This document shows positions 1-57,666 of a stretch of DNA of 57,666 bases, piece after piece. Below the pieces are notes generated by a model. That model ran no database searches and had not been told where the DNA came from. It worked only from the letters and a program-made list of their open reading frames with translations. This stretch comes from Prorocentrum cordatum. Lineage: Eukaryota. A program made the position numbers and the translations under genes. Location of the stretch: assembly GCA_963575745.1 (NCBI GenBank), contig CAUYUJ010000005.1, positions 62,001 to 119,666 of the forward strand, given 5' to 3'. Each line of letters starts with the position of its first letter. Position 1 is the first letter of the stretch.

Positions 1-1190
1 CAGTTGCCTCGTCGAAGAACACCTTCTGACAGCGAACGTGTTCATTGACAGGGAGCGGTCGGTGGCGCTCCCGTTTGGATTATGAGTTTGGATTTATCGA
101 AGGCTTTTGATCGCGTTGATCGGGCCGCCTTGTGGCCCGCTTTACGCGAGCACGGGGTGTCAGATCATCTCGTCTGGATATTGCAAATATTGCGTGACAA
201 CCAAACCGGGCAGGTTAAATGGAGCTCTCGACGCAGTGCGCTTTTCGACATTTAGCTGGAGTCGGACAGGGGTGTGTTCTCAGCCCGCGCGTGTTCTGTT
301 GCAGGCTGGAATGGGCTATGGCACGGTGGCGGCAGAAGTCCGGGACTGCAGGGCTTGATCTACGAGATGGGCTACGTGGTCTGTTGGATTTGCGTTTTGC
401 GGACGATGTGGTACCCTTAGCGAAATCGCAAAGAGAGGCTGCCGTCCTGCTTTCGTCACTCACGGAAGAGTTCGCAGCCGTTGGCTTGCAGTTGAAGGGT
501 GACAAGACGTTTGCGCTAACGACCGAAATCCAACCACCACAACGGTTATTGCTTCCTTCCGCTTTGGCTATAAAGTGTGTGGATGCCCACAAATGGTTGG
601 GGTGCATATTGTCGACAGACACGATAAAGCACGATATGGAATACCATCGTCAAGCTGCTACCAAAACCTTCTAGGCAAATCGATGGGCACTGGCCGATCA
701 GCACGTCCATGTTGCAGCCTCGTTTGGAATATTTCAATGCCGTTGTCACTCCGATCGCCTTATTCGCTTCTGCGCACCGCGTTATCTACATTTCCGGCAG
801 GAGATGATACTGCTTGCCGGAAACTGCTCAGACAAATCGTCGGGCCGCCGAAGAATCCATTGGGCGAGGCCGTGGCATGATATTTCACAGGATTGGCATG
901 AACGTGTATGCGATAAATTAGATGCTCAGAACAACTTGTGGTCTTATGTAGTATACCGCCAATATTGGAGTTTTGCCGGGTATGTCGCACATCTTCCTGC
1001 TTACCTATCACGTTCTGTGAATTGGTCCCCTCTGGGGAGGAAGTCCCAAGGACGACCGCGCAAATCTTGGGAATCCGATGCGCAATTCTTCTGTAAAACA
1101 TTCGGGATCGGCAACTGGAGAGATGCTGCCAAAGATGCATGCGCCTGGTCGCGCATGGCAGGGGGTTTGTTGGATTACGCGAGTGCTTAG
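1..1190 (+). pseudogene. Decayed LINE (RTE-like) reverse transcriptase 3' half
   Basis: RT motifs in shifting frames: SLDLSKAFDRV (~85-117), GVGQGCVLSPRVF, LRFADDVV, HKWLGCIL; C-terminal GRPRKSW; stop at 1190; frameshifts. Confidence 0.85.
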
Positions 1191-2202
1191 CTTTGTGCCC
1201 AAGCTCCCCCCCTCCCCCTCCTCCTCCTCCTCCTCCTCCTCGTCCTCGTCTTCCTCTTCCATTTCATATGATCGATTTTTTTGTTTGCGCATGGCCGGAT
1301 GTGTATCTTAATGCTCGAGGCCCGCAGGCCGCTCCCACCGGAGCTGGCACGCAAGCTATAATTGTAGCTGTTCCCCGCCTGCGCCCTCAGTGGCCTCCTC
1401 CCTTCGCGGGCATGCAGGCCTGACCTGACCTGGCCTTCTTTTCGAGTTCCGCGATGCAGCAGTGTGTGCAGCCTTTCGGCCCGAGGTACCCTGCGCGCGG
1501 CGCGCGCCCCCGCTTCTGTGGGCATTGTCTCGGGACTTGTGGGCGTTTTGGGACCTGTTTGGGAACCCAATGGGGCCTCGTGGAGGCGGAGGGGGAAGAG
1601 GAGGAGGTGGAGGAGGTGGCGGAGGGAAAGGAGGAAAAGGAGGAGGAAGAGGAGGAGGAGGAGGAGGAGGAGGAGGAGGAACCTCGTCGTGGCTTCGTCT
1701 TGCAGGCGGCCTCCTGGGCCTGCTGGCCGCGGCTACGGTTGCCCCGCTGCTCCGGCGGCGCCAGGCGCGAGGCGCGGGCCGCCGCTCGGGTTGCCCTCCG
1801 GGCGCTGCGGGGGCCATGCCGCGTGGTGAGTCGGTGGGTTTCGGGGCTCACCGCACGGGCTCCGTCGCGCTCTTGAGAAAAAGTGCGGTGAAAGGTTTTT
1901 TGCTGTTTTTGCCTTTTGGGCCCTCGCTGGGCGTCGGGACCGTCAAAAAACTGGTTCGGGATGCAAAATTGGTCCCGGTGAGTGGATCGTCAGTTTGGGG
2001 GGTCGACATTCCAGAAAAAAACATGACGTCAGGGGCCTTGGTCTCTCCGATGACGTCTTTGGCGACCCGGAGCGTCCGAGGTCCCAAGGCCGCGCGGTGA
2101 CGAACCGCGCGGTGAGATCGATGGGATTCCGTTGTCCCCACGCGGCCTGTTACCGCACGGTTTCGGGGCTCCGAAACAATAGCCTGCAAGCGTTGTCGTC
2201 AT

Positions 2203-2242
<40 letters not shown>

Positions 2243-2251
2243 GTCCGTCGT

Positions 2252-2288
<37 letters not shown>

Positions 2289-2479
2289 GCCCTCGCCGCC
2301 GCCGCCGCCGCCATCGTCTTCGGAGTCTCCCGAGTCGGGGTCGGGGTCGAAGACAGGAGGAGGAGGAGGAGGAGGAGGAGGAGGAGGAGGAGGAGGAGGA
2401 GGAGGAGGAGGAGGAGGAGGAGGAGGAGGAGTCAGGAGTCAGGAGTCAGGAGCATCGAGGATCCGTCCGACGGGCGAAC

Positions 2480-3195
2480 AAGCCACGGCGACAGGACGAC
2501 CTCGTCGCCACCCACACGCCTGCCCGCAGGGGGAGCGTGGGAGACGACGGGACCGTCCAGGGCGCGGCTCCCGAGGGCCGCGGCCGCGCGGCTCCCAAGG
2601 GCCGCGACGGACCTCTGATGAGGTCGACGTGGACGCCCTCCGCGACGGGGCCGCCGCCGAGGACGAAGCGGGGCGCGCCGAAGCCGAACCCCACGATGCA
2701 CGAGGGGGCGGGGAGACGGCTCCCGACCGCGAGCGGTCAAGGGCCCATCCGCCTCCCCGGGCCGCCCCCCCGTGCGGCTTTGGATTGGTGGACCCCAAAC
2801 GTGGTGGTGAGAACACCCGGTGGTGAGTTTTGGGCGATTTGGGTAATGGTTTTCGAGCGCTGGCTGGCCCAGGACACGCAAAACCTCGTGGCGACCGCGT
2901 GCCCCCAAACCCGGTGGGGACCCAGAATTATCTCTTTGGGGAATCGGGGTCACCACCGGGTGTCTCACCACCTGGTTTGGAGACCACCAATTGGAACGCG
3001 AGCTGGCGGCGCGCGACAGCGCGCCCCGCTCCCGCGCCATGCGGGCGAGGTCCGCCACGGCCTCCATCAGGTTCGCGCGGTCGCTCGGCGGCTCGGTCGT
3101 CGCCGCGCGCACGAGGCCGCAGGCGCGCGGGAGCTCGCCGAAGCGCGCGCGGAGCTCCGCGAGCTGCGCCTCCGACCAGGCCGCGGGCCTTCGGC
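2480..3195 (-). CDS. Possible exons of an unidentified minus-strand gene
   Basis: GC3-rich, host-like codon runs between repeats: EAQLAELRARFGELPRACGLVRAATTEPPSDRANLMEAVADLARMARE (~3000-3190) and RFVLGGGPVAEGVHVDLIR (~2612-2672). No domain recognised and splice sites not resolved. Confidence 0.3.
2779..2996. mobile_element. MITE with ~45-bp imperfect TIRs
   Basis: Left arm attggtggaccccaaacgtggtggtgagaacacccggtggtg; reverse complement of right arm attggtggtctccaaaccaggtggtgagacacccggtggtg. Confidence 0.7.
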
Positions 3196-3237
3196 GGGCC
3201 TGGGCTTGGGCGGCTTCCACCCGAGGTGTGCGCTGCA

Positions 3238-3404
3238 TCACCACCCACCAAACCACCCCAACCCAACCCGAAGGTCTCGATTTGACCTCCATTTCCAGTT
3301 GGGGGGGGTCGGGGAACCTCGAGAAAACACATATGGAACCCGTACCCCCCCCAACCCGAAATTCGGGTCTTCGGGTTGGGTTGGGGTGGTCTGGTAGGTA
3401 GTCA
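3238..3404. mobile_element. MITE family A copy 1
   Basis: TIR ccaccccaacccaacccgaag...cttcgggttgggttggggtgg; flanks ctgca/ttgca; homologous to 15633-15799 and 29770-30012. Confidence 0.85.
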
Positions 3405-4699
3405 TTGCAGCTGCCTGAAACTCGCCAGTTTCGTTTGCTGGATCTTGTGCTCTTCGAAGTCTGACCCTGGGTCTCTCCTCGCGTTCCCAAGGCTGGGCCC
3501 GCTGGTGGTCCGTGCTGGGCATGAGCTTCTCGCGTGGGCTACGTCTGTTTGGGAATCGGTCTCGACTTCTCAGGTTTGGGCCAGCGCCGCGCAGAGCTCC
3601 ATTGCTAAGTTTGCGAATTCATCGCGCCCGGGGAGATCGGCATCTTCGCCGAGCGACGTGGCGTTGCTCGCTCTGCGAGGGCGAAGCTGAGATTCTCGCG
3701 ATCGGCGCCGCATCTCAGCGAGCTTGGCTTCGACTGCAGGTTGCTGCAGCTCTCCCCGGTGCAGGTCGGGACTTTCGTCGGGCCGCGGGCGGTCGGGGCC
3801 TCGGACAGGTGCGCCCTTCATTCTTGGAACCGATTCGAAGGGCCTCCGACGTAGTGCACCCGATCTCCCGGGGCGGGGTCGCCAGGATTCTTTGGGGGGA
3901 TACGCAGGGGAAGAACAGGCGCCGCCAGCGGCGTCTTCGAGGTTTAGTCTCAGGGGCCCATTGGCCGCGATCTCGTCTTCTGGGCGCAACCCTCAGGAGG
4001 CGGATGAGTGCCGGCTGTGCCGAGGAGCCCCGGGCGCGCTATGGCGTCGCCTGGGCGAGTGACCCGCCCGCGCAGTGCTTCGACGGGATCTCGCTCGCTA
4101 GTGCGCGTCTCTGCTCGCGCGCGCAGAAAGTGCAGGAGCGCTGCTGCTTGGTGGCCGATCGTGCCGCGAGATGTTGCATCTCTCCTCGTCCTCGGAGCCT
4201 CTGTGAGATCGGGGGGCCCGCGCTGACCTTGCATTCGCATCGGGGGCTCCAGCCGGGCTTCTTCTCGGGGCTGCTCCATTGGGATGGCTCGTCGAAGCAT
4301 GTGGGCCTCGACGGGCTCGCGAGGGCAGGCTGGGGCACTGCGCCGGTCGACCGTTTCGGTCAGCTGACCGGTGCTGCTTGCGGACCTGTTCTTCTGACGC
4401 TGGTCGGCTTCCAGAGACAGACAGACAGACGCCATGCACAACATAGGTGCGTTGGCAGAAGATGTGAGACATATACTAGCCAATTAGGTGAAACGGCAAG
4501 CGCGCTAAGCATAGGAGGAGGAGAAGGAGGAGGAGGAGGAGGAGGAGGTGGAGGAGGAGGAGGAGGAGGAGGAGGAGGAGGAGGAGGGGGGGGAGGAGGA
4601 GGCTGGCCGGCTTCCCTCCTGTTCAAGTGTGCACGGGCTGCCAGGGCGCTCTGGACTCGTTGGGCTCGCGGGCCTGGGTGCCCCGGGGGCCCTCGGGCG

Positions 4700-4885
4700 C
4701 CTGGGGGGCACTCGTGGGGGCCCGCGCGGAGCTTTCGATTCGTGGGCACTCGAGTGGGGGCACGCGCGGGCTTGCGATTCGTGGGCACTCGAGGGCATTC
4801 GGAGCTTTCGATTCGTGGAGCTTTTGATTCGTGGGCACTCGTGGGGCCCGCGGGCACGCGTGGGCACTCGTGGGGGCACTCGCTC
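4700..4885. repeat. Minisatellite of ttcgattcgtgggcactcg-type units
   Basis: Repeated gggcactcg and gattcgtgg motifs. Confidence 0.7.
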
Positions 4886-6674
4886 CCGGCGACTTCGAGT
4901 GGTTCCAGACTCTCGGCCACGCGTCTGTCGCCGACGTTGGCGCTGGCAGGAGCGCTGGGCGGGGGCGACGCGCCAATAGGCATGCCGTCAGGTTTGCGAA
5001 GCTCGGCGCTGAGTGTCGCGGCGCAAGCGACGAGGAAGCCTACCTGTGCAGAGTTCTTCGGTGTCTCGCCCCTGAGGCGTGGGGATGGGCTGGGGGTCTG
5101 GAGGTAGCGATGTCTGGAGGCCCTCGCGACACCGCGGGATCGTCGTCAGGGGAGTGATTGCCGCGGGCAGCAGCCCAGTGAGTGCGACGCTGCGCAAGGC
5201 CAAGCGTCTGCCGACGATCAACAGGAGGGGGGAGGGTCGTCGGGCTTTGGGGAGGAGTGCATGCGGTTCACTCGGCAGGCCAGGCAGCCCCGTCTTCGAT
5301 CGGCTCGGGACCCAGAGAAGCAAGATCCAGTTTCGCTGTCGATGTGGTTCCTTTTTCTCGGGCGCGGCGAATGCTGGTGTTAAAGGGCCGTGCTGGCCTC
5401 AGTCTTCCACTGGCGGGATCAATGATCACTTGAAAAGGATCTGGCTGAAAAAGTCCCTGGTTCATGCGAAAAACTTGAAGGACATGGCCCTCCATGCGGG
5501 CCTGCTGCAGCGCCGCCCTCTGTTCCACGCTTCGGTCATTCAAAATCGTGATCCCGCTGCAGCGGTGGCCTCATTCCCGCGCCCCCGGTTATTTTAAGCG
5601 TGTTTCCGCAACAGCACTGGCGTAGTCGATCCTTCAAGTAGCGCTGTCAATGTAGCGCTGGCCTCGTTCCAGTGCTGCGGTCCTTCCAAATCGTGCTCCC
5701 CCTGCTGCTGTGGCTTCGTTCCCGTTTTCGGTCCTCCCCTCGTCCCCGCGCTCCAGCCCTTCTAACTCGTGCTCAGCGCTGGTCCATTTCCGACAGTGCG
5801 CATATGTGGGAGATCTACGCCATGGTAAGGGATGGGGGGGAGGGGTAGGACGTCAAATGTGACGCTAGCGCGCCTAGTTTGCCTCCCACCCCCTCTCCTC
5901 TCCCCAACGGCCTCCCTCCTCCCTCCTCTCTCCCCCTTGCGGTCCCTCCGGCAGTGGAGGGAGCCCAGACGGCGTTGTGGAGCTGAACGTTTCCCCCTGC
6001 CGAGTGGATCCGGTCCGCTCTCCCCCCTCCGCCCTCCCGCCTTGGCCTCCTCCCCCGCCCTCCCCTCGAACCTGCCAGCCGAGCGGGCGTCCCGCGTCGC
6101 GGCGGGCTCGGGCGTGCTCGGCAGCCCTCCGCCGTGGCCGCGCCCTGCCCGTCTGCCCCCCCTCCACCCTCCTTCCCCTCCCACGTGGGGGCGGCTTTCG
6201 TGGGAAGGCAGGGGTAAGCCGCCCGAGACTCGAGTTACGGCACGAAGTCCCAACAAGAAGAATCAATGGGCAGGATACCCCCAATCGCCCATTCATCGCC
6301 GTTAGAGGCCCGCTGTCCCCCGCCCCAGGAACGTGCGGAACGTGCAAGGCCTATTGCCGATTTCTCGGCGATGTACCGCCGATTCCAGTTCGATGCTCCC
6401 CCCCGTGAGCCAGTCGCCCCCCCTGAAGTTCGCCCTCCTCCTCCTCCCCCTCTCCCCTCCCCCCCTCCTCCTCCTCCTTCTCCTCCCGCTCCTCCTCCCC
6501 CTCCAAGGCCACGGACTGCTCAGGCCCGCAGCCACATGCGGCCTTCGCATCCGATGGCCTCCCCCGACCGCGAGCCGCCAGGCCCGCTTGGGGGAGGAGC
6601 AGGGGCCCAGCGCGCTGCTGGCGGCGGCGCTGCGCTCCGCTAGGGGCGGGGCGTGCTGGCAGCGGGCAGCCGGG

Positions 6675-9600
6675 ATGGAGGGAGGAGGAGGCAGCAGCAG
6701 CAGCAGCGACGGACCAGGCTGCAGCACAGGAAGGGCAAGGGCGAGGACGAGTGAGACGACGGGCACCACGGGTACGGGGACGGCTGGGCCATGTGGAACA
6801 TCACCATCACCAACACCATCATCATGGCTTGTGCACGCCTCCTTCGTAGGGTACAACGCTTACACGTTGATGCGTACAGGTCGTACGGAGAGCCTGGGAC
6901 TTGAATTTGCTAGAGCATCGGCGATCTTCGTTCCTGGAACAAAAATCCCTATGGAGCTCAACCAGCAGCACCACTATGAGCGTACCCCCGAGTTCCACTG
7001 GATACACTGGGGGTGGGGACGTGGGTCAAACACGAATGCGTCGGCGGGCGTCTCTATTGCGGTCTCGGCAAAGTTATACCAGCCCCGACATATTATTCGT
7101 ATAACATACCCACCACCACACCTTCAGGGGCGAGCGGGTTGTGTAGATATCGAGAGAGGTCCCCAGAGATTTCGTCTTATCGTGGGATACTACCCGCCTC
7201 GATGTTCATCAGCACGCCGCGCCCCCTGCTGGCGGGCGACATGCAAGCAACTTACCTCGTGGATCAAACAGCAGGCCGACAGCGTCCCAGCACGTGTATT
7301 GCCAATCATTTTCGCCGATCTGAATCTTAAGATGGGTAAGAAAGGCACCGAGCTTATTGATGATCACACCGTTGGACCCCATCAGGCCGGCCACGAGGAT
7401 GAGATGTCCACTTTTGTCCGCAGGCAGTTTGAAGAGAGCCACTTGACCTTCCTGAACACACATCATGATCTCGGACCTAGTTACTATGGCCTTAACGGAG
7501 CTCGTAGTCGTATTGATTACTTCTTAGGCCCGAGGGCCCTTCTGCAGATTGGGGTACGTATGCGAATGTTCTGGAATTCTCAGCGTCGGCTGCAGGCTCT
7601 CCCGCACATGATAGATCACGTACCCATGTACTTCCAGTTTCGTGTACCAGCACCAACACCGCACCAGCAGCAGCAGCGATGTGCATGGGACTGGGGAGGG
7701 CTAGCAGCAGCACTGCAGAACGGGTATCGGAGGGAGGAGTTCATGAGTCAGATTTGCCAGGCCTGGACAGCATACCGCCCCTTGTGTCGAGCTCTCACCA
7801 TGGACGAGGAACCTACTCGACACGCGGGGGTGGTCACCCAGATCATCCGACAGGCTGCTGTGACAGTATTCTCGGCAGAGAGATCGACGCCCGCGTGGGT
7901 CACCGAGGCGAAGGAGGAGAGGAGGAGGTTACTTCGACAGCGGGCCGAACTGCGAGACCTTGGGTTCGAACTCTCGGGCGGTCTCCTCCGGCGTCTCGAT
8001 CACCAGCTTCGATCGCATCGACGATGGCAGGAGAGGTGGAGGAGGGAGTCGCTCGAACAGGAGATCAGGGAGGCGTGGGCGGTTCGTGACCAGGCTCGGG
8101 TGGGATACCTCATCAGGCTTCGGGCGGGCACCAACATGGGACCTCGGAAGAGATGCTATCTGGCCCTCCCGACGAGTCGCCCCAGCGCCGAGGACTTCAG
8201 GAAGGCGATGAGCCTACCAGCTGTCGAGGGGGGTCTGACGACGACAAACGCGCACATGAGCAAATACATGACCTCTGAGGCCGTTCAGAAGCTCCTGGAT
8301 ACCCCCCTCGAGGACCTCCCTGCCTACGGACCCCGACTCGCCCTCCCGACCATTGAGGACCACGAGAGGGCTGCAGAGGACCTAGAGCTCGTCAAGAAAA
8401 GGATCCTTCACAGCACCCATCGTAGATATGCACCTCCGTGGTCGTGGCCTGTCGAGATATCTAAGTTGCTGCTATTTCCCGCCCTTCTGTTCCGCCCAGG
8501 GTACTCCCAGGAAGGCATAGGTTCCACGTGGAGACGACATGATCCCGACCTTCTGGATTTCGAGGCACTGGCGGCCACGACCCGCGTCCGGAGGACGATC
8601 AACATTGACTCAGAGCACGCGCAGGTGGGTCACGACATGTTCGTACAGTTGTTGGCACACATACGAGCACGAGCACTTCTACCCCAGCACGCCCGGGTCA
8701 GTCATGCTATCGCCATCGGCAAGCCAGGCAAAACCCCGACGGGAAACGACGTCACTGACATTACAAAATGCTTGCGTATACTGCATTGTTTCTGTCATTG
8801 GTGGCGAGTACTGTTACGTGTCGGGCTAGTAGATTTCGGCAGTCGGTTTGACCCCCCTCCCTGGGCATACGGCGGCATCATCCATAGGCGGAGGGAGGGA
8901 CTCATGACCATCATCAAACTCATCATGTGGAAACTTCGACGGTGTCATCATTATTATCTGGTCAAGTCGTATGATATGCGCAACGCCTTTGGCACGGGCA
9001 TGCACGAGCGCTTGTTCAACGCACACAGGTCACGGGGAGTTGACGAATACTATGGCGAGTTACTCACGCACCACAGGAGCACGGGCATGTTATATTATCA
9101 AGCACGTGATGGTGACGTCAGTTTACATCCCACGACGGGGGGCAGAATGGGAGACTCTAACGAGCCTGAGCTATTCATGGATGCATTCTACCCTCTTGTT
9201 AGTATGTGGCAGCGAGAGTTGAACACGATAATCGGCGACGATTTGCTATGCCATGACCCCTTACACGAACCGGGAGATCACGTAGGTGACACATCTGATC
9301 CCAGCGGTACAGATATTGATGCCTCGTTCGGCGGATTTATCGACGACTTGATTCGTGTGATCATCGTTCCCACGGGCACGGTGCAGGAGGCGTTGCAACT
9401 AGATTACTTGGACAATCGCATCCTAGATAAGCGACTTCAGGAGGGCGGGTACGCCCAACACGTCGACAAACAGGAAACCCTCGTTCATCTGGCCACGGCT
9501 AAGGACACGAAGGAAGCCGAGGCACGGATCTCAGGAAAAGCCATGACCAACCTTATCCACTTGGGCGGGTTCATCCACGTTCAGGGCAGTAACAGAAGAG

Positions 9601-12191
9601 AGATCAGGGCACGCATTAGAGCAGGGTCTATCGGGTGGAGCAATCTTCGGCAGTACTGGTTCACGGCGGGTCCTTGGCGAAGCATGCGCAGCACATTCCT
9701 AGCTAATGTAGCGGGCAGAGTATGGTCGGGTCTGGAGGCGTACGTGCTTACCACGAATGAGCTTAAGGACATCGACACGTCACTAGCCAAGAAGATGCGA
9801 GCTATGTTGCACGGGCGCGCGCATGTTGAGCACGAGGACGGCGCGCGCACATCCTGGGCGACCAAGCAGATTTTCGAAGAGTGGCGAATCCCGCCGACTG
9901 GAATCGAGCTTATGGTCCGTCGTCTTAGATGGTGGCAGTCCATCGCAGGGAACCCCGAACACCACCGCCATTATCTTAGTATTTTCTTTGGAGATTGCCG
10001 ATTTGAGCGACGAGCCAGAGAGGCGGGCAACGAGGTTGCAGATGCCACTGTCTTGCCGAATGGGGAGCTTAACCCGTCTCCACACATCCACCCGTGGGCC
10101 CTCCAGTTTTCTCAGGACCTGAACGCGGCCCTGGCCCACCCGATTGGTGAGGGGCTCAAGGAAGTCTGGCAACCCCGTACGATGGCCAATTTCTTTGGGA
10201 ACCCTGAGGTCACCGAGGCTTTCAGATATTGTGATTTTCGAGCGATGAGAACGACGGCATGGGCACGCGAATGGGCCCCACCTGAATTTCTCTTGGAACA
10301 ATTACCGAAGGAGGGGGAGGAGGTGGGGGACACGGAGAGTGACGAGGCCGAGCTGGCCCCGCTAGTTTGCGGGATCGAGGGCTGCCGAGCACGTTTCGCC
10401 ACCAATAGGGAGCTTGTCAAACACCAAATATGGGCCACGACGCTCCCTGGACACGGCACCCCCCCGATCTTGTCCGTCATTACGCTCGACAATAAATGCC
10501 TTAGCTGCCAGACGATCTTCGGCAGCGTGGATCACACGCGGAGGCATCTCAGTGGCGCGTGGAGAGCAGGCAGGTGTATTCAGAATCTCACTCGCCACTG
10601 TTATGATTGGACCCCGTCTGCTGAGACACGCTGCCCGTTGGCTGAAGATACGGATCAACCAGAGTGCCAGGAACAGTACGACGACCCAGCAGAGCTGCGG
10701 GCACACCTGGCCACACACATTCCTCATACATCCGTAGGGTTTCGGCTCACAGTCACTCAGCCTCAGCCAGCGCACAGTGTCCGCGCCCCAGCCGGCGCCC
10801 CCAGGCCAGGCGCGCCACCGCCGACCTTCGACGACCTGGACGACACTCCCGACCTTCGTGCAGACCTGCGCGCAGCGTTTCGTCAACTTGCTGCGCGACG
10901 CCAGGCTCGGAGACGGGCACGAGAGGGACCAGTGCGACGACGAGTGGCAGCTCGACCTCCGCCGACCTCTTCTTCTTGGCCACCCACCTCGGCACCTTCG
11001 CGGGTAACGGCCGCGAGCACGCCGCTACTGCGACCTCGCCAAGCACCGCCTGCTGAACCTCGAGCACCACCTGCACAAGATGTCGGGCGGCGCGGCGGCA
11101 GCGGCGACGGGCAGCTTCCAGGAGCCAGGCCCCCCTCGGCCGAGAGCAGCGTGGCGGACGGCCGCCCCAGCGGCATCCTCCCAGGCGTCTGGGAATTCTG
11201 GCGGCGACTCCAAGCCTCCCGACCCGAAGAAGGGAAGGAAGGGCGACAGGGACAGGGACACAGCCATGGACGACGCCAAGGGGGAGCTGCAGAAGATCCT
11301 CGACGGCAAGGCTGGAGGCAAAGGACGACATCGAGGAGGCCGCCGTCATCGCCGAGGCGGCCACACGGAGAAGAAGTGGACGAGCAAGGACGCGAACATC
11401 CAGCAGTGCTTGGCCGCGATAGCCAAGCTATCCCTCCAGACAGCGCAGCGGCAGCGCCTGACGATGGCGACGGTGGTCGACACGTTCACGATGCCGAAGG
11501 GACACCCGGTCATCACGGCGCTACAGCAGACGCTGGAGGACTACAGGAAGCAGGTGCAGACCGCGCGCGAGGCAGGACCAGATCAGCTTCGAGCGGTTGG
11601 CAGCCCGACCGCCTCCCTGGCGGTCACCCTTCTCGAGAAACTGGCCACATGCGACGTGGGCGGCGTGAGCCGCCAGCAGCTCAACGACTACCTCGACAAG
11701 ATCGAACCGACGACGGGCGAGCCGACCATCACCCGCGAGCAGGTGGAGTTGGACGTGCAGGCCATCAAGATCGAGCAGCCCCACGACGAGAGCAAGGCCA
11801 AGCTCCTCATCGCGGGCCCTACGTGGCCCATGAGGGGCACGGTGACGCACGCCTTCAAGGCGGAGGGCGTCGCGACGAGATTCACGGGCGTCATGCCCGC
11901 GGGCTGGCTGGAGAACGAGGTGGCGACGTGGTTGGACGTGCTGCAGCAGGGCTGACGACCGTGAGCCGCCGCCCCATCATCTTTGTTAGAGGTGAAACCG
12001 TGCCTGGCACGGCGCAGCAGGCTCCCCGACCCACCTCTTCCTCCTTGAAGAGGGAAACTTCAAGCGCAGACTCCGTGACAGCCATCACGGTGCCCGATGC
12101 CTCCACATCTCCCCAGCCTGCGGACGGCGCGGCACCGCACGAGCAATGTCATGAGGCTGATGAAGAGGCCGCGGCATACCTCTTCGGTTAG
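6675..12191 (+). CDS. pol: LINE polyprotein: APE endonuclease, reverse transcriptase, three C2H2-like zinc fingers, low-complexity tail
   Basis: APE motifs GYNA, FADLN, SRIDYF, IDHVP; RT motifs SYDMRNAF, GGRMGDSNEPELF, FIDDL, HLGG; Zn fingers CGIEGC..H, CLSC..H, CPL..C..HLATH. 6675 is the first in-frame ATG inside the TSD. Confidence 0.9.
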   Translation: MEGGGGSSSSSDGPGCSTGRARARTSETTGTTGTGTAGPCGTSPSPTPSSWLVHASFVGYNAYTLMRTGRTESLGLEFARASAIFVPGTKIPMELNQQHHYERTPEFHWIHWGWGRGSNTNASAGVSIAVSAKLYQPRHIIRITYPPPHLQGRAGCVDIERGPQRFRLIVGYYPPRCSSARRAPCWRATCKQLTSWIKQQADSVPARVLPIIFADLNLKMGKKGTELIDDHTVGPHQAGHEDEMSTFVRRQFEESHLTFLNTHHDLGPSYYGLNGARSRIDYFLGPRALLQIGVRMRMFWNSQRRLQALPHMIDHVPMYFQFRVPAPTPHQQQQRCAWDWGGLAAALQNGYRREEFMSQICQAWTAYRPLCRALTMDEEPTRHAGVVTQIIRQAAVTVFSAERSTPAWVTEAKEERRRLLRQRAELRDLGFELSGGLLRRLDHQLRSHRRWQERWRRESLEQEIREAWAVRDQARVGYLIRLRAGTNMGPRKRCYLALPTSRPSAEDFRKAMSLPAVEGGLTTTNAHMSKYMTSEAVQKLLDTPLEDLPAYGPRLALPTIEDHERAAEDLELVKKRILHSTHRRYAPPWSWPVEISKLLLFPALLFRPGYSQEGIGSTWRRHDPDLLDFEALAATTRVRRTINIDSEHAQVGHDMFVQLLAHIRARALLPQHARVSHAIAIGKPGKTPTGNDVTDITKCLRILHCFCHWWRVLLRVGLVDFGSRFDPPPWAYGGIIHRRREGLMTIIKLIMWKLRRCHHYYLVKSYDMRNAFGTGMHERLFNAHRSRGVDEYYGELLTHHRSTGMLYYQARDGDVSLHPTTGGRMGDSNEPELFMDAFYPLVSMWQRELNTIIGDDLLCHDPLHEPGDHVGDTSDPSGTDIDASFGGFIDDLIRVIIVPTGTVQEALQLDYLDNRILDKRLQEGGYAQHVDKQETLVHLATAKDTKEAEARISGKAMTNLIHLGGFIHVQGSNRREIRARIRAGSIGWSNLRQYWFTAGPWRSMRSTFLANVAGRVWSGLEAYVLTTNELKDIDTSLAKKMRAMLHGRAHVEHEDGARTSWATKQIFEEWRIPPTGIELMVRRLRWWQSIAGNPEHHRHYLSIFFGDCRFERRAREAGNEVADATVLPNGELNPSPHIHPWALQFSQDLNAALAHPIGEGLKEVWQPRTMANFFGNPEVTEAFRYCDFRAMRTTAWAREWAPPEFLLEQLPKEGEEVGDTESDEAELAPLVCGIEGCRARFATNRELVKHQIWATTLPGHGTPPILSVITLDNKCLSCQTIFGSVDHTRRHLSGAWRAGRCIQNLTRHCYDWTPSAETRCPLAEDTDQPECQEQYDDPAELRAHLATHIPHTSVGFRLTVTQPQPAHSVRAPAGAPRPGAPPPTFDDLDDTPDLRADLRAAFRQLAARRQARRRAREGPVRRRVAARPPPTSSSWPPTSAPSRVTAASTPLLRPRQAPPAEPRAPPAQDVGRRGGSGDGQLPGARPPSAESSVADGRPSGILPGVWEFWRRLQASRPEEGKEGRQGQGHSHGRRQGGAAEDPRRQGWRQRTTSRRPPSSPRRPHGEEVDEQGREHPAVLGRDSQAIPPDSAAAAPDDGDGGRHVHDAEGTPGHHGATADAGGLQEAGADRARGRTRSASSGWQPDRLPGGHPSRETGHMRRGRREPPAAQRLPRQDRTDDGRADHHPRAGGVGRAGHQDRAAPRREQGQAPHRGPYVAHEGHGDARLQGGGRRDEIHGRHARGLAGERGGDVVGRAAAGLTTVSRRPIIFVRGETVPGTAQQAPRPTSSSLKRETSSADSVTAITVPDASTSPQPADGAAPHEQCHEADEEAAAYLFG
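11080..11955 (+). CDS. 291-aa accessory ORF nested in another frame of the pol tail (ORF1p-like function inferred)
   Basis: ATG to TGA; nearly all codons end in G/C; basic Gly/Arg/Lys region (KKGRKG, GGKGRHRGGRRHRRGG) followed by a globular-looking helical domain. The overlapping pol frame reads as junk-like R/P/G/A. Confidence 0.85.
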   Translation: MSGGAAAAATGSFQEPGPPRPRAAWRTAAPAASSQASGNSGGDSKPPDPKKGRKGDRDRDTAMDDAKGELQKILDGKAGGKGRHRGGRRHRRGGHTEKKWTSKDANIQQCLAAIAKLSLQTAQRQRLTMATVVDTFTMPKGHPVITALQQTLEDYRKQVQTAREAGPDQLRAVGSPTASLAVTLLEKLATCDVGGVSRQQLNDYLDKIEPTTGEPTITREQVELDVQAIKIEQPHDESKAKLLIAGPTWPMRGTVTHAFKAEGVATRFTGVMPAGWLENEVATWLDVLQQG

Positions 12192-12592
12192 CGGGGAGAC
12201 ATTGTTTCTTTTCAAGTTCTCGTCGTGAACTATTCTTGGGCGAATAGATCCAGACACCATGCATCGGAGATAGCTAGGCTGATGCACCACCGTCGGTGCC
12301 CTCTCGGGAGATACTGCGACCCGCGGCCTGCCTTTGCCTGCTCCTCGCGTTGATGCGCGGGGGGCGCTCGCCCCAGGCCTGCGTGCTGGACCAAAGTACG
12401 GGCACGGAGCGTGCCTGCGACAGCTCGCCGAATCAGTGTATTACACCCGTTTCCAGAGGCATTTGGGCTCCCTCGTGGAGTAAAAGGCTCCTCCCCCTCC
12501 CCCTCCCCCTCTCCCCTCCCGTCCCCTCTCTCTCCCCCTCTCCCCTCTCCCCTCCCCCTCCTCCTCCTCCCGCTCCTCCCCCCTCCCCCCCA

Positions 12593-12871
12593 ATGCCCGC
12601 CACGGGCGCCGGCGCGCCGTGCACCTCCTGCGGCGCCGGCGCGGCGCCGTACGCCTGCAGCCGCTGCCGCTCGGCGCGCTTCTGCTCGCCGGCCTGCCAG
12701 CGCCGCGCCTGGCCGTCGCACCGGCGCTCGTGCGCCGCGGCGACCGCCGCCGCCGCCGCCGACGGGCCGCCCGCGCGGCTGGCGCCCGCGGCGGCGGCCG
12801 CGGCCGCTGCCGGGGCGTCGCCGAGGCCTGGTCCATCCCGGCGGCTGCGGCAGGGGCGGATCGTCCACGAG
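12593..12871 (+). CDS. MYND-GT7 gene exon 1 (MYND zinc finger)
   Basis: CTSC-x8-CSRC-x5-C-x3-CQRRAWPSH-x3-C matches MYND; ATG follows a pyrimidine tract; donor GAG|GC in phase 0 (alternative donor near 12825 possible). Confidence 0.8.
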
Positions 12872-13151
12872 GCTTCGTCGCTGGTGCCGGGAGGCTTTCT
12901 CGCCTCCGGCTGCTTTCCAGCAGCTGCGCCCCGCCGAGGGCGTTCTGGGGTGGCCAGAGTCGTTGGAAGCTCGATGTCCGACGGTCTTGTTTTTTTGTTC
13001 GATCCCCGTGTCCTCCTTCGATTTCGGCCTTTGGGGCCCGTTGTCAGGCCCCGGGGCCATCAAGCATGGATCTGGGACCAGAAACTACCGCCGTTTAAGG
13101 GGTTGAGCTCTGCCCGACGCGGGGATTAAGCCATAACCACCGCCTGACGAG

Positions 13152-13277
13152 GCCCCCCGGGCGTGTAGTGCACGCCCCTGGATTGCTCGCCCCTGCGGCA
13201 GCCGCCGGCCACCGGGTGCCGGGGTCTGCGCGCGCGTGGCCCTGGTGGTGCCGTTCCGGGACCAGCGGCCCCTGCAG
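13152..13277 (+). CDS. MYND-GT7 gene exon 2
   Basis: Encodes ...ARVALVVPFRDQRPLQ (GT7 PFR motif); acceptor gag|G, donor CAG|GA. Confidence 0.8.
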
Positions 13278-13337
13278 GACTTGGGGATCCGCCGTCAGAG
13301 TTCAAGGGAGGAGAGTCCACCCCGACCCCCGCAATTG

Positions 13338-13544
13338 TCGCAGGCCTAGAGGTTGACACCAACACCAATTTCGGCGGTCTGCCTCCACCGAGGGAAGAAG
13401 ATCCCGATCTCGGTGATGGTGGTAACACTCTGGCTTCCAAGGTGGCCGAAGTATTACCACCGACAGCCGAAATCTGGGATCCTCTTCCCCCCTGTGGAGG
13501 CAGCCCCCTGTGCTGGTGTTGGTGCCCACTTCCAGGCCTCCACA
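13338..13544. mobile_element. MITE family B copy 1
   Basis: Imperfect TIR aggcctagaggttgacaccaacacca / tggtgttggtgcccacttccaggcct; aattg on both flanks; homologous to 55326-55529. Confidence 0.8.
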
Positions 13545-13582
13545 AAATTGGCGTTTGCTGCACAGCCTCGGGCGTGTACTGA

Positions 13583-13745
13583 TCAGGAGGGAAAGAAACA
13601 CACAGACACAATTAATCGTCGATTCCCCAGGAAATATGGTAAAATATGGGAAGTGGGGGGGAAGACAGAAACCCAGAAAATATGGGAAAATATGGGGGAT
13701 CTTTTTATTTGTGTGAATTTATTTGTGTGTCCCGGGGCCCCTTCA
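13583..13745. mobile_element. MITE family C copy 1 (16-bp flanking duplication)
   Basis: tcaggaggg...ggccccttca flanked by ctcgggcgtgtactga at 13567-13582 and 13746-13761. Confidence 0.85.
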
Positions 13746-13850
13746 CTCGGGCGTGTACTGAACTCGGCGACCACCTGCGCTTCCTTGCCCCTGCGCCCTG
13801 CGGGTTCAGTCCGCGCCGGAGCGTCGGCCGCCCCCGCCGGGAGCCACGTG

Positions 13851-14012
13851 TTAGGAGGGAAAAAAACACACAGACACAATTAATCGTCGATCCCCAGGAA
13901 ATATGGGAATATATGGGAAGTGGGGGGGAAGACAAAAACCGAGAAAGTATGAGAAAATATGGGGGATCCTTTTATTTGTGTGTATTTATTTGTGTGTCCC
14001 GGGGCCCCTTCA
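13851..14012. mobile_element. MITE family C copy 2
   Basis: 5-bp TSD acgtg (13846-13850, 14013-14017). Confidence 0.85.
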
Positions 14013-14492
14013 ACGTGGCTGCAGGCATCCTTGAAGTCTGAACCCCGCCCGGTTTCCATACGTGGCTCGGGGGTCGCTCAAGGGGCCCCTGGGCCAAGGT
14101 GCCCCCGGCTTTTCGCTTGATGCTGCAGCCCCTGGGGCCCTCTGGGCCTCGTGAGGGGCGCTCTGGAGGCCGGGGGGGCCTCCTGGGAAATCCTGGGGGT
14201 GCCCTGGGCTTGGGGGCGCTTCTAGCAACACCCGAACGCGGTTGCCTGGGAGCGGCCCCGTCCATTTCGATTGTTTCCGTAGGTACTTCTTCTCAAGGGC
14301 TTCGCTTGCGGGGCTTTTGCTCAGTCCCTCTGCTCTCCTGTGCAAGAGAGGGGATTCCATCCCCCATCCCCCAGCTGGCGTTTGCCAGCAAACTGCCCTG
14401 GCTGGGCGTTAACTACACAGCCCTGCCTTCTTCGATCCCTGCCTGGGGGGCGTTTTGTAAAACCGGCTTTGCGTGTCGGGGGGTCTCCATGA

Positions 14493-14687
14493 TCGGGCCG
14501 GGCGAAAGGGGGGGATTGGGAAAGGGGGGGTTACGAAGTTTGCTGCATGCAGCCGGCTTCGGCCCCACCGAGGGGCCCATTCCTCGATGCATGGACGCCT
14601 CCGGCGCCGGGAGGCGCCCGGAAAATCACCCGCGTGAGCTGATTCTCAACCCCCCCCTTTGCTATCCCCCCCTTTCGCCCCACCCGA
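14493..14687. mobile_element. MITE family K copy 1
   Basis: TIR tcgggccgggcgaaagggg...cccctttcgccccacccga; homologous to 41527-41719, including the downstream flank. Confidence 0.8.
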
Positions 14688-15129
14688 GGCTGGTCTGTTT
14701 CCCTCTCCCCGTAGAAGAGGAGGAGGAGGAGGAGGAGGAGGAGGAGGAGGAGGAGGAGGAGGAGGAGTCAGGAGTCAGGAGCATCGAGGATCCGACCCGA
14801 TCCATGAGCCATGGGGGCGGTTTTTCCGCCCTCGGAGGGTGCGTGTGCGTGCCCACCGCCCGGAGTCCCTCCGGACCAGGATCGCAGGGGCCCTCCTCGA
14901 GGAGTGGCGGGTGCGCGGATGTCTCGGGCACGTGCTAGCACGGATCAGGGATGCCTGGATCTGGCACGCGGGCACGTCCGTGGTCGCGCCGACGAGCGGT
15001 CGAAGCCAACGTCGCCAATGGCGTTGTACGTAAGCGGGGCCACATCCCCTTTCCTGGGGGACGAGTTGGCGGCAAGGCGTTTAAGGATTTGCTGGAGCGA
15101 CAGCAGTGGATGCCAGCGGCTTGCCTGAA

Positions 15130-15320
15130 TACTCCAGATGTCGTAATATAAGGGAGGGGGGCTTCATTTCGGGGGGGGTCTCTTCCAGGCCATCTTGGAG
15201 GGCCTGGGGGGGGGGTCTGGGGACGATGTTTTGGAGGGTTCTCCCGGGGGGGGGGGGGGTCTAAAACTTCTCGTCTGGGAGGGTTGAGACCCCCTCCCTT
15301 TTATTGCGAAATCTGGGGTA
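15130..15320. mobile_element. MITE family E copy 1
   Basis: TIR tactccagat..cgtaa / ttgcgaaatctggggta; homologous to 29138-29323. Confidence 0.75.
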
Positions 15321-15632
15321 TCCACGGATCGGGGAATCTATCCCCTGGATCGTGAGGCCAATGCCGCCCGACGTGGTGGCGGAGCGCGCCGTCCCTGGAC
15401 GGACACCGGGTGCGTCGCGAACCAGGCGTCGCCAATCCATGCTTGCGCTCCCTCGAATGTCTGCCCGTCCTCGCGGGCAGGAGAGTGCCCCAAAAAGTCC
15501 ACCGGTTCCCCGGGGAATTTGGGGGCGGTGCTGTGGCAGCTGCGGAGGCGGACATGTCCCTGCGGCGCCCCCCGGAGCAATGTTCGTGGTGGGGTGGGGA
15601 GAGGCTCAGGGGTGATGAATCGATCCCCTTAT

Positions 15633-15799
15633 TCACCACCCACCAAACCACCCCAACCCAACCCGAAGGCCTCAATTTGCCCTCCATTTCCAGTGGGGGG
15701 GGTCGGGGAACATCGAAAAAACGCGTATGGAACCCATACCCCCCCCCAACCCGAAATCCGGGTCTTCGGGTTGGGTTGGGGTGGTCTGGTAGGCAGTCA
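15633..15799. mobile_element. MITE family A copy 2
   Basis: Perfect 5-bp TSD cttat (15628-15632, 15800-15804); TIRs as in copy 1. Confidence 0.9.
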
Positions 15800-15919
15800 C
15801 TTATCGCCCATTGATCGCCGATAGGAGCCCGACAAGCGTTAGGGGATAGGGAATAGGCTCAGGAACAGAGATGTTCACCGGTAAACTGGTACATTCTCTG
15901 GTGAACCGATACGTTCCTT

Positions 15920-16130
15920 GGTTGAAGCTTTTGAATCTTCTGAAGCTCTTGAAGCTTCCTAGGAGCTTCTGATTCTTCCCAGGAGTTCTTGAGGACCGTC
16001 TGAGGAGCTCCTGAGGATCTCCTGAGGAGCTCCTAAGGAGCTTCTCAGAAGCTCCTGGAGGGCTCCTCAGGAGCTCCATAGGAGTTTCTTGGAAGCTCCT
16101 GGAGAGCTCTTCAGGAGGTTTTTGGAGCAT
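15920..16130. repeat. Minisatellite of aggagctcct-type palindromic units
   Basis: Repeated gaagcttc/ggagctcc motifs. Confidence 0.65.
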
Positions 16131-16219
16131 CTGAGTGGAGAGACGAGAGATGGGATGATAGGGGATTGGGAGGAGGATAATTCGAGCGGATTCTAGCGGA
16201 ATGTTCAGTAAACGGACCG

Positions 16220-16430
16220 CACGCCGCGCACATTCGATTTAAACAGTTGCAAGAGTTTCGCGGATTAAGGGTGGGTGGTTCGCAACATGTGGTGCTCGCC
16301 GTAGTGCCGCGCACATTCGTTTAATCAATTTGCAAGAGTTTCACGGGTTGAGGGCGTTTTTTTTAAACATGTTGTTTTCGCTTTTGCGCCGCGCATGTGC
16401 GCTTCAAACTTTTGCAAGAGTTTCATTGGT
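16220..16430 (-). repeat. ~84-bp satellite units (reverse orientation)
   Basis: cgccgcgcacattcg is the reverse complement of the unit core at 47361-47726. Confidence 0.7.
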
Positions 16431-16639
16431 TCTCAAGTCTACATCGCGTTCAAGGTTCCACAAACAGTCCGGCTGCCTCCACATGCAGTCCACCATATTT
16501 AGCTGTTTCTACGTCATCTCCTGATTCGTATCTCTTCTGTTCTGTTCAACTTGACAGTTGGGAACATGGCGAAACGAGCATGAAAGGCAACGGGATCTAC
16601 ACCGGATTAGTAGGAAGACCGTAAGGACAACACACACGA

Positions 16640-19600
16640 GCTCATGGACGTGAAGGTCGGCGAGGGGGAGGACTCGGACGTGGAGGTAGTTCCAGCAGGA
16701 GAAGGAGGTGGAAGGAGCGAAGGTGGGATGGTGGAGGCACCAGCGTGGTTTCAACAATACGAACAACGCCATAACAGAAAGGACCCGACAACTCCAAAAC
16801 GTCAACGATACCGTCAGACAAACAAAGGAAGAAGTGACATAAAGAAAGGGGAGCGTGCAGGATCTCTGCAACAGAGTTGTCGAGCTCGAAGGCGAAGTTG
16901 AAGCGATCAGAGGGGGCGCGTACGACCTCTACGTGACACAAGAGGATGCGCAGGAAATGGTGGGCAATATGCTCCAGCATGCCCTACGTGACCAACAATC
17001 CAAACCAGCGTGGGGGAACAGGAGGGATGATCAGACAAGGGGGGAAATATCACGGAGGAGGAAAAGGAGGAGGATATCCGCGCCAGGCAGGTGATTGTTT
17101 TGGGCTTCGATGGAAATGCCACAGCGGCAGCAGCGATTCAACATCTTGAACAAATTCTTCAACCTCTTTTTGGCGATTGTACCGAAACTACGGTTACAAC
17201 CAGGACGGATCCCACCATAATGGGTATGATGGAACTCCTCAGTGTTGCAGCAAAAGTTGGCTTTTGGAATAAAGCGAGAGTTGCACTACCAAGTGGCGAT
17301 AATGCGTTTGGAGAAGTACTTTTTCCGAACATAATTTAACGATTGAGGATCGCGAGCGGGGAAACCGTTCGGGTGCACGATGCAATACCTCAGCAAGCGT
17401 GCGGAGAATACACTCCAGGAAATGATAAACATTTGACCTAATTATACGGCTGTGCTGAATCACGGGACAGGGAAGCAACGGACAATTGCGTGGTATGATA
17501 GGGGAGGGGGGCTGGCATACCACAGCCACGGGGAAGGCAGTGGAGGAGGAGGTGAAGGGAACGATGGAGAAATGGAGAAGGAAAGTACGTCCAGAACCTG
17601 AAACAGAGAGCGAGTGACGTTACGACGACGTTCGCGGCCCACCACTAGTAACATGAGGGCATCTACAAGGTCAGTTTTGCCAGAAATATCCGACACCCGT
17701 GGGGAAGGAATGGGTACTGTAACCAACCTAATTGGCGACCCCCTCTTGCAGGAATTCCTGTACCTACCAAGACCATTCGACGATATGCGCTACGTTCCCA
17801 CAGGACGACACCTACGACGACAGCTGCCCGACCACGGACGGCAGCTTTCAAATTCGAGAGATTCGATCCAGATAATAAAGACATGCGTTGTTATGCTGGA
17901 GTTTTAGATTCTGGGTTAGACGTAAACCGACAAAGCGGGGGCCCAGAGGAAAACAGTCCGTCGGCTTTTGCTGCGGGGGGCGGCAGAGGAATGTATTGCA
18001 ATGTTTCAGGTGATGTTCCGTTGTCCTTCCGACGTGGCCCGCGCACTTGTCAGGATAATTGCATCTCCAGGAGACAACCCGCCTCTGGCGACAACAAGCA
18101 GGTCACCAATGCTCCAACTCCGGCGCCCGACTCTACCTCCGACCCTGCATCCGGCCCGGCTGCTCCGTCACAGTCTCCGGTGTCACGCATATAACTTTCA
18201 TCGACTCTGGTTTTATCTCTTCGGGGTCCGAGGGGGAATGCGCAGCCGAACGTCGCGACGCCGTGGACTCTGGATGTCCACTTTCGGTCAGATCGCACCG
18301 GGGGTCCGCCGAAGTTTTCCACCATCCAGAAGAATGCGAGGGGCCTGACAAGAGACGACAGATTTCTTGAGTTATTGATGGAGGTTGCTGGGGGACATTT
18401 GGACGCCATCTACTGAGCGAAACGATGCGCCCAGATCGACAGAGGATGCGGACTTGCTGCAGGACAGTTGGTTGCAGGATGCGGGACAAGCTCGCGCAAA
18501 CACGGTGTTGGCATATTATTACACTCCCGATGGGCACCCTGCCGGCGGCAGTTCGTCCCGTTCAACGTCCGCATTGCGTGTCTGGACGTCATCCACGCTG
18601 CGCTAAAAGTCCGGGTCGTCGCTGCTTATTTTCAGCGCGGCATGTTTCCGGCGACCGCGCGCAGCCCTGGTATTCGTCTCTACCTATTCTGACCTGGGCG
18701 GCCGCGCCGATTGCGATGCTGCCTGCGACGGAATGCGACAATCCGAGGGCGCGCGGTAGACGTGCGCGCGGGCCTGCGAATGCGCGTGGAAAGCAGTTGA
18801 AAAATTCGGTTGTTTCCGGGAACCTGGCATTAACGAGTGCGAGGTTTGAAGCGGCCGCGGGGCTTATATGCGTGCCAACACATGCAACATGGAGAGACAG
18901 TTTGATTACGTCGTCGTTGCCAAAGATTTTTGGAAGACGGAGACGGATTGGATGGCCAGCGGCGCCGTCGATCTGGGATCATGCCATCGGGCGCTGGACA
19001 TGCGCAGCAATTTACTTAGCAAGCAGGTGTCTGCAATGAATGCTCCAGTCGGCGAATCCTGGCGCGAGAGAAACATCCGAACAAACTGGCCGCCGCGTCA
19101 TGCGCAACTGCGCGCTGCCGAAGTGGACAGGTACATGCAAGAGACAACGGGCGACAATGCAGTGGAGGATATGCGTGACAGAAGAGAACGTGCGATGCGG
19201 GATTCGATGGGGGTGCCATCAATCATCGATTTATGCGCAAATGGTGGTTGGCATGATAACGATTTGCTATGCAATTGCGCAGCGGAAGGCACGGTTGCGA
19301 CATATCAGCGGTGCCAAGAGTGCAAGGCGCGTGGGTCGCGTCGCACCCGCGCAGTCTTCTGATTGAAGCCTGGTCTTTGACTGGAGGGCGATTGCAGACG
19401 CATTTGCCGACTTTGCGAGAAGTTGTATGCAGCGACGCGTGCGAACGCCAGCGGCCAGCGACCTATCGCCGCGCCGGGTGCACCATTCATCGACGAAGAG
19501 TGTGCCGCGGGATTCAGACAGCTGAAAAAACATTACTCCGCAGACGCATCTGGTATTGCTATAGAAATGCTCAAGCGTGGGGGGGCGAAGCCTGCGACGC

Positions 19601-21130
19601 GCACTATATTGCTATGCGGCATTATCCTGTTGCTCCGCGCCGGAGAGCTGGCGCCGCGCTCAGATTAGCATGTGGTTCAGTCTGGGGATGCGTCTCTGCC
19701 GCGATACTGCAGGCCGATGTGCGCTATCCCGCTGATGTATGCATTGTTTTCTCGTTTGCTGTCCAAGCGCCGGGGGCCGATCCTCGACGGGCCCCGCCCC
19801 CCAGGAAAGTAGGGTTCCGGAGACGTCATTGCACTGGCGGCCACTTGTTTGCGTTCGCAATCTGTCGGGGGAAAGGAAGGGGGCGCCGCGTTCCGATTTT
19901 CGCCGCCGTTCTGGGTTTCAGGAAAGATTTCGCCACAGGCCCCCACGATGCACTCTGGAAGGCCTTAGAGCACAATCTGCGCCATCACCGCGCATCAACG
20001 TGTTTGCCAACTTGCTCGCTGGCCAAACAGCCGCGGTGCAGGCGGATGCGCCGAGCGGGAAATTCTGCATTGCGCGGGGGGCGGATCGCGGGGGTCCACT
20101 GAGCTCGCTGTTACTCAATCGTGTTTCGCAGTTCTTCTTCCAGAATCCACCCGAAGTGGTCTGAGCGCACATGCGGGATTCAGTTATTATGTGTCAGGCG
20201 CGCGCGACTTACTAATGTCAGATTTGGTGTTGATGTGATGATCATTGGTGGTTAAATGACGCTGGTATAACGGATGGAACCAGACGTCTAGGGCGTCGCT
20301 TTGACGACGGGCCTGGAAATCCACCCAGACAAAACATAATTACATTACACAACCTGTTCGACTGGAAGCCGGTGGCTGCGCCGGAATTCGCCGTCGTTAA
20401 CGACGCGGAGATCGAAGTTTAGATTTTCGCTGGGGCGCAGAAGTACCTTGACAGACAGTTTACCTTCCGCGACCACGCAGAGGTAGAGATAGGGTCGCGG
20501 ACCAGGGCTGCCTGGAATAAGTTTGGCTTACTTCAGCGGGGGCTCGCAGCCAAGGCGTGCTCGGCGAATGGCTGCGCTTGTTCAGCGACGTCATTGGTGC
20601 ATCTATGCTGCGCGCGCGCTTCTTGGGCGGTCGCGGCCGGGCTGGAGGGCAAAGTTCAGGCAGCCCAGCGCCGAATGTTGCGCGCGATTGCGAATGCGCC
20701 GCGACGCCAGCGCGCTGGCGCGGCGAACGACGAGGACAATGCCGACGCAGTGTCCGCAGAGAGCGGCGCCGATGCCTGCATCGAGCCATGGCACCAGTGG
20801 ATCAAAAACGCAACGCGTGTGGTGGAACGCAGTATTTCAAGCTGGCAACGAGAATTGGGGCGCAACGCACAGAGGACGGAAATTGTGCTGGGTGTCTAGA
20901 CTGGTGCACGGCAAACGCAGATAGAGTTGGAATGTTGCGATGTGGGACCCACCCCGCTGCCGCGCGCGTGCTCGGGGGCCGCCGCGACGGCCGGGGATGC
21001 GCTGGTTCGACGACATGTGTCAAACAGTGCGATGTATTCATGCAGATGGGGTCCTGGAGCCGCTTGCCGCTTGCCCGCGATGGCGAGCTGTTGGGGCGCG
21101 TGGAATCCACGTGCGTTCGCGCGCCCCATT
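16640..21130 (+). pseudogene. Decayed LINE with ORF1 remnant, APE and RT (RTE-like RT)
   Basis: ORF1-like coiled coil QDLCNRVVELEGEV and IVLGFDG; APE remnants HGVGILLHSRW, RQFDYVV, LGSCHRAL; RT remnant RGADRGGPLSSLLLN; many stops and frameshifts. Confidence 0.75.
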
Positions 21131-21139
21131 GAGGCCCCT

Positions 21140-21660
21140 CGTATCTCCCATTCCGGCTCCCTGCTGTCCGATCCCAGCCCCCATTTTTCCGAGCCGGGTC
21201 TCGATTTTTTTGTTTTAGCGCTCATTTCATCGATTCTCGGTTGTCAGTTTTCCGATTGTAGGGCCCGTCACTCCAGCCCCGGCTGGCAATTTTCCGGCGC
21301 CAGTTCCTCGTATCTTTCCGCTCTTGGCTCCCAATTGTCCGACTCCAGCTCCCATCTCCCCGACTCCAGCTTCCTTTTCTCCGGCTCCAGCTCCCGAGTT
21401 TCCGACTCCGACGCCCGTCTGTCCGATTGTGGCCCCCAATTTTCCGACCCCGACTACCAATTTTCCGAATCCGGCGCCCGTGTCTCCGATTCCAGCTCCC
21501 AGCTTCCCCATTTTGGCGCCCGTCTCTCCGACTCGGCCCCCAACCTTCCGACTCCGATTGCTGATATTCCGGATCCAGCGCCCGTCTCTCCGACTCCAGC
21601 TCCCAACCTTCCGACTCAGCTCCCAATTTTCCGACTTCGGTCCCGGGTTTCTATCCGTCT
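21140..21660. repeat. Minisatellite of tccgactccagctccc / tccggcgcccgtct units
   Basis: ~21-bp degenerate tandem units. Confidence 0.8.
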
Positions 21661-21959
21661 TTCGTATCTACTTTTCCGATTCTGGCGCGGAGTGTGCAAT
21701 CCGACCCCGTCTGAAACCATGGGCGGCTGGCTTGCTTCCCTCTTCCTCCCTTCCCCTAGCAGCGCGATGCTGTTGTTTCGCGCGCCAGTTCTTTCCGGCC
21801 GCTCGGCAGTGCCCCAGCGGTGCAAGACGCGGGCCGATTTCCGAGTTCAGAACTGCGGCGCCGCGGCGCACCCGCCCTCCCTTACGCGGGGTGCCCTCCT
21901 GGGTGACATCGGCGCCGTTCTGCTCCGTTCCGCTCCGCTTCAGTGGTTCTCATGGTTCA

Positions 21960-22290
21960 CGTGCTTGACAATGGTTCGGAACGATTCAGGATTGTGAGGT
22001 TGCAGCGGCTACGTTGATTCGCGATTCGAGAGGTTGCAGAGGTGGGAACGGCGTTCTGGCGCGATTCAGGCTCGTCACGACGCGACAGTCAGGTTGATTC
22101 GTGGCGTTGAGGTCCTTAGAATGGTGTTTTGGCACGCTTCAGGATTTTCATAGGCGTGCCCCCCAACGGGGCATTTCCGTCAGTGGTGACGAGCTGTTGT
22201 AGGGGCCTATGAGGAGGGGGCTTGGAGGGGTGGTGGATTGCTTGAATTGCAACATCGTTGCCGAGTCTAGGGTTTTCATTGGTCCTCTCC
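21960..22290 (-). repeat. Dispersed repeat family J
   Basis: Reverse complement of 47006-47340 and 53045-53330 (gccccgttggg, cctgaa[a/g]cgtgcc, aacctgactgt). Confidence 0.75.
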
Positions 22291-22299
22291 CTCTCCCCT

Positions 22300-25200
22300 C
22301 TTCCCCCCCCCAGCGCCAGCTGGCGCGGGGGCGGGGCGCCTGGCCAGCCTGCGCCGGGGGCGCCGCGCGGGCGCCGCTGCCGCGCCTTGCGGGGGCGCGC
22401 GGGCTGCCGAGCGGCGGGCCGCGCGGCGGCGGCGCCGCGCGGCCCCGCTGGAGGCGCGGGCCCAACGGGCCTGGCCGCCGCGAACCGCTGAGGGCCGAGG
22501 GCCGAGCGACTAGCTGGCGCGTGGGGCAGAGCCGCGGACGCTCGCGCGCAGCTGGCCGAGGCGCAAGCGGACGCCCGGGCGGAGCTGGCCGAGGCGCGGG
22601 CGGCGCGGGCCGTGCTCCAGCGGGCGGGGGCCGCGTGCCAGGAGGCCACCGAGGCGGCGGGGGAGGCCGAGCGCACGGGGGCCGCCCCCGAAGCGCAGCA
22701 CGACGCGGGCGCAGAGAAGCAGGGTGGGGGGGCGGGCAAGAGCGCAGCCGCGGCGTCCGCCCCATGCCCTGAGCAGGGGCCATGTGAAAATGGGGGCATG
22801 CCCGGGGGGGGGGCCAAGGCGCCGCGGGCGTCGCCCGACGAGGAGAAGCGCGGGCCCGGGGCGACGGCCGCGGAGCGCGGCGAGAGCGCCGACCGCTCCG
22901 AGAGCGCGCCGCGTGCGCGCGGAGCGGAGGCCACTTGGGTGGCGGCGGGGGAAGAGCCGAGGCGTCGCCAACGATGTGGACGTGCTCCGAGTACAGTGCG
23001 TTCACCTCGCAGGCCGAGTGGGCGCCAGCCTTGAGGAGCTTGGGCCGGCAGCGGGCCTCGCCGAGCTGGCGGCCGACCTGGGGCGGAGGGCTGCTGAGGA
23101 GGTGGCTGCAGATCCTGGTGGTGAGCCACCTGCTGCCGGCGGGGGCGATGCCGCACCGCCTGGAGGCCCAGGGCAGCCAGCAGCTGCCCCAGGGGGAGCG
23201 CCAGGCTTGCTGCTGCAGGACTTCAGCCTCGTGGTGCCTTGGGGCGCTGGGGCCGAGGTTCGAGATGACAGCTGCGGATGTCCAGCCAGGCTGCCGTAAT
23301 TATGGAGTCGCGGATGTGAGCCAGTTCAAGTTGACGAGGCTACGGACACGGATGTGAGGCCCCCTGCGCCACAGGAGGGCATTGGTAATGGCGAGAGGGC
23401 CCGCCGTCCTGGCGCAGCAGCACCCGGGGCATGCCCCTTTCGCCCCTCGGAGTCCCAGCGTCGGCGAGCACGCCTATGAGAGGGCTCGTCGCGGTGCTGG
23501 CAGACGCTGGTAAAGAGCAGCTGCTTCGGCGCCGTGGGCGCGAGAAGCATGGCGAGGAGTGGCAGGTGGCCATTCTCAACTTCAACGCCTTCAGCAATTT
23601 CGACAAGTGCATGGAGGTGAAGGAGTTGCAGTGCTGCGACGCGGTGCTGTTCCAGGAGACCAGGCTGGCAGCTGGCAGGAGCAGCGACGCGGAGGCCCTG
23701 GTGCGAGCAGCAGGTTGGAGAGGCCGGTGTACAGCAGCCATCGCCTCCGAGGCAGGTGGTCTTGACATTGGAGGGTTGATGACGATGGTCAAGGAGATGT
23801 ACGGTTTGGCGGAGCTGAAGGTGAAGCAACCAGCAGTGGTGGTGCCAGGCAGGATTCGCGTGGCCTGCTACCCGGGGGTGTGCAAGAGCGGCGTCCTGCT
23901 CATCAACGTCTACCTGGAGGCTGGCGTTGGGCTGAACCAGACCAACAGGAGTGCGCTGCTCGATATGGCGAGATGTCTCAGGCAGTTCAGGAGGCCGTAC
24001 ATCGCAGGAGGCGGCTTCAACGTGGAGTACGACGAGCTGGTGCAGAGCCACCTGCTGCAGTGCTTCGACGTGGAGGTCGCGAGGCCAGCGGTGGCGACGT
24101 GCGCCGCCTCGGGCAGGATCATCGACTTCTTACTGATCTCGCGGGAGATGCAGGTAGTCAGTGTGCAGGTGGTGTCTGGCTCGCCTGTGTTTCCCCATTC
24201 GCCAGTCATCCTGAAGGTCAAGGCTCTTGGAGTACGGCCGTGGTTGCAGATCGCGCAGGCGCCCAAGCTCTTCCCCGTTGTGAGGCCGTCAGGCTGCTGC
24301 AGGGCTGATCAGGGTGCCAAGTGGGTTGAAGTTGGGCAATCAGTGCAGCGAATGCTTGATGTGGTGCAAGGTGATGCGACAGGAGACGTCTGCATAGCGC
24401 GTCCGCCCACGGCGTTGACGGTGGCCTTCCGCAGGTTCCTCGCGGCAGCGGAGCAAGACTTGTTTAGTGGAAATTGTTCAGGTCGAAGGAGATGCGCATC
24501 GGTGCGTCGGGCGCTCCGAACGTGTGGTCGCCAAGTGGGTGCGGCAGACGGCAGTCAAATGGATGCGGCCGCCAAGGATCACGGCTGCGGCGGCGTGTTT
24601 GGCCAGGGTGGCCAATTGCCTGAGGGCGGCGGCGCGGGGCCAGGGGCCCAAGGGGAAGGCGATGGCGCTGAGGGGCCTTCCCCGTGAGGCGCGAGGCGCG
24701 CCGCAGCGACTGTGGGCCATGGCTGATCAGGAGCAGGCCTCCAGCGCCTGCCCCGCCGCGGGCTTGGCTGGAGCCGCGCTGCGGTGGTGGGAGGTAGTGC
24801 TGGAAGAAGAGGTTAGCCGTGCGCCCGTTGTGGCGTTGCGCTGGATAGCCAAGCAGGCGCGCGCTGATGCTCATGCCTTGGCGCAGCGGGACCTTGAAGA
24901 TAGAGGGCGGCAGTTCGACGAGTGGGCCCAGCTGCAGCTGCGAGGAGGAGCAGGAGGGCTACGCGCCATCACGCGTGTGCCCATCGGTTGGCAGGACAGC
25001 CCAGCTGATCAGGAGCAGGCGAGGGGCGCGCCAGCCAGCCATGAGGTGGAGGTACGCCAGCTGGAAGAGGATCGGCGGAGGCTTTGGAGAGTCGAGTGCG
25101 AGCAGGTCAGCGCGCGCTGGCCCGAGGACCTGGGCGAGCGCCCTCCCGGTCCCTCGGTGGGGGAGCTGAGGCAGTGTCTGGGGGCCTTCCGACACGCCGC

Positions 25201-25660
25201 AGCAGCTTCCTTCGAGGGCATTCGGCCGAGGCAGTTGCTGGAGCTGTGCGATGGGGCGCTGGAGACGCTGACCGACATCCCGATGAAGTTGGAAAGAGCA
25301 GTGGAGTGGCCCAGCCTCACCACCAAGGTGCGTTTCCTTGCGAAGCCGCTTGGGGGGGGCACGACCGATCGCGATCGTCGTGGTGTTGGCGAGGGTGCAG
25401 GCTCGCCTCGGGAGGTCCACCGCGCTGGGTTGGGGGGGGCGCAACGGCAGGCCCTTCTTCTGGGCCGCCCGAGGCCGTGGCTGTGAAAAGGGCAGTCTGG
25501 GAGCTGGTGGCGGAGGCGAGTGGGCGACGGCCAACGGGCGCCAGCAGCGAGACCCAGAAGCGTGGGTGTCGGTGCTCGTGATGCTCGACCTGCTGAAGGC
25601 ATGCGAGCAAGTGCGGCACCACCACCTCGTCGAGGCAGCGTGGTTTGTCAAGCTTTTTGG
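22300..25660 (+). pseudogene. Decayed LINE: coiled-coil ORF1 remnant, APE (23431-24480) and start of RT
   Basis: ARAQLAEAQADARAELAEAR coiled coil; APE motifs ILNFN, LFQETRL, INVYL, IAGGGFN, IIDFLL, FPHSPV; RT motifs FLAKPLGG, RPIAI, MLDLLKACEQVRH; frameshifted. Confidence 0.85.
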
Positions 25661-25809
25661 GGGAATGTCCAGGGGTCTCTGGCTGAGGGGACTTCGGATG
25701 GCGGTGACTTCCAAGGGTGAATTTTCGTGGACGGTAGTTGGTGTAAGTCGGTCATCAATGAATTGTGTCGGGCTGGCTGGGGGCTTGCTTAAATCTGATC
25801 GGGTCTGAA

Positions 25810-26450
25810 GCTCTTGAGCTGTGCTATGGGCCCGTGAGGGACCATGTCCCATCAGTCGTCTCAGGTTGGGGAGTTTTGAGCTTCGCTGCTGCGGGCGCCA
25901 ATCCCGGAGGCGATGGAGGTACCCCTGAATTCGAACGGTTCCGTCGTGTTCGGAACAGCTTCGCTGATTCCGCCGCCAAGCTTGGGGCCCAAACCCATCC
26001 CACTCCCGACCCAGACACCCAAACTGTAGTTAACAGGTTTGTGACGCTCTTCAGAGCGGTCGCCCAGATCGCCATGAATGTTCTGCTTTTGTGGCCGCGT
26101 CTGGTCTTCTCACAGGTAGAATGCGTCAAACGGCCCCAGGGGCCTGGAGAGGCCAGCCACGATTGGGTCTGGGCTTCAACTTTTTGGCATTGCGCGGCTC
26201 GTTCGAAAAGGTAAGAGGGGGGAGTCTCCGCCACCCCCCAGGCAGATGTGTTCAGCCACCTCGCCTGGATCTAGAGCTTTTGGCAGCCAACAACCACCAG
26301 TGCGCACTCCTGGGCTGTGCGGATGTTTCGTTGTTGTGCATTTGCGTGAAATTCCAGAATTGCAGCACAGGCGGCAGGCTCGTCCATCTCGCCACCCCAT
26401 GCTCCCGTGGACAGGGGGTGCTGGCCGCACGAACTGGAGATACGTTTGTG
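25810..26450 (+). pseudogene. Retroelement RNase H C-terminus plus Cys/His-rich tail remnant
   Basis: RNSFADSAAKLGA resembles the RNase H GN.xAD.xAK motif; followed by HDWVW..WHC and CICVK..HLATPC. Confidence 0.6.
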
Positions 26451-27103
26451 TGGGGCATCACCTGCATTTCTCTCTATATATAGATATATACGCATACGGA
26501 AGAACGTACAGTTCCTCTCCTCACCGTGGACAGCTGGCTCGGCCTTGCTTGCGCATGTAGCCGCTCCTGGGTTCGTTGCCGCGACTTTTGTGGATGGTCG
26601 GGCGGGTGGGAGTGTTGGGGATGGGAGCGAAGCATCGTCTCAGCCTTTCGAGGGTGCGGCCGTGTCCTCCTCTCCTGCCTCCTCCCTTCGTGGGACAAAA
26701 TCTCTCAGGGATACCCTCAGGGTGATCGAGGCTTCCAGGAGGGAGGATGGTGAGCAGCCCTTCGTTCGGCCTCATGGTTTTTCGAATTGAGACAGGCCAG
26801 GCTGAGGCCGTCAGAAGAGTCCCCTCGAAAGGGAAATGCAACCCGAAATGTAAACATACACTCTTCCTCCTCCTCCTCTTCTTCCATTGTTTTTCCTTGT
26901 GGATGCAATCGGCCCTCCTCCGCCTCGTTCTCTTCTTCCTTCTCCTCCTCCCTCCTCCTCTTCCTCCTCCTCGCCCCGCCTCGCGCGGAGGTGTCCTCCC
27001 GCGCGGAAGGGTCCCCCCGCACGGATGGGGGAGGGCGGGCGGTCGAAGGAGGAAGAGGAGGAGGAGGAGGAGCAGGAGGAGGAGGAGGTGGAGGAGGAGG
27101 AGC

Positions 27104-27850
<747 letters not shown>

Positions 27851-28228
27851 GGGTTTTTCTTCCTGTGCCTCTCGTTTTTCTTGCCCATGCATCTACACGG
27901 TCCTCAGTCTTAGCCTGGGGAGGAGGGTCGGCATCACCCAAACACTCTTAGATTTTTCTTCGGCCTCTGAAGGGCGATGCGCGCGCTCAGAAATCTTCCA
28001 GTACATACTCGTCGGCGGGCTCTTTCTGGCCATACCGCCTGGAGATCGACACGCTACGAGAGGCTTGTGCTAGATATTGATTTCGGGCATGCGCACAGTA
28101 CTAGTCTGTCCTCCTTCGTCCGAGCGGAGGACGCTCGGCCGCCCGGCGCGGCCAGGCATCGTCCCGGCAGCGCCCCGATGGCGACAGAGCCTTCCGCGCC
28201 CTCCCCGGCCGGGCCCTCCCCCTGCCAG

Positions 28229-28267
28229 GACCGGAGGGCGCAGCTGCAGCGCTTCGTGCCGCACATG
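28229..28267 (+). CDS. MYND-GT7 gene exon 3
   Basis: DRRAQLQRFVPHM continues PFRDQRPLQ; acceptor ccctgccag|G; 3' end uncertain (ATG|GC assumed). Confidence 0.8.
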
Positions 28268-28609
28268 GCCGGCCGGTCGCTCGGCCTCCTCGCCGTGGGG
28301 CCAGGGGGCGCCCTCCAGGAAGGCATACACATCGCTCCTGGGCCCAGGATGGGCATGGCCAGGGATAGTGGACGGGTCTAGATATTGTCGCCCTACTCCT
28401 TGCCCTCGCTCTGTTGCTGCTGCTCCTCCTCCTCTTCCTTCGTGAGACGGTGCTGTGCTCCCACACGTGCTAGCAAGTAGCCCTGTTGCAGCCATACAGG
28501 TCTGCCGCCCAGCGATGTAGGGTAGCCTGCCGGATTCCCGAACTTCTCGTCGCCCATGGGGTTTGCTTGCTGGCTTCAAGCAGCGGCGAAGCGTCCTGGC
28601 TCGCCTATA

Positions 28610-28765
28610 GCCCCACCAAACAATGTTCTAAGAACCTTTTGTGGTTTCCAGGACATGTTCTTAGAACATTTCTGGCGGAGTCTGTCTGGTTTGAACACAT
28701 CGGGAATCTGTTCTAAGAACATTGTTTCTTGTTCTTGGAACATTCTTGGGTTCTAGGAGAATTTC
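28610..28765. repeat. AT-richer palindromic repeat with gttctaagaac/agaacatt motifs
   Basis: aaacaatgttct...agaacattgttt inverted motifs. Confidence 0.6.
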
Positions 28766-28843
28766 GTGGTAGGACTCTAGGACTGCCGGGACGGTCGGTC
28801 CCTGCTCAATGGCTTCCTCGCTTGCCTCGTGCGACGGGAGCTA

Positions 28844-28924
28844 TAGGGGGCCACATGCGAACCCTACCCCTACCCTCCACGATTGCTGAGGGGGGTAGGG
28901 GTAGGGTTCGTATGTGGCCCCCTA
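28844..28924. mobile_element. Hairpin MITE family F copy 1
   Basis: Near-perfect palindrome tagggggccacatgcgaaccctacccctaccc...gggtaggggtagggttcgtatgtggcccccta; flanks gagcta/gagctg. Confidence 0.8.
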
Positions 28925-29137
28925 GAGCTGAGCGCCACCTCGTCCTCGCTGCGCTCCTCCGCCCTCTGCGGGAGCTGCACGGATGCGCCGCCCCCGGCGA
29001 GGCCCACCCTGGGCCCAGGGCGGGGCCTCCAGCGCGGTGGTCCCAGGAAGTCCGCGCGGACCTCGGAACGTTCTGTGTGTCCATAGGCTGTGCTGCTTTT
29101 CTTCCTATGCCTGCGCTCGGCGTCACCCCAGCACACT

Positions 29138-29323
29138 TACTCCGGATTTCGTAACAAGGGGAGGGGGGTCTCATCTCGGGGGGGGGGTCTCTTCCCGGCT
29201 ATCTTGGAGGGCCTGGAGGGGTCTGGGGACGATGTTTTGGAGGGTTCTCCCACGGGGGGGGGTCTGAAATGGCTTGTCTTGGGGGGTCCAGACCCCCTCC
29301 CTTTTATTACGAAATCTGGAGTA
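29138..29323. mobile_element. MITE family E copy 2
   Basis: TIR tactccggatttcgtaa / ttacgaaatctggagta. Confidence 0.8.
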
Positions 29324-29769
29324 TACTATATGTGCGTCGCTCCCCCCTCCCCCCCCAGGGGCGACGCGTGCACCGAGAACTCTTCTAGTGCATGCGTCGT
29401 GGCGGGCGCTTGTTGGCCGCACCGTTCGGGAAACGATGTGCTACAGGATGGGTATACTACAGGTTCGGGTCGGACGCGTGCCTCCAAGGAGGACATCTAG
29501 TATTAGTATTGCGAAGGCCTTACGGCCGTTGCCGCCGACCCTGAAGACGACGAAAGACAACACGAGGGGGGGGGGCACGAGGAGGAGGAGGAGGAGGCGG
29601 AAGGGAGTAGGAGGAGGAAGGGTGAAGGGGGAGGAGGAGGAGGCCTCGGACGCGTGCCTCCAAGGAGGACATCTAGTATTAGTATTTCTCTGTGTTTCCC
29701 ATGCGCCTCTTGCAGTGGGAGAGCCAGGCAAATCCACCGCCCCTGGCCAGGCCCGTCCCTGGGCCCAGA

Positions 29770-30012
29770 AAGTCACCGCCCGCCAACCCACCCCAACCCG
29801 AAGGCCCCGATTTTTTCCCTGGGCCCAGAAAATCACCGCCCACCAACCCACCCCAACCCGAAGGCCCCGATTTTCCCTCCATTTCCAGTGGGAGGGGGGG
29901 GGGGGGGGGGGCGCGGGGAACAGGGAACAACACACACACGAAGCCGTACCCCCCCCCCAACCCGACATGCGGGACTTCGGGTTTGGGCCGGGGTGGTCTG
30001 GATGGGCAGTCG
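29770..30012. mobile_element. MITE family A variant with duplicated left arm
   Basis: Two tandem 60-bp arms ccctgggcccagaaa.tcaccgccc.ccaacccaccccaacccgaaggccccgatttt. Confidence 0.7.
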
Positions 30013-30275
30013 GAGCAGGGCCTGCCCAGGCATGTGGTGGACACGCACAGGTCGCGCCGCCCTCCTCCCTTCTGGCGCCGCGCGGTCGCCCGTCGTGTGG
30101 CCAGTGCCTCCTAGCCCATGGGGCTGCTGGAGGTACTCTTTCGGTCAGTGAGGTCTCCCTCACTGCCAGCAGTGGTTTCCCAGCCGCCGCTGCTGTGCCT
30201 TTTTTCACCTAGGCTGTGCGGGCGTTGAGCTCAAAAAGGGTGCCCCTCCCTCGGGGGGGGCCCTCGGCGCACGGC

Positions 30276-30277
<2 letters not shown>

Positions 30278-30346
<69 letters not shown>
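30278..30346 (+). repeat. (GT)n microsatellite
   Basis: Direct inspection. Confidence 0.98.
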
Positions 30347-30349
<3 letters not shown>

Positions 30350-30776
30350 GGGGGGGAGGGGGGGGGGCGGGGAGGCCAGGCCCCGGGACGCCTGCCGCTG
30401 CTGTTGCGTCGGGCGTGCCCCTCTGCAGGAGGGACTGCGGAGGCCTCACGGCCGATGCCGCCGACCCTGTGGGCAGCGACGACGAAGACGATGGAGGTGG
30501 AGGGGTCCGAGGTGCCCTCAGATGGCTCGAAGACGGCGCCAGATGCCTGCAAGGTCGTCCGAAGACAGCTCAAGAGGCCTCCTCCAGGGCTCGGGCGCGG
30601 CTCCAGAGAGTGCCAAGATAGGCAAAGAGCGCCTTCAAGTGGCCCGTGAGGGTTTAAGACGGCGTCAAGCGAGGTCCAAACGCGCCTGCAGAGGCTGTCA
30701 AGAGTGCCGCCAGAGGCTGCCAAGAGAGTTAAAAAATGGCGAACGGTTTCCAAGGAGCCTTAAGATAGGCTGACAT

Positions 30777-31130
30777 GGCCCGCAGACGGCCCCGGAGGGC
30801 CAACGGAGCCCCAGGACGCAGGAGGAGAGGCGGGGGGCTGCGTATCCGAAGGGGGACACCCCCCCCGAGAGTTGCCCCGTTGCCTGGGACCCTCCCCCCG
30901 CGGGGAAGGGATCAAAGGGCCCGCAGACGGCCCTGGAGGGCCAACGGAGCCCCAGGACGCAGGAGGATGAGAGGCGGGGGGCTGCGTATCCGAGGGAGGG
31001 CCCCTCCCCGGGACTTGGGGGGGACCCCCCCATGGGAGTTGGGGGGGACCCCCCCCAGGAGTTGGGGGGCCCCCCCCGGGAGTTGCCCCGGCCCCCCTCC
31101 CCCGGCGGGGAAGGGATCACGGGAAGGGGC
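30777..31130. repeat. Tandem duplicate ~72-bp unit plus G/C-run arms
   Basis: ggcccgcagacggccc.ggagggccaacggagccccaggacgcaggagga at 30777 and 30918. Confidence 0.75.
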
Positions 31131-31235
31131 ATCCCTTCGACTGAAGGACGACGTTGTTCAATTTTTGTGTGGACTTGTGCAGGGAACCCTCGGAAAGCAG
31201 AAGAGGCGACGACGCTGTGGGGAAGACGGGAAAGC

Positions 31236-31316
31236 CTCTCCCACACGCCGACAGGGTCGGCGGATATTCAAAAATAGTAGAACAAACTAGTCAGTGGACG
31301 ATTTTTTGATTGTTTG

Positions 31317-31386
<70 letters not shown>

Positions 31387-31420
31387 AAATATCGTCCAAA
31401 AATCCGCCTGTAGGGGGACA
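31236..31420. mobile_element. Repeat with internal (AT)n; related copy at ~43140-43270
   Basis: Shared attcaaaaatagt and tgtccc.ctacagg termini. Confidence 0.55.
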
Positions 31421-31988
31421 TGCCCGAGTTAACGCTACTGTCGCACCGCATGCAGCGACCGGCAGGCCACGCAGCAGAGGTCACTCTTGCCCAGAAGGCC
31501 CTCCTGCGTGCAGCCGATCCCCGCATCCCTTCCTCGGGCCGTCCTCCCCTCATCCTGCCCTCCTGTCCCTCCTGCGTTCCCCCGCGTCCCTGCCTTCCTG
31601 CCTTCGTGTAGGGTGCCTTCGCGGGCGTTCGGCTGCGACGCCGCCAGGCCTGGCCTGCCTGGCTTCGGCTCAGTCGTTTTCGCCCGTTCCGCTTCGCCAC
31701 GGTCGGCTTGGCCAGCTGTCGCCTCCGCCCGGTCGTTTTCGGTGGCACTCGTTTTCGCGGTTTGTGTTCGCCCCGTGGCCTTCGTCGCTGCCGCCGTCCT
31801 CGACATCCCGTCGTCTTCGTCGTCGCCCTCGCCCGTCGCCGTCGCTCTGGTCGGGCTCGCCATCGTCTACTTCGCCGCTTGCCGCCGTCGTCGGCACTGC
31901 CGTCGTCGTGCCCCGCTCGCCCGAGCCGTCCGTTGGGGTCCACCCGCTCGCTTGCTTGCGAACCCGCCCGCCCCTGCTTCTTCAGTGT

Positions 31989-32294
31989 TAGGGGGCCACA
32001 TGCGAAACCTACCCCTACCCCCCTGCCCCTACCCCCCTACCCCTGCCCCTCTGCGTGAACCCCACCCTCCCCCTGAGAAATCGTGGGGGGTAGGGGTAGG
32101 GTTCGCATGTGTCGGGCGAAGAGAACTATGCACATGCACCGGTCCTGGCCAGGCCCATCCTTGGCCCCAGGATCGGTGCATATGCCTTCGTGGCCAAGGC
32201 AGGAGGGCGTATGCACCGATCTTGGGCTCAGGGTTGGGCCTGGCCAGAATCGGTGTATGTGCATAGTTCTCTTTCCTCTAATGTGGCCGCCTGA
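31989..32294. mobile_element. Family F copy 2 interrupted by a nested MITE (32112-32280)
   Basis: Nested element tcgggcgaagagaactatgcacat...atgtgcatagttctctttcctcta with perfect TSD atgtg (32107-32111, 32281-32285), splitting the family F right TIR. Confidence 0.85.
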
Positions 32295-32988
32295 TTGTCC
32301 CGCCTGCGCGACCCGCCCGGGGTCCGCACGCCCGGTCCGCCCGCTGGGGTGGGCCAGCTCGCTCGCGTGCAAGCTCGCGCGCCCGCCATAGCTCCCGGCC
32401 TGCCCCCCGCCCGCTGAGGGCCCTGCCGCGCGCCCCGCCCGTTGGGGTCCGCAGACGGACGACGACGACGACGACGACGTCGACGACGACGACGACGACG
32501 ACGACGTCGACGACGACGACGACGACGACGACGACGTCGACGACGACGATGACGTCGACGGCGGCGTCGGCGACGGTGCGAACGCCGCCATGGAAGACGA
32601 CCGCGGCGACACCAACCGCCGACGAAGACGACCGCCTGCGAAGACGACCGCCGACGAGGAAGAGCACTGGCGCAGCCGACGGGGGACGGGGACGACCGCC
32701 GGCGAGGACGACCTGTGCCCCTCCTTCTTCCCGCTGCTCTTGCCGCTGTCGCTCCTCCCCCTCTCCCCGCTTTGTTGTCCTACTGGTCATTCTGTTGCCC
32801 TCTCCTTCCATCCCATCCTATTCCATTCCCTTCACCATACTTATCCCACGCCATGCCATCCCACTCCACCCCACCCCACCCCATCCCACGCCATCTCATC
32901 CCACCCAACCCTTCCCTTCCGTCCTCCCCCCCCTCCCCTGGGACCCTCTGGCCCGCAAGGGGGGGCCAGCGACCGTGGGCACTTGGAG

Positions 32989-33030
32989 GAATTCTTGTCC
33001 CTCATTCCCGGTTGTGAAGCCGTGCTCGTG
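32989..33030 (+). CDS. MYND-GT7 gene exon 4
   Basis: EFLSLIPGCEAVLV bridges FVPHM and VVEQ as expected in GT7; donor GTG|GT; 5' end uncertain. Confidence 0.75.
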
Positions 33031-33034
33031 GTGG

Positions 33035-33232
33035 TCGGGGGCGGCAACGAGGGGGGTGATGACTAGGTGGGGTGGATATCATGGCGTGGGCCATGATGAT
33101 ATTTCCTCAGATTTCATGGCGCATCTTTTTAATTCATTACGTCCCTGGTCCACCCCCCTGGGCCGCGCACATGCCGCCGGTCATGATTTGCATCCCCCCC
33201 TCTCTGGACCCCCCCCTCTTGGCAGCCCCCGA
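33035..33232. mobile_element. Introner: MITE that constitutes intron 4
   Basis: TIR tcgggggcggcaacgagggggg vs reverse complement tcgggggctgccaagagggggg; TSD ggtgg at 33030-33034 and 33233-33237; intron 33031-33233. Confidence 0.92.
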
Positions 33233-33233
33233 G

Positions 33234-33368
33234 GTGGTGGAGCAGACGCAGGATGGGCAGAAGTTTAATCGGGGCCAGCTGCTCAACGTGGGGCTCCGGC
33301 TGGCGCAGGGGGCCTTGCCTGGAATCACGTCATTCATCACGCACGATGTGGACCTGCTGCCCTCTATG
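33234..33368 (+). CDS. MYND-GT7 gene exon 5 (FNRG and DxD motifs)
   Basis: VVEQTQDGQKFNRGQLLNVG...ITHDVDLLPSM; donor ATG|GA. Confidence 0.92.
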
Positions 33369-33447
33369 GACACGTGGAGGAGGGGGAGGAGGCGAACTGG
33401 GAGGAGGAAGAGAGGGAAGAGGGAGCCGATTATGGGAGAGGAGGCGA

Positions 33448-33448
33448 A

Positions 33449-33518
<70 letters not shown>

Positions 33519-33720
33519 CTGATGCTCATGCTGATGCTGATGATGATGATGCTTACGATTATGATTCTGATGTTGATGGCGATGATGATGGTGCTGATGA
33601 TGGTGGTGATGATGATGGTGATGATGCTGATGATGATAACTATGATGCTGATGATGATGACGATGCTGATGATGATGATGGCGATAGTGATGGTGAGGGT
33701 GAGGGTAAGGGTAATAGTGT

Positions 33721-33780
<60 letters not shown>

Positions 33781-33901
33781 CGGCGATGATGATGATGATG
33801 ATGATGATGCTGGTGATGATGATGATGATGATGATTCTGATGATGATGATGATGGTGGTGATCATGATGATGATGATGATGTTGATGACGATGACGATGA
33901 C

Positions 33902-33986
<85 letters not shown>

Positions 33987-33987
33987 T

Positions 33988-34022
<35 letters not shown>

Positions 34023-34362
34023 CTGATGATGATGGTGATGACGAGGATGACGATGACGACGATGGTGATGACGACAACGGCGTCGATGACGACGACGATG
34101 AGGAGGAGGTGGAGGAGGAGGAGGTGGAGTAGGAGGGGGAGGAGGAGGAGGACGAGGAGGAGGAGGAAAGAGGGATGTTGACGATCATGATGACGATGAT
34201 GAGTCTGATGATGCTGCTGATGACAATGATGATGCTAATACGGACGCTGATGATGCTGCGGATGGTGAATTCGATGATGATGCTTATGATGATGCCATTA
34301 ATGATGCTGCTGATGATGATGGTAAAGTTTCGCGATGGTGGTATGATGATGCTGATTATGAC

Positions 34363-34435
<73 letters not shown>

Positions 34436-34466
34436 CTGATCATGCTGGTGATGATGATGCTGATGC

Positions 34467-34498
<32 letters not shown>

Positions 34499-35132
34499 GT
34501 GATGATGGTCGTGATGATGATGCTCCTGATGATGATAATCATGTGGCTGACGATGCTCATGGTGATGGTGATGGTGATGGTGGTGGTGGTGATGCTTGTG
34601 GTGATTATTGTAACGATGATTGTGGTGGTGGTCGTGATGAGGACGTCGATGCTGATGATCATGATGTGATGGTTTTGGTGATGGTGGTGGTGATGCTGAG
34701 GACTATCATCAGTGATAGAAGTAGTATCAGTAAGATCTCTATGCTGATTGTTACTACTTCGATATATAACCATATTGCCAAGGCCTTCTGCCAGTGCGTC
34801 CGATCCGGGGCGCTCGGGATGATGATGCTGATGATGATGGTGATGATGATGATGATGATTATGCTGATGCTGATGCTGATGCTGCTGATGATGATGATGA
34901 TGATGATGATGATGAGGGAAGTGACGATGATACTGATGATGACAATGCTGATGCTGATGCTGATGCTGATGCTGATGCTGATGCTGCTGCTGCTGATGCT
35001 GCTGCTGCTGAGGTTGATGATGCTGCTGATGCTGCTGCTGCTGCTGATGATGATGATGATGGTGATGATTCTGATGATGATGGTGATGATGATGATGATG
35101 AGGAGGAGGAACATGAGGAGGAGGAGGAGGAC

Positions 35133-35190
<58 letters not shown>

Positions 35191-35350
35191 GATGATGATG
35201 ATGATGATGATGCTGATGATGATGATGATGCTGCTGATGATGATGATGATGCTGATGATGATGCTGATGATGATGATGATGCTGATGATGATGCTGATGA
35301 TGATGCTGATGATGCTGATGATATGATGCTGATGCTGATGATGATGATTC

Positions 35351-35400
<50 letters not shown>

Positions 35401-35449
35401 CTCATGATGCTGATGATGATGATGATAATTATGATGACGATGATGATGC

Positions 35450-35508
<59 letters not shown>
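33448..35508 (+). repeat. Degenerate (GAT)n array
   Basis: Direct inspection. Confidence 0.97.
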
Positions 35509-35574
35509 TCCTCATACTTTTTGGCTTTGAGCTGAGCGCGTGGCAGTGCTGGGGGGGGCCATCACCGAGCCCCC

Positions 35575-36060
35575 ATGGTGCCTGCACACGGGGCGGGGAT
35601 GCCAACACTGGACCCCCGGTGCGACAACTGGGGGGGAGGTGCTGGCGCCGGAGGGGGGTGCCGGCACCGGGGGGAGTGCCGGCACCGGTTGCACCTGGGG
35701 GGGTGCCGGCACCAGGGGGGTGCCGGCGCCGGGGGGGGTGCGGCACGGGGGAGGGTTGCCAGCACTAGCGGAAGGGGCCGGCACTGGAGGGCGGGGGGGG
35801 CGGCACTGGAGGGGGGTGCCGGCAACAGGGGGGGGTTGCCCGCACCGGGGAGGGTGTCGGCATTGGGCACGGAAGGGGGCCTGCACGGGGAGGCCAGCAC
35901 TGGGGGCGGGTCGCCTGGGAGGGGGGTTGCCAGCACCGGGGGTGGGGGGGGCGGCACCGCCAGCGGGTGTGGGCACCCCGGCGGTGGGTGCTGGCACCAG
36001 TGGGGGGGGCGACTGGTACCGGGGGGGTTGCCGGCACCGGCGAGGCCGGCACCGCGGGGT
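35575..36060. repeat. G-rich minisatellite with palindromic gtgccggcac core
   Basis: About 20 degenerate units. Confidence 0.85.
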
Positions 36061-36104
36061 GGAGCAGCCCACGCTCCCAGAAACTCACACGCCGGATCGG
36101 CGTA

Positions 36105-36742
<638 letters not shown>

Positions 36743-37942
36743 CGAATCTGGGCACATTCGTATCTGCCCTGTCCTTGTCCTCTTCTTCCTCCGTCGCCTC
36801 CCTTCTTTCCTCCCTCTCCCTCCCCTTGCGTGCCTGGCAGGTGCTCCACTGTACGCCCGGCACGCGCAGCCCTCTGGAGCCCCCGCGATTGCACCGGATT
36901 CGGCCGGGGCCCCAGGTCGGCGACTACGATCGGTGCGGTTACGCCGGGGTGCGGTTTGCGAGTTGCTTTGTGGCGGCCTTTCCGGGGCCTTTGCGCGAGA
37001 CAATGTCACTTTGGACTTTGGTCACCTGTCGGTATACTTCCAGGCGCAGCCGGCCATCCTGGGTGGACGCCGGCGTGTCGCGCATCTGCTGGCAGACCCG
37101 CGGCGCCGTCCGCACTGAGGCTGAGCGCAGCAAAAAGAAGAAAAAAAACCTCGATGTGTGCTCCACTATACTAGAAGGGGCAACAGTGTCATGTGATTCG
37201 GTCGCATTGAGTGACAGTGTCATCCGTTTCCCCGGGGCGGGAGGGGCAGATATGACGGGAGGCAAGCCGCACCCTTCGCAAACCGCACCTCTTGTGGTCG
37301 CCGGTCAGGACTACAGCCAGGTGGTTCCAATTTTGCGAAGGGCGGGACTAATTGCACCTTCACGGGGACCTGCGTATCGACTGGGAGAGCAGGCTTTCGG
37401 CCATCAGTTGGGGAGCCGGCAGTTTTCATCTTCGCCAGAGCTTTCAAGGACAAATTGATGATGATGCTGCTGATGATGATGATGTTGATGATGATGATGA
37501 TTTTGATGATGATGATGATGTCGATTATGACGCCCATGCTGATTTGGCTGATGATGATGGTGATTCTGTTGCTGCTGGTAGTGCTGATGCTGTGATTGTG
37601 ATTGCAGTATGATGGTGATGGCGGTGGTGATGATGATGCTGATGACGCTGATGATGCTGATGGGGATTAGGATGACGATGATGCTGCTTATGATGATTAT
37701 GATGATAACGGTGATATTGAATCCGAAGGTGATATGAAGATGCTGATAACGCTGCCGATGATGATTGTGATGGTGATGCTGCTGACGATGGCGACGATGG
37801 TGACGATGGTGACGATATGATGGTGGTGAAGGAGGTGATGATGATGATTATGGTGGTGGCGGTGGCGATGAGTACGTCTCTGATCATGATAATGGGGTGA
37901 TGGTTTTGGTGACGATGGTGATGGTGGTGAGAAAGAGCGTGT

Positions 37943-39526
37943 TCTACCGCTGCTGGCGGAAAACCGGGGGGGGTCACTGGGGGTTCCCAGCCCGTCCCCC
38001 CCCCCTCGAAAACCGGGGGCGGGTCACTACCGGTTCGAACTCCTCCCCCCCCCCCAGTCCATCATGAAGAGGGAGGGGGGGTCATTACTGGTTCGAACCC
38101 CGCCCCCTCCCTGGAAAACCGTGGGGGGGGTCACTACCGGCTCGGACCCCCCCACCCCCCCCTTCGCCGCCAGCAAACGATTCCCGCTCCTGGGGACAGG
38201 TGGACAATGGTGGGGATGCTGGGACAGTGGTGGGAACGGTGTTTGTGGGGACAGTGGTGCGGGGACAGTGGGACAGAGGAACGGACAGTGGTGGGGACAG
38301 TGGTGGGGGGACAGCGGGACAGTTGTGGGGACAGTGGGACTGTGGTGGGGACGGTAGTGGTGGGGACAGTGGTGAAGGCGGTGGTGAGGACAGTGGTGGG
38401 ACAGTAGTACAGTGGGGAAAGTGGCGAGGACAGTGGGGACAGTGGGACAGTGATGGGGACGGTGGGGACGGTGGGACAGCATAGTGGGACAGCGGCGGGG
38501 ACAGTGGGACAGTGGTGGACCGTGGGGACAGTGGGGAGAGTGGGGCCGTGGTGGGACAATGGTGGGGAGACTGGGGACGGTGAGACGCTGGTGGGGACGC
38601 TGGTGGGGACAGCGGGGACAATGGTGGCAACAGTGGGGACTATGGGACAATGGTGGGGACGGTGGTGGGGACAGTGATGTGGGGACTGGGACTGTGTTGG
38701 AAACAGTGGGACAGTGGAGGGTGCAGTGGTAGTGGGGACAGTGGTGAGGGTGGTGGCGAGGACGGCGGTGGGACAATAGGACAGGGGTACAGTGTGAAAG
38801 GTGGTGGGGACAGTGGGGGCAGTGGTGGGAACGGTGGGACAACTCAGTGTGACAGCGGCGGGGACAGTGGGACAGTGGGACAGTGGGGACAGTGGGACAG
38901 TGATGGGGACCGTGGAGAAAGTGGGGAGAGTGGAACCGTGGTGGGAACACTGGTGGGGACAGTGGGGACAGTGCGACAGTGGTGGGGACACCGGTGGGGA
39001 CAGCGGGGACGGTGATGGGAACAGTGGGGACAGTGGTGGTGAGGACAGTGGTGCTGGGGACAGCAGTGGGGGATGTGGTGCGGACGGTGGTAGGGACCCG
39101 GGAGTCGTTTGCTGGCGGTGAGCGTGGGGGGGGGCGGGGGGGGGTTTCGAACCAGTAGTGACCCCCCCGGGTTTTCTGGAGAAGGGAGGGGGGAGGGGTT
39201 CGAATTGGTAGTGATCCCCCCGGTTTTTTGAAGGGGGGGACTCGAACTCGTAGTGACCACACCACCCCCGGTTTTCTGGAGGGGGGGGGAGGGGTTCGAA
39301 CCGGTATACCTCCACCCGGTTTTCCGGAGGGGGGTTGGGGGGTCGAGCCTGTAGTGACCCCTCCCGGTTTTCCGGAGGGGGTGGGGGGTTATAGGGAAGG
39401 GGGGGGTTTTGCCGGGGGGAAGGCGGGGGGGGGGTCCAGCAGGGGGGCGAGATTTTCGGAGGGGGGGGGGGACCCCAGGTTCCGGAGGAAGAGGGGGGGA
39501 ATTTTCCACAGTAAAGCGGCGGTGGA
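37943..39526. mobile_element. Foldback-like element with repeated subterminal motifs and a (GTGGGGACA)n core
   Basis: Termini tctaccgctgct vs reverse complement tccaccgccgct; left arm repeats aaaaccgggggggtcactac.ggttcgaac, inverted in the right arm; inner 19/20 inverted repeat at 38167-38186 and 39099-39118. Confidence 0.8.
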
Positions 39527-39619
39527 TCATGATGATGTTTATCATGAATGGTGTTTATCATGAGTGGTACAAGTGATACCAGTGAGACCTCTAGAATGTC
39601 GCTCAAGAATGTCACTACT

Positions 39620-40385
<766 letters not shown>

Positions 40386-40403
40386 CCCCCCGCTGACTCT
40401 CAG

Positions 40404-40688
40404 GACATGCGCCCCGCGTATGCCAAGCCTCCACCCCCGGGGACCGCAGTGCACCTGGCGTCCGTCTGGCCCAAGTACACTTACCCAGGCTTTCTTGGCG
40501 GCGTGCTGTCCTTTCGGCCAGAGGACTTCGAGCGGGCCAATGGTTACCCCAATAATTACTGGGGCTGGGGTTTGGAGGACGACCAGCTCGCTCTGCGCAT
40601 GTCGAAGTGTAACATTCGAACGATCCGGCTGCGCGAAGGGATTGGCACCTTCATTGACTTAGACGAGATGAACATGAAGGGCGTTCTG
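40404..40688 (+). CDS. MYND-GT7 gene exon 6 (catalytic WGWGxEDD)
   Basis: VHLASVWPKYTYPGFLGGV...NGYPNNYWGWGLEDD; acceptor ctctcag|G; donor CTG|GA in phase 0. Confidence 0.93.
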
Positions 40689-41052
40689 GATCCGGGGAGC
40701 CGCAGAATGGGGTAAGTGTGGAGGAGGTGGGGAGGGGATAATGAGTGGGCGATGGTTCGGCGGAGCGCTTGTATCGGCTACACGTAAGAGTGACCTTTCC
40801 GCCGGAGTGACTTTTGGTGCGCGGCTTTCGGGGGGACGCGGGGGGCGGGGGGGAAACCAGAGCACGCAGGCCGCTACGGTCGTACCGCACGCGACGATTG
40901 GCAGGTCGCGCACCACAGGCCAGTCTTGCCTGGGGCGACGTCTTGCGTGCAGCCGAGATGGGAGGGGAGGATGAGTGGGCCATGATTCGGCGGAGCGCTT
41001 GCTGGGGCGGGGGGGGCGGGGAGGGCAACTCTCACGGCTCGACTCTCCCCAG

Positions 41053-41178
41053 GACCGCGGGCAGGGGGAAGAGGTGCGGCGGCACTTGCCCTGGTACAAC
41101 GCGCAGCTCTTCCAAAAGGGCGCACTCTTGATCGACGGGGACTGGCAGGTCAACGGGCTCGGCGACCTTGACTACGAG
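41053..41178 (+). CDS. MYND-GT7 gene exon 7
   Basis: DRGQGEEVRRHLPWYNAQ...VNGLGDLDYE matches the GT7 DGLxxLxY motif; acceptor ctccccag|G, donor GAG|GT. Confidence 0.85.
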
Positions 41179-41318
41179 GTCTCGGGCGAGGGAGCTTTGG
41201 CCAGAGCCCTGAAGACTTCAGAGGCCCGACCCATCGGCCCTGTCAGTGGATGTCGATCCCCTGCCAGACCGGGGGGCCGTGTTCTGCAAGGTTGGGGCCA
41301 CTCATATGTCGACTAGAC

Positions 41319-41468
41319 GTAAGAGTGACCTTTCGCTGGAGTGACCTTTGGTGCGGGCACAGATACATCCCCAGATGGCTGAAAACGAAGCAGCAGCAGC
41401 TGCTTGCGCGCCCAGGTCTGACCCCCCCCGCGGCCCCCCAAAAGTCGCGCAGCAAAGGTCACTCTTAC
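41319..41468. repeat. Inverted-repeat-bounded segment
   Basis: Perfect 15-bp IR gtaagagtgaccttt / aaaggtcactcttac; the left arm recurs at ~40784. Confidence 0.65.
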
Positions 41469-41526
41469 CCAGGGCCACTCTGGCGTATAGCCGAATTTGC
41501 CTCTGGAGGCTCGGTGGGGCTGGCTG

Positions 41527-41719
41527 TCGGGCCGGGCGAAAGGGGGTATTGGGAAAGGGGGGGTTACGAAATTTGCAGCATGCAGCTGGTTTCGGCCTCA
41601 CCGAGGGGCCCATTCCTCGATACATAGCCGCCTCCGGCGCCGAGAGGCGCCGGGAAAATCAGCCACGTGAGCTGATTCTCACCCCCCCCTTTGCTATCCC
41701 CCCCTTTTGCCCGACCCGA
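41527..41719. mobile_element. MITE family K copy 2
   Basis: TIRs plus 5-bp TSD ggctg (41522-41526, 41720-41724). Confidence 0.85.
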
Positions 41720-41960
41720 GGCTGGTCTGTTTCCCTCTCCCCGTAGGTCGTGGATAAGAGGAGGAGGAGGAGGAGGAGGAGGAGGAGGAGGAGGAGGAGG
41801 AGGAGGAGGAGGTGGAGGGGAGGAGGAGGAGAGGAGGAGGAGGAGGAGGAGGAGAGGAGGAGGAGGAGGAGGAGGAGGAGGAGGAGGAGGAGGAGGAAGT
41901 GTGAGCGTCTGCCCTGCCCTCTCCTGAGCGTTTGTCCTGTCCTTCGTCCTCTCCCCGCAG

Positions 41961-42970
<1,010 letters not shown>

Positions 42971-43748
42971 AGTGTGAGCGTCTGCCCTGCCCTCTGCTGA
43001 GCGTTTGTCCTGCCCTTCGTCCTCTCTGCCCCGCCCTCCTCCACACCGTCGTGCCTCTGCCTATCCCTCTTCTGGCCCACGCGCCTCTCCCGCATTTCTC
43101 CTACCGTCCTCCCCGCCATACTTGCCTTTGAGTCGGGCCTGTCCCTCTACAGGGGGAACATTCAAAAATAGTTAAACAATAGTCTGGGGACTATTTTCTG
43201 AGTATATTTTCAAACACCATTTTGGAGTATTCTTTCCCGAGTATTTTTTATTCAGTTTTTCGTCGAACATCCTTCTGCTTCTCTCCGTCCATTCCAAGCA
43301 GTCTCCCCGCTGGTCTGCCACTGCCCTCGCCCCGCTTCTCCTCTCCCGACCCCCCTCCCGTCCCGCCACCCTGCACGGCAGCCTCCTCCAGCATCCTCCC
43401 CGAGCCGACCCCCCGGCCTCACTCAGTACTCCCGCGGCCTCACCGGCCCTCCCCGTTCTCGCCCGCTCTCCGTTCCCCCGCTCCCCGCCTAGGGGCAGCA
43501 CCCCCTGGCGAGCCGCGGCAGAAGCGGCATGCCCCCCTCCCCCGAGGCCTGCTGTGCAGGCGCCGCGGCCCGGCGGCGTCGGCCGCGCTGCCGGTGCGCG
43601 GCCGCGGCTCGTTCTTTTGTGCCTGCTGGCCGCTTCCCTCGCCACCTCCAGCCGCCGCCTGCGGGGGGGGCCAGGAACGGAGACATGCCAGCCGTGCCGA
43701 TGCGTGAGGGCGATGGAACGAATCGACGGTGACCAAGACCAGCATGTA

Positions 43749-43961
43749 TCGGGTATAGCCAGGACCCCAGGCAAGGGGACCCGGTTAGTGGTAGGGCCCC
43801 GGGGCCTTTGTGGAATTGGCCAGAATCACTAAACCAGGTCTGCCGTAGCTGGTGTTTTTCGGGTGACGGCAGTTCCGCTTAGTGGAACGGGGCGGGGGGC
43901 GCCTCCCCCAGTACACATCACTAAACCAGGTTCCACTAAACCCAGTTCTGCCAAAGCCCGA
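43749..43961. mobile_element. MITE with 5-bp TSD
   Basis: tcgggtatagccaggac...gttctgccaaagcccga; TSD atgta (43744-43748, 43962-43966). Confidence 0.85.
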
Positions 43962-44047
43962 ATGTATGTAACCAAGATCGACACGGGCGTCCGCGTTCAG
44001 TCTTTGTCATGGTCCTTGTTTTCTCCCTCTCCAGAGCGGCACAAGCA

Positions 44048-44250
44048 TTAACTTTTGGAGCTCCGCGCGGATTTCTTGGATCGGCGCTGGAACCGACCCT
44101 GGCGGCGTCTCGGGCGTCGCCCTTGGCGTGCTCCGCGCCCCAGTTCACAACGTCTCCCTGGTGCGCGCAGCGCGCCAGGGGCGGCGCCCGAGGCGCCTCC
44201 AGGGGGCCCAGCGCCGATCCAAGAACTCCTTGTGGAGCTCCGGAAGTTCA
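44048..44250. mobile_element. MITE with ~42-bp TIRs
   Basis: aacttttggagctcc..ttcttggatcggcgctgg / ccagcgccgatccaagaa..ggagctccggaagtt. Confidence 0.8.
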
Positions 44251-44264
44251 TGTCTATGAACCTT

Positions 44265-45960
44265 TTTCCCCTACCTAGGCTCTGCCTAGAAGGGTTCTTA
44301 CTCTCTGAGCTTAAAGGGCCGGGCAGTGGAAAGCGCCCCGGGCGTTTCCCCCAGTATCCGCCCCGCGGTTCCCCCAGTTACGTCCCCTTAGCTTAGCGTT
44401 TCGTACCTCATCATGACTTAACTTATTCATCTTAGCTTAGCTTAGCTTCATCTTAGCTCAGGTTTATCTTAGCTTAGCTTAGCTTACCTTCATCTTAGCT
44501 TCGCTGAGCTTTAGCATAGCAGAGCACAGCATAGCATACCATAGCGTAGCATATGCAGCATAGCATAGCGCAGCACATCATATCATAGCATAGCCCAAAA
44601 GAGCATAGCATAGCGCAGCATAGCATAGCATAGCATAGCATAGCATAGCATAGCGCAGCACAGCACAGCACAGCACAGCACAGCACAGCATAGCATAGCA
44701 TAGCATAGCATAGCGCAACTTTACATAACATAGCATAACATATCATATCATAGCGCAGCATGACATAGCATAGCTGAGCATAGCATAGCACAGCATAGCG
44801 CAGCATAGCATAGCATAGCACATCATAACGCAGCATAGCATGGCATAACATAGCATAGCATAGCATAGCAACTAATGCTGCTTTCCTAGGGGCTCCAACT
44901 TCTAGGTAGGGTCGCACTGGGCCAATTTTGCATATCGTGTTGCAATCTCTGTATTTCCCTACCTAGGCTCTGCCTAGAAGGGTTCTTACTCTCTGGGCTT
45001 CAAGCGCCCTGGGCGGTTCCCCCAGTATCCGCCCCGCGGTTCCCCCAGTTACGTCCCCTTAGCTTAGCGTTGCTTATCTCATCTTAGCTTAGCCTAGCTG
45101 GACTTGGCTTAGCTTAGCTTAGCTTAGTTTAGCTTAACCTAGCCTAGCTTAGCTTAGCTTCGCTTGGCTTCGCTTAGCTTAGCCTAGCCTAGCTTAGCTT
45201 AGCTTAGCTTAGCTTAGCTCAGCTTAGCCAAGCGCAGCGCAGCGGAGCATTAGCATATCCTGGCATATTATAGCATTCCATAGCATAGCATAGCGCAGCA
45301 TATCATATCGCATTATATCATACCATATCATGCCATATCATGTCATAGCATAACGCGCCATATCATATCATATCATAGCATAGCATAGCTTAGCTTAGCA
45401 TCGTACAGCGCATCATATCATATCATATCATATCATATCACATACTCGCATATCATATCATATCATCGCGCAGCCTAGTATATCATACCACAGCAACACA
45501 TCACAGTACATCACAGCATATCACACCATATCATACCATATCATATCATATCATATCATACCATAGCATAGCGCAGCATAGCATAGCGCAGCATGGCACA
45601 TCAAACCACTACCACCATCAAGCAACCACACAACGATACGCACATCAAACACAACAGCAACAGCAACCGCAAACGCAAAAAGGCAATGCATGGCAACGTA
45701 AACTCAGCACCAATGCGAACTTGTAGATGTAGATGTAGATGTAGGTGTAGGTGTAGCTGTGGATGTACGTGTATATGTATATGTAGATGTAGATGTAGGT
45801 GTAGATGCAGATGTAGATGTAGATGTAGATGTGAGTCTCGCTGTTGATGTTGATATAGATGTAGATGCAGGTGTAGATGTTAATGTAGCTGTCGGTGTAG
45901 CTGTAGATGTTGCTTTCCTAGATGCTCCAACTCCTAGGTAGGATCGCACTGGGATAATTT
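44265..45960. mobile_element. Two tandem composite elements with conserved head and tail and microsatellite cores
   Basis: Heads at 44265-44400 and 44954-45071; tails at 44876-44930 and 45910-45960; cores (CTTAG)n, (CATAG)n, (CATAT)n, (GTAGAT)n. Confidence 0.85.
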
Positions 45961-46644
45961 CAGTTTTTGTTGTTCAGAGTAGTGCAGTGCTAATTTTAGT
46001 GATAAGAGTCGGTGTAGGCTTGCTTGTTCATCGACTGGAGCTCCCATAGCGTTCATGCTCATGCTCATGCTGCTGCTCCCGTCGCCACCGCGGCTGCCGC
46101 CCGCGGCCCTCCCCAGGAGAAGTCAATGATGCGGCGCGGGCAGGCGGGAAGAGCGTGAGGAGAGGGGCTCTCCCCCTTCTATCTCTCCCCCTGCCCTCTC
46201 TGGTTCTCTGCGCTGCTGTCTGCATGCCCCATCGCGAGGAGGAGGAAGAGGTGGAGGAGGAGGAGGAGAAGCCACGAGCGGCGAACGTATCAATATCCAC
46301 CCCTCGCGGTCTGGATTCTCGTGTGCGATCCCGCGGTCTCACGGTTACGTTCTGCGCGGGGCAGCCGCGAAACAACGCTCCGTATTTGCGTGGTCGCGGC
46401 CCAGGGGCCCAGCCTGCGAGACCGCGGATAAATTATGTTTTTTCGCCCACGAAGGAGGACGGGGATGCGGAACAGGATGATGAGGATGGGTGCAGGGCAC
46501 GAACGCTGATCAGCGCCCGAGCCCTGCTGACCTCAAAGCAGGCGAGGCCACAGGGAAAGTGGGATCCGCCATCCCTGGGAAAGGGGGGGGAAGAGTAGGA
46601 GGAGGTGGAGGAGGAATAAGGGTGATCGAGTAACGCAGAGGAGG

Positions 46645-46985
46645 TGGGTGAGTGAGTTCTTGCGTGTGTGCGTGAGTGAGTGAGTGAGTGAGTGAGTGGG
46701 TGTGTGTGTGGGTGTGTGGGTGGGTGAGTGGGTGAGTGAGTTAGTGAGTGGGTGATGGAGTTAGTGAGTGCGTGCGTGCGAGTGAGTGAGTTCGTGCATG
46801 CGTGCGTGAGTCAGTGAATGGGTAGGTGAGTGAGTGAGTTAGTGAGTGAGTGAGTGAGTGATCGAGTGAGTGAATGAGTGAGTGAGTGAGTGAGTGGGTG
46901 GATAAGTGGGTGGGTGGGTGGGTGAGTGAGTGAGTTAGTGAAGTGGAGTGAGTGAGCGAGTGAGGAGAGTGAGTGAGTGAGTGGG
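46645..46985 (+). repeat. (GTGA)n tetranucleotide microsatellite
   Basis: Direct inspection. Confidence 0.95.
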
Positions 46986-47005
46986 AAAGGGAGGAAGAGG
47001 AGGAG

Positions 47006-47726
47006 GAGGACCAGTGTGAACCCAAGACTCTTCAATGACATTGGGATGTGCCCTCCCTCCAAGCTCCCTCTTCATATGCCCCTACAAGGGTTCGTTTCCA
47101 CTGAGGGAGCTGCCCCGTTGGGGCACAGCTGCTTGAACATCCTGAAACGTGCCAAAGCACCATTCTCAGGACTTCAACGTCACGCGTGAACCTGACTGTT
47201 GCGTCTTGGTGATCCTGAACCGTGCCAGATCACTATTCCTGGGATTCCAACACCGCCAATCAGAGTAGTTGCTGCTCCCTGGCAATCCGGAATCGTTCCA
47301 AAGAGCAGCTTCTGGAACGGTAACCATGAGAACCAGTGGACCTCTTGCAAACATCAAGACGAATGTGCGCGGCGCTAAGGCGAGAGCCACACTTTGAAAA
47401 AGGATCCGCCCTCGATTCATAAAACTCGCGCGATTTTTAAGAAGAACTATGCGCGGCTAAGGCGAGAGCCACTTTTTGAAAACGGCCCGTTCTCAATCCA
47501 TGACACTTTCTGCCAATGTTTACAACGAGTGTGCGCGGCGCAAAGGCGAGAGCAACATTTTGAAAAGGAATCGCCCTCAAGCCGTGCAAGTGTTACGTGT
47601 TTTAAAATGTTTGTGCGCGGCGCTAAGGAGAGAGCCACATTTTGAAAACCACCTGCCCTCAATCCGTGAAACTTGTTTCAACTTTCCAAAACGAACATGC
47701 GTGGCGCTAAGGCGGGAGCCACTTTG
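47006..47726 (+). repeat. Repeat family J head followed by an ~84-bp satellite
   Basis: Unit core gtgcgcggcgctaaggcgagagccac near 47361, 47447, 47527, 47611, 47695. Confidence 0.85.
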
Positions 47727-50700
47727 TCGTAAATTGCCCCCGCTGCTTCGACCAGACCTTGCTTTGTTCGTTCTTGCAGGCGACTTCAACTTCGTAGTCT
47801 CCCACGCTGATCGCTGGAACAAGTCGTCGGGAGCGCACAGCGGCGACAGCGATGCGGCCGAGGCTGGTCATTGGCGCCGCACGCTGCCACCCTCGAGTCT
47901 TTACGAGTTGCACCAACCAGAGCCCACCCATGCAGGGCCCGTCTCGTTCGCTCGTCTCGACCGGGTGTACGTCAACCAGCCCGTGGCCGACCAGTTGGAC
48001 AAATCGATTTTCTCTGTCGCTCTACCCTGGACGAGCTTGTCGCACCATCGGCCTTTAGCCTTCGGCCGGTGCTCGAAGCCCATCCGGGCACCGCTGGACA
48101 AGGCCATCCCTGAGGCGATCGTCCAAGACGAACGCTGGCCCGTGCACGTTGCGGACGAGTACCGATCCCTGATGGAGCTCTCGCCAGAGGCTGGCCCGCT
48201 CATCCGCCTGCGCCGCCTCAAGGTGGCCATGCGGACGGTATCGGCTCGCCTTCTCGAAGAACGGGCTGCCGGGGACAATATGTCCGCGAGCGAGTCGCCG
48301 CTGAGCATGACGATGGCTGTGCTACGCCGGCTGGAACGGCACGGCCTTGCAGATGTGCCCGCGCTTCGTGCCAGGTATCCTGTGCTTCGTGATTTTCTCT
48401 CAGATGATCTTCTTCAGCATGCTCCTCATCGGTGTCTGTCTCGCCTTCGAGAACACGCCGTTGGCCTTGCGAGGGCGGATGTTCAGTCTTCTCTGCAACG
48501 CCTCCACGATGAGGCGCACGGTCTCCCCGACAACGTCCTGCGGCAGCGTCGATCCCAGGTGTTGCTGCAGCTCAAACGCATTGCGCCTGGGCGTTCGACG
48601 TCGCTGTCGGCGGTGGCAGGTGCAGACGGCGCCCTCCGCACAGACGGCCCCGGCATGGCCGCGGCCCTCAAGGAGCACTGGAGGGATACATTTTCCGCTC
48701 GTGCCTTGGATCGCACTCGCCGGCGGGAGTGGTTCCGCGAGGATGCCGGTCGCGCAAATGGCCTTCGCGCTGCTGCTCGCCAGATGCTCGGCGACACGTC
48801 TGCCTGGCAACTCCGCCGATCAGACATTCGACGTGCAGTGTCGTTGACAACCTCCTCTGCACCTGGTCCGGATGGAGTGCCGTATCTGGCATGGCGGCGC
48901 CTTGGGGCCCTAGCGGTCGACACTCTGTTCGATGCGGCCGTCGAGCTTTCCGAGGAGCATGGCCGCGACTCCCTGCTGGAGGCGTTCCCGCTGGATGCCA
49001 GGGGCGACACGGCGTTCAACTCGGCCAGCATGGTCTTTATCCCGAAAAAGACGGCACATGAGGCCAACGGTATCCGATACCATCTTCCTGGAGAGGTCCG
49101 CCCACTTTCCCTGGTGAGCACGGACAACAGATTGATGGCTAATGCTTATCGCTTGCGGGTGGAACCGCTGCTCGACAAGATCATATCGCCGGCTCAACGG
49201 GGCTTCTTGCCCGGCAGGTCCATGCTGCAGAACGTCGTCGAAATTGACAGCGACATGAGGGCGGCCAGCTTACAGGCCGAGCAGCCGGGCGCGGTCTTCT
49301 TCGACTTCGCGGCGGCGTTCCCGTCGTTGGCGCACGACTTCATGGAAGACGTGCTGGAGTTCCTGGAGCTCCCGCTGCCGTTCCGGCTCTTCGTGTCCAA
49401 TTTGTATTTCGGCAACGGCTGCAAAATCTCCGCCGGCGGGGAGCTGCACGAGGGCTTCAGCATCCGATCTGGGATCCGCCAAGGGTGCCCATTGTCACCT
49501 GTGCTATTCGCCCTCTGCGGCGACCTACTGCTCCGCCGCTTGCAGGGCTCGCTGCCGGGCGATACGCTGAGGGCGTGCGCGGACGACTTGGCCTTGGTTT
49601 CGCGGGACGTCTTCCTGTCGGCGCGCTGCTTTGTCCCTTTGTTTTCCGACTTCGCCGTCATCTCTGGTCTGTCGCTTAACTTGGGGAAGACCGTCTTCGT
49701 CCCCCTGGGTGACACTTCGGTGGGCAACTTTCGGCGCCAGCTTGAGGAGCGATTCCCGGGGTGGGGGGCCGCGTGCGTCAGGGATTGGGCAGAGTACCTG
49801 GGCTATGTACTGGGGCCTGGCGGGCGCTCGCGGTGCTGGCAGAAGGCGCTAGACAAGTATACCAGCCGCGCCGACCTGTGGGCGCAGCTTGGGCTTGGCC
49901 TGCATGACACCACCGTGGCGTACAACGTGTACGTGGCCTCGCTCCTTACCTTCCTCCTGCAGCTCGAGGTCCTTCCGGAGGATTGGGAGCACGCTGAGGC
50001 AGCAGCCCTCCGTCGATTGGTCCCTGGTCCTGCCCACTGGGTTCTCCCCGCTGACCTGCGAGCTCTACGGCGGCATTACGGCATGCCTCAAGAGTTTGCG
50101 GACATGAACGAGGTTTCGCTGGCCGCTCGTTTTCGCGTCGCTCACCGGGAGGCTGCAGCTTCTGGTGGCTTGGCCGTGGCATCGGCGGTTCGCCGCCTTG
50201 ACAGGTCGATCGCCGACGCGGATTTCTTCTGGCGCTATGTCCGGTGGTGTTCCTGGTTTCAAGGTGCCTACGTCCGCAACTTGTCTGCGGCAGTGTCCAC
50301 GTTCCAACGCGTAGGCATCGCCATCCAGACTGTGGAGGCCGACTTGGGAGCTGACGCCCCGCTCCCCCGCACTCGCGGGCAAGCCCGTCGCCTCGCCCAC
50401 GGCGTGCAGCGAGCGGCTCGGGCAGCGTGGTGCCGCACGTTGCGCAGCCACCCCGAGACGAGACTCATAGCGAAGTTGGCCAGGTGGCGGCTGCCGATCT
50501 ATCCGCGGCTTCGAGCCATCCGCGGGTCTGCAGTGCTGCAGCGTCTGGCCCGGCTGGTGCCGCCTCGCGTGGTCGCCGCAGTGCTTCGCACGTGGTTCAA
50601 TGGCTGGTGCACGGCCCGCCGTTTCCAAGCCCATGGGCGTTGTCTGTTCGGCTGTTCCATGGGGCAGGATTCTGTCGACCACTACATGGGCTGCCTCATG

Positions 50701-52728
50701 CTACACCGCCATGGCCAGCTTCGACTCCGGCTCCGCGCTGCGCCAACCTTCGAGGAGCGCGGCCTGAGGTTTTTTCTCCTCGCGGGCGCCCACGAGCTCC
50801 CAGACGTGATCCTCACCCGGCGGGCCCTGTTGCTCGCTGCGGCCTATCGGCTGCATTGCCGGTGCCGCCGTCAGCCGGCTTTCTCCGACCACGAAGTTCT
50901 ACGTCGCGCACTTGATCAGGCGGTGAGAGAGGCGGCTCAGGGGCGCGCTGGGGCTCTCCGCGCGGTGGACAGCGTCTGGGCGGACGAGGAGTTCGGCTTG
51001 TAGCCATGAGGGCACGTGCGCGCGCAGGTGCGCAACGAGCGCACCAGAGGATTTATTAACCACAGCTTGCGCGTGTGATGGCACTCTCCCTCTCCCTCCT
51101 CCGCTTTCCTCCCTCTCCCTCCCCTCCTCCCTCCGCTGGGATGCGACGCGTACGGCACTCGGGCAGTGCGAATGTTTGCCCCCCGGGCTGTTCACTCAGT
51201 GTTTGCCCCCAGGTGTGCTGCATAGGCGACGGCGGACTGCGGCCGCAAGCGTGTGTGCACGTCAGTGCTCCCTCCCCTCCCCCTCCTCGTCCTCCTCCCC
51301 TCCCCTCCCCCCTTCTTCCCGCTCCATCCTCTGGCGGTGTGCCGGCCTATCTGGCGATACTTTGCCACGGAACCTCCCAATGAGGCACCGCACCAGTCCT
51401 TTGACATGTGTTCTGTTGTGCGGACGTCGGGTGGCCTGTGTCCCGGCCGCGTGGCCGAGGCCCCTGCTCGTGATGCTGTGCTCACCCCTCTGCTGTGCAA
51501 CGTAAGGCTGAATAGACATGGCCGGAGCGTTGCACGAGGTGATCGGGTGTAGAGGTGATTTCTTCTTTTCCAGTGCTCGGTAACAGAAACGGTTGCAGTG
51601 CGCAACGTCTTCTATCCACTCCATGGGATAAATGGTTTCTGTTTTATTCCTCACCTCACGCTCACACGCCGGTGCCGGGTCAGAAGGCTCTGCTGTGCTC
51701 GATTGTGCTTCACATAATGGGCTGGCTGGCGGACTGCCGAGGCCCAGCCGAGAATGCTTGGCGCATCGAAGCTGCTGTCGTGGGTCGCGAGGTCCGCTAA
51801 GGCGCCAGCTAGGGTGGCTGGCAGCGGCTGGTGCCGTCGTGCTGTTGGCCATCACTGCTGGTGCCTGAGTGGCCCTCGGCCTGTGCGGAGGGCTGCGGGA
51901 CCGTGACGGCGGGAATCCCGCGCCCTCCACCTTTTCCCTTGCCTGCCAGCCCTCTTTCGATTCTGTAGTCGCGCCTCGATCCCCGCTTTCGCCCCCTCCT
52001 TCTCCCTGAATTGCCCGTGGCTGGTCTTCCGCACGCGGCCCGCAGTCTCGGCGGCGCTTCTGGCCCCGCTGCTCCTTGCCAGCCGCATGCCCAAGATGCA
52101 TGCCTATCGGGCGACTTTGCATGATATTGAAAATCTTCAGGCTGAGCCCAGCTCGTCTATTTGTTTCGGGAAGTGCTGCCTTGAGCGCGTCTTTTCTCCT
52201 CGCCTCCCCTCCCCCGGGCTCCTCTCTTGCTCCGTTGTGGATTTATCGACGTGGCCATTTGGGCCGCCAGGGGTGCATAGATCTGCAGTGCTCGATTTAG
52301 TCCCAGGGTGCGAGTGCATGCGTCGGCTCACCTATTGCAGGTTGGCTTGAGCGTGCTCTTTGTTTTGGGCTTGATTCCCTAGGCTCCTCACCCCCCTCCT
52401 CCTGCGCTGTTTCACCTCTATGCCGGTATTTGTCCACCAGCTGCTGCGCAATGCAGCCGATTTTGAAAACCACGTTGACCGCTCCTCCCTCTTGCCTCCT
52501 CCTTCTCCTCCTCCTCCTCCAGGTTCGTGGTGACGTTTATCCGGCCCGCCATTTTCGAGCCTTGCCGCTAATCAGCTTTTGTGCGGTACGAGGCCGTGTC
52601 CGTGCGCAGTGCCAGGGGATGGCAGCAGCTCATATTGGGGTGCGCTCATAGCCCCCCCATGAGGGGAAGCGGATTCGGTGCTGTGTCGCTGTGGGAAAGA
52701 ACCTGCTGAGTGTTCGCTGAAAAAAAAA
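47727..52728 (+). mobile_element. 5'-truncated L1/Tx1-like LINE inserted in the satellite
   Basis: Satellite stops at 47726 and resumes at ~52760; A9 at 52720-52728; assignment of the 1.7-kb 3' region to the element is inferred. Confidence 0.7.
47728..51003 (+). pseudogene. pol: LINE ORF2 (partial APE + RT + Cys/His tail), open frame but YADD changed to CADD
   Basis: LAGDFN, ARLDRVY, SAPGPDG, RPLSL, QRGFLPGR, FDFAAAFPSL, GIRQGCPLSP, ACADDL, EYLG, CLFGC..DSVDHY..C. Confidence 0.92.
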
Positions 52729-53044
52729 CAGCTTCAAGCTGGCAGCCCTTGTATTTTCTAAACGATTGTGCGCGGCGGTAAGGTTAGAACGAGATTTTGA
52801 AAATCACCCGCCCTCCATGTGTGAAACTGTTGCCAGTTTTTAAACTTGAGGCCCATCAATAGCAAGGGCATCTCAGGCGAAGCGTCTGGCCCGCCCTTCG
52901 ACTGGTCTCCGGGTGCGACAGGGAGGAGTTACAGTCAACTCGCATAGTGAGGATGAGCGACTTTGCAAGGCTACCTTTGCATCTTTCCCCTTCGGCCCAT
53001 CTTTGCCCGCTTTCGCTGGCCCCGCCCCGCCCATCCACGATGTA

Positions 53045-53690
53045 ATACACCCTCCTACCAAGCTCCCTTGTCGTAGGACCCTCTAAGTATTTATTTCCAC
53101 TGAGGGGAGTGCCCCGTTGGGAGGTCAGTTCAAAGATCCTGAAGCGTGCCGAAACACCAGTCTCGGAACTCCAACGCCACGAATCAACCTGTCTGTTGCG
53201 GCGTTGCGATCTTGAATCGTGCCAGAACGCCGTTTTGGGGACTTCAGCACCGCTGGTCAGGGTAACTGTTGCGCTTTGAGAGTCCTGAATCACACCAAAG
53301 CGTCATTGCTGGTATTGTAACCCTGCGAATCCGTGACATCATTTCGATTTTTCAGAACGAATGTGCGCGGCGTTATTGCGAGAGCCATCTTTTGAAAAAG
53401 ATCCGCCCTCAATCCGTGCAATATGTGCAACTGTCCAAAACGAATGTGCGCGGCGCTGCGGCGAGAGCGACACTTTGCGAACGACCCACCCTCAATCCGT
53501 GAACCGATGGCAGTTCTTAAGGCGAATGTGCCCTGGCGCTCAGGCGAGAACCACGTTTCGAAAACGGCTCGCCCTCCATCCGTAAAGCCCTCGCACATCT
53601 TGAAACGAATGTGTGCGGCGCCGAGGCGAGAGCCACACTGTGCAAACGACCCGCCCTCAATCCGTGAAGCTGTTGTCAGTTTTGAAGCTC
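53045..53690 (+). repeat. Repeat family J head plus satellite units
   Basis: gaatgtg[c/t]... unit cores near 53359, 53442, 53524, 53607. Confidence 0.8.
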
Positions 53691-53699
53691 CAGTCTCAC

Positions 53700-55010
53700 C
53701 GTGGCGAGGACATCTCGGGCGAAACGCCTGGCCCGATTGGCCTCGGGGTGCGGCAGGTCGGAGTTATTCATAGGGACAAGGAATGGATTGCCACGGGTGG
53801 TCAAGCTGCGGCTGGGTGGTCAAGCTGCGGCTGCCGTGGATTGCCATGGGCGGCTTCAATTACGACCCGCGCCCATCGGTGACCGCCCCTGGGGGCCGCG
53901 AGGTCAAGGGCAGCGCGCTGGCGCGGGCGGCGGAAGGCGCCTGCGGGGCAGATGCGACCGAGCAGGACTTTTGCTGGATGGGCGAGCGCCTGGCGGGGGT
54001 CTTCGACGAGGTGAGGCCCTTCGAGAATGTGTCTCGTGCAGACCGCCGCCCTGCGTGGATTTTTGCGCGAGGCGAGCGCGGGCAGCCTGCGAGAGCCGGG
54101 CAGCCAGGAGGCTCAAGCAGTGCCCTATCTCCAGACCCCCGCCCTCGCGACCGCCGCGGCTGGTCGCCTTCCCAAGGCTTGAGAACACTGGCCGCCGGGC
54201 TGAGCTGCGTCGGAGCGGAGGTAGAGGTCAGAGACTTGCTCGTCTCGGGCGAGGCTCGAGCGGCGAAGTGCCAGGGTCGGGGGGCCGTGCGCGAGGCAGT
54301 GGAGGCGCGGCTTGTCTCCGCGCGCCGCAGCCGCGTTGCTGACCGCTGCCCCGCGAGGGCCTGGTGAGGGGTCTTTGAGGAGCTGGCGTGGATTTGCTTG
54401 CTGTTGCGTGCTGCGCGCTTGGATGCGATTCCAGGGCCCTGCTCGCGGAAACTGCCGGCCGCGCCCCCCAGGCATGGTTTGCCCATCGTGACGGAGAGCT
54501 ACCAGGGCGAGACGCGACGCTGGCTGTTGCGACGGCTGCGACGCGCTGACCACCGCTGGCAACAGATGGAAGGCCGAGGCCCCGCTCTTCTCGAGGCGCC
54601 GAACGAGCCCGCCGGCGGCGGGTCGACCGTCGCCACCGTGGGGGGCGTCGGCCTTAGCATGTGCTTCGGCAGACGGAGGGCGACGGCGTGATGCGCCCAG
54701 CCGACCCGCGTCGGGCCTTGCCAGATGCGCTCTACAACGAGCTGTCCAACAAGTGCCCCAGGCATGGGGGTTACCTGCATCGGATGCGCGACTGGAAGCA
54801 AGCCTGAAAGGGGCCTTCTCGTCGGTCAAGAAGGCGGCTCCTTGCCCGACATCCAGGAAGCAGATGCCGTTGAGCCAGCCGTGTGGGAGGCCATCTGGAA
54901 GGTTGGGCGTGCTTCTTTGCCAGTCAAAATCGTGATTGGCAAATGGCGTCGCGCGCCCGCGGTGGCAGCAGGTGCGCTGGCCCCCCGACACCGAGGCTAG
55001 CCAGCTACGG
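53700..55010 (+). pseudogene. Heavily decayed LINE APE/linker fragment
   Basis: LPWIAMGGFNYDP resembles the WIxxGDFN motif; multiple frameshifts. Confidence 0.5.
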
Positions 55011-55017
55011 GCCATAT

Positions 55018-55180
55018 TCAGGAGGGGGAAAAAAACACAGACACACTTAATCGTCGATTCCCCAGAACATATGGGAAACTATGGGAAGTGGGGGGGAAGA
55101 CAAAAACCTAGAAACTATGGGAAAATATAGGGAATATTTTTATGTGTGTGTATTTATCTGTGTGTCCCAGGGCCCCTTCA
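55018..55180. mobile_element. MITE family C copy 3
   Basis: TSD catat (55013-55017, 55181-55185). Confidence 0.88.
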
Positions 55181-55325
55181 CATATGCACACTGGCGCAAG
55201 TGGATGACGGGTCTCGGCATCGGTGGCTCGCGCTTCGGGCGCCTCGGCAGGCCGCCTCGGGTGGCCCGTCGGCGACTGCCTGGGCTGCTTGGCCCAGATC
55301 CTCGTGGCGCGCGAGGTCCCGTGCT

Positions 55326-55529
55326 TCGGGGGCCTAGAGGTTGACACCAACACCAAGATCGGCGGTGTTCCTCCACCGAGGGAAGAGGATCCCGATCTCG
55401 GTGATGGTGGTAATATTCTGGCTTCCAAAGCGACCGAAATATTACCACCAACACCGAAATCGAGGATCATCTTCCCCCTGTGGAGGCAACCCCCTGTGTT
55501 GGTGTTGGTGCCAATTTCCGGGCCTCCCA
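55326..55529. mobile_element. MITE family B copy 2
   Basis: TSD gtgct (55321-55325, 55530-55534). Confidence 0.85.
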
Positions 55530-55677
55530 GTGCTCGCGACGCACCGCGATTCCGCGTGCGGACCTTCCTTCCTGCCTGCGACGGAGGGCGGCGGAGGTGA
55601 GCCGCCTCGCCCTCTCCCCCGCTCCCGTGCGCATCTTGTCAGCTGTGAGGGGCCCTCTCCTGCGACGATGGGGAGGA

Positions 55678-55830
55678 TGCTGGGCCTGTTTTCCACCACC
55701 ACCACCATAAGTTGGAGGGAGAGGGGGTCCTCTTCCTCCTCCTCCTCCTCCTCTTCGTCCTCCTCCTCCTCGTCCTCATCCTCCTTCCCCCTCCAACTTA
55801 TGGTGGTGGTGGTGGAATACAGGCCCATCA
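55678..55830. mobile_element. MITE with a (CTC)n core
   Basis: ~42-bp TIR tg.tgggcctgt.ttccaccaccaccaccataagttggaggg; TSD gagga (55673-55677, 55831-55835). Confidence 0.9.
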
Positions 55831-55869
55831 GAGGAGAGCGCGCGCGGTCCTTCGACTGGGCCGCGCCTG

Positions 55870-57666
55870 GCAGCAGTGGCGAATGAGCGGTTTGGGGGTC
55901 AATGTTTGATGGCGAGTCGCTGCAGGGTCCGCCGCGCACGCCGCGCAAGTCTGCCGCCGCGTCGATGGAGCTCGAAGAGGCTCGCGAAGACGTTGCTCCA
56001 AATTTGATGTATGCGACCTCGGAGTGATGCGGCAAGTGCCCATCGGTGTCGTGGCGCTGTCGCTGGAGTCCTTTGCCTTCCCAGGGGTCGTGCGCCATCT
56101 TCGTGCGCGTTGGTGGGCCTCCCGGCGGGGTCCAAGTATGCTGGCCGTCTCTTGCATGTGGTGCTTTGCCGGGCCCTGGACTTGGCTCCGAGCTGAACAT
56201 CGACGAGAACGTGGGCGACATCGCGATTCGCGCCGCCGGCGACGACGGGCAGCTGGGGTCTTCCCCGAGGTGGGCGCCATGATCATTCGGCTCCAGGGGG
56301 GCATCATGGGCATGGAGCTTTCAAGAGGGCCAGCAGGGCCAGTCGAAGCACGTTGCCACTCCGAGGCCCTGGCCCGCGAGCTTAACCAGAGGCGGGGATG
56401 CTGGGGCCCGGGTGTCCAGTGAACGAATGATGGTTAGGGTTGGGCTGCCAGCGACAGCGGCGACGTAATAACAGTACTCGCGACAAGAGGATGCGCGTCG
56501 CAGGATGGAAATGGTTGAAGACAGCCGCGTGGATGCGGCGCACAGTCTGCGTTGGGCCAGTCACCCAGCGGGGCCTCAAGACCTCCATCGCTTTCGGCGC
56601 GTCCTGCACGGGTACTTCGGCCTCGGTCGTGTCCGTTGTCGCAGGGGTGTCGGGCGGTGCGCGCAGGGGTCGGTTGTGTCTGGTCTGGCGCCCTGGGCTG
56701 GGCGGCCGCGCCCCGCGCCGACGGGGCCGAGTAGTTGCGACTGGCGCCCAAAGAGACGCAAGCTGATTTTGCGGGCATGGGGGCGGTAGCTTCCTGGCGT
56801 TGGGCGCGCGCTGATGGCGGCGCCGAGTGGCTCTTGCGCAAGGGCGGGTGGTGGTGATGGTGGTGGTGGTGGTGGTGGTGGGGGGGGGGGGGGAAGGAGG
56901 TGCCGCGATAATCGGGGCGCGCGAGCTGAGCTGGGAGATGACGGGCCCCCGTCATATGAAGCGAGGTGCGGAGGCATCGCGCTTCGACGCGCGCGAGGCG
57001 TCGCCCGTGGAGATGATCCACGAGGCAGGGGGGTCCGTCGCTACCAGGGGGCTCTTCGACTTGGCCCTTGCGACGGACGAGAGGTCGCGCTTGAAGCCGT
57101 CGCCGTCGCTGCCCCTCCCAAAAAAACGGCCATGGGCGCTGAGACGGACGATCCATGATGGGCGAAACAACGCGTCCAATGCATGAAAACGTCGGTGTTG
57201 GGGGGGCGCGCGCCCCAGGCGTGCTGCTTTGGGGCGGGCCATGTCGGCGCGGACATTTGCGCGCTCTTCCAGTGGGGTTCGGGTTTCGGGCGGCGCTCTT
57301 ACTGCGAGTGCGGCGCGGGCGCGTGCGCGGCTGTGCGCGTGCGTCTCGCGATCCAGAACAGAACATTTGCCCCTGTGATACCGCCCCGTCAGGCATCGCA
57401 GCGGCGAGTGTTGAGACTATTGTCGACGAGATGTAATGCGCCCGAGGGCTCATCGCACATCCAGTATTTGGATGTGCCGTTCCTGACCCACCCGACGTTT
57501 CCCAGCATGGGGGTGGGGGCGCCCTTCCCGCTCCTTCGGGGTGGGTGACGGCGGACGGTGGCGTTTTTACACCCCGAACTTGTCGAGCTGTCTGCTTGTG
57601 GTTTCGCGGCTATCTCTTGAGACGGGACGAAGAAGTTCGAGGCCCAGTTTATTTCTGGCCCCATCC
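55870..57666 (-). pseudogene. Possible very decayed LINE RT on the minus strand
   Basis: PRAHYISSTIVSTLAAAM..AVSQGQMFCSGSR weakly resembles the RPLxLxNxxxKxxA...QxGFxxGR region; no intact motifs. Confidence 0.35.

What the first reader, a model, noticed from the sequence alone, without database searches (positions are those of the whole stretch)
3238..55835. At least seven sequence-unrelated MITE families share T...A termini and 5-bp TSDs
Perfect 5-bp TSDs seen: cttat (15633-15799), acgtg (13851-14012), catat (55018-55180), gtgct (55326-55529), atgtg (32112-32280), ggctg (41527-41719), atgta (43749-43961), gagga (55678-55830), plus the introner (ggtgg). All are 150-215 bp, begin with T, end with A and have imperfect TIRs, often asymmetric (TC. 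vs TG.). I cannot assign this to a standard superfamily: Transib uses CAC..GTG and Ginger uses TGT..ACA. Inference: one diversified DNA-transposon system mobilises all of them and doubles as the intron generator. No transposase is visible in this window.
Basis: partly seen in the sequence, partly recalled or inferred. Interest (0 to 1): 0.8.

Follow-up and report, generated by a model that had tools for sequence, protein, structure and literature searches.

The report
Dinoflagellate MITEs with 5-bp target duplications
A stretch of a red-tide dinoflagellate genome is peppered with many unrelated-looking miniature transposons that all start with T, end with A and usually duplicate 5 bases on insertion, and one of them sits exactly where an intron would have to be cut out of a conserved gene.

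Summary
I count 17 elements of 108-213 bp in 11 families. All 34 ends read T...A. Twelve of 17 have an exact 5-bp target-site duplication (TSD) and 2 of 17 match at 4 of 5 bases. No two families gave a BLAST hit better than E = 0.012.

The window is Prorocentrum cordatum or a very close relative. Thousands of contigs in four public runs carry these families. One nested insertion has a paralogous empty site.

- an exact 16-bp TSD in family C;
- a 47-bp flanking repeat, 39 of 47 identical, around a second family K copy;
- a composite family D copy with a 7-bp repeat.

A Stowaway-like family flanked by TA is also present.

Element J plus one TSD copy (33031-33233, GT...AG) interrupts a conserved galactosyltransferase exon. 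Removing it restores collinearity with homologues. Splicing itself was not shown.

I found no transposase. My best reading is one class of DDE transposase, possibly integrase-like as in IS481EU, where 4- and 15-16-bp TSDs occur within one family. I rate this a new variant of a known kind.

The parts
2785..2990 (.). Family H element, 206 bp, TTGG...CCAA ends, exact 5-bp TSD ttgga
3238..3404 (.). Family A copy A1, 167 bp, TCACC...GTCA; flanks ctgca/ttgca match at 4 of 5
   Evidence: 93% identical to A2
13338..13545 (.). Family B copy B1; flanking aattg on both sides. Homology to B2 ends 3-4 nt before the right repeat, so the right end is ambiguous.
   Evidence: contigs diverge before 13338
13567..13761 (.). 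Family C copy C1 (element 13583-13745) with its exact 16-bp TSD ctcgggcgtgtactga at 13567-13582 and 13746-13761
   Evidence: the only non-periodic exact 16-mer pair at that spacing
13851..14012 (.). Family C copy C2, 162 bp, exact 5-bp TSD acgtg
   Evidence: 42 contigs diverge behind 14012
14493..14800 (.). Family D copy D1. The TIR-bounded element 14493-14687 has no TSD. The homology to the D2 locus starts exactly at the left terminus. It runs past the right TIR into 27 bp of D2's flank plus a (GAG)n array. A second ...CCGACCCGA end at 14800 is followed by tccatga, which also precedes 14493, giving a 7-bp repeat.
15633..15799 (.). Family A copy A2, 167 bp, exact 5-bp TSD cttat
28830..28937 (.). 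Family I copy I1, 108-bp near-palindrome, TGCGA...CGCCA, exact 5-bp TSD cctcg. Serves as the paralogous empty site for E.
29833..30011 (.). Degenerate family A copy A3 (75% identical to A2). Ends and TSD are eroded. Its left flank plus left TIR lie in a 60-bp tandem duplication (29756-29874).
31988..32300 (.). Family I copy I2 with degenerate outer ends, the host of the nested element E
32112..32280 (.). Family E element, 169-bp foldback, TCGGG...CTCTA, exact 5-bp TSD atgtg, nested in I2
33031..33233 (+). Predicted intron. It consists of 4 nt of the left TSD, element J (33035-33232, TCGGGGGC...GCCCCCGA, TSD ggtgg) and 1 nt of the right TSD. It reads GT...AG, is 203 nt long and interrupts a conserved galactosyltransferase exon.
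40727..41003 (.). Family K copy K2 (element 40774-40956, TCGGCT...AGCCGA) with flanking 47-bp repeats at 40727-40773 and 40957-41003, 39 of 47 identical. It lies inside the GA..AG intron 40688-41052.
41309..41494 (.). Family K element, 186 bp, TCGAC...GCCGA; flanks atatg/atttg match at 4 of 5. It lies at the 3' end of the galactosyltransferase gene, and the stop codon of the annotated model lies inside it.
41527..41719 (.). Family D copy D2, 193 bp, TCGGGCC...GACCCGA, exact 5-bp TSD ggctg
43749..43961 (.). Family F element, 213 bp, TCGGGT...GCCCGA, exact 5-bp TSD atgta
55018..55180 (.). Family C copy C3, 163 bp, exact 5-bp TSD catat
55326..55529 (.). Family B copy B2, 204 bp, TCGGGGG...CCTCCCA, exact 5-bp TSD gtgct
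55678..55830 (.). Family G element, 153 bp, 48-bp TIR, TGCTGG...CCATCA, exact 5-bp TSD gagga

Best explanation
These are high-copy, non-autonomous, largely foldback DNA transposons (MITEs) of Prorocentrum cordatum. I infer that they are moved in trans by one class of DDE transposase.

That enzyme would need little more than a 3'-terminal A on each strand; the ends read ...GA-3' or ...CA-3' in most families. It would normally join the two ends 5 bp apart on the target, giving the 5-bp TSD. There is a weak preference for a GC / N5 / GC context.

Occasionally the two joins lie much further apart (16 bp, about 47 bp). This, together with the T...A ends, points most to a retroviral-integrase-like transposase of the IS481EU / IS1202 / IS3EU / Ginger2-TDD kind. 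That sub-claim is inferred, at about 0.35.

Because the element starts with T and ends with A, certain targets automatically give a GT...AG unit whose removal restores the exon exactly. These targets are GGHNN on the sense strand (H = A, C or T), or by the same logic AGGHN, NAGGH and NNAGG. Element J is such a case, with TSD GGTGG, inside a conserved galactosyltransferase exon.

Shown: the anatomy, the TSDs, the copy number, the nested empty site and the intron geometry of J. Inferred: the transposase class, cross-mobilisation of the families and actual splicing.
For: - 34 of 34 ends are T/A, and 12 of 17 elements have an exact 5-bp TSD against a chance probability of 0.011 per pair.
- Boundaries are fixed by copy-to-copy homology and by divergence of other genomic copies.
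- Element E plus one ATGTG, once removed, restores the family I sequence seen intact at 28830-28937.
- The families are abundant. 11741 contigs (X1), 46295 (X5), 1925 (X2) and 193 (X9) were laid on 13.9 kb, almost all on the element stretches.
- 5 of 11 families share TCGGG ends.
- The base before the TSD is C in 8 of 14 sites and the second base after it is C in 8 of 14 sites, against a background C frequency of 0.27.
- Family C shows 5-bp TSDs twice and a 16-bp TSD once. K2 has a 47-bp repeat, 39 of 47 identical. Neither recurs at control offsets in non-periodic sequence.
- In IS481EU one family gives 4-, 15- and 24-bp TSDs with TNT..AYA ends, and IS1202 gives 5-6, 15-17 and 24-29 bp (PMC10045372, passages).
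- TDD-4 and TDD-5 give 5-bp TSDs (PMC2836005).
- For J: the public P. cordatum protein maps at 98-100% to 33081-33371, 40398-40697 and 41053-41313. Homologue alignments begin exactly at 33234 in 7 of 9 and 3 of 7. The frame upstream ends ...FLSLIPGCEAVLV at 33030, collinear with a transcript-derived homologue.
Against: - No transposase is present in the window, and none could be sought in the genome.
- The ends are never TGT...ACA, the form found in Ginger and most IS481EU (0 of 34 ends).
- A 47-bp repeat lies outside the TSD ranges reported for IS481EU and IS1202. D1's 7-bp repeat fits no series.
- The long-TSD evidence rests on two elements.
- TIRs differ between families beyond 1-5 nt, so a single enzyme is unlikely to bind them all.
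- The target-context preference rests on 14 sites.
- The public gene model starts inside J rather than splicing it, and no RNA was laid on J.
- In 2 of 9 and 4 of 7 homologues, tblastn extended weakly into J-derived codons.
Confidence: 0.6

Rival explanations
1. The families belong to several unrelated superfamilies that happen to share a 5-bp TSD. Under this reading some would be miniature or solo LTR-like elements with TG...CA ends, some Transib-like and some from hAT subgroups with short TSDs. There would be no common machinery.
For: - TIR sequences are unrelated between families.
- The penultimate base varies among GA, CA, AA and TA.
- Families G and I have TG...CA ends, like LTRs.
- P. 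glacialis introner classes use 3-, 4-, 5- and 8-nt TSDs, i.e. several machineries in one genome (bioRxiv 10.1101/2020.10.14.339549, passages).
Against: - All 34 ends share T/A. The size range is narrow at 108-213 bp.
- 5 of 11 families share TCGGG.
- G and I have 48- and about 45-bp TIRs or foldback structure, not LTR architecture.
- The one clearly different family in the window (TA-flanked) also differs in its termini, so the method can tell different insertion rules apart.
Confidence: 0.12
2. The elements are Transib/RAG-like non-autonomous elements. That superfamily is the classic one with a 5-bp TSD and a GC-rich target preference.
For: Transib gives 5-bp TSDs and prefers GC-rich targets (PMC1131882, passages). 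Here the TSD is 5 bp and the flanks are GC-rich.
Against: - Transib TIRs start with a perfectly conserved CAC within the CACAATG heptamer, followed by a nonamer.
- 0 of 34 ends here start CAC; all start with T.
- TSDs of 16 and 47 bp are not reported for Transib in the passages read.
Confidence: 0.06
3. A cut-and-paste transposase of another known superfamily with an atypically short TSD moves them. A candidate is a hAT subgroup that I recall being annotated with 5-bp TSDs. The long flanking repeats would then be unrelated local duplications.
For: The 5-bp mode and the TIRs fit any cut-and-paste DDE enzyme. Only 2 of 17 elements have long repeats.
Against: - The long repeats abut the element ends exactly, to the base for the 16-mer, and are unique at those offsets.
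- As I recall them, hAT ends are YARNG and the usual hAT TSD is 8 bp. This was not tested here.
Confidence: 0.12
4. No dedicated transposase is involved. Instead, hairpin-forming DNA is captured at staggered breaks by host repair, which would give variable duplications.
For: TSD lengths of 5, 7, 16 and 47 bp all occur. Many elements are near-perfect foldbacks.
Against: - A sharp 5-bp mode in 12 of 17 elements.
- Invariant T...A ends across 11 families.
- Conserved terminal motifs and precise ends shared by copies.
All of these argue for sequence-specific end recognition.
Confidence: 0.05

Closest known systems
Dinoflagellate introner elements / introner-like elements (Polarella glacialis, Symbiodinium, Amoebophrya; 'IE' signature reported for P. 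cordatum)
   Same: - Short non-autonomous elements with inverted repeats and 3-5-nt direct repeats that create introns by borrowing splice sites from the TSD and the element ends.
[quoted passage not shown]
- The P. cordatum genome paper reports inverted repeats of 8-20 nt plus direct repeats of 3-5 nt in 2.4% of introns (PMC10666404, passages and supplementary note).
   Different: - Here the element starts with T (class 12 starts with C) and ends with A.
- Eleven families share that signature.
- Long TSDs occur.
- Most copies in the window sit within large introns or outside exons rather than being whole introns.
- I found no family-level description for P. cordatum.
IS481EU (parabasalids) and the prokaryotic IS481 / IS1202 groups
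   Same: - Ends begin with T and finish with A (TNT..AYA).
- Short TIRs and non-autonomous derivatives.
- A short TSD (4-6 bp) as the common form, and about 15-17 bp as a second discrete form within one family (PMC10045372, passages).
- Family C here shows 5, 5 and 16 bp.
   Different: - The ends here are not TGT..ACA.
- The short form here is 5 bp, not 4.
- A 47-bp repeat is beyond the reported 24-29 bp.
- No IS481-like transposase was found or could be searched for.
- The host is a dinoflagellate.
Ginger2/TDD and IS3EU/GingerRoot (integrase-related DNA transposons)
   Same: - TDD-4 and TDD-5 give 5-bp TSDs.
- GingerRoot has TA..TA or TG..CA ends and a mostly 6-bp TSD, with 7- and 8-bp exceptions.
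- The T-N...N-A end logic matches.
   Different: The Ginger TGTNR ends are not met (0 of 34). GingerRoot's TSD mode is 6 bp and its TIRs are 100-150 bp. No integrase-like ORF was seen here.
Transib
   Same: A 5-bp TSD and GC-rich targets.
   Different: The CAC...GTG heptamer/nonamer TIRs are absent.
Stowaway (Tc1/mariner-type) MITEs
   Same: Size, TIRs and high copy number. A true TA-flanked family with CTCC... ends is present in the same window (15132-15318 and 29140-29321).
   Different: The T...A cohort does not duplicate TA, and its TSDs are varied 5-mers.

Membership tests
MITE (non-autonomous TIR DNA transposon) | Small size, with no room for a transposase | tested here: met
   108-213 bp
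MITE (non-autonomous TIR DNA transposon) | Terminal inverted repeats | tested here: met
   Anchored end-to-end comparisons for all elements. B1 and family C need gaps or offsets.
MITE (non-autonomous TIR DNA transposon) | Target-site duplication of characteristic length | tested here: met
   12 of 17 exact 5 bp; 2 of 17 match at 4 of 5; 3 exceptions of 16, 47 and 0/7 bp. One paralogous empty site.
MITE (non-autonomous TIR DNA transposon) | Many copies per genome | tested here: met
   2-3 copies per family within 57.7 kb for A, B, C, D, I and K. Thousands of contigs laid on the element stretches in 4 runs.
MITE (non-autonomous TIR DNA transposon) | An autonomous partner with the same termini | not testable with these tools
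   No genome is held. There were 0 hits in the metagenome, genome and viral collections.
Introner (intron-generating transposon) | Element plus TSD coincides exactly with an intron that interrupts coding sequence | tested here: met
   J only. 33031-33233 reads GT..AG, and its removal restores a conserved block collinear with homologues.
Introner (intron-generating transposon) | Removal by the spliceosome, seen in RNA | not tested
   The one read-laying run covered 2600-16500 only. The public model does not splice J.
Introner (intron-generating transposon) | Many similar copies forming introns in unrelated genes | not testable with these tools
   J is single-copy in the window, and no genome is held.
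Transib | 5-bp TSD | tested here: met
Transib | CAC... heptamer at both ends, plus a nonamer | tested here: not met
   0 of 34 ends start CAC. Rule taken from PMC1131882.
Ginger1 / Ginger2-TDD | TGTNR termini | tested here: not met
   0 of 34 ends start TGT. Rule taken from PMC2836005.
Ginger1 / Ginger2-TDD | 4- or 5-bp TSD | tested here: met
IS481EU / IS1202-like | Discrete TSD lengths (about 4-6 and about 15-17 bp, sometimes about 24-29 bp) within one family | tested here: inconclusive
   Family C shows 5, 5 and 16 bp. This is one long case only. The 47-bp repeat of K2 lies outside the reported ranges.
IS481EU / IS1202-like | Termini T-N-T...A-Y-A or TGT...ACA | tested here: inconclusive
   T...A always holds, but the third base is not T. 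The starts seen are TCA, TCG, TGA, TGC, TGG, TTG, TTA and TAG.
IS481EU / IS1202-like | IS481-type DDE transposase | not testable with these tools
   No rve-type or other transposase domain in 137 ORFs. The genome is not available.
Tc1/mariner Stowaway | TA target duplication | tested here: not met
   The TSDs are varied 5-mers. TA flanks are seen only in the separate family T.

The most novel reading that the evidence does not exclude
Dinoflagellates may harbour an undescribed integrase-like DNA-transposon superfamily, akin to IS481EU/IS1202. Its transpososome would join ends either 5 bp apart or one or more helical turns further (16 bp, about 47 bp). Its minimal end requirement (T...A) would let dozens of unrelated foldback MITE families ride on it. 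That same end rule would make it a built-in intron generator for P. cordatum, since T completes G|T and A completes A|G.
Probability: 0.22. Interest if true: 0.75.

Novelty: new variant of a known kind. Interest (0 to 1): 0.55.

Why it matters
Introners are the leading explanation for bursts of intron gain, and dinoflagellates are the richest case. The enzymes that move dinoflagellate introners are, however, unknown.

This window gives a sharp, testable signature: T...A ends, a 5-bp TSD, occasional TSDs about one helical turn or more longer, and a GC/N5/GC target context. That signature can be used to pull the autonomous element out of the 4-Gb P. cordatum assembly, where 46% of repeats are unclassified (PMC10666404 supplementary note).

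It also gives a simple rule for which insertions become clean introns. And it flags a public gene model whose N-terminus is translated from a transposon.

Tried and rejected
- **Whole genome:** none is held, so no genome-wide TSD census or search for autonomous elements was possible.
- **Collection scans for more copies:** the family C right-end 21-mer gave 0 hits in metagenome, prokaryote-genome and viral contigs. The family A TIR 22-mer gave 0 hits in metagenome contigs.
- **Earlier findings of this scan:** nothing was found by place, by sequence or by words.
- **Read laying:** no joint that skips a whole element (an empty site) was among the 15 joints shown of 122. No listed holder was on record as RNA, so I make no statement on expression.
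- **Rfam:** 0 matches at gathering score.
- **My first two TSD-first scans:** one search was wrongly indexed. One search was dominated by palindrome artefacts, and its complexity filter dropped families A, C and D. I took from it only I1 (28830-28937).
- **First control for the long repeats:** one search was swamped by microsatellites. I redid it with periodic sequence excluded.
- **Region 5384-6311:** high summed depth, but no TIR or TSD structure. I read it as CT-rich low complexity.
- **Solo-LTR reading for G and I:** rejected because of their long TIRs.
- **Transcript-derived copy of this paralogue:** I looked for one that would show J spliced, and none was found (best hit 98% = the public model, next 85%).
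Full report
**What the window is.** The sequence is about 60% G+C and rich in microsatellites. It contains two LINE-type ORFs:
- 47461-51003, with RVT_1 plus Exo_endo_phos domains;
- 6306-12188, with no Pfam hit. The protein Atlas places it among clusters carrying RVT_1 and Exo_endo_phos domains, with a score of 0.96 and 177 shared features.

An ORF with a galactosyltransferase domain is 98% identical to an NCBI protein labelled Prorocentrum cordatum. That protein (P0002) maps to three window segments, at 100% (33081-33371 and 41053-41313) and 98% (40398-40697). The window is therefore P. cordatum or something very near it. No whole genome is held for it.

**Checking the observation.** A search for inverted repeats and a family-against-window BLAST added more members. 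In all I describe 17 elements with definable ends, in 11 families:
- A: 3238-3404 and 15633-15799
- B: 13338-13545 and 55326-55529
- C: 13583-13745, 13851-14012 and 55018-55180
- D: 14493-14687 and 41527-41719
- E: 32112-32280
- F: 43749-43961
- G: 55678-55830
- H: 2785-2990
- I: 28830-28937
- J: 33035-33232
- K: 41309-41494 and 40774-40956

There are also a degenerate third A copy (29833-30011) and a second I copy that hosts E.

Where a family has several copies, homology stops exactly at the first T and the last A (left end of B). In one search, contigs from other genomic copies diverge with low agreement at three places. These are behind 14012 (42 contigs in X1), before 13338 (7 in X9) and behind 14687 (2 in X9). 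These are the same ends.

All 34 ends are T (5') and A (3'). Twelve of 17 elements have an exact 5-bp TSD, and two more (A1, K) match at 4 of 5 positions. The empirical chance of a 5-mer flank match at this spacing is 0.011, a figure inflated by microsatellites.

Element E gives direct proof of duplication. It sits inside a family I copy. When E and one ATGTG are left out, the remainder aligns without a break to the intact family I copy at 28830-28937, which has a single ATGTG.

**Are the families unrelated?** At BLAST level they are. No cross-family hit is better than E = 0.012. They are not wholly independent, though. Five of 11 families (B, D, E, F, J) carry TCGGG at one or both ends, and K has TCGAC/TCGGC. 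The base next to the terminal A is G or C in nearly all ends.

**Abundance.** On 13.9 kb (2600-16500) the following numbers of contigs were laid at 85% likeness or more: 11741 from X1, 46295 from X5, 1925 from a marine metagenome (X2) and 193 from X9. The summed depth is in the thousands over the element stretches, against about 20 over the single-copy LINE ORF in X1. These are high-copy families present in more than one organism label and in seawater DNA.

1. C1 is flanked by an exact 16-bp repeat (13567-13582 and 13746-13761), not by 5 bp. It is the only non-periodic exact 16-mer pair at that offset.
2. K2 (40774-40956) is flanked immediately by 47-bp repeats, 39 of 47 identical. Among non-periodic sequence, that level of identity occurs only at this site, and at none of five control offsets.
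3. D1 has no TSD at its TIR-defined right end. Its homology with the D2 locus begins exactly at the left terminus. It continues past the right TIR through 27 bp of D2's flank and a (GAG)n array. A second ...CCGACCCGA end at 14800 is followed by TCCATGA, which also precedes the left end. I read this as a copy that moved with transduced flank, using a downstream end. That reading is inference.
4. A separate family (15132-15318 and 29140-29321; 84% identical) has CTCC... ends and TA on both sides. It is a Stowaway-like, Tc1/mariner-type MITE. The window therefore holds at least two insertion rules, and the 5-bp rule is not an artefact of how I looked.

**Target context.** In 14 reconstructed empty sites, the base before the TSD is C in 8, the base after it is G in 7, and the next base is C in 8. 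Background frequencies are C 0.27 and G 0.34. This hints at a symmetric GC / N5 / GC context. The sample is small.

**The intron case.** J carries the TSD GGTGG. Starting one base into the left TSD and ending one base into the right TSD gives a 203-nt unit, 33031-33233. It begins GT and ends AG, where the A is the element's last base and the G is the first base of the TSD. Removing it restores the pre-insertion sequence.

- The reading frame upstream ends ...FLSLIPGCEAVLV at 33030, and the frame downstream starts VVEQTQDGQKFNRG at 33234.
- Homologous galactosyltransferases read straight through this block. One is a transcript-derived protein (P0025). It reads ...FLSSIPGCTAIIV followed by VVEQSQDGRKFNRG.
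- tblastn alignments of homologues begin exactly at 33234 in 7 of 9 and 3 of 7. The rest extend weakly, with gaps or low identity, into J-derived codons.
- The short upstream exon was seen only in my own translation, not as a tblastn hit.
- The predicted intron RNA pairs its two ends. The fold gives -92 kcal/mol with a z-score of -2.33, and 5 of 200 shuffles fold as well.
- The public model P0002 instead starts at an ATG inside J, so its first 50 or so residues are transposon-encoded.

Whether J is spliced in vivo was not tested. My one read-laying run covered a different stretch.

The geometry generalises. With ends T...A and a 5-bp TSD, targets GGHNN, AGGHN, NAGGH and NNAGG on the sense strand would each give a G[T/C/A]...AG unit that restores the exon. 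The first of these uses the terminal A and the last uses the initial T. This parallels P. glacialis class 12, which has a 5-nt TSD of NAGGH or NNAGG and whose initial C is used as the second intron base (preprint passages).

Most other copies lie within introns of the same gene or outside exons:
- I1, the TA family copy, A3 and E/I2 lie in the intron of about 4.7 kb between 28268 and 32988.
- K2 lies in the GA..AG intron 40688-41052.
- K lies at the 3' end, and the model's stop codon lies inside it.

**Mechanism and comparison.** No ORF of 130 aa or more has a transposase or integrase domain (8 + 129 ORFs). These are non-autonomous elements.

- **Transib** shares the 5-bp TSD and the GC-rich targets but requires CAC... 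ends. This is not met (0 of 34 ends).
- **Ginger** requires TGTNR ends. This is not met.
- **Integrase-related transposons** as a group have T-N...N-A ends and short TSDs. TDD-4 and TDD-5 give 5 bp. GingerRoot/IS3EU has TA..TA or TG..CA ends and a 6-bp TSD, with 7- and 8-bp exceptions.
- **IS481EU** is the closest behavioural match. Its families give about 4-bp, 15-16-bp and 24-25-bp TSDs, even within one family, with TNT..AYA ends. The related IS1202 group gives 5-6, 15-17 and 24-29 bp.

Family C's 5, 5 and 16 bp fits that pattern. K2's 47 bp and D1's 7 bp do not fit the published ranges.

My best reading is therefore one class of DDE transposase with a 5-bp stagger. The integrase-like identity is a minority-probability sub-claim of about 0.35.

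**Novelty.** Introner-type elements in dinoflagellates are known. The P. cordatum genome paper reports a generic signature, inverted repeats of 8-20 nt plus direct repeats of 3-5 nt, in 2.4% of introns. It also reports that 46% of repeats are unclassified (main-text passages and supplementary note read).

I found no family-level description:
- 0 papers hold both 'Prorocentrum' and 'miniature inverted'.
- The papers holding 'Prorocentrum cordatum' and 'introner' (7; 6 listed) are genome papers or reviews, judged from the listing.
- 'Prorocentrum' does not occur in the main text of the 2025 introner survey, nor in 12 of its 14 supplementary files. Files 13 and 14 were not searched.
- The final journal version of the Polarella study was not in the library. 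I read passages of its preprint only.

I rate this a new variant of a known kind.

Noticed in passing
15132-15318 and 29140-29321: A separate MITE family (84% identical copies) with CTCC[A/G]GAT... ends, flanked by TA on both sides. It is Stowaway-like, of the Tc1/mariner type. It is also high-copy, judged by depth in bin 15128-15591.
   Followed up: partly
33081-33232: The public P. cordatum protein model (P0002) starts at an ATG inside MITE J. Its first 50 or so residues are transposon-encoded, and the true upstream exons (28220-28267 and about 32989-33030) are left out.
   Followed up: yes
6306-12188 (+): A 1961-aa open frame with no Pfam domain at E <= 0.001. It has an FIDD motif and only weak C2H2 zinc-finger matches. 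The protein Atlas places it among clusters carrying RVT_1 and Exo_endo_phos domains (score 0.96). It is probably a divergent non-LTR retrotransposon, at single-copy depth in X1.
   Followed up: partly
47461-51003 (+); 219-671 (+): A LINE ORF with Exo_endo_phos and RVT_1 domains, and a second RVT_1 fragment. Tandem arrays of an 82-83-bp unit lie at 47359-47722 and 53356-53670, with related sequence at 16217-16356.
   Followed up: no
14688-14800 and 41720-41808: D1 carries a copy of the sequence that flanks D2 (an intron end ...CCCCGTAG plus (GAG)n), followed by a second D-type right end. This looks like transduction of host flank by use of a downstream end.
   Followed up: partly
29756-29874: A 60-bp unit repeated twice in tandem. 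It consists of 17 bp of flank plus the first 43 bp of the left TIR of the degenerate family A copy.
   Followed up: no
33449-35508; 36170-36742; 39626-40168; 42108-42970: Very long trinucleotide arrays, (GAT)n up to 2 kb and (GAG)n, fill the 7-kb intron of the galactosyltransferase gene and the region after it. They give a strong G-over-C skew across 34-44 kb.
   Followed up: no
40688-41052: The intron between the second and third mapped exons appears to start with GA rather than GT. This is a non-canonical donor known in dinoflagellates, and is inferred here from the protein mapping.
   Followed up: partly
44049-44248: A 200-bp inverted-repeat element (TAACTTTTGGAGCTCC...) with only a possible 3-bp flank repeat (cat). 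It does not follow the T...A / 5-bp rule. It is single-copy in the window and its class is unknown.
   Followed up: no
29470-29507 and 29646-29683: An exact 38-bp direct repeat 176 bp apart. The 138 bp between the copies has no TIR. It is probably a local tandem duplication.
   Followed up: no
12278-13126 (+): An ORF with a MYND zinc finger (E = 3.5e-10), directly upstream of the cluster of five MITEs at 13338-15799.
   Followed up: no

What the first reader, a model, noticed from the sequence alone, without database searches (positions are those of the whole stretch)
33030..33237. An intron built entirely from a transposon: a T...A MITE plus its 5-bp TSD generates both splice sites
Seen: exon 4 ends ...CTCGTG|GTGG, followed by a 198-bp element with TIRs (tcggggg...cccccga), then G|GTGG starting exon 5. 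The TSD is GGTGG. The first copy supplies the G|GT donor. The element's terminal A plus the first G of the second copy form the AG acceptor. Splicing removes the element and exactly one TSD, restoring VLV-VVEQ. Established: Introner transposons that co-opt TSD bases as splice sites are known in algae and reported in dinoflagellates. Inference: this is a young, unexpanded Introner. The rule 'any T...A element landing in GG[T/C/A]NN becomes a seamless intron' would explain the G|GT, G|GC, G|GA donors and the AG|G acceptors seen here.
Basis: partly seen in the sequence, partly recalled or inferred. Interest (0 to 1): 0.88.

Follow-up and report, generated by a model that had tools for sequence, protein, structure and literature searches.

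The report
Transposon-made intron in a dinoflagellate gene
A 203-base intron in a galactosyltransferase-like gene of a dinoflagellate consists of one small non-coding transposon plus one copy of the short duplication it made on insertion, a well-preserved example of a way of gaining introns already described in this group of algae.

Summary
A 198-bp element (33035-33232) has 22-nt terminal inverted repeats (19 of 22 paired, first 8 perfect). It is flanked by GGTGG on both sides. Removing 33031-33233 (GT..AG, 203 nt) joins ...IPGCEAVLV to VVEQTQDGQKFNRG. That matches 26 dinoflagellate homologues with no gap. If the intron is retained, a TAG stop follows 12 codons in.

The element is not single-copy. 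In one public run, 4776 contig pieces lie on the element and none on the flanking exons. Two translated copies exist in a protein library. Related elements lie at 41527-41719 and 14493-14687 in the same gene.

The gene matches a Prorocentrum cordatum protein record. That record wrongly starts inside the element.

The mechanism is not new. Introner elements are reported in 2.4% of P. cordatum introns (PMC10666404, supplement). Splice sites drawn from target-site duplications are described in Symbiodinium and Polarella (preprint 10.1101/2020.10.14.339549).

Three things were not shown: splicing by RNA reads, other introns made by this family, and an empty site in relatives. No genome was held, and no run covered the exons.

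Verdict: a real, new member of a known kind.

The parts
32989..33030 (+). Its 5' edge is uncertain: AG|G at 32987-32989, or AG|G at 32958-32960.
   Evidence: Translation. tblastn of homologues P0005, P0008 and P0009 to 32980-33021. Collinear with homologues.
33030..33034 (+). Left copy of the direct repeat GGTGG. G|GT gives the exon's last base and the 5' splice site.
33031..33233 (+). Inferred GT..AG intron of 203 nt: GTGG, then the 198-bp element, then G. Not a multiple of 3. In-frame TAG at 33064-33066 if retained.
   Evidence: Splicing is inferred from homology, not seen in RNA.
33035..33232 (+). MITE-like element of 198 bp with termini TCGGGGG...CCCCCGA and no transposase-sized ORF.
   Evidence: High copy number in run X1. 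Translated copies P0011 and P0012.
33035..33056 (+). Left terminal inverted repeat.
   Evidence: I1: 22 nt, 86% complementary.
33211..33232 (+). Right terminal inverted repeat. Its last base A is the A of the AG acceptor.
   Evidence: I1.
33233..33237 (+). Right copy of GGTGG. Its first G completes the AG acceptor. GTGG starts the downstream exon.
33234..33368 (+).
   Evidence: Pfam PF13733, E 3.4e-06. tblastn at 83-87% identity to homologues.
33081..33233 (+). Stretch of the element that the public protein record P0003 translates as its N-terminus (MAWAMMIFPQ...AAPE). This is a mis-annotation.
   Evidence: P0003 residues 1-97 match window 33081-33371 at 100%. Homologues have IPGC...VVVEQ here instead.
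41527..41719 (+). Related 193-bp MITE with termini TCGGG...CCCGA, flanked by GGCTG, nested in intron 7 of the same gene.
   Evidence: 129 of 216 and 133 of 224 aligned columns identical to the 33035 element, z about 6 against shuffles.
14493..14687 (+). Copy of the 41527 element (178 of 195 columns identical) in intron 2. Its right flank is shared with the 41527 locus. The long form 14493-14800 is flanked by TCCATGA.

Best explanation
A non-autonomous DNA transposon (MITE) of about 198 bp inserted into the coding sequence of a beta-1,4-galactosyltransferase-like gene. The genome is most likely that of the dinoflagellate Prorocentrum cordatum. Insertion duplicated the target GGTGG.

The left repeat copy supplies G|GT, the exon's last base and the 5' splice site. 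The element's terminal A and the first G of the right copy form the AG acceptor. The spliceosome therefore removes the element and exactly one repeat copy, and the original reading frame is restored.

Shown: the anatomy, its improbability by chance, collinearity with homologues, and that the element is repeated elsewhere. Inferred: that the RNA is spliced at these sites, that insertion created the intron, and that the duplication is 5 nt rather than 4.
For: Anatomy:
- 22-nt TIRs lie exactly at the element ends.
- 5-nt direct repeats abut them.
- No such structure appears in 40 shuffles, against 8 in the window.

Coding logic:
- Removing 33031-33233 gives IPGCEAVLVVVEQTQDGQKFNRG.
- 26 of 30 homologous proteins examined read through this point with no insertion. 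Nine of them have the same 6-residue spacing between the conserved Cys and VEQ.
- Of the other four, two lack the FNR marker the script searched for, one starts downstream, and one is the window's own mis-annotated record.
- Retention gives a stop at the 12th codon and a frameshift.
- Apart from one repeat copy, the intron holds nothing but the element. A pre-existing intron would have had no sequence of its own.

Repeated family:
- In run X1, 4776 contig pieces lie on 33020-33215. Of these, 485 are at least 99% alike, 1270 are 95-99%, 1861 are 90-95% and 1160 are under 90%.
- Depth is zero on 32684-33019 and 33244-33355.
- The pieces include non-repetitive parts of the element (table 8).
- Two proteins in a library of 1.84 billion are translations of other copies with different flanks.
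- Related elements with the same termini lie at 41527 and 14493.

Precedent:
- Introner elements defined by an inverted repeat of 8-20 nt plus a direct repeat of 3-5 nt at intron ends are reported for 2.4% of P. cordatum introns (PMC10666404, passages and supplement 1).
- Dinoflagellate Introners take splice sites from the duplication, from the element, or across their boundary, and are spliced with median efficiency above 99% (preprint 10.1101/2020.10.14.339549, passages and section 4).
Against: - No RNA evidence. The four runs laid give zero depth on both exons, so no junction could be seen.
- The public gene model does not use this intron. It starts at an ATG inside the element.
- No second copy of this exact element lies in the 57.7-kb window.
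- Searches of metagenome, prokaryote-genome and viral contig collections gave only chance matches or none.
- Run X1 is coded and does not cover the unique flanks, so it is not proven to be the same species.
- Whether other copies form introns is unknown.
- The RNA fold of the intron is not more stable than shuffles (z -0.92), though the TIR stem appears in both the minimum-energy and the centroid structure.
Confidence: 0.8

Rival explanations
1. Same insertion, different bookkeeping. The duplication is 4 nt (GTGG, the published GHNN type) and the element is 199 bp, TCGGG...CCCGAG, carrying its own AG acceptor. This is the Symbiodinium-type Introner.
For: [quoted passage not shown] The 41527 copy can also be read as GCTG|...CCCGAG|GCTG.
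Against: The inverted repeat is symmetric only with T...A termini. In both copies the base before the 4-mer is also G, as a 5-nt duplication predicts. The published type has CT at +5/+6; here it is TC.
Confidence: 0.15
2. The element is a recent disruptive insertion that is not spliced out. The gene is then a pseudogene, or makes an N-terminally truncated protein from the ATG inside the element, as the public gene model has it.
For: The public model P0003 starts at 33081 inside the element. No RNA evidence for the junction. P. cordatum is described as having extensive genetic duplication (recalled from the genome paper, seen in no call), so redundant copies may decay.
Against: The boundaries are canonical GT..AG with the G|G..AG|G context seen at the gene's other introns. 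The upstream exons remain open and conserved: 13236-13280 is 87% identical to P0005, and 28220-28267 is 81% identical to P0009. P0003 also reads through intron 7 and misses the conserved last exon, so that model is unreliable. It would lack the first half of the Glyco_transf_7N domain (the match starts at profile position 84).
Confidence: 0.1
3. An ordinary old intron whose terminal inverted repeat and flanking repeat arose by chance, or through G-run and C-run composition.
For: The region is GC-rich with G and C runs. The whole-intron fold is no better than shuffles. G|G and AG|G are splice-consensus bases, so 2 of the 5 repeat positions are expected anyway.
Against: 0 of 40 shuffled windows contain any such structure. 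0 of 300 end-shuffles reach the terminal inverted-repeat score. Thousands of contig pieces similar to the element, with sharp limits at its ends, exist in run X1.
Confidence: 0.02

Closest known systems
Dinoflagellate Introners / Introner-like elements of Symbiodinium and Polarella glacialis (Roy et al.; preprint 10.1101/2020.10.14.339549, passages and section 4 read; the Curr Biol 2023 version was not seen)
   Same: A TIR element plus its target-site duplication makes up the whole intron. The 5' splice site comes from the upstream repeat copy, which begins G-H. The inverted repeat ends at the 3' splice site. Splice sites that span the element/duplication boundary and 5-nt duplications (class 12) are both described.
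   Different: The species and order differ (Prorocentrales). The termini are TC...GA rather than CT...AG. The apparent 5-nt GGTGG arrangement, with the donor at repeat positions 2-3 and the acceptor formed by the terminal A plus repeat position 1, is not one of the arrangements quoted in the passages read. Family-wide intron creation is not shown here.
Introner elements (IE) of Amoebophrya and P. cordatum as defined by pattern (Farhat et al. PMC7789003; Dougan et al. PMC10666404)
   Same: It meets the operational definition: an inverted repeat of 8-20 nt and a direct repeat of 3-5 nt within 30 nt of the intron ends. IEs were reported in 2.4% of introns and 8,934 genes of P. cordatum.
   Different: Most Amoebophrya IEs sit in non-canonical introns; this one is GT-AG. 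This intron is not an intron in the public gene model, so it was presumably not among those counted (inference).
Introners of Aureococcus anophagefferens and Micromonas (Huff, Zilberman and Roy 2016; paper not held; known here only through the citing passages and recall)
   Same: A DNA transposon creates an intron, with one splice site recruited from the target-site duplication.
   Different: There, one splice site is carried inside the element. Here the element contributes only its terminal A. The lineage differs, and so does the duplication length (8 nt is quoted for the Aureococcus-like pattern).
Miniature inverted-repeat transposable elements (MITEs)
   Same: Under 200 bp, with TIRs, a flanking duplication, no transposase ORF and high copy number.
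   Different: The superfamily is unknown and no autonomous partner was identified. The terminal motif TCGGG...CCCGA was matched to no library.

Membership tests
MITE (non-autonomous TIR DNA transposon) | Terminal inverted repeats at both ends | tested here: met
   22 nt, 19 of 22 paired, first 8 perfect.
MITE (non-autonomous TIR DNA transposon) | Target-site duplication directly abutting the termini | tested here: met
   GGTGG on both sides. The length is ambiguous between 5 and 4 nt.
MITE (non-autonomous TIR DNA transposon) | Short, with no transposase coding capacity | tested here: met
   198 bp. The longest ORF, 57 codons, matches only translated copies of itself among 1.84 billion proteins, plus one hit to a repeat-rich plant protein judged spurious.
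MITE (non-autonomous TIR DNA transposon) | Many dispersed copies | tested here: met
   4776 contig pieces on the element and none on the flanks in run X1. The organism of X1 is coded and no copy number could be derived.
Introner family (Roy, Gozashti, Huff sense) | The intron sequence is the transposon, with splice sites at or next to its ends or the duplication | tested here: met
Introner family (Roy, Gozashti, Huff sense) | Many introns in unrelated genes are copies of the same family | not testable with these tools
   No genome is held. The only related copies seen (41527, 14493) are nested inside larger introns.
Introner family (Roy, Gozashti, Huff sense) | Efficiently spliced from RNA | tested here: inconclusive
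   None of the four runs laid covers the exons.
Introner family (Roy, Gozashti, Huff sense) | Intron absent at the orthologous site in relatives (a recent gain) | not testable with these tools
   Only protein or transcript sequences of relatives were available. They are uninterrupted at the site, but proteins do not show intron positions.
Introner element by pattern (Farhat / Dougan definition) | Inverted repeat of 8-20 nt and direct repeat of 3-5 nt within 30 nt of each intron end | tested here: met
   The perfect 8-nt inverted repeat starts 5 nt from the donor and ends 1 nt before the intron's last base. The direct repeat is 5 nt.
Symbiodinium-type Introner (4-nt GHNN duplication, CT at +5/+6) | Tetramer GHNN repeated at the intron start and the downstream exon start | tested here: met
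   GTGG and GTGG.
Symbiodinium-type Introner (4-nt GHNN duplication, CT at +5/+6) | CT (or CC) at intron positions +5/+6 | tested here: not met
   Positions +5/+6 are TC.
Glycosyltransferase family 7 (beta-1,4-galactosyltransferase-like), the host gene | Glyco_transf_7N and 7C domains | tested here: met
   PF13733 on the downstream exon at E 3.4e-06, 27.1 bits against a cutoff of 27. All homologues carry PF13733 and PF02709.

The most novel reading that the evidence does not exclude
The TCGGG...CCCGA elements are a currently active Introner family of Prorocentrum with a 5-nt duplication. The element contributes nothing to splicing except its terminal A, so any insertion into GG[T/C/A]NN is born as a seamless intron. 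The same family also carries flanking intron sequence to new sites: the 14493 long form holds 25 of 27 bases of the 41527 locus's right flank. If copies in GGHNN exonic sites are enriched genome-wide, this family would explain much of the G|GH...AG|G boundary signature of this 4.75-Gb genome (size recalled, seen in no call).
Probability: 0.25. Interest if true: 0.5.

Novelty: new member of a known kind. Interest (0 to 1): 0.3.

Why it matters
This is a clean, nearly undecayed example of intron birth by transposon insertion in an order of dinoflagellates (Prorocentrales). There, introner elements have so far been reported only by a pattern count, with no family or mechanism described. A search of the held papers for 'Prorocentrum' with 'miniature inverted' found 0 papers.

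It also has a practical lesson. The public gene model starts inside the element and reads through a later intron. Young transposon-made introns can therefore mislead gene prediction in these genomes and be missed by counts that depend on annotated introns.

It does not change the current picture of how dinoflagellate introns arise.

Tried and rejected
- Whole-genome search: no genome is held for this window.
- Sequencing-run search: my 5-kb query included long (GAT)n, (GAC)n and (GGA)n tracts. All 24 runs listed share only 0 to 0.23 of the words, mostly microsatellite words I believe.
- Reads laid: runs X2, X4 and X11 lie only on the GGA-rich stretch 33356-33420 (7, 18 and 332 pieces). No run covers either exon, so there is no junction evidence for or against splicing.
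- Metagenome scan with a 20-mer from the element: 57 loci, none aligning beyond 37 nt. All are chance matches.
- Prokaryote-genome scan with a second 20-mer: 37 loci, none beyond 27 nt.
- Viral contigs: 0 matches.
- Word-indexed protein search with the element ORF: no candidate.
- Search for a same-species transcript-derived protein spanning the junction: apart from the mis-annotated P0003, the best hit is 76% identical.
- Earlier findings of this scan: nothing by sequence, place or words.
- Motif count of TCGGGGGCNGC in the window: 22 against 13.5 expected, not informative.
- The element at 32112-32280 shares only its first bases with this one (z 0.5 and 1.3) and was rejected as a relative.
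- Terminal inverted repeats at the ends of introns 2, 5, 6 and 7 are not significant.
- The Huff et al. 2016 paper is not held.

Full report
**What is in the sequence**

The window is GC-rich (48-70% in 2-kb bins) and full of microsatellites. At 33030-33237 the sequence reads CTCGTG|GTGG-TCGGGGGCGG...GCAGCCCCCGA-G|GTGGTGGAGCAG.
- The element 33035-33232 is 198 bp.
- Its two ends form a 22-nt inverted repeat with 19 of 22 positions complementary (pair I1). The first 8 are perfect.
- GGTGG directly abuts both ends (33030-33034 and 33233-33237).
- The interval 33031-33233 is 203 nt, begins GT and ends AG.

**Is it more than chance?**

- With the length fixed at 198 bp, 2 of 57,436 positions in the window have at least 19 of 22 terminal pairs and 510 have a 5-nt flanking repeat. 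Only this position has both.
- For lengths of 60-1000 bp, the window holds 8 structures with a 5-nt flanking repeat and at least 18 of 22 pairs. Two of them lie in microsatellites.
- 40 dinucleotide-preserving shuffles of the window held none.
- Among the five introns of this gene whose ends I could fix, only this one has a significant terminal inverted repeat. No shuffle of 300 reached its score. For the other four, 9-73% of shuffles did.

**The host gene and the case for an intron**

The downstream exon translates to VVEQTQDGQKFNRGQLLNVG...HDVDLLPSM. It matches Pfam Glyco_transf_7N at E 3.4e-06, just at the curated cutoff. The upstream exon ends ...EFLSLIPGCEAVLV.

A protein search found dinoflagellate homologues, most from transcriptomes or short contigs. 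I examined 30 proteins.
- 26 read straight through this point (...FLSSIPGC-x6-VEQSQDGRKFNRGQLLN...) with no insertion.
- Nine of those have the same six residues between the conserved Cys and VEQ as the spliced window sequence.
- Of the other four, two lack the FNR marker the script searched for, one starts downstream, and one is the window's own record.

If the 203 nt are retained, the frame shifts and a TAG (33064-33066) is reached at the 12th codon. The interval therefore has to be removed for the gene to encode a family-7 glycosyltransferase.

What has to be removed is exactly the element plus one repeat copy. An intron that existed before the insertion would have had no sequence of its own, so the insertion made the intron. 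That step is inference.

**Organism and annotation**

The best hit, P0003, is named 'unnamed protein product [Prorocentrum cordatum]'. It matches window 33081-33371, 40398-40697 and 41053-41313 at 100%, 98% and 100%.
- Its first 51 residues (MAWAMMIFPQ...AAPE) are a translation of the element itself.
- It lacks the conserved upstream exons, which tblastn finds at 13236-13280, 28220-28267 and 32980-33021.
- It also reads through intron 7 and misses the conserved last exon at 41961 (VVDKRGSGLVRHAVVHL).

The public model is therefore wrong at both ends, and this intron is not annotated as one.

**Is the element repeated?**

No second copy lies in the window at E below 0.01, and no whole genome is held.

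When four public runs were laid on 32600-33420 at 80% likeness or more, one run of a named but coded organism (X1) gave 4776 contig pieces.
- 485 were at least 99% alike, 1270 were 95-99%, 1861 were 90-95% and 1160 were under 90%.
- Depth sits on 33020-33215 and is zero on 32684-33019 and 33244-33355.
- The listed pieces cover non-repetitive parts of the element.
- The other three runs gave nothing on the element.

This is the signature of a high-copy dispersed repeat whose limits coincide with the inverted repeats. It does not prove that X1 is the same species, and it gives no copy number.

Independently, the element's 57-codon ORF was searched against 1.84 billion protein representatives.
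- Two proteins are translations of other copies with different flanks: P0011 (76% identity, E 1.5e-09) and P0012 (59%, E 6e-06).
- A third hit, to a repeat-rich plant protein, I judge spurious.

Within the window, a 193-bp element at 41527-41719 has the same termini (TCGGG...CCCGA), similar subterminal G and C runs and a flanking GGCTG. It aligns to the 33035 element at about 60% identity, z about 6 against shuffles. A copy 91% identical to that one lies at 14493-14687. Both sit inside larger introns of the same gene.

**Mechanism**

The most economical reading is a 5-nt duplication, GGTGG.
- The donor is G|GT, from repeat positions 1 and 2-3.
- The acceptor AG is the element's last base plus the first base of the right copy.

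A 4-nt reading is also possible: GTGG, with the element ending in AG. The symmetric T...A termini, and the extra matching G in both the 33035 and the 41527 copies, favour 5 nt.

The inverted repeats pair in both the minimum-energy and the centroid RNA fold, which brings the two splice sites together. The fold as a whole is not more stable than shuffles (z -0.92).

All five resolvable introns of this gene have G|GH...AG|GH with the same H, and further matching bases:

| Intron | Exon / intron start | Intron end / exon start |
|---|---|---|
| 2 | CAG / GAC | CAG / GAC |
| 4 | G / GTGG | G / GTGG |
| 5 | G / GACA | G / GACA |
| 6 | G / GAT | G / GAC |
| 7 | AG / GTC | AG / GTC |

This is the published signature of a GHNN duplication. 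The other four introns have no significant terminal inverted repeat. The long form of the 14493 copy is flanked by TCCATGA. Nothing here therefore shows a target preference, or that T...A elements made the other introns.

**Comparison with what is known**

- Dougan et al. [quoted passage not shown] They define these by inverted repeats of 8-20 nt and direct repeats of 3-5 nt within 30 nt of intron ends. They report them in 2.4% of introns and 8,934 genes.
- Farhat et al. (PMC7789003, passages) introduced that definition for Amoebophrya.
- The Roy et al. preprint (10.1101/2020.10.14.339549; passages and section 4 read) describes Symbiodinium introns with inverted repeats ending at the 3' splice site. 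These are flanked by 4-nt direct repeats, one of which is the 5' splice site.
- The same preprint describes 15 Polarella classes with duplications of 3-8 nt. There the splice sites come from the duplication, from the element, or across their boundary. Median splicing efficiency is above 99%.
- Gozashti et al. 2025 (PMC12130899, passages) do not mention Prorocentrum.
- A search of the held papers for 'Prorocentrum' with 'miniature inverted' found none.

This is therefore a new, well-preserved member of a known kind. It is not a new mechanism.

**What remains open**

Three things are untested:
- splicing in RNA;
- the share of family copies that are introns;
- an empty site in relatives.

The collections I could search for further DNA copies gave only chance matches or none.

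Noticed in passing
window 33081-33371, 41179-41316 and 41961 onward: The public protein record P0003 (named Prorocentrum cordatum) starts at an ATG inside the transposon. It then reads through intron 7 to a stop at 41314-41316. It misses at least three upstream exons and the conserved last exon (VVDKRGSGLVRHAVVHL, from 41961).
   Followed up: yes
window 14493-14800 and 41527-41746: Two copies of a 193-195-bp MITE are 91% identical (178 of 195 columns). They also share 25 of 27 bases to the right of the right TIR and a (GGA)n tract, while their left flanks are unrelated (17 of 53). The shared right flank looks like a diverged copy of this gene's own intron-7 acceptor. The long form 14493-14800 ends in CCCGA and is flanked by TCCATGA. 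This may be mobilisation of a MITE together with its flank through an alternative right end.
   Followed up: partly
window 41720-41761 versus 41935-41975: Intron 7 holds a duplicate of its own polypyrimidine tract, AG acceptor and the first 15 bases of exon 8 (GTCGTGGATAAGAGG). It lies directly after the 41527 MITE and is followed by a (GGA)n tract.
   Followed up: no
window 13278-28228, 33369-40403, 40689-41052 and 41179-41960: Every resolvable intron of the gene has the same base after the G at the donor and after the acceptor, plus further matching bases (GAC/GAC, GACA/GACA, GAT/GAC, GTC/GTC). Donors are GA, GT, GA, GA and GT. Introns 2 and 5 are 15 kb and 7 kb and are filled with microsatellites.
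   Followed up: partly
window 28267-28270 and 32960-32989: The junction between the exons at 28220 and 32989 could not be placed with a GT, GC or GA donor and an AG acceptor while keeping the homologues' spacing (HMA|EFLS). Either a one-residue deletion (HM|EFLS, GC donor) or a 10-residue insertion (acceptor at 32959) is needed.
   Followed up: no
window 32112-32280, 55678-55830, 55392-55463 and 2785-2990: Four further short elements with a 5-nt flanking direct repeat and 18-20 of 22 terminal inverted-repeat matches. Their flanking repeats are ATGTG, GAGGA, GGATC and TTGGA. They are unrelated in sequence to the 33035 element.
   Followed up: no
proteins P0011 and P0012: The only two translated copies of the element in the protein library carry a EukProt label of a green alga (Pyramimonas sp. 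CCMP1952). That name is absent from the NCBI taxonomy copy. This may be a mislabelled or contaminated data set, or the element may occur outside dinoflagellates.
   Followed up: no
window 32455-32560, 33440-36000 and 41760-41900: Very long (GAC)n, (GAT)n and (GGA)n tracts lie inside the introns. They account for the strong GC skew of 34-44 kb and swamped the sequencing-run search.
   Followed up: no
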